Source: Atopobium sp.
Lineage (GTDB): Bacteria > Actinomycetota > Coriobacteriia > Coriobacteriales > Atopobiaceae
Direction: 5' to 3'
Assembly: GCA_015258765.1 (NCBI GenBank)
Contig: JABZHQ010000001.1
Span: 26,820-90,819, forward strand
DNA length: 64,000 nucleotides
Part shown: one piece after another, positions 1-64,000 of the stretch
How the letters are laid out: the number at the start of each line of letters is the position of its first letter
Numbering within the stretch: the first letter of the stretch is position 1
Notes under the pieces: generated by a model
Told to the model about the DNA's origin: nothing
The model's database searches: none
Seen by the model: only the letters and a program-made list of their open reading frames with translations
Program-made: the position numbers and the translations under genes

Positions 1-67
1 TTTCTCCAGAAGATTTAGCTTCATTTGTATCGGCTACGTTTGCAGATATTGTTCGCGAGGTGCACTA

Positions 68-1951
68 GTGGCATATCAGCCCAAACATATGCGACTTTCA
101 GCAGAGTCTTCTGATGGAACCTTATCTGAAGAAACTCTGAGCAAGGCTCTTGATCAGACCTTTGAAGAGCCTCCTGTAGTGGACAACATTGTTGTCCCAG
201 AGACGTTTCATCAACCAATTGAGGATGAGGCGTTTGAGCAGATTGTGAGCCAGAAGCTCGAGGAAGTTGCTGCTGAAGAGGATGACTCTGGGGCAGACAA
301 CAGCTCTGTGTCAGACGGCAACTTCGACGCAGGTAATTCTAATAGTGAAGAGGCTTCTTCTGATGAAGAGGATGTCTCTAAACAAAAAGACCTAAGTCGT
401 TCTACCTCTATGATGAGTGTGCTTGTTCTGATTAGCCGTATTACGGGCTTTTTAAGAACCTGGGCTCAGGCATTTGCTATGGGTGCTACCGTTCTTGCTA
501 GTTGCTATTCCATTGCAAATACCCTTCCTGACCAGCTCTATGAGCTTGTTGGTGCGGGAATGCTCACCACGGCTTTTTTGCCGGTATATCTTTCTATTAA
601 GAAGAAGGTTGGACAGGATGAGGCAAATGCCTATACCTCTAACTTGCTTTCCATTGTTGTCGTCGCAACCGGACTTGTTGCGGTTCTAGGCTTCTTCTTT
701 GCCGCAGAGGTGGTGTATACACAGTCCTTCTCGGCAGGTGCTGATTTTGACCCAACGCTGGCAGTGTACTTCTTTAGGTTCTTTGTCATCGAGGTTATGC
801 TGTATTGCTTCTCTACCATTTTCTCTGGTGTTTTGAATGCAGAGCGAGACTACCTCTGGCCAGCAGCGGCTCCTATTTTTAATAACTTTGTGACTACAGC
901 CTCGTTCTTTGCGTATGCCTTCTTGGTTAACACTAATCCTGAGCTGGGTCTACTTATTCTTGCACTGGGAAATCCTCTGGGCGTTCTGATTCAGGTTCTG
1001 ATTCAGGTACCGTCACTCAAGCGCAAGGGGATTAAGCTCTCGTGGAGAATTAACCTCAAAGACCCCGCGCTTAAAGAGACACTTAAGATTGGCGCGCCTG
1101 CTCTGATTGTTGTGGTTGCCACGTTTGTAACTATGTCGGTGCAGACAAGCTCGCAGCTCAGCGTTTCCGCATCTGGCGCTTCCATTGCGGCATACGCTCG
1201 TCTTTGGTACACGCTGCCATATTCCATTTTGACGGTGCCTATTACCACAGCCCTCTTTACGGAGCTGTCCGATAGCTGGGCAAAAGAGAATATGGATCAG
1301 TTCAAGAAAGACTTTAAGCACGGTATTAACCAGATTCTTTTCTTTACCGTGCCGTTCATGATGTATCTGATGATTTTCTCGATGTCCCTTGTCTCTATTA
1401 TTGGAGCAAGCAAGTTCACTGAAGATCAGCTGCTGCTAACCCAGCAATTCTTGATTGGTCAGTCGCTTGCCTTGCCTCTGTATGGCATTGGTATGTACCT
1501 GCAAAAAGTCTGTTCTGCTATGCGTCGTATGACACTTTATGCTGTTTCGGCAACGCTCGGTTCTGTCGTGCAGGTTTTGGTGCTGTTGGTGGGTACTTCT
1601 CACTTTGGCATGATGTTTGTAGCAACTACCTCAGCCATCTTCTATGTGGTCATTGACACCATTATGTTGATTAGCCTTCGTAAGCACCTTGGTCAAATTG
1701 GGCTCAAATCAATGGTGTTTGCGTTTGTACGCTCGGTTGTTTTTGGCCTTGCAGGATCAGCGGCAGCACTTCTTATTATGGTGGGTCTGCGCGTTGGTAT
1801 TGGCGTACCAGATGGACGAGCACTTTACGGCGTGCTGTATTGCATCTTTGCAGGTATCCCAGCTGTTTTGGTTACCTATGGCTTGGCAATCCTCTTCAAA
1901 TCACCAGAGTCTGCCATGCTGCGTTCACTGGTATCTCGCGTAAGGTCATAG
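68..1951 (+). CDS. murJ: Lipid II flippase MurJ/MviN-like integral membrane protein with ~115-aa acidic N-terminal extension
   Basis: 627-aa ORF; after an acidic low-complexity N-terminus the sequence 'SVLVLISRITGFLRTWAQAFAMGAT' and the multi-TM architecture match MurJ/MviN family; GTG at 68 or ATG at 89 possible. Confidence 0.75.
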   Translation: MAYQPKHMRLSAESSDGTLSEETLSKALDQTFEEPPVVDNIVVPETFHQPIEDEAFEQIVSQKLEEVAAEEDDSGADNSSVSDGNFDAGNSNSEEASSDEEDVSKQKDLSRSTSMMSVLVLISRITGFLRTWAQAFAMGATVLASCYSIANTLPDQLYELVGAGMLTTAFLPVYLSIKKKVGQDEANAYTSNLLSIVVVATGLVAVLGFFFAAEVVYTQSFSAGADFDPTLAVYFFRFFVIEVMLYCFSTIFSGVLNAERDYLWPAAAPIFNNFVTTASFFAYAFLVNTNPELGLLILALGNPLGVLIQVLIQVPSLKRKGIKLSWRINLKDPALKETLKIGAPALIVVVATFVTMSVQTSSQLSVSASGASIAAYARLWYTLPYSILTVPITTALFTELSDSWAKENMDQFKKDFKHGINQILFFTVPFMMYLMIFSMSLVSIIGASKFTEDQLLLTQQFLIGQSLALPLYGIGMYLQKVCSAMRRMTLYAVSATLGSVVQVLVLLVGTSHFGMMFVATTSAIFYVVIDTIMLISLRKHLGQIGLKSMVFAFVRSVVFGLAGSAAALLIMVGLRVGIGVPDGRALYGVLYCIFAGIPAVLVTYGLAILFKSPESAMLRSLVSRVRS

Positions 1952-1952
1952 C

Positions 1953-4010
1953 ATGGCCAAAAGCGGCGCTAGAAGTAGCAAAGATAACTCTCAGAACAAT
2001 CTTGACCCCAACTACGTACCTTCGGGGGCACCAGGTCTTGCACCGTCATTTTCTTCCGAACCTTCAGATGACCTGGTATCCATCAGAGAACAGGTTGATC
2101 AGGTTCCTACTAATCCAGGTTGTTATCTCTGGAAAGATGGTTCTGGCAAGGTTATCTATGTAGGCAAAGCTAAAAATCTGCGTGCCCGCATGAGGCAGTA
2201 CGTTACGCTTCAAGATGACCGTGCCAAGATTCCTCTGATGATGCAGGTTGTACGTAGTTTTGATTACATCGTGGTAGAAAACGAGCACGAAGCACTGGTG
2301 TTGGAGCGTAATCTTATTGCTCAGTATCGTCCCTACTTCAACGTGGACTTTAAAGACGATAAGAGTTATCCCTACATTGCTATTACCGAGTCAGATACTT
2401 TCCCAGCAATTAAATACACGCGCGAGAAGCACAAGAAGGGGACACGTTATTTTGGTCCCTACACTGATTCCTACGCTGCGCGCCAGACTATTGAGACACT
2501 CAGAAAAGTAGTACCTATCTGCTCCGCTACGTGTGTAGAGTGGAAGCGCGCTAAACGTCTGCTAGAAAAAGACCCTGACGGCGCAGCTGTTGCTAATCTG
2601 CTGCTGGCAAAGAAGGGGCGTCCCTGTTTTGACTACCACGTAGGCAAAGGTCCTGGTGTGTGCGTGGGCGCCATTGATACCGTTTCCTATGCAAAGAACG
2701 TCAGGCAGGTAGAGAACTTCCTCCGCGGAAATCGCTCTGAGATTGTTTCTGAGCTCAAAGACCAGATGCAAGAAGCTGCCGCTGACCTGGATTTTGAGAA
2801 GGCAGCTCGGCTCAAGTCCCGTCTGACTTCACTCTCTGATCTTGATGACCGCCAGCAAGTCACGTTTCCTACCTCGGTCAATATTGACCTCATTGGCATT
2901 TACCGAGAAGAAACTATCTCCGCCGCCTGCGTGTTTGTTGTGCGAGAAGGCCGTACCATTCGCTCAGTTGAGTTTATCCTGGACAAAGGCTTGGACGTTT
3001 CCGAGGAAGAGCTGGTCTCGGGCTTCCTGAAGCGCTACTACGACGAAACCGCTGACATTCCCGCAGAGGTTAACCTGCCCATCGATCTTCTCGACGCAGA
3101 GGTTTTGTCCGAGTGGTTGACACAAAAACGAGGTCACAACTGCGTGCTTCACCACCCACAACGTGGCGAGAAGTTCCGTCTTCTTCAGATGGCTTCTGCG
3201 AACGCTCGTCATGCGCTGATGCGCCACATGATTCGCACGGGTTATGCTGACGACCGTACTAACCAGGCACTTCTTCAGCTTGAAAGCGCACTTGCGCTTG
3301 ACGCGCCGCCACTGCGCATTGAGTGCTTTGATATCTCTACGCTTCATGGCAACTTTACTGTTGCATCTATGGTGGTCTTTACTAACGGAAAGGCTGATAA
3401 GAGTCAGTATCGTCGCTTTAAGATCCGCGCTGAGCTTGATGAAGCAAACGACTTTGTCTCAATGACAGAAGTCCTGGGCAGAAGGTATAGCCCGGAACGC
3501 ATGGCAGACGAACGTTTTGGTTCACGGCCCGATTTGCTGGTAGTTGATGGTGGTAAACCTCAGCTGACCGCTGCCATCAATCAGCTTAATGAACTGGGTC
3601 TAGACATTCCTGTCTGTGGTCTTGCTAAGTCTGATGAGGAAGTCTTTGTGCCTTGGGACGACACGCCAATAGTGTTACCTACAGGATCTGCTTCTCTGTA
3701 CCTTATCAAACAAGTACGTGACGAGTCTCACCGTTTTGCGATTACCTTCCATCGCGAGCTTAGAGATAAGGCAATGACTGTCTCTATTCTGGATGAAATC
3801 CCTGGTGTGGGACCTAAACGCAAAAAAGATATCATGCGCCATTTTGGCTCTTTTAAACGCCTAAAGGCCGCAAGTGTTGAGGATATCTCTCAGGTAAAAG
3901 GTGTTTCTGTGAACTTAGCAGAAACTATTTATGAAGAACTCAAAGCTTGGGAAGAATCCTCTATGACTGTACATGAGAAGTTAGATGCAAGGGGAGAAAC
4001 TCATGAGTAA
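1953..4010 (+). CDS. uvrC: Excinuclease ABC subunit C (UvrC)
   Basis: 685 aa; N-terminal GIY-YIG motif 'GCYLWKDGSGKVIYVGKAKNLRARMRQY', UvrBC-interaction and C-terminal RNaseH-like/HhH regions; typical length. Confidence 0.92.
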   Translation: MAKSGARSSKDNSQNNLDPNYVPSGAPGLAPSFSSEPSDDLVSIREQVDQVPTNPGCYLWKDGSGKVIYVGKAKNLRARMRQYVTLQDDRAKIPLMMQVVRSFDYIVVENEHEALVLERNLIAQYRPYFNVDFKDDKSYPYIAITESDTFPAIKYTREKHKKGTRYFGPYTDSYAARQTIETLRKVVPICSATCVEWKRAKRLLEKDPDGAAVANLLLAKKGRPCFDYHVGKGPGVCVGAIDTVSYAKNVRQVENFLRGNRSEIVSELKDQMQEAAADLDFEKAARLKSRLTSLSDLDDRQQVTFPTSVNIDLIGIYREETISAACVFVVREGRTIRSVEFILDKGLDVSEEELVSGFLKRYYDETADIPAEVNLPIDLLDAEVLSEWLTQKRGHNCVLHHPQRGEKFRLLQMASANARHALMRHMIRTGYADDRTNQALLQLESALALDAPPLRIECFDISTLHGNFTVASMVVFTNGKADKSQYRRFKIRAELDEANDFVSMTEVLGRRYSPERMADERFGSRPDLLVVDGGKPQLTAAINQLNELGLDIPVCGLAKSDEEVFVPWDDTPIVLPTGSASLYLIKQVRDESHRFAITFHRELRDKAMTVSILDEIPGVGPKRKKDIMRHFGSFKRLKAASVEDISQVKGVSVNLAETIYEELKAWEESSMTVHEKLDARGETHE

Positions 4011-4236
4011 AACAGCAGACGAGAAGATCTTGGCACTGGTAAATCCTGAGTACATTAAGCGTGTTCCGTTCTTTGTTCGTGGTCATGCAACAAGCAAGTC
4101 TTGTGAACTTATCGCTCGGGAGTATCCAGAGCTTTACACTTCATTTGAAGATGAACCTAGCGCTCAACAAGTTGAAGAGATGTCAAAGATTATCAACGAG
4201 CTCTTTGAGCAAAGGATGAAGAAACATAATCTCTAA
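4003..4236 (+). CDS. Small hypothetical protein (77 aa) overlapping uvrC stop
   Basis: ATG at 4003 embedded in uvrC stop context (ATGAGTAA); no recognisable motif; coding status uncertain. Confidence 0.3.
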   Translation: MSKTADEKILALVNPEYIKRVPFFVRGHATSKSCELIAREYPELYTSFEDEPSAQQVEEMSKIINELFEQRMKKHNL

Positions 4237-4421
4237 AATCAAATCAAACAATAGAGTTATTTGTTTTTCAAATATCTAGTATGTGAAATACCTATTAGTG
4301 TTGTGTATTTTTTTGCATTTAACATTAAATTTATTCCGATAACAAAATAAAAACTTTGAGTCTTTCATTTTTTTTATTTATTATTAGCTGATAGATACCT
4401 GTTTAGTGTTGGGAGGGTATT

Positions 4422-5093
4422 TTGAAGAATAATAAATTTTGCTTTAGCCTTATTGCTCTATTCCTAATCTTTTGTGTCTTTTTTACGCCAATCCAGGTTT
4501 TCGCAAGGGACATTCCCTTAAAGGAGGTTGAAGAGCTTACCGCTACTATAATTCCAGAGCTTCTAAGCGTGAATAATATTTCTACTGAATCAAACGAATA
4601 TGAGTTGCGAAACTACATACCTGAATATATATATTCGTCAAATGGTCTAGTTGAAAGGCCGGTAGTCTATTTCCCGGTGTATTCAAATGGAACTGTAGTT
4701 GCAAAGATTGCTGGCATTTATGATTCGATTAATAATGGATACGCCTACTGTTCTTCAATAGGGTCGGTTGAAATTTTAAATATGTCGACACAATATTTCT
4801 CTAAAGGTGTGTATGTCGATATAAATGATGATTGTTTTTATACTGATGGAAACACATTTATCTCAATGACCTCAGGTGAGATATTGAGCATTAATGAGTT
4901 CGATGAAGGTGTCCAGAACATTCTAAAGGACTTCTTTTTAACGTTTGATTGGACAAGCTTATCTCTGTATAAATCAGAGTGTAATAATTCAGTATGTAGA
5001 GTTCAGAGTTTTGATTCAAATAAAGTTCTTATAAAGTTATTAAGTTATTGCAAAGGGAATAGTCTAATTTCTGAAGGATATTCGTACAGATAG
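4422..5093 (+). CDS. Hypothetical secreted protein with N-terminal signal peptide, 7 Cys, encoded in AT-rich island
   Basis: 223 aa; 'MKNNKFCFSLIALFLIFCVFFTPIQVFA' signal-like N-terminus; RBS-like GGGAGGG upstream; strongly AT-rich compared with flanks; no homology recognised. Confidence 0.5.
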   Translation: MKNNKFCFSLIALFLIFCVFFTPIQVFARDIPLKEVEELTATIIPELLSVNNISTESNEYELRNYIPEYIYSSNGLVERPVVYFPVYSNGTVVAKIAGIYDSINNGYAYCSSIGSVEILNMSTQYFSKGVYVDINDDCFYTDGNTFISMTSGEILSINEFDEGVQNILKDFFLTFDWTSLSLYKSECNNSVCRVQSFDSNKVLIKLLSYCKGNSLISEGYSYR

Positions 5094-5184
5094 TGGAATT
5101 ACGTCTTGCAAAACTTAACAGTCTTTCTTTGTAGAGCTAGTTAGATTTAGTTAAGTAATCTTGAGGTGTTTTCGCTGTTTTAAG

Positions 5185-5220
5185 ACAAGAGTCAGTTCAT
5201 TTTGGACTGACTCTTGTTTA
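5185..5220 (+). terminator. Rho-independent terminator-like hairpin after AT-rich ORF
   Basis: perfect 12-bp inverted repeat ACAAGAGTCAGT...ACTGACTCTTGT followed by T-rich tract. Confidence 0.5.
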
Positions 5221-5580
5221 ATCTCCACAACATATCCGTAATTTCTAAAGGTAAACGGTAGTAAAACATCGGTAAACGGTAGTTGACAATAATTACTACT
5301 TATGTAGTTAGTTAAATATTTTATATATTAAGTAAGGTAAAATAATAGTAAAGCCCGCTAACTGCGGGCCTTCTTAGCTGCTATTAAGATTTATATGCAG
5401 TAAATAATACAACAAAACACGTTTTCATATTTTGAGCAGCCAATGAGCGAGAAATTAATACCGTTGGGCGAACTGTCTTCAGAAGAAATATCTTTTCTTC
5501 ATATAGTTATGTAGATGTAAGCCACACAAGTGGCATTGGTGCCACGTTGTGGCAAGGAGAGTTTTTAGAAAGAGGCAGAA

Positions 5581-7182
5581 ATGAGCGAGTTTATTAACCG
5601 TCCACTTTCGCGTCGTGGCTTCCTTGGTGGAGCAACTGTTGCAGCTGGCCTTGGTCTCACCGCTTGCGGTGGTGGACAGCAGAAGGCAGCTGAGGCTCCA
5701 TCTGGAAAGGAAGGCGGCGGCACAATTACTGCTGGTACCGCTTATTCAACCCAGAACTATGATCCATCCACTACTTCATCAGCACTTGCTCTTGGTGTTA
5801 ACTGGCAGGTAGTTGAGGGCCTCTATGGTCTTAACTTCCACGACTATTCCACCTTCAATGAGCTTGCTACTGCTGATCCTAAGAAGGTTGACGATAACAC
5901 CTTTGAGGTTACTATCCGTGACGGCGCAAAGTTCTCTGATGGTAACGAGGTAAAGGCAGATGACGTTGTTGAGTCCTTCAACCGTTCCGCTGCTAAGGGT
6001 AGCGTCTACGTCCCAATGCTCGCTCCAATTGCTTCCGTAGAGAAGAAGGATGACAAGACCGTCACCGTTAAGACCACCATTGCTAACTTCTCCCTCCTCA
6101 AGGAGCGCCTGTCTATCGTTCGCGTTGTTCCAGCAAGCAGCTCTCAGGATGAGATGAAGAAGCAGCCAGTCGGTTCTGGTCCATGGATGTATGAGTCCAT
6201 CTCTGACAACACTCTTGACCTTGTTCCTAACAAAAACTACAACGGCGCAACTCCTGCTAAGGACGATAAGCTCCACTATGACGTCCTTAAGGATCCAACC
6301 GCTCGTCTGACTGCACAGCAGGACGGAACCACCCTTGCTATGGAAATGGTTCCTGCAGACGCTGTAGACCAGCTCAAGGGCGCAGGCTGCACTGTTGACG
6401 CTGTTCAGGGCTTTGGTGTCCGCTTTGCAATGTTTAACCTTGGCAAGGCTCCTTGGGACAACGTTAAGGTTCGCCAGGCATGCCTCTATGCACTTGATAC
6501 AGATAAGATGCTTGCAAACGCATTCTCTGGTCAGGCAGAGGTTGCTACCAGCTACCTTCCTTCTTCCTTTGCTAACTATCACAAGGCATCTACTGTCTAT
6601 GCACACGATGTAGATAAGGCTAAGAAGCTCATTTCTGAGTCCGGTATTACCCCAGGTGATGTTGTTCTCCGCACCACCGATAACGAGCAGGTTAAGTCCA
6701 TGGCAACTCAGGTCAAGAACGATCTTGATGCACTCGGATTTAACGTAAGCATTGTTTCCGATACTTCTCCTGCAACTTATGCTGCAATCGATGCAGTTGA
6801 CGGTTCTTGGGATATCCTGCTTGCCCCTGGCGATCCTTCCTGCTTCGGTGCAGACGTCGACCTGCTGCTCAACTGGTGGTATGGCGATAACGTCTGGATG
6901 ACCAAGCGTTGCCCATGGAAGGAGTCCTCTGAGTGGACTAAGCTTCACGAGCTCATGACCAAGGCTCTTGGCCAGTCTGGTGCTGATCAGCAGTCCACTT
7001 GGAACGAGTGCTTCGACATCATCGCTGAGAACGTACCTCTGTACCCAGTTCTCTTTGCTAAGACCTTTACCGCTTCTTGGAGCGAGAAGCCAAACAGCAA
7101 TGGCGTTGCTCTCAAGGGCTTCAAGGGCATCGGAACCACCGGCCTGTCCTTCATTGATGTCAACACAGTTACTGCTAGCTAA
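5581..7182 (+). CDS. ABC transporter substrate-binding lipoprotein, family 5 (peptide/nickel/SAT2-like); candidate sialic-acid binding protein by context
   Basis: 533 aa; TAT-like 'SRRGFLGGATVAAGLGLTACGG' signal plus lipobox; family-5 SBP architecture; located in nan cluster. Confidence 0.8.
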   Translation: MSEFINRPLSRRGFLGGATVAAGLGLTACGGGQQKAAEAPSGKEGGGTITAGTAYSTQNYDPSTTSSALALGVNWQVVEGLYGLNFHDYSTFNELATADPKKVDDNTFEVTIRDGAKFSDGNEVKADDVVESFNRSAAKGSVYVPMLAPIASVEKKDDKTVTVKTTIANFSLLKERLSIVRVVPASSSQDEMKKQPVGSGPWMYESISDNTLDLVPNKNYNGATPAKDDKLHYDVLKDPTARLTAQQDGTTLAMEMVPADAVDQLKGAGCTVDAVQGFGVRFAMFNLGKAPWDNVKVRQACLYALDTDKMLANAFSGQAEVATSYLPSSFANYHKASTVYAHDVDKAKKLISESGITPGDVVLRTTDNEQVKSMATQVKNDLDALGFNVSIVSDTSPATYAAIDAVDGSWDILLAPGDPSCFGADVDLLLNWWYGDNVWMTKRCPWKESSEWTKLHELMTKALGQSGADQQSTWNECFDIIAENVPLYPVLFAKTFTASWSEKPNSNGVALKGFKGIGTTGLSFIDVNTVTAS

Positions 7183-7337
7183 TTTGTTGTCGTCACGCGC
7201 TTAGCATCTCATACATTGGGGCCCGAGCGTTTTACTTATAACGCTCGGGCTCTTGTTCGCAAAATTCAGTCCTGAGATGTGCAAAGTCTCATCAAATTTT
7301 ATTTGTACGGTTTGTTTTAAAGAGAGAGGGGGAGATA

Positions 7338-8294
7338 GTGAACAACCTATTACGTCTTATCGGACGCCGTCTTATTGCGCTGCCGATTATGGCTCTAGGC
7401 GTCACCTTTCTCGTATTCTTCCTAATGTCTTTCTCGCATGTTGATCCTGCATACAATGCCTTGGGAGAGTCTGCTTCTGAAGAAGCTATCCAGCAGTATC
7501 ACATTGAGAATGGCCTTGATGATCCATGGCCTGTGAGATATGTACGCTATATCGGTGATGTTGCTCATGGAAACTTGGGTACCTACGGCACTTCTCACTA
7601 TTCAGTTGCTGCAAGAATTTCAAAGGCTCTGCCAGTAACTATGCAGTTGACCTTTATGGGTCTCTTCATTGGTGCAATAGTTTCGTTTACGTTGGGCGTT
7701 ATTGCGGCTCTCTATAGAGATCAATGGCCCGATCAAATCATCCGCGTATTCTCAATTGCCGGTCTTGCAACGCCATCATTCTGGTTGGCAGTTCTTTTGA
7801 TCCTGGTCTTTGCGTCTACGCTTAAGCTACTACCAGCCTCTGGAGCACTACCAGATCCTACGGTAAATCTTGGCGGCTACCTTGCCCGTATGATTATGCC
7901 GGCATTTGCACTTGCGGTTCCAATGTCTGGTCAGATGACTCGTATTGTTCGTACTGCAATGGTCGAGGAGCTGGATAAGGACTACGTTCGTACTGCTCGC
8001 GGTGCTGGTATTCCAGAGAGAATCGTCATTGCAAGAAACGTACTGCGCAACGCTCTTATTACCCCTGTAACCACGCTTGGTCTGAAGATTGGTTACCTCA
8101 TGGGTGGCGCCGTTGTTATTGAGGTTATTTTTAACCTTCCTGGCATGGGTACCGCAATTCTTGAGGGCATCCAGGGTAACGAGGCAATGCTTGTTCAGGG
8201 CGTTGTTGTTGTCGTTGCACTGTCCTTCATCATCATCAACATTGTTGTTGATATGTTGTACATCTTGATTAACCCACGCATTAGGACGGTGTAG
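7338..8294 (+). CDS. ABC transporter permease (OppB/DppB-like)
   Basis: 318 aa, 6 TM segments, conserved permease EAA-like loop region 'ARGAGIPER...'. Confidence 0.85.
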   Translation: MNNLLRLIGRRLIALPIMALGVTFLVFFLMSFSHVDPAYNALGESASEEAIQQYHIENGLDDPWPVRYVRYIGDVAHGNLGTYGTSHYSVAARISKALPVTMQLTFMGLFIGAIVSFTLGVIAALYRDQWPDQIIRVFSIAGLATPSFWLAVLLILVFASTLKLLPASGALPDPTVNLGGYLARMIMPAFALAVPMSGQMTRIVRTAMVEELDKDYVRTARGAGIPERIVIARNVLRNALITPVTTLGLKIGYLMGGAVVIEVIFNLPGMGTAILEGIQGNEAMLVQGVVVVVALSFIIINIVVDMLYILINPRIRTV

Positions 8295-8298
8295 TGCG

Positions 8299-10338
8299 AT
8301 GGTACAAATTAGAAAAAAACAAGTCGAGAAGCTCGAAGAAGCTGCAGCAAAGGGTTCAACCTTTGGTGGCTTTAAGAAGATGAAGACGGCTTCCAAGATT
8401 GCTCTTGTCATTCTCGTCTTTGTTGTTCTTGCTTCTGTCTTTGCAAACTTTATTGCTCCACATAACCCACTTGAGATTTTCAACGCTCGTCAGGCTCCAG
8501 GCAATGGATTCATTTTTGGTACTGACGATAAGGGTCGCGATATTCTTTCTCGTATGCTCTATGGTGGTCAGTATTCACTGGTCATTGGCTTTGGCGCTAC
8601 GGGTATGGCACTGCTGTGTGGCTCAATTATTGGTGCAATTGCAGCTGTTTCTAGAAAGGCTGTCTCTGAGGTCATCATGCGTGTGCTCGACATCATCATG
8701 TCGTTCCCAGGCATTGCTCTTGCAGCAGTCTTTGTTTCTATTCTGGGTAACAGCGTTCCTTCAATCATCTTTGCTATTGGCTTTATGTATACGCCACAGA
8801 TTGCGCGTATTGTTCGTGCAAACATCGTAAGTGAGTACGGCGAGGATTACGTAAGGGCAACCATTGTTTCTGGTGCTCGTGCGCCTTGGATTTTGTGGAA
8901 GCACGTTCTTCGTAACTGCATTGCTCCCATCATGGTCTTTACCGTTACGCTGGTAGCAGACGCAATTATCTTTGAGGCATCTTTGACCTTCATCGGTGCA
9001 GGTATTGCAGAGCCAACTCCTACATGGGGTAATATCCTGGCTGATGCCCGTGCTGGCGTTCTTGCTGGTCGCTGGTGGCAGGCATTCTTCCCAGGCCTGG
9101 CTATTATGATGACCTGCCTGGCACTGAACATCCTCTCCGAGGGTCTTACTGACGCTATGGCAGCAGCACCTGGCGCTCCTGTTGATACAGAGAACTCTGA
9201 CTCCAGGCGTGCAGATGACATCTTGGCATCTGATCCAGTTCGTGCGTATGCAGAGCAGGCAGAGTCCCTGGAGCGCAGACTTAATGCACTTAAAGAGGTT
9301 GAGCTGTCCAGAACAGACAGGCGTAAGCCAGACTTTGATGTTGCTCCATTGCTCAGTGTTAAAGATCTTTGCATCAGCTTTGAGTCTCACGGAGACGTCA
9401 AGGTTGTTGACCACGTAAGCTTTGATGTCCGTCCTGGTCAGTGCATGGCGCTGGTTGGCGAGTCTGGCTGCGGCAAGTCAATTACCACCAAGGTCATCAT
9501 GGGTCTGACCGATCCAAAGGAAACCATTACTGGTCAGGTTCTCTACAAAGACCAAGACCTCCTGGAGCTCTCCAAAGAAGAGCACCGCAAGCTGCTTGGT
9601 CACGAGCTTGCAATGGTGTATCAGGATGCTCTGTCTTCGCTGAACCCTTCCATGCTTATCTCTTCTCAGATGAAGCAACTTACCAGCAGGGGAGGCACTC
9701 GTTCTGCTGAGGAGCTTCTGGAGCTTGTTGGTCTGGATCCAAAGCGTACGCTTGAGTCTTATCCACATGAGCTTTCTGGTGGTCAGCGTCAGCGTGTTCT
9801 GATTGCTATGGCATTAACCCGCGATCCTTCTCTGGTTATCTGCGACGAGCCAACAACCGCTCTGGACGTTACTGTTCAGAAGCAGGTTATCAAGCTCTTG
9901 AATGACCTCCAGCGTCGTCTTGGCTTCGCAATGATCTTTGTTAGCCACGACCTTGCACTTGTTGCAGAGGTTGCGTCTGAGATTACCGTTATGTACGCAG
10001 GTCAGGTTATTGAGCAGGCAGCTACTACTGAGCTTCTGACCAACCCTGTTCACGAGTACACCCGCGGTCTTCTCGGCTCTGTTCTTTCCATTGAGGAAGG
10101 CGCTCAGGACGGTACCAGGCTTCACCAGGTACCAGGTTCTGTTCCTTCTCCAGAAGACTTCCCAACAGGCGATAGGTTTGCTCCTCGTTCAAGTCACCCA
10201 GATCTGGGTCTTGAGGTTCACCCTGTTATCAAGGAGATTCCTGGTAAGCACCATCGTTTCTCCGAGCTGCCTGATGAATATCTGAAGGAGCATGGTCTTG
10301 TGCCTTACCTTGAGCGTTCTCAAAAGGAGGTGAGGTAA
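8299..10338 (+). CDS. Fused ABC permease (OppC/DppC-like) + ATP-binding (OppD-like) protein
   Basis: 679 aa; N-terminal ~300 aa membrane permease domain; C-terminal NBD with Walker A 'GESGCGKS', signature 'LSGGQRQR', Walker B 'ICDEPTTALD'. Confidence 0.85.
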   Translation: MVQIRKKQVEKLEEAAAKGSTFGGFKKMKTASKIALVILVFVVLASVFANFIAPHNPLEIFNARQAPGNGFIFGTDDKGRDILSRMLYGGQYSLVIGFGATGMALLCGSIIGAIAAVSRKAVSEVIMRVLDIIMSFPGIALAAVFVSILGNSVPSIIFAIGFMYTPQIARIVRANIVSEYGEDYVRATIVSGARAPWILWKHVLRNCIAPIMVFTVTLVADAIIFEASLTFIGAGIAEPTPTWGNILADARAGVLAGRWWQAFFPGLAIMMTCLALNILSEGLTDAMAAAPGAPVDTENSDSRRADDILASDPVRAYAEQAESLERRLNALKEVELSRTDRRKPDFDVAPLLSVKDLCISFESHGDVKVVDHVSFDVRPGQCMALVGESGCGKSITTKVIMGLTDPKETITGQVLYKDQDLLELSKEEHRKLLGHELAMVYQDALSSLNPSMLISSQMKQLTSRGGTRSAEELLELVGLDPKRTLESYPHELSGGQRQRVLIAMALTRDPSLVICDEPTTALDVTVQKQVIKLLNDLQRRLGFAMIFVSHDLALVAEVASEITVMYAGQVIEQAATTELLTNPVHEYTRGLLGSVLSIEEGAQDGTRLHQVPGSVPSPEDFPTGDRFAPRSSHPDLGLEVHPVIKEIPGKHHRFSELPDEYLKEHGLVPYLERSQKEVR

Positions 10339-11160
10339 ATGGCTACAACAACTGAAGAGCAGCCAATTATCTTCCTCGATGACATTTCGGTTACGTTTAA
10401 AACACGTACGGGTTCAATCTTTAAGCCTAATAAGGTTCACGCAGTACAGAATGTTTCTCTCAAGCTTATGCCTGGTGAGACCATTGGTATTGTTGGTGAG
10501 TCTGGCTGCGGAAAGTCCACTACTGCAAATGTCATGTGTGGCCTTCAGTCACCAACGTCCGGTCATGTGTACTTCAAGGGAATGGATGTTACCAAGCGTA
10601 CTCCAGAGCTTAGAAAGCAGATTGGCCGCGTTGTCTCTGTTGTCTTCCAGGACCCAGCAACTGCTCTTAACCCTCGTATGATTGTTAAAGACCAGCTCAT
10701 GGATCCGCTGCTGGTACATAAGGTAGGAACAGAGGCGGAGCGAGAAGCCCGTATTAATGAGCTTGTCGGTTTGGTAGGACTTCCACATTCCGCACTTCGC
10801 GCCCTTCCTGGTCAGCTCTCTGGTGGTCAGCGTCAGCGTGTTGCAATTGCACGTGCGCTTTCTCTGAACCCATCGGCAATCATTGCTGACGAGCCTACTT
10901 CCGCACTGGACGTTTCTGTTCGCGCACAGATCTTGAACCTGCTCACCGACCTCAAGTCTGAGCTGGGTCTCTCGATGATTTTTATTTCGCACGATATTCA
11001 GACTGTCCGCTATGTTTCTGACCGCATCATTGTTATGAACCACGGCCAGATCATGGAAGATGGTCCTGCTAAGCAGGTCTTTGAGCATCCAACAGATCCT
11101 TACACTAAGACGCTTTTGGGTGCTGCGCCATCTTTGCTTCATCCTAAACTGGGTGAGTAG
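10339..11160 (+). CDS. ABC transporter ATP-binding protein (OppF/DppF-like)
   Basis: 273 aa; 'GESGCGKST', 'LSGGQRQRVAIARAL', 'IIADEPTSALD'; start overlaps preceding stop. Confidence 0.9.
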   Translation: MATTTEEQPIIFLDDISVTFKTRTGSIFKPNKVHAVQNVSLKLMPGETIGIVGESGCGKSTTANVMCGLQSPTSGHVYFKGMDVTKRTPELRKQIGRVVSVVFQDPATALNPRMIVKDQLMDPLLVHKVGTEAEREARINELVGLVGLPHSALRALPGQLSGGQRQRVAIARALSLNPSAIIADEPTSALDVSVRAQILNLLTDLKSELGLSMIFISHDIQTVRYVSDRIIVMNHGQIMEDGPAKQVFEHPTDPYTKTLLGAAPSLLHPKLGE

Positions 11161-11181
11161 CGCTTACGTTTTTGTTTGACC

Positions 11182-11210
11182 AGAGCGCAGCTTAGGCTGC
11201 GCTCTTTTAG
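11182..11210 (+). terminator. Rho-independent terminator after ABC operon
   Basis: AGAGCGCAGC-TTAGG-CTGCGCTCT hairpin followed by TTTTAG. Confidence 0.55.
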
Positions 11211-11226
11211 CTTGTTAGGTGGATCA

Positions 11227-12267
11227 ATGCACCAAGAAACGCTTGAGCTTGCAGAATTGAAGGCAGCTCATGCTCTGACGCCTTATCCTTCAGATTTTGA
11301 GGCGTTTTGGAAGGCACGTATGGAGGAAGCGGATAACGCTCCTCTCAGCTGGCAGATTGTACCTTCAACAGAAGTCACATCATCTGCTGCAGCTCTCTTT
11401 TTTGATTTGACGTTTGTGGGAATTGATGGCGCGGAAGTCTACGCAAAGTATCTGCGACCACAGACTGCCCCGGGCGTACAAACTCCGCTTGTTCTACAGT
11501 TCCATGGCTATCCAGGGGCTTCTCGCAGTTGGTTTGAGCAGAGCTCATTTCTAGGCTTGGGCTGCTCGCTCATTGCGCTTGATAACCCTGGGCAGGGTGG
11601 CCGTAGTTTGGACGGCAGCTCATATAAGAGCACTACCGTTTCTGGTCATTTGGTGCTTGGACTGGACGGACCAGTAGAGGATCTTTACTTTGTGCACTTG
11701 TATCAGAACATTCGCTTGCTCTGCAGAATTGTTCGCCAGCTTGAAGGTATTGATACAGGCCGCGTTTTTGTAAACGGCGCATCGCAGGGCGGCGGCATTG
11801 GTCTTGCTACCTGCGCACTTAACCCAGACCTTATTAACAGAGCAGCAATTCTTTATCCCTTCCTTACCGATTTTAGGTGCGTATGGGAGCTTAATGCTGA
11901 CGAGGTTGCCTACGAGGGAATTCGCTATTATTCCCGCTGGTTTGATTCAGACAGTTCTCGCGTTGATGAGGTCTTTGCAAAGCTTGCCTACATTGATTCA
12001 GCCAATTTTGCACGTTTGGTTACCTGTCCTGTGCTTTTTGGTACTGGACTTGATGATCCGGTTGTTCCACCAGAGGCTCAGTTTGCTGCCTACAATGCTC
12101 TGACCTGCCCAAAGAGACATTTGTTGTACCCTGGCTATGCGCATGAAGAGATTGGTGGTTTTGACGATAAGATCATTGATTTCTTCTGCTCAGAAAATGG
12201 AGAGCAAGCTCTTGAAGAGTTGGACTCGTCATTTCCTACTCAAGCAGAAGGCGAGGTGAAAGCATGA
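11227..12267 (+). CDS. CE7-family acetyl esterase (acetyl xylan esterase/cephalosporin-C deacetylase-like)
   Basis: 'FVNGASQGGGIGLA' GxSQG nucleophile motif, 'LFGTGLDDPVVPP' and 'YPGYAHEEIGG' catalytic Asp/His context; start placed at ATG 11227 after terminator hairpin (track ORF begins at 11176). Confidence 0.75.
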   Translation: MHQETLELAELKAAHALTPYPSDFEAFWKARMEEADNAPLSWQIVPSTEVTSSAAALFFDLTFVGIDGAEVYAKYLRPQTAPGVQTPLVLQFHGYPGASRSWFEQSSFLGLGCSLIALDNPGQGGRSLDGSSYKSTTVSGHLVLGLDGPVEDLYFVHLYQNIRLLCRIVRQLEGIDTGRVFVNGASQGGGIGLATCALNPDLINRAAILYPFLTDFRCVWELNADEVAYEGIRYYSRWFDSDSSRVDEVFAKLAYIDSANFARLVTCPVLFGTGLDDPVVPPEAQFAAYNALTCPKRHLLYPGYAHEEIGGFDDKIIDFFCSENGEQALEELDSSFPTQAEGEVKA

Positions 12268-13250
12268 GAGGCTTAACACAAAGGCTTGAAGATGCCCGTT
12301 CTTATCGCGGTGCGTGGCTTAGACCATCAAACTTTGAATCATTTTGGGAGACGTCCGTAGCGTTTGCACAAAATGCGCAGGTAAAGAGTGTGGTTGAGCT
12401 TCCGTCCGCTACCCAGACCGCAACGTTTAAGCGCATCACATTCACCTCAACTGACCAGACGCAGCTGCGTGCTCGCGTCATCCTTCCAGCAGGTGTGTCG
12501 GTGGCAGAACCGCTAGCTGCGGCAGAGCTGTCCGCTTCGGCAGAGCTGTCCGTCTCGGCAAAGCTGCCCGCGGTGGTGCTCTTCTCCGATCTTGGTCGGG
12601 GAGTGCGTAGCTGGCTGCACCTATTGCGTTTCTCGGCGCTTGGCATGCCTGTTGTAGCCCTAGAAGCTCGCCCGTGCGAAGCGTCACTCAAAGACGCTTG
12701 GAGGGGAGCGTTGACCGCAGAAGAGCTTGCTGGCGCGCTCATCAGCCCAGATGACGCCGCATCCTCCACGCTCAAGCAGCTCATCGATGACGCATTGGTA
12801 ACTACCGCGGTTGCATCGCGCTTCCTCGGGCGCACAATCGTCACCTGGGGAGAAGGTCTAGGCGGCTCGCAAGCATTGTTTACGGCGGCGCTTCTGCCCA
12901 AGGCAGTGAGCGCTACCATGGCGCTGAATCCGCTCTTTGCCGACAACGCAACAACCCTGCGCGCACATGTTGGGTGCGGAGACACTCCGCAGTCAGATGT
13001 AGCTATCGACACAGTTGGTCTTCTCGACAGCGCGTGCGCGGCCGAGCTGGTGCGAGTGCCCGCGCTTATCGGAACGGCCCTGCTGGACCAGAGTGCACCA
13101 ACTGAGGGAACGTTTGCGCTGTACAATCGCCTGCCGGGGCAGAAAGAGATGCGTGTGTACCCCAAGTTTGGACACGAGCGCATCAATCAGTTTGAGAACG
13201 AGCAAATCAACTATCTCTGCGAGGTTATATCAGGACTTTGTCATAACTAA
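12264..13250 (+). CDS. Divergent CE7-like esterase paralog with internal AELSxSA tandem repeat
   Basis: 328 aa; ATGA start/stop overlap with upstream esterase; 'TWGEGLGGSQALF', 'LIGTALLDQSAP', 'YPKFGHERI' align to CE7 catalytic positions; contains 'AAAELSASAELSVSAKL' repeat. Confidence 0.65.
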   Translation: MRGLTQRLEDARSYRGAWLRPSNFESFWETSVAFAQNAQVKSVVELPSATQTATFKRITFTSTDQTQLRARVILPAGVSVAEPLAAAELSASAELSVSAKLPAVVLFSDLGRGVRSWLHLLRFSALGMPVVALEARPCEASLKDAWRGALTAEELAGALISPDDAASSTLKQLIDDALVTTAVASRFLGRTIVTWGEGLGGSQALFTAALLPKAVSATMALNPLFADNATTLRAHVGCGDTPQSDVAIDTVGLLDSACAAELVRVPALIGTALLDQSAPTEGTFALYNRLPGQKEMRVYPKFGHERINQFENEQINYLCEVISGLCHN

Positions 13251-13367
13251 GCGGACTATAATTACGTAGGTTCTTTGAAGTTGCTTTTGATCAATGCTTT
13301 GGTCGGCCATTTCAGTACATTGTTGTATGAAACCAGTTGGATTTTCCAACGTGTGAAAGGATAAAGC

Positions 13368-14291
13368 ATGTCCAGTAACGTACCATTTAGCGGTGTTGTT
13401 CCACCAGTTGTAACCCCAGATACCCCAGATCATCAGCTTGATGTTGTGTCGTTTGAGCGCTCCATTAACCGTCTCATTGAGGCTGGCGTAGACGGCCTGT
13501 TCTTCCTTGGCTCTTCTGGCGAGGTTGTCTTTGCAACTGATGAGCGTCGTGATCAGATTGTTCGCGAGGCTGTCCGCATTGTTGACCACCGCGTTCCGGT
13601 CCTTGTGGGCATCATTGATACCGAGACCGAGCGCGTCCTGGAGCATGGTCGCCGTGCCCTCGCACTGGGTGCAGATGCTCTTGTAGCAACCGCTCCTTTC
13701 TACGCACTTGGTGGCCCAGCTGATATTGAGGAGCATTTCCGCATCCTTCACCAGGAGCTGGACGCACCTCTGTTTGCATACGATATTCCTGTCTGCGTTC
13801 CCACTAAGCTTCCTTGGAAGATGCTTGCTCGCCTGGGTGCAGAGGGCGTTCTTGCAGGCGTTAAAGACTCTTCTGGCGATGACGTTTCCTTCAGGTATCT
13901 TGTTCAGGAGAACGAGAAGAACGGTCACCCTCTGACTCTGCTGACTGGTCACGAGATTGTTGTTGACGGCGCTCTTCTTTCTGGTGCAGACGGTTCTGTT
14001 CCTGGTCTTGCTAATGTTGAGCCAGAGGGATACGTCCGCATGTGGAAGGCAGCTCAGGAAGGTAACTGGGCAGAGGTCAAGCGTGAGCAGGACCGACTTA
14101 ACGAGATCTCCCACATCTTTGATGTCACTTCAGGCGTTCAGGGCTATGGTGCTGGCGTTGGCGCATTCAAGTGCGCACTTAACCTCATGGGCATCTTTGA
14201 TTCTGACCAGATGCCTCGTCCTGTTAAGCCACTTGATGGCCAGAACCGTGAGGCAATCAAGCAGGTTCTTATTGCAAACGGCCTTCTCTAA
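13368..14291 (+). CDS. nanA: DapA-family aldolase; N-acetylneuraminate lyase candidate (NanA)
   Basis: 307 aa; 'FFLGSSGEVVFATDERR' DHDPS/NAL-family motif; assignment to NanA rests on adjacency to ROK kinase and ManNAc-6P epimerase. Confidence 0.65.
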   Translation: MSSNVPFSGVVPPVVTPDTPDHQLDVVSFERSINRLIEAGVDGLFFLGSSGEVVFATDERRDQIVREAVRIVDHRVPVLVGIIDTETERVLEHGRRALALGADALVATAPFYALGGPADIEEHFRILHQELDAPLFAYDIPVCVPTKLPWKMLARLGAEGVLAGVKDSSGDDVSFRYLVQENEKNGHPLTLLTGHEIVVDGALLSGADGSVPGLANVEPEGYVRMWKAAQEGNWAEVKREQDRLNEISHIFDVTSGVQGYGAGVGAFKCALNLMGIFDSDQMPRPVKPLDGQNREAIKQVLIANGLL

Positions 14292-14306
14292 ACAAGAGGG
14301 GACACC

Positions 14307-15296
14307 ATGGACTCTAAGTTTGTTTCTCCAACACATGTTTGCGCCGTTGATATTGGCGGCACAAAAATCGCCTGTGGCATAGTCACTCTTAACGGCACCG
14401 ACGCTCCAAACGTTCAGTCCGTAAAGAAGGTTCCTACCAACGCAAAAGAGGGTGGCAAGCAAGTTCTTGCTACCGTTCTGCAGGCAATTAGGGAGGCTCT
14501 TGCTCGCGCGCAAGAGCTGGGCCTTACCATCTCTGGCGTGGGCATTTCTTCTGCTGGCGTTGTTGATCCTCGTACCGGAGACATCACCTACGCAAACGAG
14601 CTTATGCCCGGCTGGGGCGGAACCGCTCTTGGCTCTGCAGTTACCAGTGAGTTTGGCCTTCCGTGCAGCGTTCTTAATGACGTTCATGCTCACGCTCTGG
14701 GCGAGGCTCGTCACGGTGCTGGCCACGGCAAAGATAGCGTTTTAACCGTAGCGGTTGGCACGGGTATTGGTGGCGCTTTTGTGAACCACGGCATTTTGAT
14801 GCTGGGCGCTCACGATGAGGCTGGCCACATTGGTCACGTTGCAACTCCAGCCGCTGCAGGCGTTGATTGCCCTTGTGGTGGAACTTCTCACCTTGAGCCT
14901 GTTTCTGCAGGTCCTGGCATTATTCGTGAGTATGTCCGTCTTGGCGGCTCCGATACGCTTGAAGATGGATCCGCTCTTGATGGCGCAGAGATTGACCGTA
15001 GGGCTCTTGCTGGCGAGAAAATCGCTCAAGCTGCAGAGGAGCGCTCAGGCCGTGCACTTGGTGAGGTTTTGGGCAGCATGTGCAATATGCTTGACCCCTC
15101 TGTCATCATTCTGTCTGGCTCCGTTGCAGAGTGTGGCAAGTACTGGCATGAGGCACTTGAAGCTGCATTTAAGTTGCAGGCCATGCCTCCTGTTCAGGCA
15201 ACGCCTATTGTGAAGGGCACGCTTGGCGGAGAAGCCCCTCTTATTGGAGCTGCAGAAAACCTTGTTCTACCTGGCTATTTAGAGACGCGTCTTTAG
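14307..15296 (+). CDS. nanK: ROK-family sugar kinase; N-acetylmannosamine kinase candidate (NanK)
   Basis: 329 aa; N-terminal 'CAVDIGGTKIACGIV' ATP-binding motif, ROK Zn motif 'CPCGGTSHLE'; no N-terminal HTH so kinase rather than repressor. Confidence 0.7.
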   Translation: MDSKFVSPTHVCAVDIGGTKIACGIVTLNGTDAPNVQSVKKVPTNAKEGGKQVLATVLQAIREALARAQELGLTISGVGISSAGVVDPRTGDITYANELMPGWGGTALGSAVTSEFGLPCSVLNDVHAHALGEARHGAGHGKDSVLTVAVGTGIGGAFVNHGILMLGAHDEAGHIGHVATPAAAGVDCPCGGTSHLEPVSAGPGIIREYVRLGGSDTLEDGSALDGAEIDRRALAGEKIAQAAEERSGRALGEVLGSMCNMLDPSVIILSGSVAECGKYWHEALEAAFKLQAMPPVQATPIVKGTLGGEAPLIGAAENLVLPGYLETRL

Positions 15297-15403
15297 GCAA
15301 GAGGCGCCAAGTCACAAAAAAGCTTGCTGACTTGGCTTGCTGATCTAGCACGCAGTAAAGACACACACCTTTAACGTACGTACATTCTTGTGAGGAGAAT
15401 ACC

Positions 15404-16093
15404 GTGGCATATTCAGAGCTTGTTGAGTCACTTAAAGGAAAACTCATTGTCAGCGTCCAGGCATATCCTGGTGAGCCTATGAGGCATCCAGAGACCATGG
15501 CTCAGATTGCTCGCGCTTGTGAGCTTGGCGGTGCTGCCGCTATTAGGTGCCAGGGTTTGTCTGACATCTCTGCCATTAAGGGTAGGGTTGAAATTCCTGT
15601 TATTGGCCTTTGGAAAGAGGGTCATGAAGGCGTCTACATTACTCCTACGCTTCGCCATGCGCGTGCTTGTATTCACGCTGGCGCAGATGTTGTTGCCCTG
15701 GATGCAACAGACCGTTCAAGGCCAGATGGTAGAACCTTTGAAGAGACCGTTGCAGCTCTGCGCGCAGAGTCTGACGTACTGATTATGGCTGACTGCATGA
15801 CTATGGATGATATCCGTCGTGCTGTTGCTGCTGGTTGTGACCTTGTTTCAACTACGCTTTCTCACAATAAGGCTGCTATTGATACAACGCTTGATGATGG
15901 TCCTGACATTGCCCTTCTCAAGCAGGCAACTACTGAGTTCCCAGGTATTGCTATCATTTGCGAAGGCCACGTGCACACGCCACAAGACGCAAAAGATGCT
16001 CTTGATGCAGGAGCTTGGGCAGTTGTTTCAGGTACTGCCATTACGCACCCGACTTCAATTACCTCTTGGTTTGCAGCAGCACTTGAGGATTAA
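15404..16093 (+). CDS. nanE: N-acetylmannosamine-6-phosphate 2-epimerase (NanE)
   Basis: 229 aa; 'KLIVSVQAYPGEPM...ETMAQIARACELGGAAAIRCQG' characteristic of NanE family. Confidence 0.8.
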   Translation: MAYSELVESLKGKLIVSVQAYPGEPMRHPETMAQIARACELGGAAAIRCQGLSDISAIKGRVEIPVIGLWKEGHEGVYITPTLRHARACIHAGADVVALDATDRSRPDGRTFEETVAALRAESDVLIMADCMTMDDIRRAVAAGCDLVSTTLSHNKAAIDTTLDDGPDIALLKQATTEFPGIAIICEGHVHTPQDAKDALDAGAWAVVSGTAITHPTSITSWFAAALED

Positions 16094-16139
16094 CGCTTGG
16101 AGCGGTAAGGTTTTCTCGTCACGTATTTAAGGAGCGCCT

Positions 16140-17057
16140 GTGAAGAAAAACGATCCTACATCTTCAGTTATTCCCGACATTGTCATTATTACGGGTATGT
16201 CTGGATCGGGTCGCACGCAGGCGCTTCATGTGTTTGAGGATATGGGTTATTTCTGTATTGATAACCTGCCACCAGCTCTTATTTTGCAGCTTTCTAACCT
16301 TGTGGGCATTAACACAGGTGTTGGCCGCCACTTGGCCGTTACCTGCGATTTGCGCTCACAAGGTCTTTTTGATGACATCTCTGAAGCTCTGAAGTCTCTT
16401 GCAGATCACGAGCTCACCTACAAGATTGTCTATCTGGACTCCTCAGACGAAGTGCTTATGCGTCGCTATAGCGAGAATCGCCGTCGTCATCCTTTAGCGC
16501 AGGAGGGAGAACATCTCTCATCTGCAATTTCTAAGGAGCGCGCACAGCTTCAAGACATAAAAGCACTGGCAGATGTTGTTCTAGACACCTCGTCCATGCG
16601 TACTAATACGTTAAAGAGTCGCCTTCGTCGCACATTTTCAGAGCTTGCTGAACAGCAGCTTATGGATGTTAGCGTGTTTTCCTTTGGCTTCAAAAATGGT
16701 TTGCCCGTTGAGGCTGATCTTATGATTGACGTGCGCTTCCTGCCCAATCCTTACTATGATCCAGAGCTCAGACCACTTACCGGTCTTGATGAGCCAGTAG
16801 CTCAGTTTGTCCTTCAGCATGGCACTACTAAGAAATTCCTCAAGTCTTGGTTTGAGCTGCTTGATGTAGTAATGCCTGGCTATGTGCAGGAAGGCAAGAG
16901 TTTGCTCTCTATTGCGGTAGGTTGTACAGGCGGCCAGCATAGAAGTGTTGCAATCGCACGTGCTACGGCAGAGCATCTTACTAGCCAGGGCTATCGCGTA
17001 ACGCTGTTCCATCGCGATCTTGATGCGGCTCAGAAGAAGTCTCAGCAGGCTGAGTAG
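16140..17057 (+). CDS. rapZ: RNase adapter protein RapZ (YvcJ)
   Basis: 305 aa; GTG start after AAGGAG RBS; P-loop 'ITGMSGSGRT'; C-terminal 'GCTGGQHRS' motif. Confidence 0.88.
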   Translation: MKKNDPTSSVIPDIVIITGMSGSGRTQALHVFEDMGYFCIDNLPPALILQLSNLVGINTGVGRHLAVTCDLRSQGLFDDISEALKSLADHELTYKIVYLDSSDEVLMRRYSENRRRHPLAQEGEHLSSAISKERAQLQDIKALADVVLDTSSMRTNTLKSRLRRTFSELAEQQLMDVSVFSFGFKNGLPVEADLMIDVRFLPNPYYDPELRPLTGLDEPVAQFVLQHGTTKKFLKSWFELLDVVMPGYVQEGKSLLSIAVGCTGGQHRSVAIARATAEHLTSQGYRVTLFHRDLDAAQKKSQQAE

Positions 17058-17070
17058 AAGTTAGTCTGTC

Positions 17071-18039
17071 ATGTCCTATACTGCCTTGGTAAAAAATGAG
17101 CTGGTCAGCGTACCAGAAATTCAGACGGACTGTGAATTAGCCCAGCTTTCTGCTCTTATTCGTGTTTCCGGAACGTTGTCGATGCACGGTCCTGGTAAAT
17201 TTGCCGTTCGCATTGTTACCGAGACAGGCACGGTTGCCCGTACGGTTATTAGCTCTTCTCGCCGTTTGTTTGATCTAGGTACTTCTGTTGAGTACCGTCG
17301 CTCTATCATGCATAAAAAACGCAACTATTTGCTTGAGATTTCTAACCAGGATTCGCTTGCAGAAGCACTTTCCGCTCTTGGTATTTATATACCGGGAGAA
17401 GGCCTGGTAAGCGGCATTCCTAAAAGCGTTATCCGCACCAAGCAAGCGCAGCGAGCTTTTTTGCGCGGAGCGTTTATGGCGGGCGGATTTTTGGCCGATC
17501 CCTTAAAAGATTTTCACTTAGAGATTGCTGTCTCGGGAGAAAGATTTGCCACTGAGCTGGTAAAACTTATGGGATCCATTGGTGTAAAGGCGCGTCTTAA
17601 TCATCGTAATCGCCATACCAATGCGCTCATGCGCACCAGAGAAATTTATGCCGTCTACCTTAAGAGCTCTGACGACATCATCAAGTTTTTGCGAGAGATT
17701 GGTGCGCCTACTATGGCGCGCGCTATTGCGTTTACGCGTGTGCAAAAGCATTATCGCAACAACGTCAATCGAGTTGTTAACGCAGAGATGGCAAATCAAA
17801 CACGCTCTTCAAATGCAGCGGCAGACCAGTTAGCGCTCATAGAAAAGGCCGAGAAACTCATTGGCCTCAGAGCTCTGCCACCAGCGGTTAGAGATTTTTG
17901 TCTTGCACGAAAAGATAACCCTGAGCTGTCATTATCAGCGCTGGGGGAGTCGTTTGTACCGCCCGTATCCAAGTCCGCTATGTATCACCGATTGCTTCGT
18001 TTGGAAAAAATCGTTCAGGATTTAGAAAAAGATGCATAA
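17071..18039 (+). CDS. whiA: Sporulation/cell-division transcription regulator WhiA
   Basis: 322 aa; LAGLIDADG-like N-terminal domain and C-terminal HTH; canonical position after rapZ. Confidence 0.85.
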   Translation: MSYTALVKNELVSVPEIQTDCELAQLSALIRVSGTLSMHGPGKFAVRIVTETGTVARTVISSSRRLFDLGTSVEYRRSIMHKKRNYLLEISNQDSLAEALSALGIYIPGEGLVSGIPKSVIRTKQAQRAFLRGAFMAGGFLADPLKDFHLEIAVSGERFATELVKLMGSIGVKARLNHRNRHTNALMRTREIYAVYLKSSDDIIKFLREIGAPTMARAIAFTRVQKHYRNNVNRVVNAEMANQTRSSNAAADQLALIEKAEKLIGLRALPPAVRDFCLARKDNPELSLSALGESFVPPVSKSAMYHRLLRLEKIVQDLEKDA

Positions 18040-18131
18040 GTTATCGGCGAGTGCGGTAAAATACTCGGTGTACGGTTTAAATGTTAATGAATCCGGAGAA
18101 TGGCTCTGGGTCACCGAAAGGAGCATTACGT

Positions 18132-19157
18132 ATGGCAGTAAAGGTTGCTATTAACGGTTTTGGCCGCATTGGTCGCCTTGCGTTTAGGCAGATGTTTGGT
18201 CACGAGGGTTCCGAGATTGTTGCAATCAACGACCTTACTTCTCCAGAGATGCTTGCATATCTTCTGAAGTATGACTCTACTCAGGGCAACTATTCCCGCG
18301 ATCACAAGGTAGAGGCAACTGACCACTCCATCATCGTTGACGGTCACGAGATTGTTATTTACAAGGAGGCAGACGCTAACAACCTGCCTTGGGGCGATCT
18401 CAACGTTGACGTTGTTCTTGAGTGCACCGGTTTCTACACTTCTAAGGACAAGGCACAGGCTCACATCAACGCTGGTGCTAAGAAGGTTGTCATTTCTGCT
18501 CCTGCAGGCAATGACCTCCCAACCATCGTCTTCAACGTTAACCACGAGACCCTCACTGCAGATGACAACATCATCTCCGCAGCTTCCTGCACCACCAACT
18601 GCCTTGCTCCTATGGCAAAGGGCCTCAACGACTTCGCAACTATCAAGTCCGGTATCATGACCACCATTCACGCATACACTGGTGACCAGATGATCCTCGA
18701 CGGCCCACAGCGCAAGGGTAACTTCCGTCGTTCCCGTGCTGGTGCAGAGAACATCGTTCCTAACTCCACTGGTGCTGCTAAGGCTATCGGCCTTGTTCTT
18801 CCTGAGCTCAACGGCAAGCTTATTGGTGCTGCTCAGCGCGTTCCTACGCCAACTGGCTCCCTCACCAACCTCTATGCTGTTGTTGACAAGAAGGTCACCG
18901 TTGACGAGGTCAACGCTGCAATGAAGGCATATGCAGAGACCATCCCAGAGACCTTTGGCTACAACGAGGATGACATTGTTTCCCGCGACATCGTCGGCGA
19001 GACCCACGGCTCCATCTTCGACGCAACTCAGACCATGTGCTCTGACCTTGGCGATGGCACCACTCTTGTTCAGGTCACCTCTTGGTACGACAACGAGAAC
19101 TCCTACACTTCCCAGATGGTCCGCACCATCAAGTACTTCGAGAAGTTCGTTGCTTAA
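18132..19157 (+). CDS. gap: Glyceraldehyde-3-phosphate dehydrogenase
   Basis: '[15 protein letters not shown]' Rossmann start, '[10 protein letters not shown]' active-site Cys motif; AAGGAG RBS upstream of ATG 18132 (track ORF starts earlier at 18081). Confidence 0.93.
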
Positions 19158-19245
19158 GTTCTAGTTACATAGACGCCTTAGGCGCGGTCGCAGCATCTGC
19201 CGCGATCGCGCCTTCTTTTGTTGGAAACGTATTTAAAGGAGTGAC

Positions 19246-20436
19246 ATGGCTTTTACAAAGAAGACTGTCCGCGATGCAGATGTTGATGGTAAGCGCGTTC
19301 TTATGCGCGTTGACTTCAACGTGCCTCTAAAGGACGGCGTTGTTACTGACGACACCCGCGTTCGCGCTGCACTTCCAACCATCCAGTATCTTCTCGACCA
19401 CAACGCAAAGGTCATCCTGATGAGCCACCTTGGCCGTCCAGATGGCACCGGCTTCCAGCCAGAGCTTTCCCTGCGCCCAGCTGCAGAGAAGCTTGCTGAG
19501 CTTCTTGGCCACGAGGTTAAGTTTGTTGAGGACACCTATGGCGAGAAGGCCCGTGAGGCCGTAGACGCACTCAAGGACGGCGAGGTTCTTGTTCTTGAGA
19601 ACGTCCGTTTTGACAAGCGTGAGAAGAAGAACGATCCAGAGATTGCAAAGACTCTTGCATCTTATGGTGACATCTTTGTTCTTGATGCCTTTGGTACCGC
19701 TCACCGTGCACAGGGCTCTGTTGTTGGACCAGCAGCTTACCTTCCTGCATACGCTGGCTTCCTGCTTGAGAAAGAGGTTGATACTCTTACCTCTATCTTC
19801 TCTAACCCAGAGCGTCCACTTGTAGCTATCGTTGGTGGCTCCAAGGTTTCTTCTAAGATTGGTGTTCTTGATCACCTTATCGATTCCGCTGATACCCTTA
19901 TCATCGGTGGCGGTATGGCATATACCTTCTTCCTGGCAAAGGGTTATACCGTTGGTACTTCTCTTCAGGAGCCAGACTGGATTGAGCGCGCAGGTGAGAT
20001 GCTCAAGAAGGCAGAGGAGAAGGGTGTTAAGATTCTGCTTCCTGTTGACAACGTTGTTACCGATCACTTTGGTGAGGACGCTGTTGGCGAGGTAGTTCCT
20101 TCTGACCAGATCCCTGCAGACCGCATGGGTATGGACATTGGTCCTAAGACCGTTGAGCTTTACTCCGAGGCAATCAAGGGCGCAAAGACCGTCTTCTGGA
20201 ATGGTCCTATGGGCGTCTTTGAGTTTGATCAGTTTGCAAAGGGCACCGAGGCTGTTGCTCGTGCTGTTGCAGATGCTGATTGCACCTCTATCATCGGCGG
20301 CGGCGATTCTGTTGCAGCAGTTAACAAGTTCCACCTTGCTGACAAGATGAGCTGGATCTCCACTGGCGGCGGCGCTTCCATGGAGCTCGTTGAGGGTAAG
20401 GCACTTCCAGGAGTGGAGGCGCTTCTCGATGCGTAA
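19246..20436 (+). CDS. pgk: Phosphoglycerate kinase
   Basis: 396 aa; 'RVDFNVPL', 'ILMSHLGRP' and C-terminal 'GGGASMELVEGK' PGK motifs. Confidence 0.95.
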   Translation: MAFTKKTVRDADVDGKRVLMRVDFNVPLKDGVVTDDTRVRAALPTIQYLLDHNAKVILMSHLGRPDGTGFQPELSLRPAAEKLAELLGHEVKFVEDTYGEKAREAVDALKDGEVLVLENVRFDKREKKNDPEIAKTLASYGDIFVLDAFGTAHRAQGSVVGPAAYLPAYAGFLLEKEVDTLTSIFSNPERPLVAIVGGSKVSSKIGVLDHLIDSADTLIIGGGMAYTFFLAKGYTVGTSLQEPDWIERAGEMLKKAEEKGVKILLPVDNVVTDHFGEDAVGEVVPSDQIPADRMGMDIGPKTVELYSEAIKGAKTVFWNGPMGVFEFDQFAKGTEAVARAVADADCTSIIGGGDSVAAVNKFHLADKMSWISTGGGASMELVEGKALPGVEALLDA

Positions 20437-21196
20437 TCGTATGATCGCAGGTAACTGGAAGATGAATGAGACTTTCGCTGAGGGCGTTGAGCTTGCTCAG
20501 GGAATTGTCGATCAGCTTGCTTCCGGTACCGGAAACGTTGACGTTGTTATTGCTCCACCTCTTGTAGACCTTAAGGGTGTTTCTGAGGTTCTTACTCAGA
20601 CAAACTCTTCCGTTGCTCTCTCTGCACAGAATGTGTACTGGGAGGAGTCTGGTGCATTTACTGGTGAGACCTCTCCAGCAATGCTGACTTCTGTTGGTGC
20701 AACTTACTGCATTATTGGTCATTCCGAGCGTCGTGGCTACTTTGGCGAGACCGACGAGGACATTAACCGTAAGGCAAAGGCACTGATGGCTCATGACATC
20801 GTTCCTATTTCTTGCTGCGGTGAGTCTCTTGAGGTTCGCAACGCTGGTACTCACGTTCAGTTTGTTGTTGACCAGATTAAGGCAGATACCAAGGGTCTTG
20901 AGATTACCGATCCTTCCAAGTACGTTATTGCTTACGAGCCAATCTGGGCAATTGGTACTGGTATGACTGCAACTGCTGATGACGCACAGGAAGTCTGCGG
21001 CGCAATCCGTAAGACCCTGGTAGAGATCTTTGGTGCAGAAATTGCAGACGGTATCCGTATTCTTTACGGTGGTTCTGCAAAGCCAGAGAACGTTGGCGGC
21101 TTCCTCGAGAAAGAGGACGTCGACGGCGCACTTGTTGGTGGCGCATCTCTCAAGGCTGATTCCTTCGTTGCAATGGTAAAGAGCGCAATGAACTAA
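20429..21196 (+). CDS. tpiA: Triosephosphate isomerase
   Basis: 'IAGNWKMNE', 'GHSERR', 'AYEPIWAIGTG' TIM motifs; start ATG 20429 or 20441 overlapping pgk stop. Confidence 0.93.
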   Translation: MRNRMIAGNWKMNETFAEGVELAQGIVDQLASGTGNVDVVIAPPLVDLKGVSEVLTQTNSSVALSAQNVYWEESGAFTGETSPAMLTSVGATYCIIGHSERRGYFGETDEDINRKAKALMAHDIVPISCCGESLEVRNAGTHVQFVVDQIKADTKGLEITDPSKYVIAYEPIWAIGTGMTATADDAQEVCGAIRKTLVEIFGAEIADGIRILYGGSAKPENVGGFLEKEDVDGALVGGASLKADSFVAMVKSAMN

Positions 21197-21370
21197 ACTC
21201 TGACAAAGTTCCTTACCACCGGTGAGGTGCTTGTCCCATTTGTTAAGTTCTTGTTTGTTTTGCAACTTGGCACACGTCATTCCCAAAGGGGAGTGGCGTG
21301 TGCTATTCTTTTTTGTTGTACGTGAAAATAACTAGGGCTGGATCTTCTCGCCAGCAAGAGGGGGAACCTC

Positions 21371-21622
21371 GTGGGCGTTCTGAATACAATTCTTTTAGTG
21401 CTGTTTGTACTTTCTGGCATTTTGACGGTGCTGCTTGTCTTGGCACACTCTGGAAAGGGCACCGGCGTTTCTGACATGATTGCTGCATCTATGTATAACG
21501 CAAGCGCTGGTTCAGGCATTATGGAGAAGAACCTTGATCGCCTTACCATCATCACTACAACCATCTTCTTGGTCTGCGCAATTGTGATGGCTCTCACATT
21601 CCCCGTTGGTGCTATTGGCTAA
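21371..21622 (+). CDS. secG: Preprotein translocase subunit SecG
   Basis: 83 aa two-TM protein 'LLVLFVLSGILTVLLVLAHSGKGTGVS' typical of SecG; follows tpiA as in many Actinobacteria; GTG start. Confidence 0.8.
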   Translation: MGVLNTILLVLFVLSGILTVLLVLAHSGKGTGVSDMIAASMYNASAGSGIMEKNLDRLTIITTTIFLVCAIVMALTFPVGAIG

Positions 21623-22046
21623 ACAGCTCCTTTTACTTTTGAATTTCCTGCCGAGAAACCCGAGTTTTTCGGCATTTTTTATTTGTAGCCTGCGGAGCAT
21701 GTGAAAATTTGCTGTTAGGAATAACAGCAAAAAGGCTAGACGCGAAAGATAGTAGTTTTCTTTTACTTCTTAACAGAATTTTCAATAACGTTTCTCATAT
21801 GTAAACAAATTTGATTGTGACCTGTACGCTGGAGTCAAACAGTCATTATATGTGGATACGTTTTACTGGGATTGGTATGCATAATCTTGCTTATCTAAGA
21901 GATATTTTTTGGGTTAAGCAGCTTATCCATGGTAAAATTGCACTTTGCTGTGTATTCACGGCATGTTTGTTGTAGGAATGCTAGGTTGCCATACCGAGAA
22001 AACCTCGCTTATCGGGTGGATAAGCGCAAGGCGGTGAGGAGAGTCA

Positions 22047-23039
22047 ATGGCACGGTTTGTTTGGTACGTTACAAAGAGGATTTTGAGCTACATTGTGATG
22101 ATTTTTGTTGCAACTTCGCTCACATTCTTCCTCGCATCATCATTTATGAACCCACGCTCCAACTTTGAGCAGCGTACTCCACGTCCTCCACAGGAGTCTA
22201 TTGAGGAAAACCTGTATAGGACTAATCTGAATGATAAGACTCCAGTTATTGAACGTTATCAGGTTTGGGTTACCAATCTATTTACCAAGTTTGATCTTGG
22301 TATGACTCCAACAGGCGATAATGTTAACCGTGAGATGAGCTCTAAGTTTATGGCTTCTATTGAGCTTATGACTCCAGCAACTATTTTGTCAGTTGTTATT
22401 GGTGTTAGCCTGGGCGTTTATACCGCCCAACGTCAGTATCAGTGGCAGGACCGCTTCTTAAGTGGTGTTGCTTCGGTTTTGCTGGTTATTCCAACCGTTG
22501 TTATGGCAATCTTGATTGTTTTTGCAGCAATCGAGATTAACGCACGTGCCGGTTCTCGTATTTTCTACGTAACCGATCTTTCCAGTGGAGATACCGGAAA
22601 CTTCTTCACTTGGCTCATTGACTTCCTCCAGCACATTATTCTTCCAACCATTGTTCTTACTATCGTAAGCTCCGTTGGTTACCACCTCTCTCAGCGTACG
22701 TACCTGCTTGACGAGATGCACGCAGACTATGTCCGTACTGCTCGCGCAAAGGGACTTACTCGTAAGAAGGCAATTCGTAAGCACGCTCTTCGCGTTTCTT
22801 TGATTCCAACCGCTGTTTCAGTTGCTTTCTCTCTTGCAGGTATCTTCACAGGTGCTGTTATGACCGAGAAGGTCTTTGCAATTCACGGTCTTGGTGAGTA
22901 CTTCATTAACTGTATTAACAACAACAATATTCACGGTGCAGTTGCAGTTGCAGCATTCTCTGGCGCAATGACTCTCGTTGGCGCTCTTCTGGCTGACCTC
23001 TTTGCTGCTGCTCTTGATCCACGAATTAAGATGAGCTAA
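22047..23039 (+). CDS. ABC transporter permease (OppB-like)
   Basis: 330 aa multi-TM; conserved permease loop 'RTARAKGLTRKKAIRKHALR'. Confidence 0.85.
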   Translation: MARFVWYVTKRILSYIVMIFVATSLTFFLASSFMNPRSNFEQRTPRPPQESIEENLYRTNLNDKTPVIERYQVWVTNLFTKFDLGMTPTGDNVNREMSSKFMASIELMTPATILSVVIGVSLGVYTAQRQYQWQDRFLSGVASVLLVIPTVVMAILIVFAAIEINARAGSRIFYVTDLSSGDTGNFFTWLIDFLQHIILPTIVLTIVSSVGYHLSQRTYLLDEMHADYVRTARAKGLTRKKAIRKHALRVSLIPTAVSVAFSLAGIFTGAVMTEKVFAIHGLGEYFINCINNNNIHGAVAVAAFSGAMTLVGALLADLFAAALDPRIKMS

Positions 23040-23049
23040 GGAGGCGGAC

Positions 23050-24117
23050 ATGTCTAAAGAAGAGCTTCAGAACAAAGACGAGAAAAACGTCTCCATTGAT
23101 GCAGGTCTTACTAACGCTGAGCGTGAGCTTCAGGCAGATGCTAAGTCTGACAATAAAGAAGTTAAAAGAATTAGCTATGCTGGCCTGATTGCAAGGCGTT
23201 TCTTCCGCCAGCGTTCTGCAGTAATCGGTTTGATTATTCTTGGAATTATGGTTCTCATTGCAGTTTTTGGACCATATGCCACCCCATTTAATTACACAGA
23301 TGCTGACTTTACTGCAATTAACATGGCTCCTAATGCAAAGCATTGGTTTGGTACTGATGGTGCTGGCATTGACCTGTATGCCTGCGTTGTCCACGGCCTT
23401 GGTCGTTCGTTGACCATTGGTATTAGCTACGCAATCTTGACTACTATCATCTCTGCAATTATTGGTACTGCCATTGCCTATGTCCGTGGCATTCCAGAGA
23501 AGATTGGTATGTGGCTTCTTGATATGCTCATGGTCATTCCTAGCTTCTTGCTGGTTGCTATGATTGTTCGTGCAGCAGGTGGTGAGTCTGGTTGGCTCAT
23601 GCTTATCTTTGGTCTGACTGCTTTTGGTTGGATTGGCCGCGCGCGTACTATCCGCACCATGGCTCTGTCTTTGCGTGAGAGAGATTACGTCAAGGCTGCT
23701 AAGTACATGGGTGTTCCACCATTTACCATCATTGTTCGTCACCTTATTCCAAACCTTGGTTCAATTCTTATTATTGACTTGGTCTTGGCTGTTATTGGCG
23801 GCGTTAACTCTGAGACTGCATTCAGCTTCTTGGGCCTTGGTATTAAGGCACCAGATACTTCTCTTGGTTACCTTCTGAGTGCTGGTTCTTCTGCAATGCT
23901 TACTACTCCATGGATGATTTTGATTCCATCGGCATTTCTGATTGTTGTTTGTGTTGGCCTGCAGCTCATCGGCGATGGCCTTCGCGATGCCTTTGACCCT
24001 TATTCACGCGCTGCTGGTAGCGTCAAAGATCAGGAAGAGGATTCTTCCAAGGATGACGCTCAGCTTGGTGATCTTGAGGGTAGCATCGTTTCTGAAGAAA
24101 CTACGGAGCGTGCATAA
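23050..24117 (+). CDS. ABC transporter permease (OppC-like)
   Basis: 355 aa; N-terminal hydrophilic region then 6 TM; 'RERDYVKAAKYMGV' permease signature region. Confidence 0.85.
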   Translation: MSKEELQNKDEKNVSIDAGLTNAERELQADAKSDNKEVKRISYAGLIARRFFRQRSAVIGLIILGIMVLIAVFGPYATPFNYTDADFTAINMAPNAKHWFGTDGAGIDLYACVVHGLGRSLTIGISYAILTTIISAIIGTAIAYVRGIPEKIGMWLLDMLMVIPSFLLVAMIVRAAGGESGWLMLIFGLTAFGWIGRARTIRTMALSLRERDYVKAAKYMGVPPFTIIVRHLIPNLGSILIIDLVLAVIGGVNSETAFSFLGLGIKAPDTSLGYLLSAGSSAMLTTPWMILIPSAFLIVVCVGLQLIGDGLRDAFDPYSRAAGSVKDQEEDSSKDDAQLGDLEGSIVSEETTERA

Positions 24118-26150
24118 TGTCTGACACTACTACTACTTCAACAAAGCAGGGAAGTGTAGAGATGGACGATGTCCTTCGCTACGAGCTGCTTGAGTCAAAC
24201 GGTCCAAAGGGTGCTCCAACAGGAGATCCAGTTCTTTCTGTTCGTAACCTTAAGGTTTCCTTTAATACTGAGGCTGGTCGTGTAGACGCAGTTCGCGGTG
24301 TTAACTTTGACCTTTGGGGCGGCCGTACTCTTGGTATCGTAGGCGAGTCTGGTTCTGGTAAATCAGTAACTGCTCTGTCTCTTATTGGTCTTCTTGATGA
24401 CAACGCTCACGTTACTGGCTCTATTAAGCTTGGTAATGAGGAGCTCATTGGTAAGACCGACGAAGAGATGTCAGAGCTTCGTGGCACTAAGATTTCTATG
24501 ATCTTCCAGGATCCACTGTCTGCTTTGACTCCAATGTTCTCTATTGGAGATCAGCTTGCAGAGGCTCTGCTTACCCACAATCCTCATATGAGCAGGTCAG
24601 ACGTTCGTAAGCGTTGTATTGAGCTTCTCTCCATTGTTGGTATTACTGACCCAGAGAATCGTCTGGATTCTTTCCCACATGAGTTCTCTGGTGGTATGCG
24701 TCAGCGTGTTGTTATTGCAATTGCAATTGCAAACAATCCTGACATCATCATTGCAGACGAGCCAACCACTGCTCTTGACGTAACTATTCAGGCTCAGATT
24801 CTTGACGTCTTGAAGGTTGCACAGAAAGAGACGGGCGCAGCAGTTGTTCTGATTACTCACGACCTTGGTGTTGTTGCAGGTACCGCTGATGACATTATGG
24901 TTATGTATGCAGGCCGTGGCGTAGAGCGCGCAAGTGTTGATACGCTTTTTGCTGAGCCTCGTCATCCTTATACCATGGGCCTTCTGGGTGCTGTTCCAAA
25001 ACCTCACCTTCAGGCAGAGCATAGGCTTGTTCCTATTAAGGGCAATCCACCATCACTTGCTGCCATTCCAACTGGTTGTCCTTTTAACCCACGTTGTCCT
25101 ATGGCTACCGAGGAATGCTCCAAGAAAGAGCCAGTGCTGCTTCCTGCAAATGCTGCTGAGGGCCACCTAGCATCTTGCCACCACCTTCAGGAGATTTGCG
25201 AGAAGAACCTCACCTATGCTGAGGTGTATCCAGACTTTGAGCCAATCCTTCCAAAGTGGGTTGATGTACCTCGTAACGAGCGTCCTGTTGTACTCAAGGT
25301 TGAGAATCTTACCAAGACTTTCCCTGTTCAGGGTAAGGGCTTTATTAGACGCAGCAAGGGCACTATGACCGCAGTTGACCGTGCAAGTTTTGAGATCCAT
25401 GAGGGAGAAACCCTTGCGCTTGTTGGTGAGTCTGGTTCTGGTAAATCAACAACTCTGATGCAGATTATGGATTTGCTGAAGCCTGAGGATGGTCGTATTA
25501 CGGTTCTTGGCAAAGATGTTGCTGAGCTTAAGAATGCTGCACAGCGTAGAGAGCTGCGTAAAGATCTTCAGGTTATCTTCCAGGATCCAATGAGTTCTCT
25601 GGACCCACGTATGCCTGTCTATGACGTTTTGGCTGAGCCACTTCAGGCACAGGGTTGGAACAAAGAGGATATTAATACTCGTATTGGCGAGCTTATGCGT
25701 CTGGTTGGTATCAACCCAGACTATGTTGACCGCTTCCCATCCCAGTTCTCTGGTGGTCAGCGTCAGCGTATTGCTATTGCTCGTGCTCTTGCAACAAGTC
25801 CAAAGATTCTTCTCTTGGACGAGCCAATTGCATCTCTGGACGTTTCCATTCAGGCAGGTATTATTAACCTCCTTGAGGATCTTCAGGTTCAGTTGAAGAT
25901 TTCTTATCTCTTTGTTGCTCACGATCTTGCTGTTATTCGTCATATTTCTGACACGGTTGCTGTTATGCACCTGGGCAAGATTGTTGAGTACGGTGAGACT
26001 GAAGACGTCTTTACTAACCCACAAGATCCTTACACTAAGGCGCTTCTCTCGGCTATTCCAATTCCTGATCCAAAGATTGAGCGTACCCGTGAGCGCATGA
26101 TTTATCAGGATGGTAAGCTGGTTCCTGCTACTCACATCTCTAACGAGTAA
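24117..26150 (+). CDS. ABC transporter ATPase with two tandem nucleotide-binding domains (OppD-OppF fusion)
   Basis: 677 aa; two Walker A motifs 'GESGSGKSVT' and 'GESGSGKSTT', two signature motifs 'FSGGMRQRV' and 'FSGGQRQRI'. Confidence 0.9.
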   Translation: MSDTTTTSTKQGSVEMDDVLRYELLESNGPKGAPTGDPVLSVRNLKVSFNTEAGRVDAVRGVNFDLWGGRTLGIVGESGSGKSVTALSLIGLLDDNAHVTGSIKLGNEELIGKTDEEMSELRGTKISMIFQDPLSALTPMFSIGDQLAEALLTHNPHMSRSDVRKRCIELLSIVGITDPENRLDSFPHEFSGGMRQRVVIAIAIANNPDIIIADEPTTALDVTIQAQILDVLKVAQKETGAAVVLITHDLGVVAGTADDIMVMYAGRGVERASVDTLFAEPRHPYTMGLLGAVPKPHLQAEHRLVPIKGNPPSLAAIPTGCPFNPRCPMATEECSKKEPVLLPANAAEGHLASCHHLQEICEKNLTYAEVYPDFEPILPKWVDVPRNERPVVLKVENLTKTFPVQGKGFIRRSKGTMTAVDRASFEIHEGETLALVGESGSGKSTTLMQIMDLLKPEDGRITVLGKDVAELKNAAQRRELRKDLQVIFQDPMSSLDPRMPVYDVLAEPLQAQGWNKEDINTRIGELMRLVGINPDYVDRFPSQFSGGQRQRIAIARALATSPKILLLDEPIASLDVSIQAGIINLLEDLQVQLKISYLFVAHDLAVIRHISDTVAVMHLGKIVEYGETEDVFTNPQDPYTKALLSAIPIPDPKIERTRERMIYQDGKLVPATHISNE

Positions 26151-26310
26151 CAAAGATTCAATAAATTTTCTGAAAACCCGCACTTAAAACTAGGTGTGGG
26201 TTTTTCTTTGTTACAAATAGTGAACGAGGTTGTTACGGGAATGTTTCTGCTATGGAGTATTTTCAGGCAATTTCGTATAGTTAAGTGAATATCTGTAGGC
26301 CTTTAACGAA

Positions 26311-28085
26311 ATGGGTGATCATATGGCTGACAGTTTTTCCCGTCGTTCGTTCTTTGCTCTGACTGGAATCACCGCCGCAGGTCTTGGCCTTGCTGGTTGT
26401 GCTCCATCAAATCCTCAGAGCAGCTCTACCACCACAGGTACTGAGCCACAGGACGGCTCTCCTGCAAACACTCCTCTGGATCAGCTTCCACTTCCAGAGA
26501 AGGGCAAGACGTACAACAATCCTAAGTCTCGTGATGAGGTTAAGGATGGCGGTACTCTGACTCAGCCAATCAACGAGATTGGTCCACAGTGGAATTATTA
26601 CCAACTTGCTGGTAATACCTCTTACATGAACATCCTTCACGGTCTTATCAACCCTCGTGACCTGTTCCTTAACAATGCTGATGGCGATAAGTTTGAGCCA
26701 AACAAGGATTACATCAAGGACTTCAAGGTAGAGGAGAAGGACGGCAAACAGGTTGCTACCCTGACCTTCACTGATCAGGCCACCTTCAACGATGGTACCG
26801 CTATTGATTGGACCGCAATTCAGACCGCATTCATCACTATGTGTGGTCAGAATAAAAAGTTTGCGGTTTCTTCAACTGATGGTTATGACAAGTATGAGTC
26901 TGTTGAGCAGGGTGATACTGCTAAGACTGCTGTTATTACCATGAAGGAGGCAGTCTATCCAATCGAGAGCATCTTGAGCTATGCTCTGCACCCAAAGCTT
27001 CAGGATCCAGACTTCTTCAACAATGGTTACAACAATGAGCCACACAACGAGCTTGGTTCTGGTCCTTATATTGTTGATTCTTTCGATGACTCTGCTGTAA
27101 CCTTTAAGCCAAATCCAAAGTGGTGGGGTGACGCTCCTAAGCTTGATACCCTTGTCTACAAGCAGATGGATACCCAGGCTTCCATTAACGCATTCAAGAA
27201 CGAAGAGACTGATACTACTGGTACTTCCGTCGCAGGTTCTGCTGAGCTTCTTTCTAACTTCTCCGGTCTTGGTGATAAGGCTCAGATTCGCCGTGGTCTT
27301 GGTATGTCTATTGCTGTTATCGAGCTTAACTCTACTCGCGGTGCTCTTCGGATGTTGCAGTTCGTAAGGCATTCTGCCAGGTTGTTGATCCTGCAACTAT
27401 CGTTTCCATTGTCTTCCAGGGTGTTAACTGGAAAGAGGACGCACCAGGCTCTATGCTTTGGCCTTATTGGGCAGCTGGTTATGACAACAACCTCCCAGAC
27501 GATATCAAGAACCTCAAGTCTGCTGACGAGCGCAAGGCTGCTGCAAAGAAGACCCTTGAGGACGCAGGCTACAAGCTCAATGGCGATTACTACGAGAAGG
27601 ACGGTCAGCAGGTAACCTTTAGTTACACTCTGTTCGGCGACGGTACTACTGTTAAGAACCGTGCTGCTGCAATCCAGAAGATGTGCAAGGATGCTGGTAT
27701 TAACCTTACCCTTGATTCTCACCCATCTTCTGAGTTCTCTGATGTTCTTACCTCTGGCTCTTGGGATGTCTGCCTCTTTGGTTGGGTTGGCTCTTCAACT
27801 TCTTACAACAACGGTGGTCAGCTCTATGGTTCTGAATCTGGATCCAACTTTGGTCAGCAGGGCTCCGCAGAGACCGATGAGATGTTTGCAAAGGTTGTCT
27901 CTACCAAGGACTTTGATGAGCGCATGAAGCTCATGAATGAGGCTGAGAAGAAGATGATGCAGACTTACGCATATCTTCCTGTCTACACTGGTCCAGACTG
28001 CTACGTTGTTAAGAAGGGTCTTGCTAACTTTGGTCCTTCACTCTTCCAGAGCACACCAGCAACCATTGTTGGTTGGCAGAAGTAA
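26311..28085 (+). pseudogene. Family-5 ABC substrate-binding lipoprotein gene interrupted by a +/-1 frameshift near 27340-27350
   Basis: ORF 26311..27615 ends in ~90 aa of low-complexity out-of-frame sequence after '...VIELNSTRGAL'; the +1 frame continues 'SDVAVRKAFCQVVDPATIVSIVFQGVNWKEDAPG' into ORF 27453..28085 which carries the SBP C-terminus; TAT/lipobox N-terminus 'SRRSFFALTGITAAGLGLAGC'. Confidence 0.7.
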
Positions 28086-28193
28086 GCAAGGGACAAGGCG
28101 ATCTTCTCGCAAAGTTCTTTTGAGAAAAGTTTTTAATTTTTCTCAGTAAAGTTGCTTGAAGATGTGTTAGTATATCCCTCGCTGCAAAGCAAG

Positions 28194-28282
28194 TCGGAGT
28201 GGCGGAATTGGCAGACGCGCTAGCTTGAGGTGCTAGTGGCCTACTAACGGCTGTGCGGGTTCAAGTCCCGCCTCCGACACCA
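28194..28282 (+). tRNA. tRNA-Leu (anticodon GAG), long variable arm
   Basis: acceptor GTCGGAG/CTCCGAC, D-loop, anticodon stem CTAGC/GCTAG with loop TTGAGGT, T-loop GGTTCAAGTCC, 3' ACCA. Confidence 0.85.
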
Positions 28283-28291
28283 CGAAATTTC

Positions 28292-28321
28292 GGCGGATCT
28301 CTTCGGAGGTCCGCCTTTTTC
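28292..28321 (+). terminator. Rho-independent terminator after tRNA-Leu
   Basis: GGCGGATCTC-TTCG-GAGGTCCGCC hairpin followed by TTTTT. Confidence 0.7.
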
Positions 28322-28364
28322 GTATACTTAGGCAATATGATTTGTTTTTCCTTGTTGGTAAGGA

Positions 28365-30743
28365 GTGACTGTGGCAGATAACAAGCTGAGTGTAAGGCGT
28401 GTTGAGGGAGTTGTCGACGGAACCGTTGCCGCAACTCTGTCTCAGTTGCTGCGCCTGACCAGCGATGCAGTCATTGTTTTTAATATGGAGGGCATGGTTC
28501 TTCTCGCCAATGAGGAGGCCGAAAGCCTATTTGCTAAGGAAGACGGCACCATTGCCGGCCTGGATGTTCGCTTTTTGTTCACGCCGGCAAACCAAGAAAA
28601 CTTGCAGAAACCGTTCTTTGTAGAGTCGTTGCCGTTTGCGATTGATGGCTCCACTTCCATGGTGGCTGCTCCTGCTCATGACGGAACGTCGCAGGTTTTG
28701 AGTGTGCGTGCAGATTATGTGGGTGCGCCTACACAAGCTATTGTTTTGACTGCCTCTAAGCTTCGTGACATGGCTAGCCCTATGCACGATGATGAACGAA
28801 TGGTGTTGGACCTTCGCCGAGCCAATAAGAGGCTCTCAGGAGCGCTTCAGATTGTTTTGGACACGCTTGACTCGGAAGATATGGGTCAGCTTATCGAGCG
28901 CGTGTTAGAAGAGCTCTCAGAGACTGTCGAGGCTGATGGTGCGCTTATCTATCTTGCTGAGCAAGACGGGTACCACCTTCATGGTGCAACGGAGTCTTTG
29001 AGAAGTGCGTCATTGGATAGAATTCCTCGCTACTTTGCATTTAACAGCTCTCTGGAGCGTTTGACGTTTTATTCCGAGCACGCACTTCGCTTGCATACCA
29101 TGCCTTTGAACTCTAGCGCGCTCAAGCAGGGAAGAGTTAAAAAGCGCAACCTTGTTAACGAAGAAACTCGTGAGGTCATAACTGTTGACTCAAGTCATTT
29201 ACCTCCGTTTACCAGCTTTCTTGTGGTTCCAGTGTGGTTTGGTGGCCACATTGTTGCTCTGATTGAGGTGGGCTGGGAGCGTAAGCGCGCGCTTTTGGTT
29301 GAAGACGCAAGACTTCTGGACTCCATTGCAAATTACCTCTCGGTGCAGCTTGTAGGCGCGTTGTCGGCCATGAGAACGCAGCGTAGAGACACGCTTCGCG
29401 AGGCATTAGCTCGCGTGCGTCAGGGGTTGCTTCATAGCGCTGCAGAGGGCGAGAAGATCTCTGGCGAACGTTTGCAGCAGGTAATGAGGTCGGTGGGCAC
29501 CGATCTTTATGCACAGGTTTTCTCGGTAGATTGCTGTGAGGTAACGGGTAACGTTACGCTCCAAGCGCTTGGCACTGAGCAAGCTGCGGCGGCGGTTGAC
29601 GGCGCGCAGGGCGCAGCGGAGGCAGGCGGCGTGCAAGCTGCAGCTGGGGTCGGCGGCGCACAAGCTGCGGCGGAGGTTGACGGCGCGCAGGATGGCGGCA
29701 ACCAGATTGCGCTTCCATCGACGGTTGAGGGACTCAAGACAGGAGAGGGCGAGGCGTCAGTTAAAGAGGTTGCGCTTGAATCTGAACTGAGTCGCGCGCT
29801 TGCTGCACAGGGTCTGCCTTGTAAGGGAGCTGTGCTTTTCTTGGGCAAGTTTGCTGGCGAGCAGCATACCTGGCTTTTCTTGCGAGAAGAAAACGCTGAG
29901 CCCTTAAGCGACATTGAGCTTGATTTCTTGGACCGCGTGATGCTTCTGGTTCACTCGTTGGCCGTTGGTGCCGAAGAGAGCCAGCAAAATAAGCATATCT
30001 CCCAGGCGTTGCAGTCGGGTATGAAGAATGACCTCCAGCAAGTTGAAGGAATCTCTGCCGAAGGTATCTATTCATCTGCAACCGCCGACGCGTTTGTTGG
30101 TGGCGATTTCTATAGCATGATTAAGCTGCCAGGCCGTCGCGCGTGCATCATTATGGGTGACGTTTCTGGCAAGGGTATTGAGGCGGCATCTATCTCGTCC
30201 GCAGTTAAAACGGCACTTTCTGCCTATGCGTGGGAGGGAAGAACTCCTGCTCGTATGGTGGCAACGCTGAACGAATTCTTGCTGGGCTTCTCAAGGGTTG
30301 AGACGTTTGCAACGCTCTTTGTTGGTATTGTTGACCTTACAACTTCATCGCTGACCTACTGCTCCGCTGGTCATCCACCTGCGATTTTGGTGTCTGCTCA
30401 ATCGGGCGACGCTGAGCTTTTGGACGTACAGTCGGGCGTTGTGGGCGCGTTTCACGACATGGAGTACAAAAACGGTACGATTCGCTTACATGAGGGCGAT
30501 ATCCTGCTGCTTTACACCGATGGAACCACAGAGGCTCGCAGTCCCGAAGGCGCGTTCTTTGGCGAGACCGGCCTGCGAGACATGATTATGAACGAGGTTC
30601 CTCGTGGCTTTGACGGCCTGCTCAATAGGTTCTTGAGCACGCTTGACCGCTATACTGGCCGAAGGCTTGACGACGACGTTGCCATGGTGGCCCTGCGCTT
30701 CGATGAGCTTGGCAGCGCCGACTCTGGCGAGAAGAACAACTAG
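28365..30743 (+). CDS. PAS-GAF-GAF sensor fused to PP2C-type (SpoIIE/RsbU-like) serine phosphatase
   Basis: 792 aa; N-terminal PAS-like segment, two GAF-like segments, Ala/Gly-rich repeat linker, C-terminal PP2C motifs 'FVGGDFYSMIKL', 'IMGDVSGKGIEAA', 'LLLYTDGTTEA'; GTG start (28365 or 28371) after AAGGAG. Confidence 0.8.
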   Translation: MTVADNKLSVRRVEGVVDGTVAATLSQLLRLTSDAVIVFNMEGMVLLANEEAESLFAKEDGTIAGLDVRFLFTPANQENLQKPFFVESLPFAIDGSTSMVAAPAHDGTSQVLSVRADYVGAPTQAIVLTASKLRDMASPMHDDERMVLDLRRANKRLSGALQIVLDTLDSEDMGQLIERVLEELSETVEADGALIYLAEQDGYHLHGATESLRSASLDRIPRYFAFNSSLERLTFYSEHALRLHTMPLNSSALKQGRVKKRNLVNEETREVITVDSSHLPPFTSFLVVPVWFGGHIVALIEVGWERKRALLVEDARLLDSIANYLSVQLVGALSAMRTQRRDTLREALARVRQGLLHSAAEGEKISGERLQQVMRSVGTDLYAQVFSVDCCEVTGNVTLQALGTEQAAAAVDGAQGAAEAGGVQAAAGVGGAQAAAEVDGAQDGGNQIALPSTVEGLKTGEGEASVKEVALESELSRALAAQGLPCKGAVLFLGKFAGEQHTWLFLREENAEPLSDIELDFLDRVMLLVHSLAVGAEESQQNKHISQALQSGMKNDLQQVEGISAEGIYSSATADAFVGGDFYSMIKLPGRRACIIMGDVSGKGIEAASISSAVKTALSAYAWEGRTPARMVATLNEFLLGFSRVETFATLFVGIVDLTTSSLTYCSAGHPPAILVSAQSGDAELLDVQSGVVGAFHDMEYKNGTIRLHEGDILLLYTDGTTEARSPEGAFFGETGLRDMIMNEVPRGFDGLLNRFLSTLDRYTGRRLDDDVAMVALRFDELGSADSGEKNN

Positions 30744-30800
30744 ACGATTTCTCGCCAAGGAGACGATTTTCTCGTCAAAAAATGCAGATATCTGAAATTC

Positions 30801-31559
30801 TTGTTGCTGCGCGGGAACAAGAAACGTATGTATACGCAGCCAAACATAGCAGTTGTTTCAGTCAATACTGACCTTGACGTGAGGGGAGTCCCGCGCGTGA
30901 AGGCTCAGATTGAGCAGCTCATTGATAGCGGCTGTAGAAGAATTGTGCTGAATATGTCGGAGGTTTCGTACATCGATTCATGCGGCATGGGCTTTATTGT
31001 GTGCGCTGTTCGACGTATGAAGACGCTTGGTGGCCTTATGAGCTTGACCAACGTGCAACCAACGGCGTTTAAGGCCTTGGTGCGCATGGGTCTTATCGAC
31101 TTCATGCCAATAAGTACCTGCGCTGCAAAGTCGCGCGTGACTCCGCTTGCGCCGGGCACGCATCCATCGTTCCAGACAACGTTTAGAGTTGATCCCAATA
31201 AAATGTGCGACGCTCGCTCAAGGGCTATCGCGCTGCTGAAGACGCTGCCGTTTACCTCGGATCAAAAGTTTGACATTGAACTTGCAGTTGGCGAAGCTAT
31301 TGGCAACGCCGTTGATCACGCGTGCGAGAAGGGCGTTCTGACCACGGTTTCCGCGTATCCAGATAGGGTGGTCATTGACGTCTCGGATTGCGGCAGCGGC
31401 TTTAGCATTTCCGATGAGGAGGAACCTCCCGAGACTGGCCAGTTTGCCGAGCGTGGTCGCGGCGTCAAGTTGATGCGCCTGCTTATGGATGCCGTGTCTA
31501 TCCAGGAGAAACCTTCCGGCAACGGCACCGTCGTCCGCCTGGTCAAGATGATGCGCTAG
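30801..31559 (+). CDS. Fusion protein: anti-sigma-factor antagonist (STAS) domain + RsbW/SpoIIAB-like HATPase_c kinase domain
   Basis: 252 aa; STAS motif 'MSEVSYIDSCGMGFIV'; C-terminal 'ELAVGEAIGNAVDHA' (N-box) and 'DCGSGF', 'RGRGVKLM' (G-boxes) of GHKL kinases. Confidence 0.75.
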   Translation: MLLRGNKKRMYTQPNIAVVSVNTDLDVRGVPRVKAQIEQLIDSGCRRIVLNMSEVSYIDSCGMGFIVCAVRRMKTLGGLMSLTNVQPTAFKALVRMGLIDFMPISTCAAKSRVTPLAPGTHPSFQTTFRVDPNKMCDARSRAIALLKTLPFTSDQKFDIELAVGEAIGNAVDHACEKGVLTTVSAYPDRVVIDVSDCGSGFSISDEEEPPETGQFAERGRGVKLMRLLMDAVSIQEKPSGNGTVVRLVKMMR

Positions 31560-31689
31560 GGCGTGCGAGCGCGGGCGGGTCGCAAGGCGATTTCAACCCG
31601 GTATCTACTTCGTGTGGATACCGGGTTTCTTGTGCGGAAATGCTGGGAGTGGACGGGTTTCTCGCCAGGCGGGTGGCGCGAGCTGGGCG

Positions 31690-31970
31690 TACGCTTGAGC
31701 GCGCCTGATTTTTTCGTCAAGTCTGAACGATTTGCCTGAAAAGCACACCTAGTCTGAGCTATTTGCCGGTTTTTCTCGCCAAGTCTGAGTAAATTTACTC
31801 AGACATGGTGAGGTTTTCAGGCTCGCAAAATTTGGAGACAGCACCCTAGTTAGAACGTGCCTGATTTCTGCAAAGAATCTGTAACTTCTGCCTAAATAAG
31901 TAAAAGAATCGGTGGATTTGCCTGATTTTGTAAAAGAATCGGTGTCACAAATACAGATTCTTTGCACTTT
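31690..31970. repeat. Repeat-dense noncoding region (multiple short direct repeats and a 20-bp perfect palindrome)
   Basis: AGTCTGA(A/G)C(G/T)ATTTGCC x2, GTAAAAGAATCGGTG x2, TGCAAAGAATCTG/CAGATTCTTTGCA inverted pair, palindrome TCTGAGTAAATTTACTCAGA, GGTTT(T)TCTCGCCA copies. Confidence 0.6.
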
Positions 31971-32011
31971 TCAGGCGCGTCTGACTAAAACCCAAGCAAG
32001 CACGGTTATGC

Positions 32012-32045
32012 GCGACAAAAAGAAACCCCAGCCGAAGCTGGGGTT
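32012..32045 (-). terminator. Terminator of minus-strand tRNA-Gly/tRNA-Cys transcript
   Basis: AACCCCAGC-TTCG-GCTGGGGTT hairpin followed (minus strand) by TCTTTTTGTC. Confidence 0.65.
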
Positions 32046-32056
32046 GTCAATTCACT

Positions 32057-32130
32057 GGAGGCGAGACCCGGATTCGAACCGGGGATAAAGGCTTTGCAGG
32101 CCTCTGCCTTACCACTTGGCCATCTCGCCA
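32057..32130 (-). tRNA. tRNA-Cys (anticodon GCA)
   Basis: reverse complement reads GGCGAGATGGCCAAGTGGTAAGGCAGAGGCCTGCAAAGCCTTTATCCCCGGTTCGAATCCGGGTCTCGCCTCCA; anticodon loop CTGCAAA. Confidence 0.85.
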
Positions 32131-32167
32131 TATGAAAAAGGCCGAAACGAATCCGGCCGAAAAATCA

Positions 32168-32243
32168 TGGAGCGGGCTACGGGGTTCGAACCCGCGACCT
32201 CAACCTTGGCAAGGTTGCGCGCTACCAACTGCGCTAAGCCCGC
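32168..32243 (-). tRNA. tRNA-Gly (anticodon GCC)
   Basis: reverse complement reads GCGGGCTTAGCGCAGTTGGTAGCGCGCAACCTTGCCAAGGTTGAGGTCGCGGGTTCGAACCCCGTAGCCCGCTCCA; anticodon loop TTGCCAA. Confidence 0.85.
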
Positions 32244-32444
32244 GAACGCGAGGAATAATATACGCAAGTTCACGGCTGAGTGCAAGTGTAAATTTCAAAA
32301 TCGTCAAACTTTTTTAGAAAAGTCACGAATCCTCATGCGCTCAAGAGGTGGATTTTTCTTGCAAATCTTACAAATAAGAGCAGGTAGATTGCCAAGTGTG
32401 ACCGCTTGCCGTATCATAGAACAAGAACTTTTGAATGAGGTTGT

Positions 32445-33347
32445 ATGTTCTTTATTGTCGCGTCGCTCATAGCTCTTTTGACGCTTGCGTATCTTGTCGC
32501 AAGCGGTTTTGTTCGCGTGGTGCGCTATTTTTGGGGCTGGCTTTCGTCTGGCGAGAAGATCGATGGGCTCGCAGGTGACGCTCCTAGCGCTGCATCGGAC
32601 GCACCTGACGGCGCTACCGGTGCCGCATCAGCCGCACCGTTCTCCAAGCCAAAACCAACGCAAGCCGAGCTTTCGGCGTACTTGGACAAGATGCATCTTG
32701 GCTGGTACCAGGTGGTTATTCTCTTCATTGTGGGTTGCATGGCTGGCCTTCTTATCGAAGAGATCTGGATGCTCATTACCGCCGGCCTGACCGAGAGCAG
32801 GGTGGGACTTATTTGGGGACCGTTCTCTCCACTTTATGGAACCGGCGCGGTGTTTCTGACGGTAATTTGCTACCAGCTGCACAAGCATCACGCCAATAAC
32901 CTGGTCATTTTCTTGGTTTCAGTTGTTGTTGGCGGCACGCTTGAGCAGCTTACCGGCTGGGGAATGCAAGAGATTTTCCACTCGGAGTCATGGACGTATG
33001 CCCATCTTCCAGACGCAATCACACAGTGGGTGGCCTGGCGATTCTTAGGCTTTTGGGGCATTTTGGGCCTCATTTGGTGTCGTGTCATCATGCCTCGCGC
33101 GCTCTACAAGATTGGCGAGCCAACATCAAAAAGGCAAGCAATTTTTGTTACCCTGCTTACGGTGTATCTTGTTGCCGACATCACTATGACGGTGGCGTGT
33201 TTGGCGAGAAAAGCTCAGCGAGACGCTGGTATTCCTCCGACAAACGCGTTTGAGATGTGGGTAGATAATCACTACGATGACAGCTTTGTATCTGCTCGAT
33301 TCCAGAACATGACGTTTACGTCGCCAGATTCGCCTGACAAGTCATAG
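32445..33347 (+). CDS. Hypothetical polytopic membrane protein
   Basis: 300 aa, ~6 predicted TM helices, Ala/Ser-rich N-proximal linker; no recognisable catalytic motif. Confidence 0.6.
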   Translation: MFFIVASLIALLTLAYLVASGFVRVVRYFWGWLSSGEKIDGLAGDAPSAASDAPDGATGAASAAPFSKPKPTQAELSAYLDKMHLGWYQVVILFIVGCMAGLLIEEIWMLITAGLTESRVGLIWGPFSPLYGTGAVFLTVICYQLHKHHANNLVIFLVSVVVGGTLEQLTGWGMQEIFHSESWTYAHLPDAITQWVAWRFLGFWGILGLIWCRVIMPRALYKIGEPTSKRQAIFVTLLTVYLVADITMTVACLARKAQRDAGIPPTNAFEMWVDNHYDDSFVSARFQNMTFTSPDSPDKS

Positions 33348-33459
33348 CCGTCGTGCACCGACCGCTGGCCTACCTGACAGCAAGTCGCCGATCGCCGCAA
33401 GACCGCCGGCCCGACAGCAAGACCGCCCGCAAGACCGCGAGAAACCCAAAGGATTTGTA

Positions 33460-34665
33460 ATGCACATGCCTTCTGCAAAACCAGAACATCCAACAGGCAA
33501 CGTGTACCTGGACTTCGCCGCAGCGACACCTATGGATCCACGTGTAGTTGATGCAATGATTCCGTACTTCACCGAGAAGTTCTATAACCCATCGGCACCA
33601 TATGCGCTGTCTCGCCAGGTTCGTGACGAGGTGGAACGTGCACGTGCTGTCTTGGCACACGCTATCGGCGCTCGTCCAGGAAACGTGGTGCTCACGGCAG
33701 GTGCTACAGAGGCAAACAACTTGGCGTTTGCTACGGTCTCGGAAGACGCGCACGTTATCGTTGACGCCATTGAACATGAGAGCGTTCTAGCGTGCGCAGG
33801 GATTTTCTCGCACAAGACACTTCGCGTAGAAGCAGACGGTCGCGTGGATCCAGAGCGGGTTGCAAAAGCGCTCAAACCAGAGACCGAGCTGGTTTCCATT
33901 GAACTTGCAAACGGCGAGATTGGCACCATCCAGCCTATCCGCGAGATTTCGCAGGTGCTTGCCAAGGAGCGCTCACGCAGACTTGCGGCAGGGGAGTCTC
34001 GTCCGCTGCACTTGCACGTAGACGCTTCTCAGGCAGCAGCATACTTGAGCGTAAACGTGTCGTCTCTGGGCGTAGACATGCTGACGCTTTCTGCGGCAAA
34101 GCTTTCTGGCCCCAAGCAGGTAGGTCTTCTGTGGGCTTCTGACGATGTGCGCTTAAAGCCGTTGGTACTCGGCGGCGGGCAAGAGGGCGGCGTTCGTTCA
34201 GGTACAGAGAACGTCGCGGGCGTCATTGGCTTTGCGTGTGCTTTAGCGCTTGCTGATGAGACTCGCACTGACGAGGCAAAACGGGTTTCTCGCCTTAGAG
34301 ATCAGTTACAAGAGCTGCTTTGCACAGAGTTTCCGCAGATGATTGTCTCGGGGCCAAAGAACGCCAAGCTAAGGCTTCCCAATTTGCTGCATGTTTCTTT
34401 CCCAGGACTTGAGGCTCGTCGTCTGGTCATTCTGCTGGAGCGCCTGGGCGTGTCAGTGGGAACAGGCTCTGCGTGCGCCGCATCAAAAATGCAAATATCT
34501 CACGTGCTCGAGGCAATTGGAGCACCGCGAGAAGTAGCTGCGGGAAGCCTCAGGTTGACGCTTGGAAGAACTACCACAGAAGACGACATCTTGTACGCAG
34601 CTTGGGCAATCGCTGAGGCTGTTAAGCAGGAGTCCGCTCGTGTAGGAGTGACATGGGAGAATTAG
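33460..34665 (+). CDS. Cysteine desulfurase (class V aminotransferase, IscS/NifS-like)
   Basis: 401 aa; PLP-fold motifs, 'LSAAKLSGPKQVG' (PLP Lys region), 'GTGSACAA' active-site Cys loop. Confidence 0.85.
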   Translation: MHMPSAKPEHPTGNVYLDFAAATPMDPRVVDAMIPYFTEKFYNPSAPYALSRQVRDEVERARAVLAHAIGARPGNVVLTAGATEANNLAFATVSEDAHVIVDAIEHESVLACAGIFSHKTLRVEADGRVDPERVAKALKPETELVSIELANGEIGTIQPIREISQVLAKERSRRLAAGESRPLHLHVDASQAAAYLSVNVSSLGVDMLTLSAAKLSGPKQVGLLWASDDVRLKPLVLGGGQEGGVRSGTENVAGVIGFACALALADETRTDEAKRVSRLRDQLQELLCTEFPQMIVSGPKNAKLRLPNLLHVSFPGLEARRLVILLERLGVSVGTGSACAASKMQISHVLEAIGAPREVAAGSLRLTLGRTTTEDDILYAAWAIAEAVKQESARVGVTWEN

Positions 34666-35738
34666 TTTACCTTGGCATGAGTGGTGGCGTTGATTCAGCG
34701 CTGTCCGCGGCCTTGCTTCTTGAGGCGGGCTACAACGTCAAGGCTATCTATATGCGTAACTGGTCAAAGGACCTGCCAGGCTTTAAGTGTCCCTGGGCAG
34801 ATGACTTGGCTGATGCTGAGCGCGTCTGCGTAACGCTGGGCATTGATTTGGACGTGTGGGACTGTGAGGCCGAGTATAAAGCTACCGTTGTGGATTACCT
34901 GCTTGATGCCTATGAGCACGGCCGTACGCCTAATCCAGACGTTATGTGCAACCAGACGGTCAAGTTTGGCACCTTTGCAGAACGTGCTTTTGCAGAGGGT
35001 GCCGATTTTGTTGCAACAGGTCACTATGCACAGAACGTTCCGGGCACCAAAAAACTTTTGCGTGCCGCAGATGCTCACAAGGATCAGACGTATTTCCTAT
35101 GGCGTGTACCAGGTCATTTGTTTGAACGCACGCTTTTTCCTATTGGACACATTGCCACCAAGGCAGAGGTTAGGGCTCTGTGTGCAGAGCGAGGTCTGGG
35201 CATAGAAACTAAGCCAGACTCCGACGGCATTTGCTTCATTGGCCCCGTTGGCTTGCGCACATTTTTGCTAGATACCTTCCAGAAAAAGCAGGGCGACGTC
35301 ATTGAGTGGGAAACAGGCAAGGTCCTTGGTACCCATGACGGAGCATTCCTCTTTACCGTTGGCCAAAGAAAAGGCCTGAACATCGGTGGAGGTCCTGCTC
35401 GCTATGTAGTAGCAACCGACACGCTTAAGAATGTGGTCTACGTTACCTCTGACCTTAACTGCTCTGCGTTGTGGACTCGTCGTATGGAGCTCTCGGACAT
35501 GCACTGGATTTCTGGAGAACCTGCAGCTAACGGTAGGTATGTGGTCAGAACTCGTCACACAGGCGCACTGGTTCCCGTAACGTTTACGCTCACAGATAAT
35601 CAATGTGGATTTATTGAATTTGATCAGCCGGTAAAAACTGTTGCAGCAGGTCAATCAGCGGTTTTGTACGATGGCCAGGAAGTTTGTGGCGGTGGCATTA
35701 TTGAGGCCGACAAGGGTATACTTGAGCGGTTCATGTAA
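34653..35738 (+). CDS. mnmA: tRNA-specific 2-thiouridylase MnmA
   Basis: 361 aa; PP-loop 'LGMSGGVDSALSAALL'; 'TGHYAQ' and catalytic Cys 'DSDGICFIG' motifs; overlaps upstream cysteine desulfurase stop. Confidence 0.88.
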   Translation: MGELVYLGMSGGVDSALSAALLLEAGYNVKAIYMRNWSKDLPGFKCPWADDLADAERVCVTLGIDLDVWDCEAEYKATVVDYLLDAYEHGRTPNPDVMCNQTVKFGTFAERAFAEGADFVATGHYAQNVPGTKKLLRAADAHKDQTYFLWRVPGHLFERTLFPIGHIATKAEVRALCAERGLGIETKPDSDGICFIGPVGLRTFLLDTFQKKQGDVIEWETGKVLGTHDGAFLFTVGQRKGLNIGGGPARYVVATDTLKNVVYVTSDLNCSALWTRRMELSDMHWISGEPAANGRYVVRTRHTGALVPVTFTLTDNQCGFIEFDQPVKTVAAGQSAVLYDGQEVCGGGIIEADKGILERFM

Positions 35739-35845
35739 AATGAAAAGCAGGTAGGTGGCGAGAAACCCTTTGAGGTTGCATCGTTTACCTGAAAAGAGTG
35801 TTGTTTCTGTACACGTATTGTGATTCAGAGTCCAAGGAGGTGCCC

Positions 35846-37144
35846 ATGGATCGCCCAGATGGCGCGTCTGAAACCGAGCACCCCTCATCTACACCGAAGG
35901 TAACGATGAAGATTGGATCTACAACCGTTAAGGGTGTTTCAACTAAAAAGCCTAAGATTAGTGTTGCTCCAACTTCTTCATCTGAGCAGGTAGAAGAGGC
36001 AAAAGAGAGCTTTGGTCAAGTTAGAAAGAGCATTCTCTTCCTCTTTGCGGTTGTAATACTGTACGCACTCTATATCGTTTTCTCTGGTCAGTTTGATGAG
36101 TTTGTTGTTGCTCTAGCAGACGTAGATACAGGTTGGCTTATTGCTGGCGCTCTTTGCTACTTTGTCTACTATTTCCTGGGTATTCTCGCCTATGTAATTT
36201 CAGTCATTACAGACCCCGAGAGTCCTGTTGGTGTCCGTGACCTGATGAGCGTTGAGGCGTCGGGCATCTTCTTTATGAACCTCACGCCAAACGGTGCAGG
36301 TGCTGCTCCTGCTCAAATTTATCGCCTCACTCGTGCGGGTATTTCCGTTGGTCAGGCAGGAGCTTTACAGTTCACACGTTTTGTTATGTACGAGGCAGGC
36401 GAGGGCATCTTTGCAGCTCTGATGCTTATCTTTAGGGCCAATTATTTCTACGAGCAATTTGGCGATGTAACCGTTATTGGCGTTATTTTGTTTGGCGCAA
36501 AGATAGTGATGGTTGCAGTTATCTTGGCCATTTGCCTGCTTCCTAAAATGGTTAAGACCGTGGGCAACTGGGGCTTAAGGCTGCTTTCACGTCTTCGTAT
36601 CGTAAAGCAGTACGACCACTGGCATGGCATCATTAACACGCAGGTAGATGAGTTCTCAAACGGCTTTAAGACTGCCGCAAAGAACATCCCAGAGATGTGC
36701 GTTGTTCTGCTTGTAACACTGCTTCAGCTTGGCTGCCTCTATGCACTGCCATACTTTGTTTTGCGAGCACTTGGCCAGCCTGCAGACCTTCTGACCTGCC
36801 TTGCATCTGGATCAATGCTTGAGCTCTTGACCTCGGCCATTCCACTTCCTGGTGGTACTGGTGGTGCAGAGGGTGGCTTTGCCTTCCTGTTTGGCCATAT
36901 GTTTGGCGAGGAAATTGCCGCAGGCTTTGTGCTTTGGCGCGCTATTGAGTATCTGCTTCCAACTATGGCCGCAAGCATGCTTTTGGGCCTTAGATCTCAT
37001 GATCACGAGCCTATCTACCACAAGTGGAACCGTTTCCGTCAGCGTTTCTCGGCTTTTGTAAATGGCGAGAAAGGCGCTGTTGCTTCTACATCGTCTCGTC
37101 CAGAGACCTCTGGCATTCAAATTAAGGTTAAGCGTAAGAAGTAG
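35846..37144 (+). CDS. Flippase-like (lysylphosphatidylglycerol-synthase TM region / UPF0104 family) membrane protein
   Basis: start at ATG 35846 after AAGGAGG RBS (track ORF begins earlier at 35798); 8+ TM helices; Ser/Thr/Lys-rich N-terminus. Confidence 0.6.
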   Translation: MDRPDGASETEHPSSTPKVTMKIGSTTVKGVSTKKPKISVAPTSSSEQVEEAKESFGQVRKSILFLFAVVILYALYIVFSGQFDEFVVALADVDTGWLIAGALCYFVYYFLGILAYVISVITDPESPVGVRDLMSVEASGIFFMNLTPNGAGAAPAQIYRLTRAGISVGQAGALQFTRFVMYEAGEGIFAALMLIFRANYFYEQFGDVTVIGVILFGAKIVMVAVILAICLLPKMVKTVGNWGLRLLSRLRIVKQYDHWHGIINTQVDEFSNGFKTAAKNIPEMCVVLLVTLLQLGCLYALPYFVLRALGQPADLLTCLASGSMLELLTSAIPLPGGTGGAEGGFAFLFGHMFGEEIAAGFVLWRAIEYLLPTMAASMLLGLRSHDHEPIYHKWNRFRQRFSAFVNGEKGAVASTSSRPETSGIQIKVKRKK

Positions 37145-37241
37145 GGAAGAAGTAAGGAAGAAGAGCCAGAATGTGGCTTGATACGTATCTTTGCTCTATT
37201 GGACCGCTGCGTGTGCAGTACTTGTAAAAGAAAGCATCCTT

Positions 37242-37445
37242 ATGCGTAAACCACCAAATCCTATTTTGATTATTCTGGCACCTATTCTTATTGCCGTTGC
37301 CGTTGGTCTTGTCTATGATCTTCAGAATTTCTTACAGGACATTCCGGAAATACGTGACAATCCAATGCTCTTAGCAGGCGTAGCTGTGTTTATACCAATG
37401 CTTGTGGCTTTGGTTAAGGACACATTTGACGCGCACGGACTCTAG
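37242..37445 (+). CDS. Possible small two-TM membrane protein
   Basis: 67-84 aa ORF in AT-rich region, hydrophobic 'PILIILAPILIAVAVGLV'; weak RBS. Confidence 0.25.
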   Translation: MRKPPNPILIILAPILIAVAVGLVYDLQNFLQDIPEIRDNPMLLAGVAVFIPMLVALVKDTFDAHGL

Positions 37446-37452
37446 ATGAAGG

Positions 37453-38001
37453 CTATTTTTGTTGTGTTGGCTTTGAGAAAAAGAACAGGTATATTCCAAA
37501 TCCAAGTTTAATTGCTGCATCAATATAGGCAGTTATTGTTAGTGGGATGTCTGGAAAAATATAACCTATAGCAACATTGATGGCACAGAGTATAGCCAGA
37601 TAAATCATCGATTTTCCGTGCACAAAGTAATAGAGGAAAAAATGCAGTGCCGTGGCCATTAACGCACCCAACCAAATAAGTCTCCAGTTTTCAGTTGCAA
37701 AAAATGGTCCACCTAATAAAAACATCAAAATGAATAAGAAAATCACCGCGTATAGAGACATTTTGTTCTGGAACTTACTTGAAGGACCATCGGAAAACTT
37801 ATTGAGAACTTTCTTATTTGTATTTATGGATAAGAAGGCTGCAACATATCCAAAGCTAAATACGGACATATTGATAATCTGTTTTCCACCTATTACGGTA
37901 GCTGCAAAAATGATGAGAGCTACAACAATTAACCAGAGACCGCATGATTTCTTATAATTAAAGTGAAGCTTCTCGTCTTTGTTATATTCCAGAAAGTTCA
38001 T
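37453..38001 (-). CDS. Hypothetical polytopic membrane protein encoded in AT-rich segment
   Basis: ~182 aa, 5-6 TM helices; GAGGGAG RBS precedes ATG at 38001 ('MNFLEYNK'); track ORF extends to 38016 via alternative start. Confidence 0.55.
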   Translation of the reverse strand: MNFLEYNKDEKLHFNYKKSCGLWLIVVALIIFAATVIGGKQIINMSVFSFGYVAAFLSINTNKKVLNKFSDGPSSKFQNKMSLYAVIFLFILMFLLGGPFFATENWRLIWLGALMATALHFFLYYFVHGKSMIYLAILCAINVAIGYIFPDIPLTITAYIDAAIKLGFGIYLFFFSKPTQQK

Positions 38002-38272
38002 AAGTTTCTCCCTCAATCGAACGACTTGCTATAATACTTCTGACCGTATGCTTTTACAATCCAGTTGCCTATTTTTTAATAATTGAGGTGCAGAAGACGT
38101 ACGGGTTTAAAAGGCGGTCATTCATTTGATAGCCCGCGGTATTTAAATAGTCATCAATGCATTGACAAGACGCTCTTGTGCAAATTTCTAAAAAAGTTGA
38201 GTTTGACGGTTGCAAGAGGGGCGGGTTTCTCGTAATATATCCCTTGCTGCATCCCCAGCAGCAAACACATTC

Positions 38273-38348
38273 GGGCGTTTAGCTCAGGGGGACGAGCGCT
38301 TCCCTGACACGGAAGAGGTCATAAGTTCAAATCTTATAACGCCCACCA
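38273..38348 (+). tRNA. tRNA-Val (anticodon GAC)
   Basis: GGGCGTTTAGCTCAGGGGGACGAGCGCTTCCCTGACACGGAAGAGGTCATAAGTTCAAATCTTATAACGCCCACCA; anticodon loop CTGACAC. Confidence 0.85.
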
Positions 38349-38356
38349 ACTGTTCA

Positions 38357-38390
38357 CAGGTCAGAGTAATCTGGCCTGTTTCTTTTTGTG
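38357..38390 (+). terminator. Terminator after tRNA-Val
   Basis: CAGGTCAGA-GTAA-TCTGGCCTG hairpin (one mismatch) followed by TTTCTTTTTG. Confidence 0.55.
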
Positions 38391-38494
38391 GATATAAATA
38401 GTAATCATTATTGTTATTGACAAAAGAGTTAAAGAGAGTAAACTTCTAAATAGCACGTTTTATAAGTTGTTTTACTTACAGAAAGGAACTGACT

Positions 38495-39058
38495 ATGTCT
38501 CTTATTGGTAAGGAAATTGGTGATTTTAAGGTAAACGCATTCCACAACGGTGACATCACTGAGGTAAGCAAGGAGTCCACACTGGGCAAGTGGAGCCTGT
38601 TCTTCTTCTATCCAGCTGACTTCACCTTTGTCTGCCCAACCGAGCTTGAGGATCTTGCAAACAACTACGACAAGTTCCAGGCTGCTGGTGCAGAGGTTTA
38701 CTCTGTTTCCTGCGACACCGAGTTTGTCCACAAGGCATGGCATGAGGAGTCCGAGCGTATTTCTAAGGTAACCTACCCAATGCTCGCAGACCCAGCTCAC
38801 GTTCTTGCAAGGAACTTTGAGGTTCTTATCGAGGATGCTGGCCTTGCTGAGCGCGGTGCCTTCATTGTTGACCCAGAGGGTGTCATTCAGGTTGAGCTTG
38901 TTACCGCTGGTGGTATTGGTCGTAACGCTGAGGAGCTTCTCCGCCTTCTCCAGGCTGCACAGTTTGTTGCAGAGCACGGTGACCAGGTTTGCCCAGCTAA
39001 GTGGCAGCCAGGCGCTGAGACCCTGAAGCCAAGTCTTGACCTTGTTGGTCAGCTCTAA
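38495..39058 (+). CDS. ahpC: Peroxiredoxin AhpC (typical 2-Cys)
   Basis: 187 aa; 'FFFYPADFTFVCPTEL' peroxidatic Cys motif and C-terminal resolving Cys 'GDQVCPAKW'. Confidence 0.92.
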   Translation: MSLIGKEIGDFKVNAFHNGDITEVSKESTLGKWSLFFFYPADFTFVCPTELEDLANNYDKFQAAGAEVYSVSCDTEFVHKAWHEESERISKVTYPMLADPAHVLARNFEVLIEDAGLAERGAFIVDPEGVIQVELVTAGGIGRNAEELLRLLQAAQFVAEHGDQVCPAKWQPGAETLKPSLDLVGQL

Positions 39059-39074
39059 GATTTAGGAGCTTACA

Positions 39075-40718
39075 ATGACCGACGTCAAAGACCTCTACGA
39101 CGCGGTGATTATCGGCGGTGGGCCAGCTGGGCTCACCGCCGCCCTCTATCTGGCCCGCGCTCGCTACCGTGTTCTAGTTGTCGAGAAGGACCATTTTGGC
39201 GGACAGATCACTATTACTAATGAGGTCGTTAATTACCCGGGAGTTTTCTCTACTAGTGGCTCTGAACTCTCAGAAACCATGCGTAAGCAGGCTGAGGCCT
39301 TTGGTGCAGAGTTTTTGCTGGCAGAAGTTACTGACTTGGACATGTCCGGAGATGTTAAGGTAGTTCACACCACCAAAGGTGAGCGTCCCTGCCTCTCCGT
39401 TCTTCTCGCCACAGGAGCACATCCTCGCCATATTGGATTTGTGGGAGAAGAGGACTATCAGGGCCACGGAGTTGCTTACTGCGCCACCTGCGACGGCGAA
39501 TTCTTTACCGGCAAGGAAGTCTTTGTTATTGGTGGAGGCTTTGCAGCCGCAGAAGAAAGCGTATTTCTAACTAAGTACGCAAAGCACGTCACGGTTCTTG
39601 TGCGCGAGGAAGCATTTACCTGCGCCCCTGCGTCGTCCGAGGCTGCTCGCACTAATCCAAATATTACGGTTCTGTACAACACACAGGTTGAATCCGTTGC
39701 CGGAGATTCCGCACTTAGGTCTATTACGTACAAGAACCTCAAGACGGGCGAGAAGACCACGTTTGCTCCAGAAGATGGAGATTCTATTGGTGTCTTTGTC
39801 TTCGCGGGCTATGCGCCAGAGACTGACCTGGTAAAAGAGCTAGCTCAGACTGATGATTACGGTTATCTGATTACCAACGAGCATCAAGAAACAACCTGTG
39901 AGGGTCTCTTTGGTGCAGGCGACGTATGTCAGAAGCCACTACGTCAGGTTGCAACGGCTATTGGTCAGGCGGCAACTACTGCCACCGAGATGGAACGCTA
40001 CATCAAGCGTGCCCAGGAAAAGACCAGCCTTGTTCCGCAGATGAACGTCACGCGCATCTCGTCCAAGAAGGAGGCTCCTGAGGCTCCAGCGGCCAAGACC
40101 ACCTCTGACTCCGGAGAGCTTTTTACCGACGACATGAAGGCGCAGCTTAACGCTGTCTTTGAGCGCATGGCACGTCCGCTTGTGCTTCAGCTTGAGCTTG
40201 ATCAAAGACCTGTTTCTGAGGAGCTTGTAGCTTACATGGAAGAACTTTCTTCTATGACCGACAAGCTGAGCGTTCAAACAGTCTCAGACACGGGCGAGAA
40301 GAACCTTCCTGTTGTTCGTGTGTGCGCACAGGATGGTGCGCCAACAGGTCTTGCGTTCCACGGTGTTCCCGGCGGCCATGAGTTCACTTCGTTTGTTCTT
40401 GGACTCTACAACGCCGCAGGTCCTGGTCAACCTATTAGTGACGAGGATAAGGCATCTATTGCCGCTATCGAGTCAAAGACGCATCTCCAGGTCTTGGTAG
40501 GACTTTCTTGTACCATGTGCCCAGACGTTGTTGTAGCTGCTCAGCGCATTGCTGCGGATAATCCCCAGGTCACCTGCGATGTCTACGACATCAACCACTT
40601 CAAGGAGCTCAAAGACACCTACGATGTCATGAGCGTTCCATGCTTGGTTATCAACGACGGCCAGAAGGTTGACTTCGGCAAGAAGAATCTCTCTCAGATT
40701 CTGTCGCTGATTCCTTAA
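39075..40718 (+). CDS. ahpF: Alkyl hydroperoxide reductase subunit F-like flavoprotein with permuted domain order (TrxR-like domain N-terminal, AhpF N-terminal-type double-Trx domain C-terminal)
   Basis: 547 aa; 'VIIGGGPAGLTAALYLARA' FAD motif and 'CATCDG' redox centre in first 330 aa; C-terminal 'GHEFTSFVLGL', 'LSCTMCPDVVVAAQ', 'MSVPCLVING' match AhpF NTD motifs. Confidence 0.8.
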   Translation: MTDVKDLYDAVIIGGGPAGLTAALYLARARYRVLVVEKDHFGGQITITNEVVNYPGVFSTSGSELSETMRKQAEAFGAEFLLAEVTDLDMSGDVKVVHTTKGERPCLSVLLATGAHPRHIGFVGEEDYQGHGVAYCATCDGEFFTGKEVFVIGGGFAAAEESVFLTKYAKHVTVLVREEAFTCAPASSEAARTNPNITVLYNTQVESVAGDSALRSITYKNLKTGEKTTFAPEDGDSIGVFVFAGYAPETDLVKELAQTDDYGYLITNEHQETTCEGLFGAGDVCQKPLRQVATAIGQAATTATEMERYIKRAQEKTSLVPQMNVTRISSKKEAPEAPAAKTTSDSGELFTDDMKAQLNAVFERMARPLVLQLELDQRPVSEELVAYMEELSSMTDKLSVQTVSDTGEKNLPVVRVCAQDGAPTGLAFHGVPGGHEFTSFVLGLYNAAGPGQPISDEDKASIAAIESKTHLQVLVGLSCTMCPDVVVAAQRIAADNPQVTCDVYDINHFKELKDTYDVMSVPCLVINDGQKVDFGKKNLSQILSLIP

Positions 40719-40759
40719 AATTCATTCGCGTCAAGGAGAGGGGCGACGCTCATGAATAT

Positions 40760-40795
40760 GCCGAGAAGATCAACGGTCTTCTCGGCATTTTTTTG
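40760..40795 (+). terminator. Rho-independent terminator after ahpF
   Basis: GCCGAGAAGA-TCAACGG-TCTTCTCGGC followed by ATTTTTTT. Confidence 0.75.
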
Positions 40796-40847
40796 TGACG
40801 AAAGAAGTAAGCGTATGAAGCTGGTTTGGAAGTGCAAAGCTACCTTT

Positions 40848-42701
40848 CTACAGAGCTTTTTGCTGGTAGAGGCCTGCATCAGTAAAGCCCTGAGTGCGAT
40901 AGTAAGCGCGCGTTCCAATTGAGCTGATGACGTTAAGGCTGGTATAACCCGCCTCAGCCGCGATAGAGGAGGCTTTGGCAAGAAGTTTTTGGCCCAAGCC
41001 CTGGTGTTGAGCAGACATTCCTTCTGAGCCAAGCGAAAGCGCCTGTCCGTACACGTGGAGCTCTCTGATCATGGCCTGACCTGGCTGTACCAGCAGCTCA
41101 TTGGCGGTAACATCACATAATCCAGCGGTCAGTTTGTCCCAGTGGGGAAGTGAAAGCCTACAGAAACCTGCGATTTTATTGTCAGCAGTTACCCACTGCA
41201 GGAAGTGCTCGTCACTGACCGCGGTAGTGTAGGCAAAGTCTTGGAGGGTAAGCTCTGCGGCGCGTACCTGCTGCTGGTTAATCTCTCTAAAGCGAATCTC
41301 CTGCACGCGACGTGCAACGTCTTTGGCGGCAAGTTCTTGCTCCACCATCTGGCGGAGGTTGGTGTGTTTGTTTCCCACCAGAATGTCGGTGGCACTAATG
41401 TCTCTGATCATACGAGAAATGCGCACGTATGGAGGCGTTGCAAGCACGTCTTGAACAAGCACGTCTACCAGCTCATCTTTGGCGTATGGCTGCCATGCAC
41501 CCTCACGGTATTTCTGGACCAATTGCGTTCCAGATACCAGTGCACAGGGGTAGAGCTTAATCTCATCAGGGAGAAATCCTGGATCCGTGACAAACGTTTT
41601 AAAGTCCTGTTTGTCCGCCTCAGGTGTTGCGCCCAACAGGTTAACCATCAGGTGAGAGTGGATTTTAAATCCGTACAAGCGAATCAGCGAGAACGCTCGT
41701 TTAATCTGAGCAACGCTCATCTGACGCTGGTTTGCGTCAAGGATTTCTTGGCGTGTGCTCTGAATGCCAATTTGAATTTTGGTGCACCCAAGCTGCCTAA
41801 ACATGCGTAGGTTATCCGGCGTAATAGTGTCAGGTCTGGTTTCTATTACAAGGCCAACCACGCGAGCAGCAGCTGTTTCATTAACGTGTTGTTGTTCTAC
41901 CAGCTCATCATAGGTACTCTGCATCTGTGACCATGCGCTTTGGTGAGGCTGGCTGGTGTCGTAGAGCTTATGAAAAGCCTGGTTATACGTGGCAGTGTCA
42001 TCAAAGACTGCCGCCTGCTGTTCAGCAACAAAAGAAGAAAGTGCTTCTTCAGAGTTCTGCAAGCCAAACGAGGTATACCAATTCAGGCGCTCCTGGATGT
42101 GACTAGGAGAGTTGGGCCACTCATTAAGCGCACGGAAAAGCTCCTTGATAAACCAGTACTGGTAGCCCTCTGGATAATCGCTCCAGGTACCACCAAGCAC
42201 AATAAGCTCAACTTTGTCGGTCGAGTGTCCCATTTGATGGAGTGCCTGAAGGCGGGCTGCAACCTGCACGTATGGATCAAAAAACGTAAGTTCAGCACGC
42301 TGGCAGGCAGGCTCGTTAGCAAGATAGCTTTTAGGCATACGTAGATCGCACGGGCAATAGATGCAATTGCTCGAACAGGTATGCGGCCTGGTAATCACGG
42401 TAATGGTAGCCACGCCAGAAGCGGTGCGACGAGGCTTCATACGTACAGAGCGGATAAACCTTTCTTCCAGCTCAGGCGTTACATTCCACGATTGCCACAG
42501 CTCATCATTGTTCTGCTTGACCTGCAAAAAATAGGGGAGAATTGCTCGTTTAGGAATGAGTTTCTCGCGCTCTGTACTGTGGGCGCTAGAGTCAATTCCG
42601 CTGTTGTGCGAGTTAATGAGCATCTCAAGCTGATGCGTATCAAGAGCACCTTGTGAGCCATCTCTGAGCTGCTTCAATATGTCCAAAATGAGTTCATCCA
42701 T
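40848..42701 (-). CDS. Elp3-family protein: radical SAM domain + C-terminal GNAT acetyltransferase domain (bacterial Elongator-protein-3 homolog)
   Basis: radical-SAM 'CSSNCIYCPCD' (Cx3Cx2C) cluster motif, TIM-barrel region, C-terminal GNAT 'ELHVYGQALSLG...HQGLGQKLLAKAS'; start placed at second Met (MDELILDIL); track ORF extends to 42794. Confidence 0.75.
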   Translation of the reverse strand: MDELILDILKQLRDGSQGALDTHQLEMLINSHNSGIDSSAHSTEREKLIPKRAILPYFLQVKQNNDELWQSWNVTPELEERFIRSVRMKPRRTASGVATITVITRPHTCSSNCIYCPCDLRMPKSYLANEPACQRAELTFFDPYVQVAARLQALHQMGHSTDKVELIVLGGTWSDYPEGYQYWFIKELFRALNEWPNSPSHIQERLNWYTSFGLQNSEEALSSFVAEQQAAVFDDTATYNQAFHKLYDTSQPHQSAWSQMQSTYDELVEQQHVNETAAARVVGLVIETRPDTITPDNLRMFRQLGCTKIQIGIQSTRQEILDANQRQMSVAQIKRAFSLIRLYGFKIHSHLMVNLLGATPEADKQDFKTFVTDPGFLPDEIKLYPCALVSGTQLVQKYREGAWQPYAKDELVDVLVQDVLATPPYVRISRMIRDISATDILVGNKHTNLRQMVEQELAAKDVARRVQEIRFREINQQQVRAAELTLQDFAYTTAVSDEHFLQWVTADNKIAGFCRLSLPHWDKLTAGLCDVTANELLVQPGQAMIRELHVYGQALSLGSEGMSAQHQGLGQKLLAKASSIAAEAGYTSLNVISSIGTRAYYRTQGFTDAGLYQQKAL

Positions 42702-42796
42702 ACAAACAGTATAGGCAATAAGGCGAGCTTCTGACCTTTGGGAGCAAGGCGATGACGTAAAATCTCTGTATGGAAACTTCTTCAAACAGAACATAT

Positions 42797-43579
42797 ATGC
42801 AATCTATCAGCGCATCTACCGCTGAGCAGCTGAGCTACGTAACTTCTGAGTTTTACTCTCAGCAGACGCAGAGTTTCTCGGCCACACGACAGATGCCTTG
42901 GCAGGGGTGGCAGCAGTGCCTAGATGCCATGCCTCAGCTTTTATCTGGCGAGAAACCCTCTGTACTTGATGTGGGTTGCGGCAACCTGCGCTTTGCTCGC
43001 TTTTTATGCGATGAGGCGGGGATTGTTCCGGCAAAGTATTTTGCTGTAGATAATTGCAAGCCACTGGTAGAGAGTGGTGAGGCAGACACTCATGTCTCTG
43101 AGCTGGCATTTATTGAATTAGATGTGATAACAAGCCTGCTTGACGGCACGCTTTCTTCGCGTCTTACTGTTCCGGCCTGTGATTTAGTGGTTGCGTTTGG
43201 CTTTTTGCATCATGTGCCAGGTGCACAAAAGAGAATCCAGCTTCTGCGCGCGTTGTTAAGGAAAGCCAAACCTGGCGGATTTGTGTGCGTTTCTTTCTGG
43301 CAGTTTATGAATAGCCAAAAACTTGCTGCCAAGGCTCAAGAAACCACTGCTCAAGGTCTGCGTGCGCTGGGCATAGATGCCTCAGAACTTGAGGAGCATG
43401 ACTATCTGATTGGTTGGCAAGATAAGGCAAATACCTGGCGCTATTGTCATCACTTCTCGCAAAAGGAACTGGATGAGCTTCTTGCAAGTCTTGGTTCTGA
43501 CGTGCATGCTTGTGCGCAGTTTAGTGCGGACGGTAAAGAAAACAATCTTAATCGGTATGTGATTTTGCAACGTGTATAA
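42797..43579 (+). CDS. Class I SAM-dependent methyltransferase
   Basis: motif I 'VLDVGCGNLRFARF', acidic motif II 'FAVDN', motif 'DLVVAFGFLHH'; divergent from Elp3-like gene; start ATG 42797 or 42770. Confidence 0.75.
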   Translation: MQSISASTAEQLSYVTSEFYSQQTQSFSATRQMPWQGWQQCLDAMPQLLSGEKPSVLDVGCGNLRFARFLCDEAGIVPAKYFAVDNCKPLVESGEADTHVSELAFIELDVITSLLDGTLSSRLTVPACDLVVAFGFLHHVPGAQKRIQLLRALLRKAKPGGFVCVSFWQFMNSQKLAAKAQETTAQGLRALGIDASELEEHDYLIGWQDKANTWRYCHHFSQKELDELLASLGSDVHACAQFSADGKENNLNRYVILQRV

Positions 43580-43686
43580 CTGTCCAGACAATATCTTGCT
43601 AAAAATGACCTCGTACAAGATAATCCCCCGCACAGAAATTGAACTGCCTCCCATTTCTTGGACACGAGAAATAGAAAGCAGTTCAA

Positions 43687-43816
43687 AACACACCTATGAC
43701 AGATAATCTGTCAAAAAGACGTATACATTACGCTGAAAATACCTCAAACGTGCAGATTATCTTCATTAGGTGTGTAATATGCCCGCAATTGTGCAGAATA
43801 TCTGTCTTAGGTGTGT
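43687..43816. repeat. Three copies (one inverted, two direct) of a ~25-nt motif GTGCAGAWTATCT-N-TTAGGTGTGT in AT-rich intergenic region
   Basis: 43687-43711 (reverse orientation), 43750-43775 and 43791-43816 read directly from sequence. Confidence 0.6.
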
Positions 43817-44043
43817 TCCGTAGATACTAAATTTATCGATAGTTAAATTTCTTATATTAGTCTATTCATGTTTAAGCATATTAGATGAAGTTTATGCATA
43901 GAGATGCATATCAGGTAGTACGACCGCCTTGCTGCCTGGCTATCTTGATTAGGAACATGTCGATTCTTCAGCAGAACAGAAGAAAGCTGCGCTATTTTGT
44001 GGGCCAGGCCTAAAAGCCAACGCTAACACGCTGCAGAATCAAA

Positions 44044-44072
44044 ATCCCCCGCGCAGAAAGTGCGCGGGGAAT
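44044..44072 (-). terminator. Terminator of rnpB
   Basis: minus strand CCCCGCGCA-CTTTC-TGCGCGGGG followed by ATTTTGATT. Confidence 0.6.
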
Positions 44073-44084
44073 CTGCATTCAGTA

Positions 44085-44452
44085 GGCAAAGTGGACGTAT
44101 AAGCCGGGTTCTGTCGCGGACAACCATTTATCTACTACCAGCATTGCTACTGGTCTCTAGCGCGCAACCCGAGCGCAGTGCGGGCCACACCATAGCGCTC
44201 CTATTTGCGTTTGCTCCGGATGGGGTTTACCAAGCCACGCTGTTGCCAGCATGCTGGTAGTCTCTTACACTACCGTTTCAGCTTTTCTCTTTACGCGAAT
44301 GCGCAGGTGAGAGTCTTCTTTTCTGCGGCACTTTCCGTCGGGTCACCCCGCCTGGCCGTTAGCCAGCATCCTGCCCTGTGGAGCCCGGACTTTCCTCATA
44401 GCACTCTTCCAATTAGCTGGATGGGCACTCCGCGGTTGTCTGGTCCACTTTG
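44085..44452 (-). ncRNA. rnpB: RNase P RNA (bacterial type A), rnpB
   Basis: minus strand contains universally conserved P4 segments 'GAGGAAAGTCCGGGCTCCACAGGGCA' and 'ACAGAACCCGGCTTA', and P1 pairing GCAAAGTGGAC / GTCCACTTTGC at the ends; TACAAT -10-like box upstream. Confidence 0.85.
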
Positions 44453-44665
44453 CATGGGCGATTGTATCACGTTCATAAGACCAGTAGTCCCGAAGTCAAA
44501 CAATCTCCAAGTAAATGAGATGTTGCGAGGGTGCGGGTTTCTCGCCATATGTTCAGCAAGGCAAGGCGGAGAAGGACCCAATTTGGCACGCTGTGTTCAT
44601 GAAAAGCAACGGCGGCCACTTTGAATGCTGCTATGATAAAGAGGCTTAAACACGAAAGGACTACC

Positions 44666-45196
44666 ATGGGACTCTTTGATCTTTTCAAGAAATCTTCCGA
44701 GGCAGCTGCGCCAGAGGCTCTTGTTGTTTCTGATTACACTGCTAAAACAATTTATGCACCAGCAAGCGGAAAAGTTGTTGCGCTAGAGAACGTTCCTGAT
44801 CCTGTTTTTGCAGGTGGCATGCTTGGTCAGGGTCTGGGTATCTGGCCCTCTGAGGGCGTTGTGTACGCGCCAGTCTCGGGCACTATTACCGCAACTACTC
44901 CAACTGTTCACGCATTTGGCATCACGGCCGATTCTGGAGAAGAGGTCTTGATTCACGTGGGCGTTGATACCGTTGAGATGAAGGGTGACGGCTTCACTGC
45001 TCTTGTCGAGCAGGATCAGCGCGTTGAGGTTGGTCAGCCACTCATGACGTTTGACCTGGATAAGGTCAAGGATGCGGGTCATCCTGAAGTAGTCATTCTT
45101 GCTATTACCAATTCTAGCGAGTATAGCAACGTAGAGGTTCTTGCTGCTGCAGACCAGCCAGTTTCTGCTGGCGAGAAGGTCTGTGTACTCGCATAA
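44666..45196 (+). CDS. Stand-alone PTS EIIA(Glc)-family protein
   Basis: 'HAFGITADSGEEVLIHVGVDTVEMKGDGF' with the two conserved His; AAAGGA RBS before ATG 44666 (track ORF begins at 44621). Confidence 0.8.
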   Translation: MGLFDLFKKSSEAAAPEALVVSDYTAKTIYAPASGKVVALENVPDPVFAGGMLGQGLGIWPSEGVVYAPVSGTITATTPTVHAFGITADSGEEVLIHVGVDTVEMKGDGFTALVEQDQRVEVGQPLMTFDLDKVKDAGHPEVVILAITNSSEYSNVEVLAAADQPVSAGEKVCVLA

Positions 45197-45217
45197 CTGC
45201 GACTTTATAGCTGTTCC

Positions 45218-45859
45218 ATGTCAGACACATCTTACAAGACAATCAAGCTGGACTTTGTTGCGGAAGGTCTCTTTGAAGACAGAAAGAGCCGCTTCATAGC
45301 CCAGCTTTGTCATGTAGAAACAGAGTCAGAAGCGCAAGAGTTTCTCGCCACGGTAAGAGCAAAGCACTACAATGCTCGCCACAACGTTCCCGCATGGATC
45401 TTGGAGGACGGCACGGAGCGTGCTTCCGACGACGGAGAGCCTTCCAGAACGGCGGGAATGCCGGTGCTGGAGGTATTGCGCGGAGCGGGGCTTAAGAACG
45501 TCTGCTGCGTTGTCACACGCTACTTTGGCGGAACGCTTTTGGGGCCTGGCGGACTTGTTCGTGCGTATACGGCAGCAACTCAAGAGGCTTTGGCTGCTGC
45601 TGAGGAAGCGTCTGCTGTCCAGGAAATGCTGCAGGTTGTGAGGGTGGAGTTGTCGGCCCCGTATAACCTGTATGAGCAGATTCAGCGCTTGGTCTCAGAT
45701 AACGGCGGCAAAGTTATAACGGCAGAGTTTGGAGCGGACGTTTTTCTCGCCATAGACTTTAGGTGTGGAGAAGAAGCGGCGTTCACAGCTGCGTTGACAG
45801 AGCTCAGCGCTGGAAAGATTACAGCCGAGGTCTCCGTGGCGCGTTTTGATCTGTTTTAG
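45218..45859 (+). CDS. yigZ: IMPACT/YigZ (UPF0029) family protein
   Basis: 213 aa; 'SRFIAQL...HNVPAW...DGEPSRTAGMP...YFGGTLLGPGGLVRAY' YigZ/IMPACT signature. Confidence 0.8.
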   Translation: MSDTSYKTIKLDFVAEGLFEDRKSRFIAQLCHVETESEAQEFLATVRAKHYNARHNVPAWILEDGTERASDDGEPSRTAGMPVLEVLRGAGLKNVCCVVTRYFGGTLLGPGGLVRAYTAATQEALAAAEEASAVQEMLQVVRVELSAPYNLYEQIQRLVSDNGGKVITAEFGADVFLAIDFRCGEEAAFTAALTELSAGKITAEVSVARFDLF

Positions 45860-46031
45860 TTGGTTTAATAAATCTAGCTTCAATAAACCAAAAAATACCG
45901 AATAAAAGAATAGTAAGGATTGCGTAGCCATTTTCTGGAAGCATGCCTCTGGAATCGCAATACCAGATCAAGAGGAAAAGAAATATAACAATAAACCGTA
46001 AAATTATACGTTCCTTTGAAAAATATTTCAT
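45819..46031 (-). CDS. Possible small two-TM membrane protein
   Basis: 70 aa; strong RBS TAGGAGG 7 nt before ATG; AT-rich; 3' end overlaps yigZ convergently. Confidence 0.35.
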   Translation of the reverse strand: MKYFSKERIILRFIVIFLFLLIWYCDSRGMLPENGYAILTILLFGIFWFIEARFIKPTKTDQNAPRRPRL

Positions 46032-46159
46032 TAAAACCTCCTAAAATAAAATAAGGTTTTTCTTATTTCAGTATACACTAACAAGGCCGGCACAGAAAAT
46101 TCTGTACCGGCCATGAGTGCTTTTATGTGCGTGCTTAGTAGGCTGTGGTTGCACGTACC

Positions 46160-47629
46160 TTACTTGCGGTTACGGCCACCAAGGGAGTAGCCAAGGTTCT
46201 CCCAGAAATCAATCTGGACATCTTCGCCCTCGTCCCAAACCTTGAGCAGGTCCTCTGGAACGTACTGACGACGAACATCAGCCTCGCCGCCGTAGAGGCG
46301 GAACCAGTCTGCGCTCATGATGAGGTAGCCGTCCTTACCGGAGTCCTTACCCCAGCTGTTCTCAATGCGCCACTGCTTAGCCTTACCGTCCTTATCAAGC
46401 TCAACGCCCTGGAAGGTCATTGCGTGGGTAAGGGAAGTCTCATAGTTCTCAATCATTGAGGCACGATCCATGTCAAAATCAACGCCAAAGAGGCCGTTGT
46501 AATCCATGGTGTCGGTTGAGAGAACGTAGTTGAAGTCCTCATTGTGGCGAGGGAACTCCTGCATAACGTCGCAGGCCATGCAGACAGGGTTGCCGTCCTT
46601 CAAAGAAGCAATGGTAGCTGCCTCAAGAACCTCTGGCTCAACGTTTAAGAAGCGAGTCTTAATGCCGCCTAAAACGGTATCGATGAAGGTTGGGTGATAC
46701 ACCTTGCCGTAAGGATACTTCTTGCTTGGAACAGAAATGAGCTGGACAAAGCCACGAGGATCAACGCCACAATAGCGCTCAGCAAACTCAAGAGGAGTGA
46801 TGCCAAAGTCGCGAAGAATCTGGGTACCTTCCTCGTCCTTCTCGCCGTCCTTCTTGTCCTTGTTGTCAGAAGCCTTGCTTGGCTCAACAGGAGAAAGCTT
46901 TGCCTTATCTACCTGTGCGTTTTTGCCAACCTTGCACTCAAAGTCAAAGGTCAGAGGTGGCTCGCCAAGGCAGACGGAAAGGATCTGGTGGAAGCCCTTG
47001 AGCTGCTCCTGCTTAAGCGCACGAAGCTCGTCTTGAGACTTACCAGCTGCGTATGCTGCGCGAAGCTCGCCAGCACTCTTTCTGAACAGGCGGTCAATGC
47101 GCTCATCCATCTGTGTAGAGTTCTTGGAGCATGCAGTCTCTGGCATGGCATCCTTAGGAACCAGGCCATACTTCTCAACCAAGCTCATAGCGAATGAGTA
47201 GTAGCCGCCATCGCCAATACCCTCGGTCAGAAGCGTGTTGACAACACGAGAATCGGTTGGCTGGTTAGCGGTCTGAATGATGTACTCAAGTGCAGAGTTT
47301 GCCTTCTCAAGCTTGTCGTAGAACATGCCGTATGCCTGGCTGAACTCAAAGGTATCAACGTCAAGCTTTTTGATTGCCTCCTGGCGAAGCACGTTGAAAG
47401 AAGAGAACATCCAGCAGCGACCGCTCTGACGCTGGTTGGTGACGTCGCCCGTCTTTGCAACAGCAACACCGTAGGTGTCAGCGTAGGTGCGCATGGTGGT
47501 GATGTCGCGAGCAGCTGCGGAAACACCCATAGAGGTTACGGAATTGCGAGCAACGCGATTAGCACGGTCTGCACTAAATGCAGCGGTTTCCTCGTTTGCC
47601 CACTGTGGATTTACGGTCTGATCAGCCAT
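46160..47629 (-). CDS. pepC: Aminopeptidase C (bleomycin hydrolase-like, peptidase C1B)
   Basis: 489 aa; 'NQRQSGRCWMFSSFN' active-site Cys motif, C-terminal His/Asn region. Confidence 0.88.
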   Translation of the reverse strand: MADQTVNPQWANEETAAFSADRANRVARNSVTSMGVSAAARDITTMRTYADTYGVAVAKTGDVTNQRQSGRCWMFSSFNVLRQEAIKKLDVDTFEFSQAYGMFYDKLEKANSALEYIIQTANQPTDSRVVNTLLTEGIGDGGYYSFAMSLVEKYGLVPKDAMPETACSKNSTQMDERIDRLFRKSAGELRAAYAAGKSQDELRALKQEQLKGFHQILSVCLGEPPLTFDFECKVGKNAQVDKAKLSPVEPSKASDNKDKKDGEKDEEGTQILRDFGITPLEFAERYCGVDPRGFVQLISVPSKKYPYGKVYHPTFIDTVLGGIKTRFLNVEPEVLEAATIASLKDGNPVCMACDVMQEFPRHNEDFNYVLSTDTMDYNGLFGVDFDMDRASMIENYETSLTHAMTFQGVELDKDGKAKQWRIENSWGKDSGKDGYLIMSADWFRLYGGEADVRRQYVPEDLLKVWDEGEDVQIDFWENLGYSLGGRNRK

Positions 47630-47664
47630 TGCGGCTCCTTTTGTTTGTAGCGTTTAGAAAAAAC

Positions 47665-47692
47665 CTGGCGAGAAGACCGATCTTCTCGCCAG
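47665..47692 (-). terminator. Terminator between tandem pepC genes
   Basis: perfect palindrome CTGGCGAGAAGA-CCGA-TCTTCTCGCCAG, T-run on minus strand. Confidence 0.7.
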
Positions 47693-47704
47693 ATGGTTTG
47701 TGCC

Positions 47705-49063
47705 TTAGCGAAGCGTTGCAAGAGAGCCCATTGGGTCCCATGGCTCGAGGACGGTTGCTTCCTCGGTCTCAAAGGTCTTGAGCTGCTCAGGAGTGAGGTA
47801 CTTCTTGTCAACAACAATCTGGTAGACGTACTCGTCAAACCAAGGGTCAGAAATGGTGTCAAAGCCATCGCGACCGTGGTCTTTACCCCAGCTGTTCTCA
47901 ACCTTCCAGAGGGTAGTGTTGCCTTCTGCGTCAAAGTTAACGCCCTCAAGAACCATTGCGTGAGTCATCAGAGACTCACCGTAGTCAAGGCGCTCAGCAC
48001 GGTCAAGTGCGCCCTCAACAGGGAAGCCAAAGAGGCCGTCAACGTCAAGCGCACGGGTGTCCATGATGCCCTCTTCGCGAAGGTAGGACTGAGCAACATC
48101 GCAACCAAACCAGACAGGCAGATTGTCCTTGAGCTGAGCCACTGCGAGGCGCTTGAGCTCAGGAATCTCAAGGTTGAGGTAACGAACGCCGCCACCCTCA
48201 ACAACGTTACCCAAGCGCGAAACGGTATAGGTGTGGTTGAAAGGCTTATCTGCGGTTGGTGCAGAAATGATTGAGATGTAATCATCAAGATTCATGTCAA
48301 CAGTCTCAGCGAAGAACTCCTGAGGAGTAAAAGTGCCAGAAAGGGCGAGGTTGTCGTCCTTATCGCGCAGGCGTGCCTCAAAAGATACAGGAGGCTGACC
48401 CAAGCAAGTTACCAGCAGCGTGTAGACGTCCTCCATCATCTCTTTCTTCATCTCGCGCAGAGACTCAAGGGATTCACCAGCTGTTGCGGTCTCACGAAGA
48501 CGCTTTGCAGCACTACGAAGATAGCGGGTAAGGTACGCGTCCATCTCGTGGGTGTTGCAAGAGTTAGCAGTCTCTGGCATAGCGCTCTTTGGAACTACAC
48601 CATACTTCTTTACAAGGCTCTTAAACATATCCCACTGGCCACCGTCGCCAATTGGATCGGTGAGCAGGAAGGATACAAGACGGCCATTCAGAGGCTCATC
48701 AAGGGTGTCCAAAATGTTCTCAAGGAACCAGTTGGACTTCTCCATCTTGTCCCAGAACAGTGGGTATGCCTGAGAAAGCTCAAAGGTAGATAGGTTGTAT
48801 TTCTTGATGATGCGATATCTAAACGTATTGAGTGATGCAAACATCCAACAACGACCAGAACGCTTCTGATTAGTACGGTCACCCTGCTTTACCTCAACAT
48901 CAAAGGTAAGAGGATTGAGGGCAACACCTTCTGGTACACGAGCTGCTTTTCTAACACCAGCGCTGGTAGCAGCATTTTTAGCTACTGTGTGAGCGCGGTC
49001 GGACTCAAAGTTCTTCTGAGCCGCTGCAATGTCGTCAAAGGAAATGCTTTTCATCTGATCCAT
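47705..49063 (-). CDS. pepC: Aminopeptidase C paralog (peptidase C1B)
   Basis: 452 aa; 'NQKRSGRCWMFASLN' active-site motif; ~40-50% identical to downstream copy by eye. Confidence 0.88.
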   Translation of the reverse strand: MDQMKSISFDDIAAAQKNFESDRAHTVAKNAATSAGVRKAARVPEGVALNPLTFDVEVKQGDRTNQKRSGRCWMFASLNTFRYRIIKKYNLSTFELSQAYPLFWDKMEKSNWFLENILDTLDEPLNGRLVSFLLTDPIGDGGQWDMFKSLVKKYGVVPKSAMPETANSCNTHEMDAYLTRYLRSAAKRLRETATAGESLESLREMKKEMMEDVYTLLVTCLGQPPVSFEARLRDKDDNLALSGTFTPQEFFAETVDMNLDDYISIISAPTADKPFNHTYTVSRLGNVVEGGGVRYLNLEIPELKRLAVAQLKDNLPVWFGCDVAQSYLREEGIMDTRALDVDGLFGFPVEGALDRAERLDYGESLMTHAMVLEGVNFDAEGNTTLWKVENSWGKDHGRDGFDTISDPWFDEYVYQIVVDKKYLTPEQLKTFETEEATVLEPWDPMGSLATLR

Positions 49064-49390
49064 GTGATCTCCTTAACTGGAATAGGTAATACAAAAACTA
49101 TATTCCCAATTAAGGTGTCCCTAGTCTAAGAGTTACCAGTTTGAAACTTTTATTTTGAGAAATTTTTGAACGGATGGTCTACGCCAACTAAGAGAGATTT
49201 TGTGACGTTATGAAATTGGCGAGAAAATATTTTCATCCAATTTACCAGCGGCAATAGAAGTATTAGCACATAGAACATATGTTTGTATTAGTAGTTATTG
49301 TCCGGCGAATCGGCTACACTATACAAAGAAATTAAGAGCCCTTGGTAAAAGAACAAATTTTGAAGCACAAAGAGAAGAGCGTAGAAAAAG

Positions 49391-52300
49391 ATGGCATTTG
49401 TTCACCTCCACAACCACTCAGATTTTTCCATTCTTGATGGAGCTAGCCGTGTCCCAGACATGGTTAGTAAAGCTGTAGAGTTTGGTATGCCAGCACTTGC
49501 TCTTACTGATCATGGGTATCTCTTTGGAATTCCAGATTTTGACCTTGCATGCCGCAAGTACAATGAGGCGCTTAAAGACTTTGGCCAGTGGTGCCATGAT
49601 GTGGAATGTTTTGAAAAGGGCTGGGATCTAGAAGAGCCTCCTGCAGATGATCCCAATGCTGGTGAGCATGATAAGGTTCATGCTCAGTGGGCTTCTGACG
49701 TTCAAATTTGGAATCAAACACATGATATTAAGGCAGTAAAAGCCAATAAACCATCCCCACTTATTAAGCCAATTTTTGGCTGTGAAGCTTATTTCATTCT
49801 TGATGATTGTATTGAGAAGGGCACTAAGCAGGTACGTTATCACCTTATCCTGCTTGCTAAAAATGAGACCGGCTATGTCAATCTGATGAAGATGATGTCA
49901 GAGGCGGGCTCAAAAGATATGTTCTATTACAAGCCACGCACTACGCTTGAGATGCTCAAGCGTTATCACGAGGGAATTATCTGCACTTCAGCTTGTGTTT
50001 CTGGCATCATTCCCCGTATGTTGTTTGAAGGTCGTCCAGAAGAAGCAGAGCGTTGGGCAAAAATCTATCAAGATATCTTTGGAGATGATTTCTACCTAGA
50101 GATTCAAGACCACGGTTTGTCTGATCCAAGCTGGGGCGGCTATACCGATAGAACCCTTGCTGAGCGTATTGTAAAGATGGGTCATGACCTTGGTATTAAG
50201 GTAGTTGCTACCAACGATAACCACTATCTCACTAAAGAGGATGCAAGCGTTCAAGATATTGCTTCCTGCATTGGTTCAGGCGCTCGCGTTGATGATGAGA
50301 ACCGCAAGCGCATGACAGGCAGCGAGTTCTACCTTAAGAGTGAGCAAGAAATGCGCCAGATTTTCTCGTGGTGTCCAGAAGCTATCGAGAACACCATTGA
50401 GGTTGCAAATAAGTGCAACTATGAGCTGGACTGGACTCACATGTATCTGCCAAAGTTCCCAGACTTGGCAGAGGGAGAGACCTCAGAGGAGCGCTTTAGA
50501 AAAGAGTGTGAGCTTGGTCTTGCAAGACGTTATGGAGATGATTGGCAAAACGTTGTCATCAACGAGATTAACGTTAAAGACCGTTTTGAGTATGAATATG
50601 ACATCATCTGCAAAAAGGGCTTTGCAGATTACTTCTTGATTGTTCAGGAGTATGTCCGCTGGGCAAAAGAGAATGGTATTGGCGTAGGGCCGGGTCGTGG
50701 TTCTGCAGCAGGCGCTATTGTTGCATACGCTATGGATATTACCTCGTTTGACCCTCTTGAGAATGGCCTCATGTTTGAGAGGTTCTTGTCTCCACAGCGT
50801 TCAGAGATGCCAGATATTGATATGGACTTCGACGATGAGCGTCGTCTTGAGGTTGTTGAGCACGTCCGTCAGATTTATGGATCTGATCGTGTTTCTCACG
50901 TTATTACGTATTCAACCATCAAGGCTAAACAGGCAATAAATGACGCGTGCCGCGTTCTGGGTTACCCCGTTTATATGGGTCAGCGCCTCTCTAAAATGAT
51001 TCCAGGAGATCCTAACGCTCACCTTAAATTTGTTCTTCATAAGGCTCAAGAAGGACAAAAAGGCGCTGATCAGTATTCCGCTGATTTTGAAGATGCGTAC
51101 GAGAATGACCCTGATGCTAGAAGAATCATTGATGCAGCTCTGTCTATTGAGGGCTTGCATCGTGGTGAGGGTGTGCATGCTTGTGCGGTCTTGATTGCTC
51201 CTACGCCTGTAAATGACCACGTTCCTACCAAGGTAGATACCAAGGGCGGCGTAGAAATTACGCAGTACGAGGGCCACTCTGTCGCAGACATGGGCCTTCT
51301 TAAGATGGACTTCTTGGGACTAAGAACTCTAACGGTTATTTCTCGTGCAATCAAAAACGTGAAGGATAACTACGGTATTGATATCGATGTAGATAACATT
51401 CCGTTTACTGATCCAGAAATTTATAGACTTCTTAGAGAAGGTCGAACTGCTGGTGTTTTCCAGGTTGAGTCTGCAGGTATGACTGCAACCATTAAGGGCA
51501 TGAGACCAACAGAGTATAAGCACATCGTCGCACTTATCGCTCTTTATCGTCCTGGTCCTCTTAACGCAGGTATGGTTACCAGCTATATCAACCGTATGAA
51601 CGGTAGAGAAGAAGTCAAAGACTACGATCCACGTCTTCACGACATCTTGGAAGAAACCTACGGAACCATGGTCTACCAAGAGCAGGTTATGCAGATTTCT
51701 ATGAAGATGTCTGGTTTTACCGCAGGCGAGTCTGACAAGGTCAGAAAAGCAGTAGCAAAAAAGAAGATCAAACTCATGCAGGAAGTTGTCCAGCACTGGG
51801 ATGACGGTACTGATGAGACCATGGAGGCTCACTGGAAAAACGGCGCAGTTCGTAATGGATTTGATCGTTCGGTTGCAGAAAGCATTTGGGACGATGTTCT
51901 TGAGTTTGCATCTTATGCATTCAACAAGTCTCACTCTGCTGGTTATGCAATTCTTGTTATGCAGACCGCATGGATTAAAGCGCATTATCCACATGAGTTT
52001 ATGGCAGCAGTTCTTACCTCGTACATGGGCAAGACAGATAAGATTGTTCACTACGTAAGCGCTTGCCGTCATGAGGGCATTAAGATTCTTCCGCCAGATA
52101 TTAACGAGTCCGGTAAAGACTTTACGGCTACTAAAGAGGGTATTCGTTTTGGCTTTGCAGGAATTCGTGGCGTAGGAGCTGGTGTTGGTGAAGCTATTAT
52201 GCTTGAGCGTCAAAAGGGCGGCCCTTTTGCCAACATTCACGATTTTGTCGATCGTGTTGATGCAAGCCAGGCAAAGCGCAACGTTGTTGAAGCTCTTATC

Positions 52301-53227
52301 AAGGCAGGAGCTTTTGACTCAACAGGCTATACCCGTATGCAGATGATGAGTTTTGTGGATAAGAACAACCCACAAAACATTATCGATGCTGCTACTAAGC
52401 GTCAAAAAGATAAGGCTGTTGGTCAGTTCTCTATGTTTGATATGTTTGCAGAAGTAGAGGGTTCTGGCTTTAGTGATAGTGTCCCAGAGCCAGATGGTGT
52501 TGAGTGGGATAGGCGATTCAAGCTTACTAAAGAGTACGAGGTCTTAGGCATTTATGTCTCTGATCATCCACTTCGTCCATACGAGTACGCCCTTGCTAAG
52601 AGCAGAGATTATGCCCTTGCAGAAATTGAAGAAAATGTAGAGGTTCAGCTTCCTAACGGTGCTATGTCTCAGCAGTTCAAAGTTCCAGAAGGTAAACCTA
52701 TTCGCTTTGCGGGCATGGTTACTAATGTTATGAAGCGCACTACTAAAAACGGCGACCCAATGGCAATTGTTACGCTTGAAGACATGGAGGGTAGCGTCAC
52801 TATTGTCATGTTCCCTAAGCTCTACAAGAAGGCTGCAAGACTTCTTGCTGGAGATGTTGACCCAGAGACTGGTGAGAGCCAGAGCGACATCTTCATTTCT
52901 GTTCTTGGAAAGCTTGAGCGCTCTGATAGAGGAGACCAGGTTATTGCTCAAGAAGTTAATCCTATTGAGCTTAACAGTGCTAACAACACACCAAAGACAC
53001 TCGTTATTCATATGCCTGCTTCTCAACTTCAAAGACAGGCTATCGAGACACTTGGACAGATCTTCTCGCGCTATCCCGGCATGGACTGTATTGAGATTAG
53101 GGTAGAAACAGACATGGGCGATGTTATGCGCATGGAAATTCCTACCAGAATTGATGGACGTAGTATGGTTCTTTTGACGGAGCTCAAAGATTTTATTGGT
53201 CAAAGCGGATACGCACAGATTGTTTAG
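49391..53227 (+). CDS. dnaE: DNA polymerase III alpha subunit (DnaE1) with ~80-aa insertion in PHP domain
   Basis: 1278 aa; 'FVHLHNHSDFSILDGA' PHP start, 'ALTDHG', 'GCEAY', 'GPGRGSAAG', polymerase palm/fingers motifs, OB-fold C-terminus. Confidence 0.93.
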   Translation: MAFVHLHNHSDFSILDGASRVPDMVSKAVEFGMPALALTDHGYLFGIPDFDLACRKYNEALKDFGQWCHDVECFEKGWDLEEPPADDPNAGEHDKVHAQWASDVQIWNQTHDIKAVKANKPSPLIKPIFGCEAYFILDDCIEKGTKQVRYHLILLAKNETGYVNLMKMMSEAGSKDMFYYKPRTTLEMLKRYHEGIICTSACVSGIIPRMLFEGRPEEAERWAKIYQDIFGDDFYLEIQDHGLSDPSWGGYTDRTLAERIVKMGHDLGIKVVATNDNHYLTKEDASVQDIASCIGSGARVDDENRKRMTGSEFYLKSEQEMRQIFSWCPEAIENTIEVANKCNYELDWTHMYLPKFPDLAEGETSEERFRKECELGLARRYGDDWQNVVINEINVKDRFEYEYDIICKKGFADYFLIVQEYVRWAKENGIGVGPGRGSAAGAIVAYAMDITSFDPLENGLMFERFLSPQRSEMPDIDMDFDDERRLEVVEHVRQIYGSDRVSHVITYSTIKAKQAINDACRVLGYPVYMGQRLSKMIPGDPNAHLKFVLHKAQEGQKGADQYSADFEDAYENDPDARRIIDAALSIEGLHRGEGVHACAVLIAPTPVNDHVPTKVDTKGGVEITQYEGHSVADMGLLKMDFLGLRTLTVISRAIKNVKDNYGIDIDVDNIPFTDPEIYRLLREGRTAGVFQVESAGMTATIKGMRPTEYKHIVALIALYRPGPLNAGMVTSYINRMNGREEVKDYDPRLHDILEETYGTMVYQEQVMQISMKMSGFTAGESDKVRKAVAKKKIKLMQEVVQHWDDGTDETMEAHWKNGAVRNGFDRSVAESIWDDVLEFASYAFNKSHSAGYAILVMQTAWIKAHYPHEFMAAVLTSYMGKTDKIVHYVSACRHEGIKILPPDINESGKDFTATKEGIRFGFAGIRGVGAGVGEAIMLERQKGGPFANIHDFVDRVDASQAKRNVVEALIKAGAFDSTGYTRMQMMSFVDKNNPQNIIDAATKRQKDKAVGQFSMFDMFAEVEGSGFSDSVPEPDGVEWDRRFKLTKEYEVLGIYVSDHPLRPYEYALAKSRDYALAEIEENVEVQLPNGAMSQQFKVPEGKPIRFAGMVTNVMKRTTKNGDPMAIVTLEDMEGSVTIVMFPKLYKKAARLLAGDVDPETGESQSDIFISVLGKLERSDRGDQVIAQEVNPIELNSANNTPKTLVIHMPASQLQRQAIETLGQIFSRYPGMDCIEIRVETDMGDVMRMEIPTRIDGRSMVLLTELKDFIGQSGYAQIV

Positions 53228-53336
53228 ATTTTGTCGATTCTAAATTTGCAGATTACTATTAAGTAATAACTGTTACTATTTAATTAGCACTTACTAAGAA
53301 ATTCTGACATCTTCGGATGTCGTGAGAGGAGAAAAA

Positions 53337-53702
53337 ATGATCGACGCAAAGTTTTATCGTAACAAGGAGACAGGCGCTGTTGTTTACGGTGTCGCAGGTA
53401 ACGTAGAGGCAGCAGACCTTGAGCTTCTCCAGGCTGGCGTTACTGACGCTGCAGCTGAGAAGCACGTTCCATTTGTTACTCGTGAGGGCAACACTGTTAC
53501 CGTCCGTGTTGGTGAGGTTGCTCATCCAATGCTCGAAGAGCACTACATTGAGTTCATTGCTCTTGTTTCTGAGAACGGCGCTCAGTTTGCACAGCTTAAG
53601 CCTGGCCAGGAGCCAGTAGCTACCTTCACTCTTGAGGAGGGTGTTGAGGCAGAGGCTTATGAGTACTGCAACCTTCACGGTCTTTGGAAGGTTTCCCTCT
53701 AA
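53337..53702 (+). CDS. Superoxide reductase (1Fe-SOR / neelaredoxin-desulfoferrodoxin class)
   Basis: 'EKHVP', 'HPMLEEHYIE', 'CNLHGLW' iron-ligand motifs; AGGAG RBS before ATG 53337. Confidence 0.75.
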   Translation: MIDAKFYRNKETGAVVYGVAGNVEAADLELLQAGVTDAAAEKHVPFVTREGNTVTVRVGEVAHPMLEEHYIEFIALVSENGAQFAQLKPGQEPVATFTLEEGVEAEAYEYCNLHGLWKVSL

Positions 53703-53745
53703 GACTGGTTGCTTATTCAACAAGCAAGACTAATCTGTGAATCTG

Positions 53746-53778
53746 AACGGAGCTGCTACCTGCAGCTCCGTTTTTTCT
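53746..53778 (+). terminator. Rho-independent terminator after SOR gene
   Basis: AACGGAGCTGC-TACC-TGCAGCTCCGTT followed by TTTTTCT. Confidence 0.75.
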
Positions 53779-53836
53779 TACTACACCTGTTTGTTTTTGG
53801 GTAAAAACAAATTAAGCACTTTATGATAGGAATGGT

Positions 53837-55624
53837 ATGCGCATAGCAGTTGCACAAATGAATACTCAGGCCGGAGACTTCGAGTTTACCGCTCAGACCA
53901 TGCTGGAATATGCTCAGAGAGCTCAACAGCAAGGTGCTGAACTAGTCATTTATCCTGCGCCAACTCTTACAGGGCTGCTAAGCGTGCCAGAGGCTGACAT
54001 AGAAGGGCTTTTTGCAGACCTCTCGGAGATTATCAATTCGCTTCCAGAAAAGCTTCCAATTGCGGCCCTTATTCCTGTTGTAACAGAGTTTGATGGAAGT
54101 GCAGCGAGCGAGGCTCTTCTTGTTAGAAACGGAGCCGTAACCCCGCTAAAATTGACTGCCCAGATAGCGCACATGAGCGCTCTTGCTCGTTCTGCTAGCT
54201 CTGCACAAACATCTGGCGAGAATACCTTTGAGCTCGCAAAATTTGAAGCAGGCGGCCTTACGTTTGGCGTTGCTTTTACCTACGACGATCTTGACGCGTG
54301 GCAAGATGTCGACGACTCGTTAGATGCTGTCATTTATTTGCCGTATTTTGGCTTTGCTGTTGATGATTCGTCGTCCGCCATGGGCATGGCGGTGGCAGAA
54401 AGCCGCTATCTGGGAGATGTTGAGGAGTTTGATAGCTGGCTTATCGCTGCAAACGCTGTTGGCGCCTATGGTAACCAGGTGTTTTGTGGTTCAAGTTTCT
54501 TCTTGTCTCCTTCAGGAGATTTGGTCAAACAAGCAGCCTCATTCTCAGAAGATATGGTTGTCTGCGAGGTTGACCAAGATACTATCGAAAACTTTGATAG
54601 AGAAGATACTGCGGGTGTCTATAACAGCGCACTTACTACCTGGGGCGTATTGGCTACAGGAGTGCGAGACTACACGGTAAAGTCTGGCTTTGACGGCGTG
54701 TTTATTGCAGTTGATGGCTCGCTCAATTCTCTTGTTACCGTTGCGCTTGCTTCAGACGCTTTAGGTCCTATGCGCGTCCACGTACTGTTGCTTCCAAACA
54801 AAGATTCTCGAGCAACAAGTGCTGCGGAGTTGCTTACCGCAAGACTTCGGGTTAATAAAGTTACTGTGGACAGCACGGTTTTCTCGACATTGACCGATAC
54901 AAAATTGGTGAGTGCATACGGCTATGCATACGCTGACCAGCACAATTATTTAACGCTTGAGACTGCCGATAAAACTATTCTTGCGCTCAAGGGAACAGAG
55001 ATCTCTAGCGCTCACTCTCTGTGGCCGCTGGGAGATATGTATCACGCAGATATTGTTGACCTTGCAAGGGTAAGAAATACCTTCTCGCCAGCTATTGACC
55101 ATGCAGTTCTCGAGAATATCTCTGAGGTTGTAACTGATGGCCTAGAAAACGTTGCGCCAACTCCTCAAGAACGCATCGAGTTTGTTGATTACGTGCTTAC
55201 CAGCTATCTTGAGTGGAATAAGAGCATTTCTGCCATTGTGGAAGAAATGGGAAAGGTTGACGAGGTCAAAGCAATTATTTCTATGCTCCACGCCCGCCAA
55301 AAAGACCGCAGAAATACCACTGAGGTTCTGGAAATGTCTTCAAAGAGTCTTATAAATGCCCAAATTCCACACGCATCAGTCTGGCAAGACAGAATTAGAG
55401 ATACAAAGGCTTCCGAATCCGACCTGGTAGAGTCCTTACGGAATTCTTTGCGAGAAATTCAAGGAGCTTCTATGCATCTACCTGAGTTGTCAGTTGATCC
55501 AACAGAGGCTCAGGAGGGCTTTAAGGATATGCTGGAGCTTTTAAAAGAGCTGGCACAAGAATCTGATGCACAAATTGGCATGGTTGACCCCAAAATGTGG
55601 AGAGGCCCTTTCTCAGAAAATTAG
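53837..55624 (+). CDS. Glutamine-dependent NAD+ synthetase (NadE)-like protein with apparently degenerate catalytic motifs
   Basis: 595 aa; N-terminal CN-hydrolase-like fold then NAD-synthetase-like domain; by eye-alignment nitrilase Glu ('ELVIYPAPTL' vs 'FPELTL') and Cys ('GVAFTYDD' vs 'EICED') positions and PP-loop ('VDGSLNS' vs 'SGGLDS') are substituted. Confidence 0.55.
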   Translation: MRIAVAQMNTQAGDFEFTAQTMLEYAQRAQQQGAELVIYPAPTLTGLLSVPEADIEGLFADLSEIINSLPEKLPIAALIPVVTEFDGSAASEALLVRNGAVTPLKLTAQIAHMSALARSASSAQTSGENTFELAKFEAGGLTFGVAFTYDDLDAWQDVDDSLDAVIYLPYFGFAVDDSSSAMGMAVAESRYLGDVEEFDSWLIAANAVGAYGNQVFCGSSFFLSPSGDLVKQAASFSEDMVVCEVDQDTIENFDREDTAGVYNSALTTWGVLATGVRDYTVKSGFDGVFIAVDGSLNSLVTVALASDALGPMRVHVLLLPNKDSRATSAAELLTARLRVNKVTVDSTVFSTLTDTKLVSAYGYAYADQHNYLTLETADKTILALKGTEISSAHSLWPLGDMYHADIVDLARVRNTFSPAIDHAVLENISEVVTDGLENVAPTPQERIEFVDYVLTSYLEWNKSISAIVEEMGKVDEVKAIISMLHARQKDRRNTTEVLEMSSKSLINAQIPHASVWQDRIRDTKASESDLVESLRNSLREIQGASMHLPELSVDPTEAQEGFKDMLELLKELAQESDAQIGMVDPKMWRGPFSEN

Positions 55625-55685
55625 TTGCATCGTTTGCGCATACTCTGTGATAATATAGAACGAACGTTCTATATTAGGAGGTGCA

Positions 55686-56189
55686 ATGGTAATTCTTGGA
55701 ATAGACCCTGGTCTGGCTCACACTGGATGGGGAATTGTAGAGACAAGGGGTTCTGAATGCCGTGCACGCGCCTATGGATGCATAACTACAACCGCAGATG
55801 AACCAATAGATATGCGCTTGGGAAGAATCTATAACCAGATTGTTGAGGTTATAGATAAGTTTTCACCAGAAGCTCTTTCTATTGAGAGCATTTACTTTGG
55901 ACAAAACGTTAAATCTGCTATTCCTACTGCACATGCTCGCGGTGCTGCTATTGTCGCTTGTTCTAAAGCAGGTCTTACGGTTGGAGAATATACTCCAATG
56001 CAGATAAAGCAAGCTGTTGTCGGTACAGGAGCTGCTGATAAACAGCAGGTTATGTATATGGTTCAAAACATATTGTGCTTGGACCATCAGCCTCATCCAG
56101 ATCACGCGGCTGACGCTTTAGCTGCCGCAGTTTGTCACGCTAATCTTGTAAGAACCACCTCGCTTGGAAAGGGAAGAATACAACTATGA
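55686..56189 (+). CDS. ruvC: Holliday junction resolvase RuvC
   Basis: 'ILGIDPGLAHTGWGIV' catalytic Asp motif; upstream of ruvA/ruvB. Confidence 0.9.
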   Translation: MVILGIDPGLAHTGWGIVETRGSECRARAYGCITTTADEPIDMRLGRIYNQIVEVIDKFSPEALSIESIYFGQNVKSAIPTAHARGAAIVACSKAGLTVGEYTPMQIKQAVVGTGAADKQQVMYMVQNILCLDHQPHPDHAADALAAAVCHANLVRTTSLGKGRIQL

Positions 56190-56818
56190 TTGTCCAGCTT
56201 ACGGGCACACTTGTATCCGTTACTCCTTCAGTTGCTATTCTCGACGTTAATGGCGTTGGGTATGAGCTGGGTATATCAGCTTCAACAGCTGCTGCGCTTC
56301 CACAAGCGGGTGAAGCAGGCGTTACCGTTTTAACTCGTATGGTGGTCAGAGAAGATTCAATGGAACTCTTTGGTTTTGCTTCGCGAGAAGAGCGTGCGCT
56401 CTTTGATCGCTTGCGTGCAATTTCTGGAGTAGGTCCTAAATTGGCTCTTTCTGTGCTTTCTACGTTTACGCCACAGCAACTTGCGGTAATTGTGGCTACC
56501 AATGACGGAAATCGTCTTAAGAGTGTCTCTGGCCTTGGTAAAAAGAAGGCAGAGCGTTTAGTAATTGAACTTTCTGATGTGTTTGCAAAAGATGCAGAGC
56601 TTAAGCAGCTTGTTGGTCTTACGTCTCCTGCAGACTTTGCTGCTATTCCAAAACCTGCTGTAACCTCTGTAGAATCAGAGGCTATTGAGGCTCTTCTTGG
56701 AATGGGCTTTACTTCTCAGGAAGCAACACTTGCTCTTGAGGGGTATGAAGAGGCTGGTGCTATTACAATTGAAGCTGCTATTGGATATGCACTAAGGCGT
56801 TTGGGAAGTGGTAATTAA
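56186..56818 (+). CDS. ruvA: Holliday junction branch migration protein RuvA
   Basis: 210 aa; OB-fold N-term, HhH '[13 protein letters not shown]', '[13 protein letters not shown]'. Confidence 0.9.
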
Positions 56819-57885
56819 TGTGGGAAGCAGATACAGATAACTTATTTGAGTCGTCGTCTACTCCAGCTCCATTTCCTGGACACACTTCTCAACGTGTAGT
56901 TTCTAGTGGGCTTCAGGCAGAAGACTTGGAGCAAGATAGAAACTTGCGACCAAAAACTCTTGATGAGTATCTTGGTCAAGAGCGCGTTAAATCTAATCTC
57001 CGTGTTCTTATTGAGGCTGCAAAAAGTCGTAATGAGCCGCTTGATCACGTTATCTTTTCTGGCCCTCCAGGCCTTGGTAAAACAACGCTTGCAGGTGTTT
57101 TAGCAGGAGAAATGGGCTCAAAGCTTCATACAACCTCTGGCCCCGCAATTGAGCGAGCAGGAGATTTAGCAGCAATTCTCACCAATCTTGAAGAGGGAGA
57201 TATCCTCTTTGTTGATGAGATTCACAGACTTAATCACCAGGTTGAAGAAATTTTGTATCCAGCAATGGAAGACTTCTTCTTAGATATTGTTATTGGCAAA
57301 GGCCCTGCGGCAAGGTCAATCAGGCTTGATATTCCACGCTTTACTCTTGTAGCTGCAACAACAAGAACAGGACTTCTAACTGGCCCTTTGCGTGATCGTT
57401 TTGGTATTTCTTATCGTCTTGATTACTATACTGTTCCTGAGCTTCAGACTATTGTTATGCGCTCGGCAAACATCCTTGATGTAGAAGTTGATGAGCAGGG
57501 AGCTGCTGAAATTGCTTCTCGATCAAGAGGCACACCACGCTTGGCAAATCGTCTGTTAAAACGCGTACGAGATTACGCACAAGTTAAAGCTGAAGGTACT
57601 ATTACCTGGCAGGTAGCCTCAGAAGCGCTTTCATTCTTTGAGATTGATGAGCTTGGTCTAGATGTAATGGACGTACGTGTTTTACGTGCGCTTTGTGAGA
57701 CGTTCAGAGGTCGTCCGGTTGGTCTCACAACCATTGCAAGTGCAGTCTCAGAGGATCCGTCTACACTTGAAGATGTTTATGAGCCATATCTTTTGCAGCA
57801 AGGGCTTATTATTAGAACACCTCAAGGTAGACAGGCAACGCATGCTGCATTTGATCACTTACGTATTCCTGTTCCTACTAACTAG
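56818..57885 (+). CDS. ruvB: Holliday junction ATP-dependent helicase RuvB
   Basis: 355 aa; Walker A '[11 protein letters not shown]', Walker B '[10 protein letters not shown]', sensor motifs. Confidence 0.93.
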
Positions 57886-57899
57886 TAGATTGGAACAAA

Positions 57900-58295
57900 A
57901 TGCTTCAACGAGATTACATTTTGGAAGTAATCGATGACTTTACTTCAACGGTCACAGCAGGTTTGGGAAATGCTTTAGAGACTCAAACTGAAGAGTCACT
58001 CGATGGGGTAGAGGCAGCTGTTGCAGAGCTCATTGATTTGAGCCCAGAGACTGCTCTTGCGCTTTCGCCAGACTCTCTTGTAACGATGATGTTGCTCTCC
58101 GGCGTAGCTGATTCAGTTGCAGAGTATGTGGTGTATGCCCTCGACAGGCTCTCTCACGTTTATGAGCAACTAGGAGACGAGGATAAGGCTGGTCTCAGAA
58201 GACAGCAGGCCGTAGCGGTTGCACAGTCCTTCTCGGTAGATCAAAACGCTACTCCAGAGCAATTTAAGGATTTTGAAGCAAAGTATTTTGCGTAA
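57900..58295 (+). CDS. Hypothetical acidic cytoplasmic protein
   Basis: 131 aa, no TM, no recognised motif; occupies the slot after ruvB. Confidence 0.5.
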   Translation: MLQRDYILEVIDDFTSTVTAGLGNALETQTEESLDGVEAAVAELIDLSPETALALSPDSLVTMMLLSGVADSVAEYVVYALDRLSHVYEQLGDEDKAGLRRQQAVAVAQSFSVDQNATPEQFKDFEAKYFA

Positions 58296-58317
58296 CCACA
58301 TTTTATAAGCTAACAAA

Positions 58318-58348
58318 TAAACCCCAGCTCAATATGAGTTGGGGTTTA
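58318..58348. terminator. Bidirectional terminator between convergent genes
   Basis: AAACCCCAGCTCA-ATA-TGAGTTGGGGTTT hairpin flanked by T/A runs. Confidence 0.65.
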
Positions 58349-58376
58349 TTGCTATAGAGCGATGTAACTAGTTGGA

Positions 58377-60626
58377 TTACCAAATGACAATCTTAGTTCC
58401 ATAAGGGATGTTGTCATAAACCCACTTAGCATTTTCTGTTGCAAGACGTACGCAACCGTGGGAACCGTTGTATCCAAGCCTACCATCACGGACGGTATAA
58501 CCGTCGGAGTTATAGAGAATGGAGTGAATAAGATACTCACCAGAAATGGTCGTGTAATACCAGCATCTAAAGCCAGAGCCAAAGTAGAGACCCTTGTTAC
58601 CTACGGTAAATTGACCATGAGGGGTCCACATGCCTGGTGCTCCTGTAGTGCACTGCCATTCGTACCAAACAACCCAGTTGCCGTGTGAACCCCTGTATAC
58701 AGCAAAGCGATTGCCAGTAGTATCAATCTGAATGAGCCAGTTAGTGGCGCTATAGTAGTTTTGAGCGTAACGGTACATATCAGGGTAGTAGCAAGGTTGC
58801 TCCTCCATGGCGCCATCAGCAGCTGACCAATACAGTTTTCCACCCCAGGATACATAACCAGTTTGCATGGAACCATTATTACTGAGATAGTAGTCCTTGC
58901 CGTTATCTTTAATCCATCCGGTTTTCATCTTGCCGTCAGAATCAAGGAAGTACCAACTGCCCTTTGAATTAATCCAACCAGTTTGTTTTTCTCCATTGGA
59001 ACTAAAATAGTACCAAGTTCCGTGAATATTAAGCCATCCATCTGCTGGTGCACCATTAGAAAGATAGTAAAAATCTTTATTGTTTTCTTTTATCCAACCT
59101 GTCTTAATTTTATGGTCAGCTCCAACATTAATGGTCAATCCTGGAAGATGTACCGTTCCTGTTGGCTGTGAACCGTCATCTGTAGAGAAGACTCCTTCGG
59201 GAGAAATGAATCCAGTCAGTACTCCATCTGGACCTGCCCAACGTTTTACGCCATTTGAAAGAGTAACCCATTCATTTTTTGCTAGACCATAGCTTTTATC
59301 AAAGTAGTAGTTCTTTCCATCAATAGAATGTTCACCAACATAAGCAGCGTGATCAATTGAGCTTGGATTAAAATACCAGGTCTTATTGCCAGGAGTAGTA
59401 AACCATCCAGAGACAAGCGCGCCGCTAGATTGAGCCCAGGACAAATTTCCGTCTGGTAGGGACACCCAATTACTTGAAGTCATACCAGCATTTTCATCAA
59501 CGTAATATGAACCGCTAGGAAGTTGGAAAAGTCCAGTTTTCATGCGATGAATTGAGTCTTCTGGATCAAAGTAAAACCATTTACCATTTGGGAAATGTTT
59601 CCAACCTGAATAGAATGAGCCATAAGAATCTACCCAAGACCATGAACCATCATCATTGTGAATCCAACTATTTCTAAGGATTCCATAGTTTTCATCGAAA
59701 TGATAATATGTGCCGTCAATTTCGACGTTGCCAATAAGCGCTGGATGCTGTGGAACAGATGGATCAAAGTACCAAGTTCTACCATTTGGTGTGTTAAACC
59801 AACCAGAGGCAAGAGCGCCATTTTTTTGAGCCCAAGCCCACTCACGAGTTGGTAGTTGAATCCAACTGTTAGAAATCATACCTGCATATTCATCAATGTA
59901 ATATGAGGTACCAGAAACCTGAATTGTTCCAATTAACATACGATGACGAGGTTCTTCTGGATCAAAATAGAACCACTTGCCGTTAGGCATATGCTTCCAT
60001 CCAGAATAGTAAGTACCATCTTCAGTTGCCCATGACCAAGAACTTGCTGAACGATATACCCATCCATTTGTTACAAGTCCGTTTGTTGAATCAAAGTAGT
60101 AAAACTTACCATCAATTTCGACTTCACCGAAGATTGCCTTATGCTGCGGGTCAGTTGGATCAAAATACCAAGTTTTTCCATTAGGTGTTGTGTACAAACC
60201 CTTGACTGCATTACCAGCAGCGTCTACATAGTGCCAACCAGAATCATCTTTGATCCACTGGCTTGTGACAAGTGTTCCATCTTCTTTGTAATAGTGGAAT
60301 TGGCCGTTTTCTTGTCTCCATCCAGAAGACTGAGGAGTTGGCGAAGTATTCTCTGTTGGAACAGCAGGTGTCTGGTCTGTTGTTGGAGTTGTTGTTGGCG
60401 CTACAGGTGAGGTAGGCTGAGAGTTTTCAGGTGCTGTAGGAGAAGTATTTTCAGATGTTGCAGTAGTTTCAGTTGTTACAGCGGGGGCATTTACTGCGGA
60501 CGTATCAGTAGTCTCTGCAAGAGCAGGAGCAGCGTGGAGTCCGCAAAGTAGAGCTGCACTCAACGAAGCAACCGCAATAAGTTTTTGTGTAGAAGGTCTG
60601 TAGGAAAAACGCATCTTCTTCTCCAT
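58377..60626 (-). CDS. Secreted cell-wall-binding-repeat protein with C-terminal L,D-transpeptidase (YkuD) catalytic domain
   Basis: signal peptide 'LIAVASLSAALLCGLHAAPALA', Thr/Pro-rich linker, >15 GW/Y-rich ~20-aa cell-wall-binding repeats ('GWxxxNGKWYYFD'), C-terminal 'YNGSHGCVRLATENAKWVYD' LDT active-site motif; start at second Met (track ORF to 60704). Confidence 0.8.
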   Translation of the reverse strand: MEKKMRFSYRPSTQKLIAVASLSAALLCGLHAAPALAETTDTSAVNAPAVTTETTATSENTSPTAPENSQPTSPVAPTTTPTTDQTPAVPTENTSPTPQSSGWRQENGQFHYYKEDGTLVTSQWIKDDSGWHYVDAAGNAVKGLYTTPNGKTWYFDPTDPQHKAIFGEVEIDGKFYYFDSTNGLVTNGWVYRSASSWSWATEDGTYYSGWKHMPNGKWFYFDPEEPRHRMLIGTIQVSGTSYYIDEYAGMISNSWIQLPTREWAWAQKNGALASGWFNTPNGRTWYFDPSVPQHPALIGNVEIDGTYYHFDENYGILRNSWIHNDDGSWSWVDSYGSFYSGWKHFPNGKWFYFDPEDSIHRMKTGLFQLPSGSYYVDENAGMTSSNWVSLPDGNLSWAQSSGALVSGWFTTPGNKTWYFNPSSIDHAAYVGEHSIDGKNYYFDKSYGLAKNEWVTLSNGVKRWAGPDGVLTGFISPEGVFSTDDGSQPTGTVHLPGLTINVGADHKIKTGWIKENNKDFYYLSNGAPADGWLNIHGTWYYFSSNGEKQTGWINSKGSWYFLDSDGKMKTGWIKDNGKDYYLSNNGSMQTGYVSWGGKLYWSAADGAMEEQPCYYPDMYRYAQNYYSATNWLIQIDTTGNRFAVYRGSHGNWVVWYEWQCTTGAPGMWTPHGQFTVGNKGLYFGSGFRCWYYTTISGEYLIHSILYNSDGYTVRDGRLGYNGSHGCVRLATENAKWVYDNIPYGTKIVIW

Positions 60627-60675
60627 TGTTTTAACTCCAATAAATCCAGGTAATAAAAAGCTGCTGTAGACTAAT

Positions 60676-62400
60676 TTAGCGCTTATATGAGGTAAGCACT
60701 CCATCTGGTCCAGCCCAGCGTCTTACGCCATCGGAACGGGTAATCCACTGATTGCGAGCAAGGCCATATCCTGCGTCAAAGTAATAGTCTTTACCATCAA
60801 TAGTGTGTTCTCCAGTATAAGCAGGATGGCTTGGTTTTGCTGGATCAAAGTACCAAGTCTTGCCATTTGGCGTGGTGAACCAACCAGAAGCAAAGGCGCC
60901 ACTTGACTGTGCCCAAGCCCAACCGCCTTCCGGGAGCTGTACCCAATTGTTAGCAGTCATTCCAGCAGACTCATCAATATAATAAGTTCCACTAGAAGTT
61001 TGGATGACACCAACAAGCATACGGTGCTTGGAATCTTTGGTATCAAAATAGAACCATTTGCCATTAGGCATACGTTTCCAACCCGATTGAAGCACTCCGC
61101 TTTCTCCAGCCCAGGACCAAGAACCATCAGCTCTGTGAATCCATCCATTTTTCAGAAGACCATAACCTGAATCAAAATAATATGATTGACCGTTAATTTC
61201 AGTCTCACCAATTATTGCAGGATGCTGCGGATCTGATGGATCAAAATACCAAGTTTTGCCATTTGGAGTGGTGTACCAACCAGAAGCAAATGCACCGTTC
61301 GACTGCGCCCAAGCCCAGCCGCCATTAGGGAGCTGCACCCAATCGTTAGCGGTCATTCCTTGATTTACGTCAACGTAATAAGTTCCGCTGGAAATAGTGA
61401 AGACACCTTGCTTAAGTAGGGGGAATTCTCCATTTTCATCAAAATAGAACCACTTACCATTTGGCATGTGTTTCCACCCAGAATAAACAGAGCCTACTGT
61501 TTCAATCCAAGCCCATCCATCATCATCACCGATCCAACCATGGGTAACAAGGCCATTACTGTGATCAAAGAAATAATATTTACCATCAATATCTATTCCG
61601 CCCATTACTACTGTATTGTAATGTTCTGGGTCGGCATACCAAGTTTTGCCATCTGGAGTTTTAAACCAGCCAGAGATAGCAGCGCCATCTGGACCAGCCC
61701 AATACCAAGCTTCTACACCCTGGCCCAAATTTACCCAAGAATTTCGTAAAAGTCCTGTCGAAGTATCAAAGAAGTACAGCTTTCCATCGACCGGAACTGA
61801 TTTAGCAATAACCGGAACACCCGAACCAATTTCACTAGTTAAATACCAGGTTTTACCATTAGGAGCAGTAAACCAACCTTCAGTAAAACGCCCATCAGCT
61901 CCGGCCCAGCTCCAGCCTTTATCTGTTTTAACCCAATTGTTTTTAATCAAGCCGTTATCTTTATCTACGTAGTAGTAAGTGTAGTGATAATTAGGAGTAT
62001 TTTTATTTTCGAGAATATAAAATAAGCCATATGTAGCGTACGGTAGCCATGTCTCTGGCTCAAAATACCAGGTTTTGCCATCAGGTGTAGTATAGAAACC
62101 AGATGCTGCTGCACCTGTTTCATCTACATAATATTGATGACTGTCATAAGTAATCCACTGACTTTTTAGAATAGTTCCATCTTCAGTATAAAAATATACC
62201 TTTCCATCAACTTTTTTCCACTTTGGATAATAGGATTTAGAAGTTGATTCAGGAGCACTTACTGTGGATGTATCAGTAGTTTCTGCAAGAGCAGAAGTAG
62301 CGTGAAGTCCGCAAAGTAGAGCTGCACTCAACGAAGCAACTGCAATGAGCTTTTGCATTGAAGGCCTGCTGGACAAACATGTCTTCTTTTTCATGGGCAT
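60676..62400 (-). CDS. Secreted cell-wall-binding-repeat protein (paralog lacking catalytic domain)
   Basis: 574 aa; N-terminus nearly identical to downstream gene ('QKLIAVASLSAALLCGLHATSALAETTDTS'); ~14 cell-wall-binding repeats. Confidence 0.8.
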   Translation of the reverse strand: MPMKKKTCLSSRPSMQKLIAVASLSAALLCGLHATSALAETTDTSTVSAPESTSKSYYPKWKKVDGKVYFYTEDGTILKSQWITYDSHQYYVDETGAAASGFYTTPDGKTWYFEPETWLPYATYGLFYILENKNTPNYHYTYYYVDKDNGLIKNNWVKTDKGWSWAGADGRFTEGWFTAPNGKTWYLTSEIGSGVPVIAKSVPVDGKLYFFDTSTGLLRNSWVNLGQGVEAWYWAGPDGAAISGWFKTPDGKTWYADPEHYNTVVMGGIDIDGKYYFFDHSNGLVTHGWIGDDDGWAWIETVGSVYSGWKHMPNGKWFYFDENGEFPLLKQGVFTISSGTYYVDVNQGMTANDWVQLPNGGWAWAQSNGAFASGWYTTPNGKTWYFDPSDPQHPAIIGETEINGQSYYFDSGYGLLKNGWIHRADGSWSWAGESGVLQSGWKRMPNGKWFYFDTKDSKHRMLVGVIQTSSGTYYIDESAGMTANNWVQLPEGGWAWAQSSGAFASGWFTTPNGKTWYFDPAKPSHPAYTGEHTIDGKDYYFDAGYGLARNQWITRSDGVRRWAGPDGVLTSYKR

Positions 62401-62739
62401 ATCCTTTTTTGAAGGGATAACTTTCTATATAAATAATAGTTTGATATGTCTGTTATTGTTCCCGTAAATTAATCCTATACAAATTCTCTATCTTCTATGA
62501 AAAAATGCTCAACTAATGAGATAAAAAACGTTTAATAGCAGATATATCCATAAATAAATGCTGGAAAACAGCTTGATTACCTGTGGCTCTTCCGGTAGAT
62601 GGTGCGAAAATCTCCATGAGTGGTTTCTCGCCACATAAGTTGTTGATTAAGGTTATTATATTCCACGTGGCGAAACGTCACGGTATCGCGCTCCACAGGC
62701 GCAGTTTTGCCCTGCGGGGCTAAGAAAGAAAGGCACGAA

Positions 62740-62943
62740 ATGGCTCAGGGTACTGTAAAGTGGTTTAATCCAGACAAGGGTTACGGTTTCATCTCTCGTG
62801 AGGATGGCGACGATCTGTTCGTACACTTCTCCGAGATTCAGATGGACGGTTTCAAGACTCTCGATGAGGGTCAGCCTGTCGAGTTTGAGATTACCACCGG
62901 CCAGAACGGTAAGCTCCAGGCTTCTAGCGTCCACAAGATCTAG
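62740..62943 (+). CDS. cspA: Cold-shock protein (CspA family)
   Basis: '[18 protein letters not shown]' RNP1 motif and 'VHFSEI' RNP2; long 5' leader. Confidence 0.9.
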
Positions 62944-62964
62944 TACTTGCGAACACTACCATCA

Positions 62965-62992
62965 AAAGGAGACCTTCGGGTCTCCTTTTTTG
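62965..62992 (+). terminator. Rho-independent terminator after csp
   Basis: AAAAGGAGACC-TTCG-GGTCTCCTTTTTT. Confidence 0.8.
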
Positions 62993-63030
62993 TTACATCG
63001 CTATTTTTACAGTTACAGTTACCAAGAGCT

Positions 63031-63693
63031 TTAATACCAATGCTTGATGGTAAGGTCGGCAAGTTCAGAGAGTTTCTCGATATCTTGATGCTCATCATCA
63101 CAATTAACAGCACAGGTGATAAGGCCAACAGAATTTCCTGTCTGAAGAGCCAATGGAATATCTTCAAACAGTATTGTTTTCTCGGCTGGAGTATTAAGGC
63201 GTTTAAGCACCTCAAGATACAGATGAGGCTCATCTTTTGCAGATCCAACATCTGCTGCAAACACCTGAGTATCAAACAGAGTGGATAGATGTAAACGAGG
63301 TTCAAGGAGAGCAAGAAGCTCCGGCTCGTTGACAGTTGCCAATGCAGTAGGGATGTCTTTTTCTTGTAACTTGCCAATAAAATCAACAACACCAGGTCTA
63401 AGCTGCACGGAGTTTACAAAGAAGCTTTTACTAAGCTCTTTCCACTCGGCAACAATCTCTTCTGGATCCTCCTTTAGCCCATAGGTGGCAATTGCCCATT
63501 CGGCTCCCTTTTCAAATCCAAGAGGGGAGAGAATCTTACCAATTTCTGGAGTGTAAGGGATTCCTCGCGACTCAAAAAACTCCTGGTCAACAAGCTTCCA
63601 AATATGGTGCGTATGAGCAATAGTGCCATCAAAATCAAAGATTGCTGCTTCAAAATCGGTTGCAAGAATATCTTCAAGTGTCGAGAAAATCAC
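63031..63693 (-). CDS. HAD-superfamily hydrolase (subfamily IA, beta-phosphoglucomutase-like phosphatase)
   Basis: 220 aa; motif I 'AAIFDFDGTIAHT', motif III/IV 'K...FEDIP' region. Confidence 0.75.
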   Translation of the reverse strand: MIFSTLEDILATDFEAAIFDFDGTIAHTHHIWKLVDQEFFESRGIPYTPEIGKILSPLGFEKGAEWAIATYGLKEDPEEIVAEWKELSKSFFVNSVQLRPGVVDFIGKLQEKDIPTALATVNEPELLALLEPRLHLSTLFDTQVFAADVGSAKDEPHLYLEVLKRLNTPAEKTILFEDIPLALQTGNSVGLITCAVNCDDEHQDIEKLSELADLTIKHWY

Positions 63694-63806
63694 AGAGTTC
63701 CAATCAAGTTGCGGTGAGCTTGTGTTTTTTATTGTTGACGTGCCAGTCTAGTGTAAACTTTTAGCAAGTATGAAGAGGAGTAAACCAATACTTTTCGGAG
63801 GACCGC

Positions 63807-64000
63807 ATGAAACGCAGCTTATTTAATACTCGCGGTAAATTGCTTGCTGTTTTGTTCTTTGTTGTCATGGCACTGTTTGCAACAACAGTTCAAAGCGCAT
63901 ATGCAACTACCTACACCACAATGGATGCCCAAGGAAACATTATCCAGAGTGAATCACTAAAAGATGCCGTAGCACTTGCTCGTGCAACTGGCAGACCTAT
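63807..64000 (+). CDS. 5' part of a secreted protein gene (truncated by window end)
   Basis: GGAGG RBS 7 nt before ATG 63807; 'MKRSLFNTRGKLLAVLFFVVMALFATTVQSAYA' signal peptide; ORF open to window end. Confidence 0.5.
   Translation, partial: MKRSLFNTRGKLLAVLFFVVMALFATTVQSAYATTYTTMDAQGNIIQSESLKDAVALARATGRP

Follow-up and report, generated by a model that had tools for sequence, protein, structure and literature searches.

In an oral Atopobiaceae bacterium near Lancefieldella parvula, two adjacent genes encode a multi-sensor PP2C phosphatase (gene A) and a single chain in which an anti-sigma antagonist (STAS) domain is fused to an RsbW-like kinase (gene B). Sequence analysis confirms that the fused switch is real and widely conserved, with a function that is predicted. 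Probably the pair is a serine phospho-switch in which a PP2C controls an antagonist-kinase protein that is complete in itself and whose partner is encoded elsewhere. The claim is modest, in that the parts all come from known families and the mechanism is one that we infer. An earlier note on this DNA, a stretch of 64 kb that we call the window, had read the pair as a fused phospho-switch, and that first reading is partly supported here.

Layout of the locus

The upstream boundary of the pair is a tRNA-Leu(GAG) gene at 28193-28282 (+ strand; ARAGORN and Rfam tRNA), followed by a terminator-like hairpin with a T-run at 28292-28315 (+ strand; terminator scan) that precedes gene A. Gene A, for the sensor PP2C phosphatase of 790 aa, occupies 28371..30743, and gene B, for the STAS and RsbW-like kinase fusion of 243 aa, occupies 30828..31559, both on the + strand. 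In the 84-bp gap between them the terminator scan finds no terminator-like site on the + strand. Past the gene B stop codon the same scan finds a hairpin at 31595..31627 (+ strand; an inverted repeat of 14 nt, 93% complementary), which is probably the end of a two-gene operon. Opp transporter genes and the tRNA-Leu gene lie upstream of the pair; downstream, two tRNA genes on the opposite strand come after the hairpin and are followed by CmpB-like, IscS-like and MnmA genes. An Rfam scan of 27900-32500 returned three tRNAs and nothing else.

For gene A the ORF list gives a start at GTG 28365. GTG 28371 is likelier, because the sequence AAGGAG at 28360-28365 lies 5 nt before it and because P0102, a protein 100% identical to gene A and named 'SpoIIE family protein phosphatase [Atopobium sp.]', has 790 aa. 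Gene B starts at ATG 30828, for a product of 243 aa and not 252; the ORF list uses TTG 30801. All gene B homologues start at the position of this ATG, and P0001 is likewise 243 aa long.

The STAS-kinase fusion

The earlier note took gene B to be a STAS domain with a conserved serine fused to an RsbW-like GHKL kinase, and this identification holds. The STAS domain (30828..31115, + strand) matches Pfam STAS with E 9.7e-17 and TIGR00377 with 63.9 bits against a cut-off of 53.45, and its predicted fold resembles SpoIIAA and RsbV. The motif YIDSCGMG of gene B lines up with FMDSSGLG of SpoIIAA, with Ser51 (codon 30978-30980) opposite the residue that follows Asp there, the phospho-serine of SpoIIAA, and by this alignment Asp50-Ser51 (30975-30980, + strand) is the predicted phospho-acceptor. 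Among 64 gene B homologues, which reach down to 39% identity, D50 is found in all 64 and S51 in 63.

The GHKL serine kinase domain, of RsbW/SpoIIAB type (31188..31547, + strand), matches Pfam HATPase_c_2 with E 4.9e-20. Its sequence aligns to RsbW and SpoIIAB, and its predicted fold matches SpoIIAB, RsbW and UsfX with target-normalised TM-scores of 0.69-0.91. One might object that a degenerate domain could have lost its ATP-binding boxes; the objection fails, because every box is kept on alignment: the N-box at E156-H164 (31293-31319), the G1 box at D187-G191 (31386-31400) and the G2 box at R209-G212 (31452-31463), all on the + strand. R130 (31215-31217, + strand) aligns with R20 of SpoIIAB, a residue that serves in sigma-F and SpoIIAA binding. 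R130, E156, N160, H164, D187xGxG191 and G210-R211-G212 show no variation among the 64 homologues. Of 17 far more distant fusions, at 21-37% identity, none has lost R130 or the N-box, 16 keep the Asp-Ser acceptor and 14 the DxGxG of G1.

Between the two domains runs a linker of residues 97-114 (31116..31169, + strand), a coil in the AF2 model with pLDDT of about 74-76. L107 and P109 in this linker are at least 90% conserved, and P113 is invariant in 23 sequences and at least 90% conserved in 64. The gene B model as a whole has a pLDDT of 86.5 and a pTM of 0.63, which leaves the relative position of the two domains unfixed.

The sensor phosphatase

Gene A is ordered as a PAS-like domain, a GAF domain, a second GAF-like domain and a SpoIIE-type PP2C domain, where the PAS is weak by sequence and the second GAF is seen in the predicted fold only. 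Of the PAS-GAF-GAF-PP2C protein of 792 aa that was first proposed, the PP2C and one GAF are thus upheld by sequence, the other two sensor domains are held with the qualifications just given, and the length is corrected to 790 aa.

The catalytic domain, of SpoIIE/RsbU type (residues 588-777; 30132..30701, + strand), matches Pfam SpoIIE with E of about 3.5e-46. The PP2C motifs are GGDFY (577), GDVSGKG (596), YTDG (715) and DDDV (767), and among 61 homologues the metal-binding residues D579, D717, D768 and D769 are invariant and D597 is at least 90% conserved. The best solved matches of gene A by Foldseek are 3pu9, 3ke6 (Rv1364c, 28-29% identity) and RssB.

The PAS-like domain (residues 15-130; 28413..28760, + strand) is suggested by weak Pfam matches, by homologues and by AF2. 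PAS families of Pfam reach just E 0.014-0.06, over residues 25-81 of the 792-aa ORF; PAS models match 23 of the 61 homologues, with a best E of 3e-6; and the AF2 model of residues 15-130 has a PAS-like fold of a helix, 2 strands, helices and 3 strands. GAF domain 1 (residues 169-327; 28875..29351, + strand) matches Pfam GAF_2 with E 8.7e-10 and GAF with E 3.1e-8, and is present by Pfam in 61 of 61 homologues. The second GAF-like, or PHY-like, domain (residues 365-505; 29463..29885, + strand) is modelled by AF2 with pLDDT of about 78-90 outside an insert, and its order of helices and strands parallels that of GAF1. Pfam gives no signal for a second GAF, and an hhalign comparison of residues 336-575 with the GAF1 profile returned 0.5% probability; because this profile-profile comparison is negative, we keep the assignment at fold level only.

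Is the sensor a phytochrome? Foldseek aligns about 555-610 columns of gene A to PAS-GAF-PHY modules with E of about 1e-12, at TM-scores of 0.22-0.43 and an rmsd of 15-18 A. A phytochrome reading is rejected, as the TM-scores are low and both the signature motifs and the chromophore-binding Cys are absent: the PAS and GAF1 regions of gene A are without any Cys, and among the 61 homologues DIP occurs in 3 and PRxSF in none.

Distribution and gene pairing

A single fused ORF of the gene B type occurs in 101 protein clusters and in at least 566 genome stretches, and a library of 1.84 billion proteins holds 82 representatives at E < 1e-30, other phyla among them. In about 76 of 80 Atopobiaceae loci a PP2C gene lies directly upstream of the fusion gene on the same strand, in many cases just a few bases away, and the PP2C gene and the fusion gene are a syntenic couple across the Atopobiaceae. 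A bicistron of a multi-sensor SpoIIE protein and a STAS-kinase fusion is also present in Armatimonadota, with a 3-bp gap, and in other lineages. Two loci (L043 and L060) are treated as exceptions because no PP2C gene stands upstream of the fusion gene; the ORFs found there are without Pfam matches.

In some lineages (L058, L086, L087 and L088) the fusion gene adjoins a cation-efflux (CDF) gene, which in L058 sits between the PP2C gene and the fusion gene, and one gene call of 573 aa, P0237, comprises CDF, STAS and kinase. The CDF neighbours of L058, L087 and L088 are close homologues of one another (E 1e-90 to 1e-104), with none in the other 80 loci, and they may reflect inherited synteny of one clade; we therefore take the CDF association as a lead only. 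The neighbour of the fusion gene in L091 is an HD-GYP/GAF/GGDEF protein.

Search for a linked sigma factor

That no sigma factor gene lies in the vicinity, as the earlier note had it, is borne out over a wider range. In the 64-kb window, the operon included, phmmer and hmmsearch with RpoD, SigF, SigB and RpoE found no ORF of the sigma-70 family, while a positive control worked, and a Pfam scan of 42 of the 56 window ORFs gave no sigma-70 family match. With these queries and a small HMM the search covered 1.29 Mb, window and loci together. Within 10 kb of the fusion gene in 80 related loci there is no sigma-70 family gene, bar, in three of them (L023, L024 and L027), an ECF-like ORF some 7 kb downstream, which we do not take as the partner because it is not conserved. 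Nor is a sigma gene linked to the fusion gene in 8 distant contexts, making about 88 contexts altogether. Gene linkage, surveyed in the 10 kb around the fusion gene in about 80 genomes and in the 8 distant contexts, therefore gives a sigma target no support. Literature searches on Atopobium, Olsenella and Coriobacteriia gave nothing specific on their sigma factors or on partner switching.

Comparison with known partner switches

In the B. subtilis operon rsbU lies upstream, followed by rsbV and rsbW. The pair shares with the RsbU/RsbV/RsbW-SigB and SpoIIE/SpoIIAA/SpoIIAB-SigF systems of Bacillus the signature residues and folds of the three activities and the order phosphatase-antagonist-kinase. 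The Bacillus antagonist and kinase are however separate proteins, whereas in gene B they are fused; downstream of gene B there is no sigma gene, but a hairpin and two opposite-strand tRNA genes; and gene A has a PAS-GAF-GAF array where RsbU has an RsbT-binding N domain and SpoIIE a membrane domain.

The covalent linkage of antagonist and kinase, which the earlier note set against the canonical systems, is not a new principle and has precedents in Rv1364c (PMC7693655) and SipA (PMC10733313), and the gene pair resembles these two published fused systems. SipA (AMIS_54230) of Actinoplanes missouriensis is described in a 2023 paper as a protein of 243 aa with an N-terminal STAS domain (6-103) and a C-terminal RsbW-like domain (158-239), which bind each other (PMC10733313). 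The RsbW-like domain is also reported to bind the STAS domain of a sigma factor, SipA's partner being sigma-SsdA; ssdA, next to sipA, is described as encoding a sigma of SigB/F/G type that carries a C-terminal STAS of its own (PMC10733313). In the model given there the domain-domain binding is constitutive and phosphorylation is not invoked, kinase activity not having been assayed in the work as described (PMC10733313). The same paper calls a single STAS-RsbW chain unprecedented, a feature thought confined to sporangium-forming actinomycetes, and reports homologues in Micromonosporaceae and one Nonomuraea only (PMC10733313). Likened by this published description, gene B has the same architecture and length (243 aa) and comes from the same phylum in the broad sense. 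An ssdA-type sigma gene adjoins sipA, whereas there is none near gene B or its 80 relatives; and gene B is near-obligately next to a sensor PP2C gene, whereas the account cited describes no PP2C partner for SipA.

Rv1364c of Mycobacterium tuberculosis is described as a single chain made up of sensor, PP2C, GHKL kinase and STAS (PMC7693655), as phosphorylating and dephosphorylating its own STAS (PMC7693655, citing Greenstein 2009) and as binding SigF in vitro (PMC7693655). Common to both systems are a covalently linked kinase and antagonist and, within the same system, a PAS-type sensor and a PP2C; Rv1364c is however one polypeptide, with the kinase before the STAS, whereas ours has two, with the STAS before the kinase. 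The Rv1364c kinase domain is absent among the PDB sequence matches of gene B. RsbW3 of M. smegmatis was rejected as a fused precedent, being a single-domain protein of 194 aa.

Nor is a non-sigma or unlinked output out of the ordinary, since such partner switches are well documented, e.g. SiaABCD (PMC9239204, PMC8256260). SiaABCD, HsbR/HsbA, SypE/SypA and the Anabaena HenR/STAS-glycosyltransferase system use a PP2C, a GHKL serine kinase and a STAS with no adjacent sigma output (PMC9239204, PMC8256260, PMC6482189, PMC13555669). These systems differ from ours in that they fuse the kinase with a phosphatase or receiver, or the STAS with an enzyme, and none is a STAS-kinase fusion.

Predicted mechanism and alternatives

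How might the pair work? The module appears to follow the rsbU-rsbV-rsbW layout, except that rsbV and rsbW are one gene and sigB is missing. The RsbW-like domain of gene B would use ATP to phosphorylate its own STAS at Ser51, either in cis or across a dimer; because RsbW-type kinases are dimers, phosphorylation in trans within the dimer is as open as phosphorylation in cis. The gene A protein would remove the Ser51 phosphate once its PAS, GAF and GAF-like domains bind a signal. Unphosphorylated STAS would dock on the kinase domain and phosphorylation would free it, and this docking would decide whether the kinase domain, or the STAS, is free to meet a partner whose gene lies elsewhere in the genome. 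That partner would be a protein that the RsbW-like domain sequesters, most likely a factor of the sigma-70 family, which may have a STAS of its own as in SipA/SsdA; this sigma step is the weakest.

Does the same phospho-switch instead serve an output other than a sigma factor? The target of the unphosphorylated STAS, or of the freed kinase domain, would then be an enzyme, a transporter or a second-messenger protein, on the pattern of SiaABCD, SypE/SypA and the Anabaena STAS-glycosyltransferase. We regard this as possible though doubtful. It would fit the want of a linked sigma-70 gene in about 88 contexts, and sigma-independent partner switches are documented (PMC9239204, PMC8256260, PMC13555669). 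The kinase domain, however, retains the equivalent of SpoIIAB R20, and both characterised fused relatives, SipA and Rv1364c, touch a sigma factor. The neighbours may point to non-sigma targets, with the CDF gene beside the fusion gene in four loci, the joined CDF, STAS and kinase of P0237, and the HD-GYP/GAF/GGDEF protein of L091, but three of the four CDFs are the close homologues that are absent from the other 80 loci.

Much less probable is a SipA-like scaffold without phosphotransfer, in which the domains would bind constitutively, the kinase fold would be a binding module and the PP2C would act elsewhere. The published SipA model does have a constitutive STAS-RsbW interaction (PMC10733313), and kinase-negative RsbW homologues exist in RsbW1 and RsbW3 of M. 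smegmatis (PMC7693655), but a near-invariant Ser51 and a full set of ATP boxes in 64 homologues, mostly retained at 21-37% identity, are hard to explain without catalysis, and the fusion gene almost always comes with a PP2C gene that looks active. It is hardly credible that the single ORF is an artefact in which rsbV and rsbW, in truth separate, were joined by a frameshift, the loss of a stop codon or misassembly; all that speaks for this is that textbook systems rarely show such an architecture. The idea is already refuted, because the fusion is conserved as a single ORF across the clusters, genome stretches and library representatives counted above, with conserved residues in its linker.

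Implications

The single STAS-RsbW chain is a conserved gene across a family of gut and oral bacteria of humans and animals (Lancefieldella, Olsenella, Thermophilibacter and others). The same architecture is found in Armatimonadota, and almost wherever its surroundings were examined, the gene coupled to it encodes a sensor PP2C and not a sigma factor. The pair with the PP2C is the main candidate for serine-phosphorylation signalling in the small-genome Atopobiaceae, and offers a compact two-protein system in which to study the effect of a tethered antagonist on a partner switch, and outputs without a linked sigma. One might go further and suppose, tentatively, that the multi-sensor PP2C and STAS-RsbW fusion together form a sigma-free device of several phyla, a serine phospho-switch complete in itself that would control a non-sigma target by being docked or undocked, with readout in the Atopobiaceae by a phytochrome-shaped PAS-GAF-GAF small-molecule sensor. 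If so, it would rank with two-component systems and Hanks-type kinases as a third common format of bacterial phospho-signalling, one overlooked so far in gut and oral Coriobacteriia.

Strain-variable repeats in gene A

Two repeats vary among strains. TRF detects an in-frame 27-bp tandem repeat at 29579..29689 (+ strand; 4.1 copies, AAAExGGAQ-like units), which encodes a loop of residues 403-442 inside the second GAF-like domain, disordered in the AF2 model with pLDDT <50. Its copy number differs among strains, and the region spans 27-67 aa across 120 near-identical variants. At the C-terminus gene A has one copy of an 8-aa unit, GSADSGEK (30711..30734, + strand), and strain variants carry 1-5 copies of a C-terminal G[SG]xDSGxL unit.

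The sensor phosphatase and the STAS-kinase fusion

The module consists of two same-strand ORFs lying between tRNA-Leu (28193-28282), which is followed by a terminator-like hairpin, and a second hairpin at 31595-31627, beyond which tRNA-Cys and tRNA-Gly are read from the opposite strand. Gene A (28371-30743, + strand) encodes a sensor PP2C phosphatase, and gene B (30828-31559, + strand) a STAS domain joined to an RsbW/SpoIIAB-type GHKL kinase domain. Because a terminator scan found no terminator-like site on that strand in the 84-bp gap between them, the two genes probably form one operon. Public annotation knows such proteins as "SpoIIE family protein phosphatase" (gene A type) and "anti-sigma factor antagonist" (gene B type).

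The homologues of gene B all begin at ATG 30828, giving a protein of 243 aa instead of 252 aa. Pfam recognizes STAS (E 1e-16) and HATPase_c_2 (E 5e-20), and the protein passes the cut-off of the NCBIfam anti-sigma-antagonist superfamily model. Asp50-Ser51 (YIDSCGMG) aligns to the site at which SpoIIAA is phosphorylated. When the kinase half is aligned with RsbW and SpoIIAB, Arg130 takes the position of SpoIIAB Arg20, and the ATP-binding boxes are in place (N box GEAIGNAVDH, G1 DCGSG, G2 ERGRG). Throughout 64 homologues, down to 39% identity, D50, R130, E156, N160, H164, D187, G189, G191 and G210-R211-G212 are invariant; S51 is found in 63, the one exception being locally garbled. The AlphaFold2 model (pLDDT 86.5, pTM 0.63) has two domains with a coil of about 17 residues between them, the N-terminal half resembling the SpoIIAA/RsbV fold and the C-terminal half the SpoIIAB/RsbW/UsfX fold (target-normalised TM 0.69-0.91). 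The earlier note had raised the possibility that the C-terminal domain lacks G-boxes on proper alignment; that possibility therefore fails on the alignment and conservation of the kinase half.

For gene A, the ORF list gives a start at GTG 28365. The in-frame GTG at 28371 sits 5 nt behind AAGGAG, and a database protein of 790 aa is 100% identical to the reading from this codon, so that we adopted 28371-30743. By Pfam there is a SpoIIE domain (E 3.5e-46) and a single GAF (E about 1e-9), with PAS models reaching E 0.014-0.06 at best. SpoIIE and GAF are matched in all 61 homologues, at about 50% identity, and PAS families in 23 of them (best E 3e-6). The PP2C motifs are GGDFY, GDVSGKG, YTDG and DDDV, in which the key residues are either invariant or more than 90% conserved throughout the family. 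Among the PP2C domains that Foldseek matches in the PDB is 3ke6, which covers the RsbU and RsbW domains of Rv1364c and is 28-29% identical.

What is the sensor? An AlphaFold2 model built on the homologue alignment (mean pLDDT 77.7) predicts a PAS-like unit at residues 15-130, followed by a long helix; a GAF at 171-302, followed by a 49-residue helix; a second unit at 365-505, with its helices and strands in an order like that of the first GAF, followed by another long helix; and the PP2C domain at 561-777. The second GAF-like unit carries no sequence signal, profile-profile comparison with the first giving 0.5% probability. Residues 15-550 (window 28413-30020) align as a whole with bacteriophytochrome PAS-GAF-PHY modules over about 555-610 columns, with a Foldseek E of about 1e-12 but a low TM. 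PAS and GAF1 contain no Cys, and among the 61 homologues the DIP signature is found in three and PRxSF in none. On the model, the Foldseek alignment and the missing signatures, the original description of PAS-GAF-GAF-PP2C appears right at the level of fold, although its second GAF is invisible to sequence comparison, and the resemblance to phytochromes would be one of shape only.

Gene A also contains two in-frame variable-number repeats (29579-29689 and 30711-30734). A 9-aa AAAExGGAQ-like array makes up a region of 27-67 aa within the second GAF-like domain among 120 variants of 93-100% identity, and in the predicted structure the variable repeat is a disordered loop inside this PHY-like domain. 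At the C-terminal tail an 8-aa unit, G[SG]xDSGxL, occurs in 1-5 copies among variants, and once in the window; the repeated tail is seen only in L. parvula-like loci among those compared. The DSG core of the unit loosely recalls the DSxG phosphosite of STAS. In locus L019 (7593-9909; a near-complete MAG whose gene B protein is 95% identical), the PP2C gene is broken into three ORFs, reflecting either decay of the phosphatase or assembly errors.

A recurring module with no linked sigma gene

A scan of one genome per species for relatives of gene B gave at least 566 stretches, and the best 80 were examined as loci; these are labelled almost entirely Atopobiaceae or other Coriobacteriia, with a few bins under other names. 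In about 76 of the 80, the gene immediately upstream, read in the same direction, is a full-length PP2C homologue, in many cases separated by just a few bases. The exceptions are two loci at contig edges; two others, L043 and L060, with no PP2C in view; and L058, where a cation-efflux gene is inserted between the pair.

The earlier note would have taken a sigma gene immediately outside the window, in an operon with these genes, as a refutation. RpoD, SigF, SigB and RpoE queries, which recovered each other as a positive control, and a small HMM detected no sigma-70 family ORF in the window or within 10 kb in the best 80 loci; the one hit was ECF-like and lay about 7 kb downstream, in three loci. 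Nor did Pfam show a Sigma70 domain in the 42 of 56 window ORFs that were scanned. This second refutation thus also fails, up to a distance of 10 kb in 80 genomes.

The family extends much further. A profile search of 1.84 billion representative proteins gave 82 matches below 1e-30, and many matches (1e-25 to 1e-45) are single-stretch and full-length, of 245-285 aa; two clusters are named Armatimonadota. All ten matches checked with Pfam have both STAS and HATPase_c_2: seven are plain STAS-then-kinase fusions, one is a gene call that also includes a cation-efflux domain, one has three STAS domains, and one has the order reversed. Eight distant genomic contexts were read. A multi-sensor SpoIIE protein is encoded directly upstream in five: a PAS/GAF protein of 1239 aa, 3 bp from the fusion, at two loci of one Armatimonadota gene, a triple GAF protein of 916 aa, and HAMP-GAF-GAF proteins of 909 and 1087 aa. 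A sixth has a SpoIIE protein 4 kb upstream, and two have none in view. In none of the eight is there a sigma-70 gene nearby, though a sigma-54 gene is present in one. Across 17 distant fusions (21-37% identity), R130 and the N box are kept in all, the Asp-Ser acceptor in 16 and the G1 DxGxG in 14. It follows from these contexts and retained residues that a sensor PP2C with a STAS-kinase fusion and no linked sigma gene is a recurring module, not a local oddity.

Genes for cation-diffusion facilitators (CDF; Cation_efflux/ZT_dimer) occur beside or inside the module in L058 (8916-9968), L087 (5280-6248), L088 (573-1517) and L086 (8890-10041), and the database protein P0237 is one 573-aa gene call joining CDF, STAS and kinase. 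CsoR-like, HMA and DsbD_TM genes are also near the module in L087-L090. The association may hint at a metal-related role, or may be inherited synteny. In L088, L089 and L090, which are of one lineage, a sigma-54-dependent two-component system (PAS histidine kinase and NtrC-type regulator) lies immediately upstream of the module, which in L088 is also near the sigma-54 gene itself.

Relation to known systems and possible output

The covalent link between antagonist and kinase, first taken as novel, has two precedents. Rv1364c of M. tuberculosis is described as combining sensor, PP2C, GHKL kinase and STAS, as phosphorylating and dephosphorylating its own STAS, and as binding SigF in vitro (PMC7693655). 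SipA of Actinoplanes missouriensis (AMIS_54230; 243 aa), by its published description, has the same architecture as the gene B family, an N-terminal STAS and a C-terminal RsbW-like domain; the two domains bind each other, and the RsbW-like one also binds sigma-SsdA, the product of the adjacent gene, at its STAS domain (PMC10733313). Its authors state that no similar domain structure had been reported before, and the homologues that they found were confined to Micromonosporaceae and one Nonomuraea (PMC10733313). Set against that account, the gene B family is distributed far more widely and has a different partner gene, for a sensor PP2C in place of a sigma-STAS. Partner switches that lack a linked sigma are likewise established already (PMC9239204, PMC8256260). 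What makes the module of interest is how widely the two-gene unit occurs and what its output might be, rather than any new principle.

In its layout the pair reproduces rsbU-rsbV-rsbW, except that V and W are joined and there is no sigB. By analogy, the kinase domain of gene B would phosphorylate Ser51 of the tethered STAS, in cis or in trans, the sensor phosphatase would reverse this on receiving a signal, and the state of Ser51 would decide whether STAS sits on the kinase domain. The conserved acceptor serine, the conservation of every ATP-binding element and the almost constant presence of an intact PP2C partner argue for real phosphotransfer. What then is controlled? With low confidence, we favour a protein partner whose gene lies elsewhere, a sigma being the likeliest, since the kinase keeps the Arg that SpoIIAB uses for sigma-F and SpoIIAA, and since both studied fused relatives touch sigma. 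A non-sigma output is a serious rival to such a sigma partner. The module itself is real, conserved, intact-looking and uncharacterised.

Chromosomal setting

The source of the window is a member of the Atopobiaceae very closely related to Lancefieldella (formerly Atopobium) parvula, and the gene B protein is 93-99% identical in loci L001-L021. The position of the module is stable, with Opp transporter genes upstream and CmpB-like, IscS-like and MnmA genes downstream. The gene for an Opp-type substrate-binding protein (SBP_bac_5; 26311-28085) is split into two overlapping ORFs, 26311-27615 and 27453-28085; one ORF spans both parts in 19 close relatives, and in L019 the gene is split as it is in the window. 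A frameshift accounts for the split: the gene is a pseudogene, or the sequence is in error.

In the intergenic region after gene B (31700-31980), direct and inverted repeats of 24-29 nt are clustered (GCCTGATTTTT...AAGTCTGA type; D1, D2, I1-I4), and Rfam gave no match for them; related tttctcgccaag strings occur at 30745-30775, between genes A and B. Elsewhere in the window are a sialic-acid-type cluster (DHDPS-family, ROK, NanE; 13368-16093), a peroxiredoxin pair of AhpC/AhpF type (38495-40718; about 7 kb downstream of the module), two tandem Peptidase_C1_2 (PepC-like) genes (46160-49063) and a choline-binding-repeat protein (60676-62400).

Follow-up and report, generated by a model that had tools for sequence, protein, structure and literature searches.

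Uptake sequences, the short words by which naturally transformable bacteria favor their own DNA, are so far known in two proteobacterial families only (PMC12616744). USS genomes carry 31 to 913 copies per Mb, and a DUS is an uninterrupted motif no longer than ~13 nt (PMC12616744). Inverted-repeat terminators are a stated hallmark of both (PMC12616744, PMC2397512), 34.5 to 65% of known uptake sequences lie in ORFs (PMC2817400), and in Neisseria the DUS copies are conserved and their surroundings more divergent (PMC2397512). The word described here, GNNYTTCTCGCCA, recurs every ~2.5 to 3 kb in an oral Atopobium/Lancefieldella genome. Its density of 294 to 400 copies per Mb falls inside the range reported for USS genomes, 60% of its copies are in ORFs, and its flanks show the same pattern as those of the Neisseria DUS. 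Because uptake sequences are known only in the two proteobacterial families, the prior for such a system in this lineage is low. Even so, the 13-mer is probably best explained as a signal for DNA uptake or self-recognition in natural transformation, a reading to which we assign a probability of roughly 0.55.

Distribution and enrichment of the word

The full unit is 13 bp long, G-N-N-Y-TTCTCGCCA. In a logo over 83 instances, position -4 is G in 87% and position -1 is Y in 98%; outside the 13 bp, the information content of these instances is about 0 and their flanks share no similarity. The window (the whole 64-kb stretch of DNA analyzed here) contains 25 copies of the core 9-mer TTCTCGCCA (reverse complement TGGCGAGAA), 12 on the plus strand and 13 on the minus strand, versus 1.16 expected under an order-3 and 3.26 under an order-4 Markov model. 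This corresponds to 391 copies per Mb, and among 9-mers of meaningful count the core tops an unbiased enrichment scan of the window. The sites and the hairpins built from them are as follows, with the bases preceding the core within the 13-mer given as four letters in brackets.

3164..3176, minus: GAAC-TTCTCGCCA inside uvrC, frame xxT-GGC-GAG-AAG (R-G-E-K)
15011..15023, minus: 13-mer (GATT-) in ROK kinase gene, G-E-K frame
19539..19551, minus: 13-mer (GGCC-) in pgk, Y-G-E-K; motif-free relatives keep the peptide
21341..21353, plus: 13-mer (GATC-), intergenic, secG 18 bp downstream
21649..21674, plus: hairpin with arms TGCCGAGAAACCC / GAGTTTTTCGGCA (degenerate variants), then T-run; predicted terminator 3' of secG
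28497..28509, plus: 13-mer (GTTC-) in SpoIIE/GAF phosphatase gene, L-L-A-N
30725..30757, unstranded: inverted pair TGGCGAGAA-15 nt-TTCTCGCCA across the stop codon of the phosphatase gene
30768-30777: degenerate third copy TTTCTCGTCA beyond the pair at 30725..30757
31655..31667, plus: full 13-mer GGGTTTCTCGCCA, intergenic; 100% conserved in 5 relatives
31769..31781, plus: 13-mer (GTTT-), intergenic, within one unit of a local repeat cluster
32549..32561, minus: 13-mer (GATC-) in CmpB-like gene, S-G-E-K; RGDR/QGRK in motif-free relatives
33202..33214, minus: 13-mer (GCTT-) in CmpB-like gene, L-A-R-K; FNRK/FDRK in relatives; copy polymorphic among close relatives
35756..35768, minus: full 13-mer, intergenic, mnmA stop 18 bp before
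37063..37075, minus: 13-mer (GCCT-) in LPG-synthase-TM gene, N-G-E-K; GGGT in close relatives, NGET in distant ones
39399..39411, plus: 13-mer (GTTC-) in AhpF-like gene; polymorphic among relatives
40758..40788, plus: hairpin with arms TGCCGAGAAGATC / GGTCTTCTCGGCA, then T7; predicted terminator 3' of AhpF-like gene
42946..42958, minus: full 13-mer in methyltransferase gene, S-G-E-K
44535..44547, plus: full 13-mer, intergenic, rnpB (minus) on one side, EIIA gene (plus) on the other
45169..45181, minus: 13-mer (GACC-) at EIIA gene end, A-G-E-K
45338..45350, plus: 13-mer (GAGT-) in UPF0029 gene, F-L-A-T
45740..45752, plus: 13-mer (GTTT-) in UPF0029 gene, F-L-A-I
47663..47694, minus: two abutting 13-mers TGGCGAGAAGACC and GATCTTCTCGCCA, a perfect 26-nt inverted pair; predicted intrinsic terminator of pepC (47705-49063), T-run on the minus strand
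49217..49229, minus: core copy (TATT-) without the -4 G, intergenic, pepC/dnaE
54214..54226, minus: core copy (GGTA-) in NAD-synthase-like gene, S-G-E-N
55078..55090, plus: core copy (TACC-) in NAD-synthase-like gene, F-S-P frame
62621..62633, plus: core copy (TGGT-), intergenic, cspA start 74 bp downstream

The longer exact form GGTTTCTCGCCA occurs five times (31656+, 35756-, 42946-, 44536+, and 62622+); its dinucleotide-shuffle expectation is 0.01, and five copies were reached in 0 of 100 shuffles. Exact 13-mers GGGTTTCTCGCCA lie at 31655-31667 (+), 35756-35768 (-), 42946-42958 (-), and 44535-44547 (+). The over-representation that the initial annotation had noticed in the exact 12-mer is thus borne out (5 copies versus 0.01 expected), although its copy number was too low, the core being present 25 times, and two of its positions for the exact copies were off by 1 to 2 bases. 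The close variants that it had listed were found at 30745-30757 (CGAT...), 31769-31781 (GTTT...), and 45338-45350 (GAGT...), and the two copies that it had placed within CDSs do lie in the methyltransferase (42946-42958) and UPF0029 (45338-45350) genes. All 27 one-mismatch neighbors of the core combined have 40 copies, compared with 25 for the exact core. The copies are somewhat clumped: the first 28 kb of the window contain 4 and the following 36 kb contain 21. The core repair genes dnaE and ruvCAB have no copies; this and the clumping count against an uptake signal. Motif-free stretches extend over 3.2 to 15.0 kb (opp/nan genes; GC, 0.43 to 0.50) and 55.1 to 62.6 kb.

A polar signal of the Chi or KOPS type, serving a helicase-nuclease (AddAB, RecBCD, or AdnAB) or FtsK, would likewise be over-represented in genes and spacers, and the window encodes the recombination and repair genes uvrC and ruvCAB. 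However, the strand split of 12:13 occurs under a GC skew that is positive throughout the window, with ~80% of genes on the plus strand, and has a P value of 0.011 under an assumed 75% skew, so that the strand-bias check proposed at the outset finds no replication skew within the window. A length of 13 bp is also long for a Chi site, nor do inverted pairs play any part in systems of this type. The Chi/KOPS reading is therefore largely refuted, and we regard it as very improbable.

Copies in genes and in intergenic DNA

Fifteen of the 25 copies lie in CDSs, and 9 of these 15 sit in the frame GGC-GAG-AAR, which consists of preferred codons. This, together with a generic ~3- to 4-fold enrichment of the hexamer TTCTCG in the family, would favor an origin of the word in composition, codon usage, a Gly-Glu-Lys peptide, or an assembly artifact. 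Codon bias for Gly-Glu-Lys had been set beforehand as grounds for refuting the word. When synonymous codons were shuffled with proteins and codon usage held fixed, however, 2.55 ± 1.43 CDS copies were expected (maximum, 8 in 1000 shuffles) versus 15 observed. GEK tripeptides are encoded by GGCGAGAA in 12 of 14 cases versus about 28% expected, the base before GGCGAGAA is T in 25 of 32 cases, and the -4 G coincides with a synonymous position in the codon that follows. High-GC relatives are rich in GGCGAGAA but have no preference for the flanking T. The remaining 40% of copies are in noncoding DNA, which makes up 10.7% of the window (P = 1.4e-4), and independent isolates and MAG assemblies have copies at orthologous sites. 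An artifact of composition, codons, peptide, or assembly is refuted by the codon shuffle, the noncoding share, the conservation, and the high-GC relatives, and we give it next to no credence.

The encoded tripeptide itself is 3.3-fold above expectation, its permutations being at 0.24 to 1.66, and at 3 of the 5 sites with alignable orthologues, motif-free relatives have other residues at poorly conserved positions. This enrichment of an encoded tripeptide at poorly conserved positions parallels the observations of Findlay & Redfield (PMC2817400).

Some intergenic copies lie near gene starts: one is 84 bp away from the 5' end of rnpB, and the EIIA gene and cspA each start 74 bp from a copy, so that the position of 80 to 120 bp upstream of genes that had been ascribed to them holds roughly for these three. 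Other intergenic copies are inside terminators or 6 to 18 bp past stop codons, which makes the position relative to promoters inconsistent, and they occur in convergent as well as divergent spacers. The proposed association with the rnpB, cspA, and EIIA promoters is thus not meaningful, and the window copies do not keep the defined distances from gene starts that transcription factor operators have.

Inverted pairs, conservation, and lineage restriction

Of the strong intrinsic terminators predicted, about one in four is an inverted pair of the word. The window contains hairpins with T-runs at 47663-47694, 40758-40788, and 21649-21674, in addition to the pair at 30725/30757, and exact inverted pairs number 2 versus 0.15 expected (P = 0.01). 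Metagenome loci of the lineage hold >30 distinct hairpin sequences built from the word, all at gene ends with T-runs, the terminator activity being predicted from sequence. Of the two terminators thought to have arms made of the core, that at 47665-47692 is a perfect pair, but the hairpin at 40758-40788 has arms of the one-base variant TTCTCGGCA rather than TTCTCGCCA, with the identical variant base in both arms.

With 3 to 4 such hairpins in the window, this many in the metagenome loci, and every one at a gene end with a T-run, the palindromic hairpin could be the functional unit, either REP/BIME-like or a favored terminator, and single copies would be decayed or half units. This is improbable, as 21 of the 25 copies are single and unpaired, 15 lie in CDSs, where REPs never are, the CDS excess survives the codon-shuffle null, and the second arm has left no trace in the flanks of single copies, whose information content is about 0 past the 13 bp.

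Among 10 distinct sequences of hairpins made of abutting 13-mers, 7 have an unpaired loop center C|G, which comprises both -4 positions. The loop C|G is unnecessary for the stem, so recognition appears to be of DNA and not of an RNA stem. Among relatives that are 92 to 95% identical, 13 of 15 sites have a core that is better conserved than the ±30 bp around it (mean gain, +9.1 points; P = 0.0016, Wilcoxon). These flanks diverge more than average (89.7% versus 93.8%). When random windows of the same class serve as the reference, the conservation excess is a trend that falls short of significance (P = 0.09, n = 11).

The sharp, nonpalindromic 13-bp logo with its -4 G kept even in unpaired hairpin loops (which points to a protein that recognizes duplex DNA), the conservation above flanks, and the several intergenic copies 74 to 84 bp from gene starts would also be expected of sites for an abundant DNA-binding protein (nucleoid associated, chromosome organizing, or a very global regulator) maintained by selection on each site. 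Among the known chromosome signals of high density, KOPS and Chi are strand skewed, and parS, matS, and NBS/SBS are sparse; this word is neither. The global regulator that had been offered as an alternative is disfavored by the 60% of copies in genes, the density of ~0.3 to 0.4 per kb, the unfixed positions relative to promoters, and the copies in terminator arms. Site-by-site selection that recodes synonymous positions and changes residues at hundreds of sites is implausible without drive, and we consider a binding-protein origin unlikely.

An independent 198-kb metagenome pool, with seeds masked, has 58 copies of the core versus 3.2 expected (294 per Mb), and the core is again the top 9-mer. 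Twenty kilobases of unascertained contiguous flanks from the same contig have 0.40 and 0.31 to 0.41 copies per kb. Across the window and the pool, the ratios of observed to expected copies are 7.7 to 8.6 (order 4) and 18 to 22 (order 3), and extrapolation from about 280 kb of sequence gives a total of 450 to 600 copies per ~1.5-Mb genome. Densities of 3 to 8 per 10 kb are found in eight oral Atopobium genomes at the species level, isolate BS2 among them. The density is 0 in three Atopobiaceae of similar GC (L034, L035, and L047), and Olsenella and its relatives lack the T-specific excess; the word is clearly confined to the oral Atopobium sp. clade. In oral taxon 199, TTCTCGGCA is weakly over-represented, with 4 copies over 22 kb. 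Sister lineages showed no clear "dialects," and apparent ones in other Atopobiaceae proved to be local repeat clusters.

A dispersed, strand-symmetric, lineage-specific enrichment in genes and spacers might also arise as a by-product of mutation, repair, or gene conversion bias with no role in uptake, as might the HIP1 octamer of cyanobacteria. VSP repair, for instance, leads to small enrichments of 4- to 5-mers. Known biases of this kind do not produce at least 20-fold enrichments of 9- to 13-mers, and they leave the head-to-head terminator pairs and the excess of exact over one-mismatch copies unexplained; we find this explanation quite unlikely.

A candidate uptake signal and its relation to known systems

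Enrichment, independence from coding constraints, anatomy, conservation, and lineage restriction of the word are all observed, and at the sequence level nearly all hallmarks of uptake sequences appear to be matched. The suggestion that this is a genome-wide oligomer resembling DNA uptake sequences fits every sequence-level test run; the uptake function itself, like competence, a receptor, and an uptake bias in the lineage, is what we infer. The cells would be naturally competent and would carry, on the uptake filament or close to it, a surface receptor that prefers double-stranded DNA containing the word to other DNA; fragments from the same lineage would then be preferentially imported and recombined. 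Uptake bias acting as a molecular drive, with tolerance at permissive sites, could have led copies to accumulate in intergenic DNA, in GGC-GAG-AAR frames of preferred codons, and as head-to-head pairs that also serve as rho-independent terminators. No comEA, comEC, dprA, or pilus genes were found in the window or in ~260 kb of nonredundant lineage sequence, a sample that is uninformative on this point. In the literature, we found no report of natural competence in Atopobium/Lancefieldella and no earlier report of this word.

We see roughly even odds that oral Atopobium/Lancefieldella harbors a genuine uptake sequence system, which would be the third to be known, would have evolved independently, and would have no precedent in monoderms or beyond the Proteobacteria. 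The long-standing debate on the origin of such sequences (self-recognition, repair, or pure molecular drive) rests on the two known families. A third case, with an unrelated sequence and a Gram-positive-type envelope, would untie the phenomenon from type IVa pili and secretins, independently test drive-versus-selection models, and suggest that a new class of DNA receptor exists. If the uptake reading is true, a common inhabitant of the human mouth is naturally competent and has a new kind of sequence-specific surface DNA receptor, either a Com/Tad-type pilin or a ComEA-like protein. It predicts that oral and clinical anaerobes that are hard to manipulate may be naturally transformable and that one added 13-bp word per construct could make them genetically tractable. 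The word would also be a simple marker for telling native from foreign DNA in such genomes and MAGs.

Among described repeats, Chi and KOPS share with the word over-representation within genes but are co-oriented with replication, whereas the word is split 12:13. Cyanobacterial HIP1 (GCGATCGC) is likewise short, massively over-represented in genes and spacers, strand neutral, and lineage specific, with an unproven mechanism; unlike this 8-bp palindrome, the word is asymmetric, 13 bp long, and terminator-forming only when paired. The paired form resembles REP/BIME and REPIN elements in being a GC-rich palindrome at gene ends at many loci. REPs, however, are strictly extragenic and mobile as whole hairpins with a RAYT transposase, whereas the word occurs mostly as single half-sites (21/25) and mostly within CDSs (15/25).

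The Pasteurellaceae USS has the cores AAGTGCGGT and ACAAGCGGT. USS and the word both have a 9-bp invariant core, a similar ORF share (49 to 65% versus 60% here), a frame preference tied to preferred codons, and an over-represented encoded tripeptide at poorly conserved residues. They differ in phylum and sequence, and the discontinuous AT-rich flanking segments of the USS have no counterpart in the word, which is not conserved past 13 bp. The Neisseriaceae DUS, AT-GCCGTCTGAA and its dialects, is bound by the minor pilin ComP and is unrelated in sequence; the density here is about 2- to 3-fold below that of N. meningitidis, and a dialect series has not been found so far. As the host here is an actinobacterium of the monoderm type, lacking both outer membrane and secretin, its receptor and filament would have to differ from ComP and the type IVa pilus. 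Like the DUS, the word is contiguous, nonpalindromic, 12 to 13 bp long, present at hundreds of copies per Mb equally on both strands, and clade restricted. It likewise occurs in genes and spacers with an intergenic excess, forms close inverted pairs as predicted rho-independent terminators, is conserved within more divergent surroundings, and has exact copies that far exceed each mismatch variant.

Abundance of the word and its independence from coding

Five exact copies of the 12-mer GGTTTCTCGCCA are present in the window (31656+, 35756-, 42946-, 44536+, and 62622+), compared with 0.01 expected from dinucleotide shuffling. The initial annotation had reported this enrichment; it is real and exceeds the count given there, with the 9-mer core TTCTCGCCA (TGGCGAGAA on the other strand) present 25 times, 12 on the plus and 13 on the minus strand. 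The coordinates in that annotation are accurate to 1-2 bases. Allowing up to two mismatches, the 13-mer is found 21 times, versus 1.26 expected. In an unbiased k-mer scan of the window, no 9-mer with a meaningful count was more enriched than TTCTCGCCA, whose 25 copies compare with expectations of 1.16 (order-3 Markov) and 3.26 (order-4), and composition-matched permutations of the core averaged 0.53 copies. It is barely credible that the enrichment is an artefact of composition. The exact cores (25) nearly match all 27 one-mismatch neighbours together (40), indicating sharp specificity.

The window lies on a contig of 146 kb from the MAG of an oral "Atopobium sp.", and its gene content is that of an ordinary core chromosome: murJ, uvrC, opp-type and sialic-acid genes, rapZ-whiA-gap-pgk-tpi-secG, a SpoIIE/GAF phosphatase with a STAS-kinase partner, iscS-mnmA, ahpC/F, rnpB, PTS EIIA, two pepC genes, dnaE, ruvCAB, choline-binding wall proteins, cspA, and four tRNAs. 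Copies of the core are somewhat clumped, with four in the first 28 kb and none in dnaE or ruvCAB. The longest core-free stretches are 3177-15010 (11.8 kb, with an ORF without a Pfam match at 4422-5093, an opp-type transporter, two AXE1 esterases, and nanA; GC down to 0.434) and 55091-62620 (7.5 kb, with ruvCAB and two choline-binding-repeat wall proteins; GC 0.43-0.44). In the second opp-type operon, the gene for the solute-binding protein (26311-28085) consists of two overlapping ORFs, 26311-27615 and 27453-28085, matching different parts of the SBP_bac_5 profile, which suggests a frameshift, pseudogene, or assembly error.

Fifteen core copies lie in CDSs; the frame is xxT-GGC-GAG-AAR (Gly-Glu-Lys) for nine of them and xTT-CTC-GCC-A for four. 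The initial annotation had named codon bias for Gly-Glu-Lys as the circumstance that could undo its proposal. This was not borne out: when synonymous codons were shuffled within each gene, with proteins and codon usage fixed (1000 shuffles), 2.55 +/- 1.43 CDS copies remained (maximum, 8). Moreover, 12 of the 14 Gly-Glu-Lys tripeptides are encoded by GGCGAGAA, versus ~28% predicted from codon usage. A T precedes GGCGAGAA in 25 of 32 cases, and the next codon takes up the -4 G at a synonymous position; no comparable flanking-base preference is seen in high-GC relatives in which GGCGAGAA is abundant. The other 10 of the 25 copies are non-coding, in 10.7% of the window (P = 1.4e-4). The codon shuffle, the specificity of the flanking base, and the 40% of copies outside coding sequence together rule out codon or peptide bias. 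The tripeptide itself is 3.3-fold over expectation (its five permutations, 0.24 to 1.66), and motif-free Atopobiaceae differ in residues at three of five alignable orthologous sites, all poorly conserved positions (RGDR/QGRK versus SGEK, FNRK/FDRK versus LARK, and NGET versus NGEK in the window).

Anatomy of the word and its hairpins

The logo of 83 aligned instances from the window and an independent sequence pool is a contiguous 13-bp G-N-N-Y-TTCTCGCCA, in which position -4 is G in 87% of instances and position -1 a pyrimidine in 98%. Essentially no information flanks these 13 bp, so the word is not part of a longer repeat, and a MITE is ruled out. GC skew is positive across the whole window and the copies divide 12:13 by strand, making a Chi-like 75% strand skew improbable (P = 0.011) and ruling out polarity of the Chi/KOPS type; a polar signal of that kind is a highly improbable account of the word. 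Several copies are paired in inverted orientation, as follows.

Motif-built hairpins and inverted pairs in the window
21649-21674: head-to-head hairpin on the single-base variant TTCTCGGCA with a T-run, putative terminator
30725-30757: wider inverted pair across a stop codon
40758-40788: head-to-head hairpin on the single-base variant TTCTCGGCA with a T-run, putative terminator
47663-47694: perfect head-to-head hairpin with a T-run, putative terminator

Such structures account for about one-quarter of the window's strong terminator-like hairpins, and exact pairs within 30 bp number two, versus 0.15 expected (P = 0.01). A REP- or terminator-centred element would place the hairpin itself at the centre of the explanation. 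Across lineage sequences, the favoured core-to-core spacings are 8 nt, at which two 13-mers abut over 26 nt, and 12 nt, and in 7 of 10 distinct abutting-13-mer hairpins the unpaired loop centre is C and G, the -4 base of each copy. Because these bases stay conserved while being dispensable to the stem, the pattern argues that the 13-mer is recognised as DNA and that its terminator role is secondary. We consider a hairpin-centred element improbable. Recognition as DNA might also be by an abundant cytoplasmic DNA-binding protein, which we regard as unlikely, though the least so of the alternatives.

Two of these structures lie in gene contexts of separate interest. The perfect hairpin separates tandem pepC (Peptidase_C1_2) paralogues (46160-49063, minus strand), the downstream one matching its profile in two separate stretches, which suggests insertion or divergence. 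The inverted pair marks the junction within a partner-switching-type module (28365-31559), carried by a non-sporulating member of the Coriobacteriia, in which a 792-aa GAF and SpoIIE (PP2C) phosphatase is followed by a single fusion of STAS (anti-sigma antagonist) and HATPase_c_2 (anti-sigma kinase) domains.

A second repeat family, unrelated to the 13-mer, is represented by a ~48-nt near-perfect hairpin, TGAACTGCCTCCCATTTCTTGGACACGAGAAATRGGAGGCAGTTCA, at 43639-43686 between a methyltransferase gene and rnpB (RNA fold, -31.3 kcal/mol; z = -6.0). TAGGTGTGTTT flanks this hairpin, and independent lineage loci (L110, L183, L121, and L120) contain at least eight more copies, several of which lie at contig ends; a MITE/REP-like element is the probable identity of the family. 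The oligomer TAGGTGTG occurs seven times in the window (43689, 43767, 43808, 26191, 31744, 45760, and 48228), versus 1.6 expected.

Restriction to one clade and conservation within it

The MnmA encoded in the window shares 99% identity with those of Atopobium sp. BS2 and seven other species-level representatives, whose DNA is 92-95% identical to the window; the Lancefieldella isolate Marseille-Q7238 falls into the same 90% protein cluster. A metagenome scan with the paired form returned >120 loci, of which 68, with GA-loop-TC hairpins and GC of 0.42-0.53, carried further copies. The remaining loci, which differ in loop type and GC, carried none, nor did two chance hairpin matches in viral contigs. 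In an independent pool of 198 kb of new sequence, with redundancy removed and the seeding hairpins masked, we counted 58 copies (0.29 per kb), and TTCTCGCCA was again the top 9-mer (58 versus 3.2 expected). Unascertained flanks, on the same contig or in a sister strain, had 0.40 and 0.31-0.41 copies per kb, and all eight new copies there had the -4 G and -1 pyrimidine. These densities extrapolate to ~450-600 copies per ~1.5-Mb genome.

The dispersed motif was absent from the other Atopobiaceae compared, namely, Olsenella, Tractidigestivibacter, Parafannyhessea, and three lineages with GC of ~0.5. In Atopobium sp. oral taxon 199 (L209), TTCTCG occurs 40 times in 22 kb, versus ~11 expected, without sharp extension; TTCTCGGCA occurs four times and TTCTCGCCA twice, and an intergenic hairpin with TTCTCGGCA arms lies between the TOBE and luxS genes (e.g., 19058-19090). 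This signal would fit either a weak motif dialect or just the codon background of the whole family. Apparent dialects at eight other comparison loci (L014, L024, L028, L031, L033, L047, L051, and L055) were rejected, as their enriched oligomers were tight local clusters of 25-40-bp units.

A cluster in the window (31703-31980) has five to six direct and inverted copies of 24-40-nt units (GCCTGAWTTT...) at one intergenic spot a few kilobases upstream of mnmA, two of them embedding the 13-mer or a degenerate form. Comparable clusters are found at L047 7969-8236; L014 7424-7693; L024 7098-7269; L055 7326-7472 and 13399-13534; L033 17487-17577 and 19540-19598; L031 13582-13730 and 17426-17615; L028 14857-15159; and L051 4612-4633 and 17179-17236. 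The unit sequence of the clusters upstream of mnmA differs per Atopobiaceae lineage; a REP-like element or arrays of operators are possible identities. In two metagenome fragments with GC of 0.43-0.45 (L119 2157-3404 and L120 3456-5477), motif hairpins adjoin PTS operons with BglG/PRD-type antiterminators; the one in L119 is shorter than its 678-aa homologues, probably through a long-read frameshift.

At 13 of 15 sites, conservation of the core among the 92-95% identical relatives exceeds that of its own +/-30-bp flanks (mean, +9.1 points; Wilcoxon P = 0.0016). The flanks diverge more than the regional average (89.7% versus 93.8% identity), and the excess over random same-class windows amounts only to a trend (P = 0.09). 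The copies at 33202 and 39403 are polymorphic among relatives, and that at 37063 has the full GGGT form in them. An unexplained mutational or repair drive, as for HIP1, could also maintain such a word, and we hold it to be slightly less likely than a cytoplasmic binding protein.

Candidate function and comparison with known uptake sequences

We favour the reading of the 13-mer as a DNA uptake or self-recognition signal, with a probability of roughly 0.55. The sequence data establish the enrichment of the word, its independence from coding, its anatomy, its conservation, and its confinement to one clade; competence, a receptor, and uptake bias in this lineage are inferred. A surface receptor would favour duplex DNA bearing the 13-mer, so that conspecific DNA would be preferentially imported and recombined; the import bias would carry the word into permissive sites, and paired copies would be kept where they also terminate transcription. 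Searches of ~280 kb in total, covering the major window ORFs (Pfam) and lineage fragments (regex and Pfam), recovered no uptake genes, and the supplement of a type IV filament survey held nothing usable on them. Our literature searches, which extended to Actinobacteria, turned up no earlier account of the word, and for Atopobium, Lancefieldella, and Coriobacteriia they yielded nothing on competence or uptake sequences. Natural transformation in Actinobacteria is documented for Micrococcus luteus, with Tad/Flp pili and ComEA/ComEC (PMC6370729), so a monoderm uptake route is plausible.

Uptake-sequence specificity has been described in the Neisseriaceae (DUS) and Pasteurellaceae (USS) as the only families (2025 paper, PMC12616744). 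Genomes of both families contain between hundreds and thousands of copies (USS, 31-913 per Mb), often as inverted repeats serving as rho-independent terminators, and the DUS motif is contiguous and spans up to ~13 nt (PMC12616744). Findlay and Redfield found 34.5-65% of copies in ORFs, with frame choice following preferred codons, encoded tripeptides approximately doubled, and copies at poorly conserved residues (PMC2817400). Treangen et al. reported that DUS are highly conserved amid slightly more divergent, permissive surroundings and are rare in accessory DNA (PMC2397512). Judged by sequence, the Atopobium word shares each of these DUS/USS features that was tested.

Follow-up and report, generated by a model that had tools for sequence, protein, structure and literature searches.

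The question raised by this locus is whether a bacterium can encode a compact, two-step route of the archaeal and eukaryotic type to a modified wobble uridine (U34) in tRNA. C5 modification of the wobble uridine is near-universal, and the route used by Actinobacteria is a recognised gap in knowledge. Actinobacteria are the only group reported to lack MnmE and MnmG (PMC6063277), and a survey of M. tuberculosis tRNA identified no enzyme responsible for the C5 group of s2U (PMC10531406). The DNA analysed here, a stretch of 64,000 nucleotides (the window), comes from a human-associated actinobacterium (Lancefieldella/Atopobium), and its sequence suggests that the class of this host may use a "eukaryotic" route in place of the usual bacterial one. 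The first-pass annotation had read two divergent genes in the window as an Elp3 forming cm5U and a Trm9 analogue converting it to mcm5U. This is the best-supported reading of the sequences, and the two genes probably do constitute such a pathway.

Both open reading frames are present and the two genes are divergently transcribed, with the following layout:

40848..42701, minus strand: Elp3 coding sequence, 617 aa (TIGR01211, best PDB match 5l7j, alignment of relatives)
42702..42769: divergent intergenic region, 68 bp, presumed site of both promoters (sequence)
42770..43579, plus strand: Trm9-like class-I SAM-dependent methyltransferase, 269 aa, with an alternative start at 42797

From its longest start, the Elp3 reading frame covers 40848-42794 (648 aa). 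An internal Met (MDELIL...) lies where the alignment of Elp3 relatives begins, giving a protein of 617 aa with its start at 42701; residue 1 of this form is the alignment start for relatives in 50 Coriobacteriia loci. For the methyltransferase, the ATG at 42770 is the start found in 269-aa database homologues, and Met10 (42797) is the better match to the N-termini of most family members. The spacer measures 68 bp from the former start and 95 bp from the latter, so that the divergent region of ~95 bp originally described holds if translation begins at Met10. A spacer of 68-69 nt is kept in the L. parvula/L. rimae-group loci L001-L018 and L045. No match to the sigma-70 consensus was found in the 68-bp spacer.

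Analysis of the minus-strand protein with Pfam and TIGR01211 confirmed the Elp3 architecture first proposed for it in its 617-648-aa range, a Cx3Cx2C radical-SAM domain joined to a C-terminal GNAT domain. The Pfam domains are Radical_SAM, Radical_SAM_C and a C-terminal GNAT (Acetyltransf_1), and the NCBIfam ELP3 model (TIGR01211) scored 404.5 bits against a cut-off of 350, with residues 87-648 matching model positions 27-522. DmcElp3 (PDB 5L7J), the structure that the first-pass annotation had named for comparison, headed the solved relatives (E 6e-85). Identity with MnmL/YtqA was rejected, as TIGR01212 gave 70.4 bits against a cut-off of 180. The features of the protein are as follows:

42438..42701, minus strand: 88-aa N-terminal extension (MAFFT alignment with DmcElp3, translation)
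42354..42377, minus strand: radical-SAM [4Fe-4S] cysteine motif CSSNCIYC, Cx3Cx2C (translation)
41904..42122, minus strand: 73-aa lineage-specific insertion in the radical-SAM domain
40884..41225, minus strand: GNAT/KAT (acetyl-CoA) domain, with IRELHVYG, QHQGLGQ and AYYR (Pfam Acetyltransf_1)

All three cysteines of the Cx3Cx2C motif were invariant in 52 aligned Elp3 sequences. K163, K346, E547 and Y601 (617-aa numbering) were likewise invariant; they correspond to K77, K193, E386 and Y441 of the Dmc enzyme, which have been named as key residues of the acetyl-CoA pocket (PMC6367351). Within the GNAT domain, no variation was seen at the GxG glycines or at the positions matching Dmc E386, H388 and Y441. 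The Zn-binding Cys triad is absent from the window protein, where V, E and F take the places of the three cysteines; among the 51 Coriobacteriia-type sequences, at most one has Cys at any given position of the triad. The triad does not define the whole Elp3 family, because eukaryotic Elp3 lacks it. The N-terminal extension, absent from Dehalococcoides Elp3, is net acidic (10 K+R, 14 D+E). All PDB Elp3 matches aligned as two stretches flanking the 73-aa insertion. Counting the window protein, 49 of 51 Coriobacteriia-type sequences have an insertion of 65-127 aa at this place and two have shorter ones of 25 and 28 aa; DmcElp3 has 6 aa there.

The methyltransferase matched only generic class-I models in Pfam (Methyltransf_23, 11, 12 and 25), and no curated model named it. 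Its sole NCBIfam match was UbiG (TIGR01983), at 18.4 bits far below the cut-off of 102.95, and a UbiG/UbiE identity was rejected. Homology to UbiE or an rRNA methyltransferase, which the first-pass annotation had named as evidence against its own reading, was not found. A single-sequence search of the PDB (phmmer) returned insignificant matches only, with Trm9 at E 0.19. A family profile (A1), built from 54 relatives at 37-63% identity, was then compared with 177,635 PDB sequences; Trm9 (5cm2_Z) came first at E 3.5e-8, and the next match was at 1.4e-3. HHalign against YlTrm9 gave 97.8% probability (E 8e-13, 171 columns). Trm9, the comparator suggested at the outset, is thus the closest solved relative by profile search and, as described below, its functional residues are conserved. 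The protein would best be regarded as a distant bacterial homologue of Trm9.

Other searches were less specific. A shorter profile covering just the C-terminal 65 positions (A2), an insensitive search, found no Trm9 match in the PDB, and MnmM was not recognised among the 27 PDB matches of the methyltransferase profile. In the AF2 model (pLDDT 95.5), strands and helices alternate as is usual for class-I methyltransferases. In fold searches many small-molecule methyltransferases scored similarly to Trm9, which was not singled out. Two family members have been named TRM9 by JGI/IMG, independently; NCBI annotation of the family is generic, or UbiG. When long family members were checked for fusions, none to Elp3 or Trm112 was seen, and the only fusion was to an Ogt-type DNA-binding domain (P0215). 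A further protein search with profile A1 contributed little, retrieving largely the same close variants from Lancefieldella.

The relationship to Trm9 extends to the residues on which the yeast enzyme depends. Eight mutants of ScTrm9 are zymocin-resistant, that is, non-functional in vivo (PMC4678810). Seven of the eight residues (R29, D72, H116, W145, W168, R241 and N271) fall in invariant columns, as judged from A1 (54 sequences) and from a MAFFT alignment (A4) that included YlTrm9 and the Dehalococcoidia partners. The corresponding positions in the window are:

42884..42889, plus strand: Thr39-Arg40 of the FSxTR motif; Arg40 is ScTrm9 R29 (HHalign; invariant in A1 and A4)
42965..42985, plus strand: SAM-binding motif I, LDVGCGN, aligned with Trm9 DIGCGNG
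43208..43213, plus strand: His147-His148, ScTrm9 H115/H116 (HHalign, A4; invariant)
43298..43300, plus strand: Trp177, ScTrm9 W145 (HHalign, A4)
43415..43417, plus strand: Trp216, ScTrm9 W168 (HHalign, A4)
43439..43450, plus strand: Arg224-Tyr-Cys226-His, Trm9 RYYH; R224 is R241 and Cys226 replaces Y243
43550..43552, plus strand: Asn261, probable equivalent of ScTrm9 N271 (MAFFT A4 only; outside the HHalign range)

In ScTrm9, R29 is proposed to position the cm5U carboxylate, H116, W145 and W168 are essential, W145 is proposed to stack on U34, and N271 is proposed to recognise the uracil ring (PMC4678810). D94, the SAM-binding Asp equivalent to D72, is invariant, and Asn261 occupies an invariant column common with YlTrm9 N222 (A4). 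The eighth residue, Tyr243 of Trm9, is not kept, its place in the RYCH motif being taken by the nearly invariant Cys226; yeast Y243A keeps ~10% of activity (PMC4678810). The N-terminal Tyr18 of Trm9 has been modelled in contact with the cm5U carboxylate (PMC4678810). The window family has an invariant tyrosine, Y29, separated from R40 by the same 11-residue spacing as Y29 and R40 of YlTrm9, in a region that is missing from the solved construct and was aligned by no tool. Several invariant residues are family-specific and not common to Trm9 (F28, W44, G46, W47, D254 and G255), and the protein is ~60-80 residues longer than the Trm9 core, the AF2 model showing added helices at the N-terminus and a helical insertion at residues 183-200.

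Examination of 80 species-level loci in Coriobacteriia placed Elp3 within 10 kb of the methyltransferase in 71, and directly adjacent (≤421 nt) in 63. The linkage persists with methyltransferase identity down to 36%. Besides the divergent arrangement, two others occur: in L051 the Elp3 gene precedes the methyltransferase gene, co-directional with it and overlapping it by 4 nt, and in L069 the methyltransferase gene comes first. In four loci where the 10-kb flanks are complete, the methyltransferase is intact and Elp3 is not nearby. An ABC transporter, a HAD-like protein and a cysteine desulfurase recur as neighbours, the last sitting between the two genes in Senegalimassilia-type loci, and each was rejected as a core part of the module, being found in at most 22 of 64 loci. 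Clustering of neighbouring ORFs, restricted to those of ≥130 aa and so insensitive to a protein of 60 aa, identified no neighbour conserved comparably to Elp3 and no small conserved one. With 79 of the 80 loci belonging to a single class, part of this synteny is inherited.

The same pairing occurs in a second phylum. In D. mccartyi, a divergent 224-aa methyltransferase gene lies 43 bp upstream of Elp3; its product is Trm9-like (HHalign 99.0%, E 3e-18) and related to the window methyltransferase family (HHalign 97.1%). An Elp3 with a Trm9-like neighbour was repeated in 59 of 63 informative metagenome loci. We found no papers mentioning this partner of DmcElp3. DmcElp3 (PDB 5L7J, 5L7L, 6IA6) has the same catalytic residues as the window enzyme and, like it, a divergent Trm9-like methyltransferase immediately upstream. 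Unlike the window enzyme, it is 459 aa long, has neither the N-terminal extension nor the insertion, and retains the Zn-binding Cys triad. Its 224-aa partner is nearer to canonical Trm9, keeping the RYYR/RYYH motif, whereas the window methyltransferase has 269 aa and RYCH. Conservation across two bacterial phyla indicates that the pairing is not a chance juxtaposition. The co-localisation noted in the first-pass annotation is thus a wider property, kept through changes of orientation and order in Coriobacteriia and, independently, in Dehalococcoidia. Each check named in the first-pass annotation that could be run by computation supported its reading.

Taken as a pathway, the substrates, products and order of steps would be as follows. 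Elp3 alone, through its radical-SAM and acetyl-CoA-binding GNAT domains, would place a carboxymethyl group on C5 of U34 to give cm5U, a step that we infer from family membership and published Elp3 biochemistry. The Trm9-like enzyme would then use SAM to form the methyl ester on the cm5U carboxyl, giving mcm5U, as homology, active-site conservation and gene linkage suggest. On Glu, Gln and Lys tRNAs the final nucleoside could plausibly be mcm5s2U, because a cysteine desulfurase and MnmA are encoded in the same organism:

33460..35738, plus strand: context, outside the pair; NifS/IscS-like cysteine desulfurase (33460-34665) overlapping MnmA (34653-35738)

MnmA was identified as the tRNA 2-thiouridine(34) synthase by NCBIfam NF001138 (372.9 bits, cut-off 284). 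The best NCBIfam matches of the desulfurase were cysteine-desulfurase models, with NifS (TIGR03402) at 323 bits, below its cut-off of 530.75. MnmA was rejected as a member of the module, its proximity being kept only in close relatives and one distant locus. None of the tRNA genes in the window has U34. No published detection of cm5U or mcm5U in bacteria turned up in the literature that could be searched.

An alternative is that the methyltransferase works with Elp3 on U34 and yields an end product other than that of Trm9, by methylating another atom of the Elp3-derived side chain, by acting on the 2-thiolated form only, or by contributing to a longer bacterial xm5U derivative. The replacement of Tyr243 by a family-specific Cys, the invariant residues not common to Trm9, the ~60-80 extra residues and the desulfurase gene that separates the pair in Senegalimassilia-type loci would all suit such a variant. 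However, R29, H116, R241, W145 and N271, the residues proposed to hold the cm5U carboxylate and the uracil ring in Trm9, are invariant, which argues for the same substrate geometry and chemistry as Trm9, and we consider a different product unlikely.

It would be somewhat less likely again that the methyltransferase has no functional relation to Elp3, being for instance a small-molecule or protein methyltransferase, and lies beside it through shared descent within each lineage and a shared promoter region. The fold searches, with small-molecule enzymes scoring like Trm9, the four loci with no Elp3 within 10 kb and the generic or UbiG labels at NCBI are in keeping with that reading. Against it, the pair stays together at protein identities of 36-50%, in altered orientation and order and even with overlapping stop and start codons, and no other neighbour is comparably conserved. 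Trm9-like partners adjoin Elp3 in two phyla, invariance extends to Trm9-specific residues beyond the SAM-binding motifs, and the UbiG score was 18 bits against a cut-off of 103. The least probable alternative, and a very improbable one, is that this Elp3 modifies no tRNA, acting as a protein or metabolite acetyltransferase or radical enzyme with a methyltransferase that follows the same substrate. The 73-aa insertion and an N-terminal extension that is acidic, not basic, do set it apart from the studied bacterial and archaeal enzymes, but all acetyl-CoA-pocket and Fe-S residues checked are invariant, and the partner is a homologue of a methyltransferase that acts on cm5U in tRNA.

A broader form of the Elp3/Trm9 reading is that Coriobacteriia and, independently, Dehalococcoidia make mcm5U or mcm5s2U with this module, filling the gap left by the loss of MnmE/MnmG in Actinomycetota, perhaps with a Trm112-free Trm9; we give this about an even chance. 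If so, an entire actinobacterial class, with genera common in the human gut and mouth such as Eggerthella, Collinsella, Adlercreutzia, Slackia and Lancefieldella, would decode with eukaryote-type mcm5(s2)U, the first bacterial mcm5U pathway in the literature that we found. The long-studied DmcElp3 would gain its missing downstream partner, and the family annotation, now generic class-I methyltransferase or UbiG, would be corrected. A minimal Elongator-free and possibly Trm112-free system would also be at hand for study of the whole mcm5U pathway in vitro. Eukaryotic anticodon nucleases, among them zymocin, use mcm5s2U as their recognition element, so its occurrence in bacteria could bear on toxin susceptibility.

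Comparison with known systems shows where the proposed pathway would stand. Elp3 and Trm9 genes cluster in Sulfolobus (S. solfataricus), and Haloferax volcanii makes mcm5U with Trm9 (PMC6144793). Like the window pair, the archaeal system has a stand-alone Elp3 without Elp1, Elp2 and Elp4-6, a clustered Trm9-type gene and mcm5U34 as product, which in the window is a prediction. The window host differs in being bacterial, its methyltransferase is linked to Trm9 by profile methods only (E 3.5e-8, against 0.19 with phmmer), and its Elp3 lacks the Zn-cysteine triad and carries the 73-aa insertion. H. volcanii Trm9 requires Trm112 in vivo, and eukaryotic Trm9 also needs it. Eukaryotic Elongator (Elp1-6) with Trm9-Trm112 or ALKBH8-TRMT112 performs the same two chemistries as predicted here. 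Of the residues essential in vivo in yeast Trm9, seven of eight are kept in the window enzyme, with Tyr243 changed to Cys, and eukaryote-like mcm5s2U could be reached if MnmA supplies the 2-thio group. Unlike the eukaryotic system, the window pair has no accessory Elongator subunits and no AlkB or RRM fusion, and thiolation would rely on bacterial MnmA and cysteine desulfurase in place of Urm1/Ncs6.

The B. subtilis enzymes MnmL (YtqA) and MnmM (YtqB) are also an Elp3-related radical-SAM protein and a class-I SAM methyltransferase acting on U34 side chains. MnmL, however, has no GNAT domain, whereas the window Elp3 does, and MnmL/MnmM acts after MnmE/MnmG, trimming cmnm5 to mnm5, and builds no cm5. 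The locus fits a route outside the standard bacterial MnmE/MnmG machinery, with the same target position and presumed decoding role but unrelated enzymes and chemistry, MnmE-MnmG being a GTPase/FAD/folate system that uses glycine or ammonium.

The two genes on which the first-pass annotation was built were both found where it had placed them, as a divergent pair, with genes for U34 thiolation a few kilobases away:

40848-42794, minus strand: Elp3 ORF in its longest reading, 617 aa if the start is the internal Met at 42701
42770-43579, plus strand: methyltransferase ORF, 269 aa
33460-35738, plus strand: NifS/IscS-like cysteine desulfurase overlapping MnmA, 5 kb from Elp3

The 617-aa form of Elp3 was adopted because the alignments of its relatives begin at the internal Met. 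Measured from start codon to start codon, the two genes are 68 bp apart. An alternative methyltransferase start, Met10, gives a 95-bp spacer and better matches most family N-termini in an alignment of 54 relatives (A1); the divergent region of ~95 bp claimed previously is thus correct for a start at Met10, and too long for a start at 42770. A simple scan of the spacer identified no sigma-70 promoter, nor was any Rfam element found within it. The closest RNA gene was a bacterial class A RNase P RNA (44084-44451, minus strand, 287.7 bits), ~500 nt downstream of the methyltransferase and on the other strand; both are RNA-related, and their adjacency is probably coincidental. AhpC and an AhpF homologue (38495-40718, plus strand) run convergently toward Elp3 from its 3′ side. 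Between the stop codons of the AhpF homologue and Elp3 lies a GC-rich hairpin of 14 bp with a T-run (40758-40788), which may be a bidirectional terminator.

The window protein can be placed securely among the Elp3 enzymes by model score, domains, solved relatives and invariant residues. It scored 404.5 bits against NCBIfam TIGR01211 ELP3 (cut-off 350) and contained the Pfam domains Radical_SAM, Radical_SAM_C and GNAT, bearing out the fused architecture proposed at first reading. Its closest solved relative was Dehalococcoides mccartyi Elp3 (DmcElp3, 5l7j, E 6e-85), the structure suggested for comparison, followed by archaeal and eukaryotic Elp3. In an alignment of 52 sequences (50 from Coriobacteriia, the window protein and DmcElp3), all three cysteines of the Fe-S triad CSSNCIYC (42354-42377) were invariant, as were the GNAT glycines and the equivalents of Dmc K77, K193, E386, Y441 and H388, each in 52/52. 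PMC6367351 names the first four of these as conserved and key to the acetyl-CoA pocket. The activity of the window Elp3 is inferred from these similarities. The Coriobacteriia proteins also carry a net acidic N-terminal extension of 88 aa (window 42438-42701, minus strand) and an insertion of 65-127 aa in the radical-SAM domain (73 aa in the window, 41904-42122, minus strand).

The methyltransferase matched generic Pfam class-I models alone and was named by no curated model. UbiG identity was rejected (18 bits, cut-off 103), which speaks against the UbiE-type family that had been raised as the alternative to a Trm9 analog. Clustered at 50% identity, the family counts 820 representatives with E ≤ 1e-30, and the 54 members of A1, at 37-63% identity, share 22 invariant positions. 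When the A1 profile was searched against all PDB sequences, Yarrowia Trm9 (YlTrm9, 5cm2_Z) ranked first with E 3.5e-8, the second match having E 1.4e-3. The true 5cm2_Z sequence was rebuilt from PDB alignments and compared with A1 by HHalign; the match runs through 171 columns, starting at the TR motif and ending at RYYH, with a probability of 97.8% and E 8e-13.

Yeast Trm9 is non-functional in vivo, as scored by zymocin resistance, when mutated at R29, D72, H116, W145, W168, R241, Y243 or N271; H115A has a milder effect and zymocin sensitivity is kept (PMC4678810). In a joint MAFFT alignment, window residues R40, D94, H147/H148, W177, W216, R224 and N261 shared invariant columns with these functional residues. 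The sole mismatch was Y243, in place of which the family has a near-invariant Cys226. An invariant Y29 lies 11 residues ahead of R40, with equal spacing between Y29 and R40 of YlTrm9, where the region is missing from the crystal construct. An AlphaFold2 model built with A1 reached pLDDT 95.5. Foldseek matched it to many class-I methyltransferases, with Trm9 in 18th place, and a profile limited to the C-terminal 65 residues brought up no Trm9 from the PDB. Fold ranking therefore offers no basis for the assignment, since the structure searches were non-discriminating and the C-terminal profile was without Trm9. The proposed analogy to Trm9, which these comparisons favour, draws on sequence profiles, the conserved active site and the gene neighbourhood. 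Two family members are named "tRNA (uracil-5-)-methyltransferase TRM9" by JGI/IMG, while NCBI names are generic class-I or UbiG. One cluster (P0215, 13 members, most of 426-445 aa) joins the Trm9-like methyltransferase to a C-terminal PF01035, the O6-methylguanine-DNA-methyltransferase DNA-binding domain, a loose likeness to ALKBH8, in which Trm9 is joined to a DNA-repair-type domain.

To place the pair in its wider context, the A1 profile was scanned against one genome per GTDB species. At least 590 matches were confirmed, and the best 80 loci were searched for Elp3 by tblastn with the window Elp3 as query. Nearly all were from Coriobacteriia (Atopobiaceae, Eggerthellaceae, Coriobacteriaceae), with a few bins labelled otherwise; the top genome loci were Atopobium/Lancefieldella, and an L. 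parvula protein was 90% identical to the window methyltransferase, so that the window can be assigned to an organism resembling Lancefieldella (formerly Atopobium) parvula.

Occurrence of Elp3 near the methyltransferase in the best 80 of at least 590 loci
Elp3 inside the fetched flanks: 71/80 loci
Elp3 at 421 nt or less: 63 of those 71
Elp3 at 1.4-4.9 kb: 8 of those 71
No Elp3, incomplete flank: 5/80 loci
No Elp3, complete 10-kb flanks, intact methyltransferase: 4/80 loci

The gene pairing, whose co-occurrence the first-pass annotation had proposed to check, is thus conserved. Identity at these loci fell to 36% for the methyltransferase and ~45% for Elp3. Orientation was divergent in the majority of loci. 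Elp3 preceded the methyltransferase at L037, L051, L068 and L070, with a 4-nt overlap of stop and start codons at L051, and the order was reversed at L069. The pairing persists though the arrangement changes. ORF clustering revealed no other neighbour family that came close to Elp3 in constancy, the next best occurring in 22/64 and 16/64 loci. In four species, at L035, L040, L064 and L076 (a Senegalimassilia sp. and Eggerthella sp. CAG:298-like genomes), the methyltransferase is intact with all invariant residues, and neither Elp3 nor a remnant of it was found within 10 kb either side. Loci L028, L024, L029, L042, L053 and L075 hold the Coriobacteriia-type pair in bins whose label is Methanomethylophilaceae, Oscillibacter, Butyrivibrio, Prevotella, Bacteroidaceae or Acutalibacteraceae; this most likely reflects mis-binning rather than occurrence outside Coriobacteriia.

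A comparable arrangement surrounds DmcElp3 itself (P0298, D. mccartyi CP019867), which has a divergent 224-aa Methyltransf_11 gene 43 bp upstream. Partner methyltransferases at DmcElp3-type loci are:

L081 (D. mccartyi CP019867), 5283-5957
L082, 5252-5926
L085, 760-1401

Of the loci of this type other than that of D. mccartyi CP019867, two repeat the arrangement (a 1-Mb genome contig and a metagenome contig), a third lacks it and a fourth gives no information. By HHalign, the partners matched Trm9 with 99.0% probability (E 3e-18) and the window family with 97.1% (E 6.7e-11). A metagenome scan with the D. mccartyi partner (L086-L165) found a divergent Elp3 in 59/63 loci having enough upstream sequence, within 500 nt in 51 of those 59. 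As the DmcElp3-type partner is Trm9-like and so consistently paired, the module of Elp3 and a Trm9-like enzyme recurs among Elp3-bearing bacteria.

The family matches, active-site residues and linkage in two phyla support, as far as computation goes, the two-step reading advanced in the first-pass annotation. Elp3 alone would convert U34 to cm5U by SAM-derived radical chemistry with acetyl-CoA, a step suggested by family membership and the published biochemistry of DmcElp3 and MinElp3. The Trm9-like enzyme would then methyl-esterify cm5U to mcm5U; homology to the Trm9 model suggests Arg40, His148 and Arg224 as the residues that position the carboxylate, and Trp177 and Asn261 as those that hold the uracil. 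The s2 group would presumably be added by MnmA and the desulfurase on Glu, Gln and Lys tRNAs. The organism should be able to thiolate U34, as it encodes both the desulfurase and MnmA (tRNA 2-thiouridine(34) synthase; 372.9 bits, cut-off 284), whose closeness to the pair is kept in close relatives and L069 only. This pathway is the probable one. With the residues of Trm9 so well retained, a shared pathway leading to a different end product is unlikely, and with the pairing so persistent, functionally unrelated neighbours are more unlikely still. An Elp3 substrate other than tRNA would be very surprising.

Both proteins fall into established families, and archaea and eukaryotes already offer precedent for the logic of the pathway: Elp3 and Trm9 genes are clustered in Sulfolobus, and mcm5U in H. 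volcanii depends on Trm9 and Trm112 (PMC6144793). Bacterial Elp3 is described as rare in one paper (PMC6367351) and as present in numerous bacteria in another (PMC13315578). The full-text literature searched, which leaves most subscription papers outside it, made no mention of a bacterial Trm9 partner, of bacterial mcm5U or of the Trm9-like neighbour of DmcElp3, and the bacterial pairing in two phyla appears to be undescribed there. Spanning two phyla and taking in the textbook DmcElp3, the pairing bears on U34 modification in Actinobacteria, the only group in which MnmE and MnmG are reported missing (PMC6063277); for M. tuberculosis, a survey lists the enzyme for the C5 group on s2U as not known (PMC10531406).

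At Senegalimassilia-type loci (L020-L022, L027, L042), a cysteine desulfurase lies between Elp3 and the methyltransferase. This enzyme, also present at L029 and L035, is directly upstream of the methyltransferase and ~33% identical to the window NifS; it could serve as a sulfur source for Fe-S cluster assembly or U34 thiolation. Elsewhere in the window, two tandem paralogous ORFs (46160-47629 and 47705-49063, minus strand; 489 and 452 aa) gave no NCBIfam match at E ≤ 1e-5 and are, by their look, presumably aminopeptidase C.
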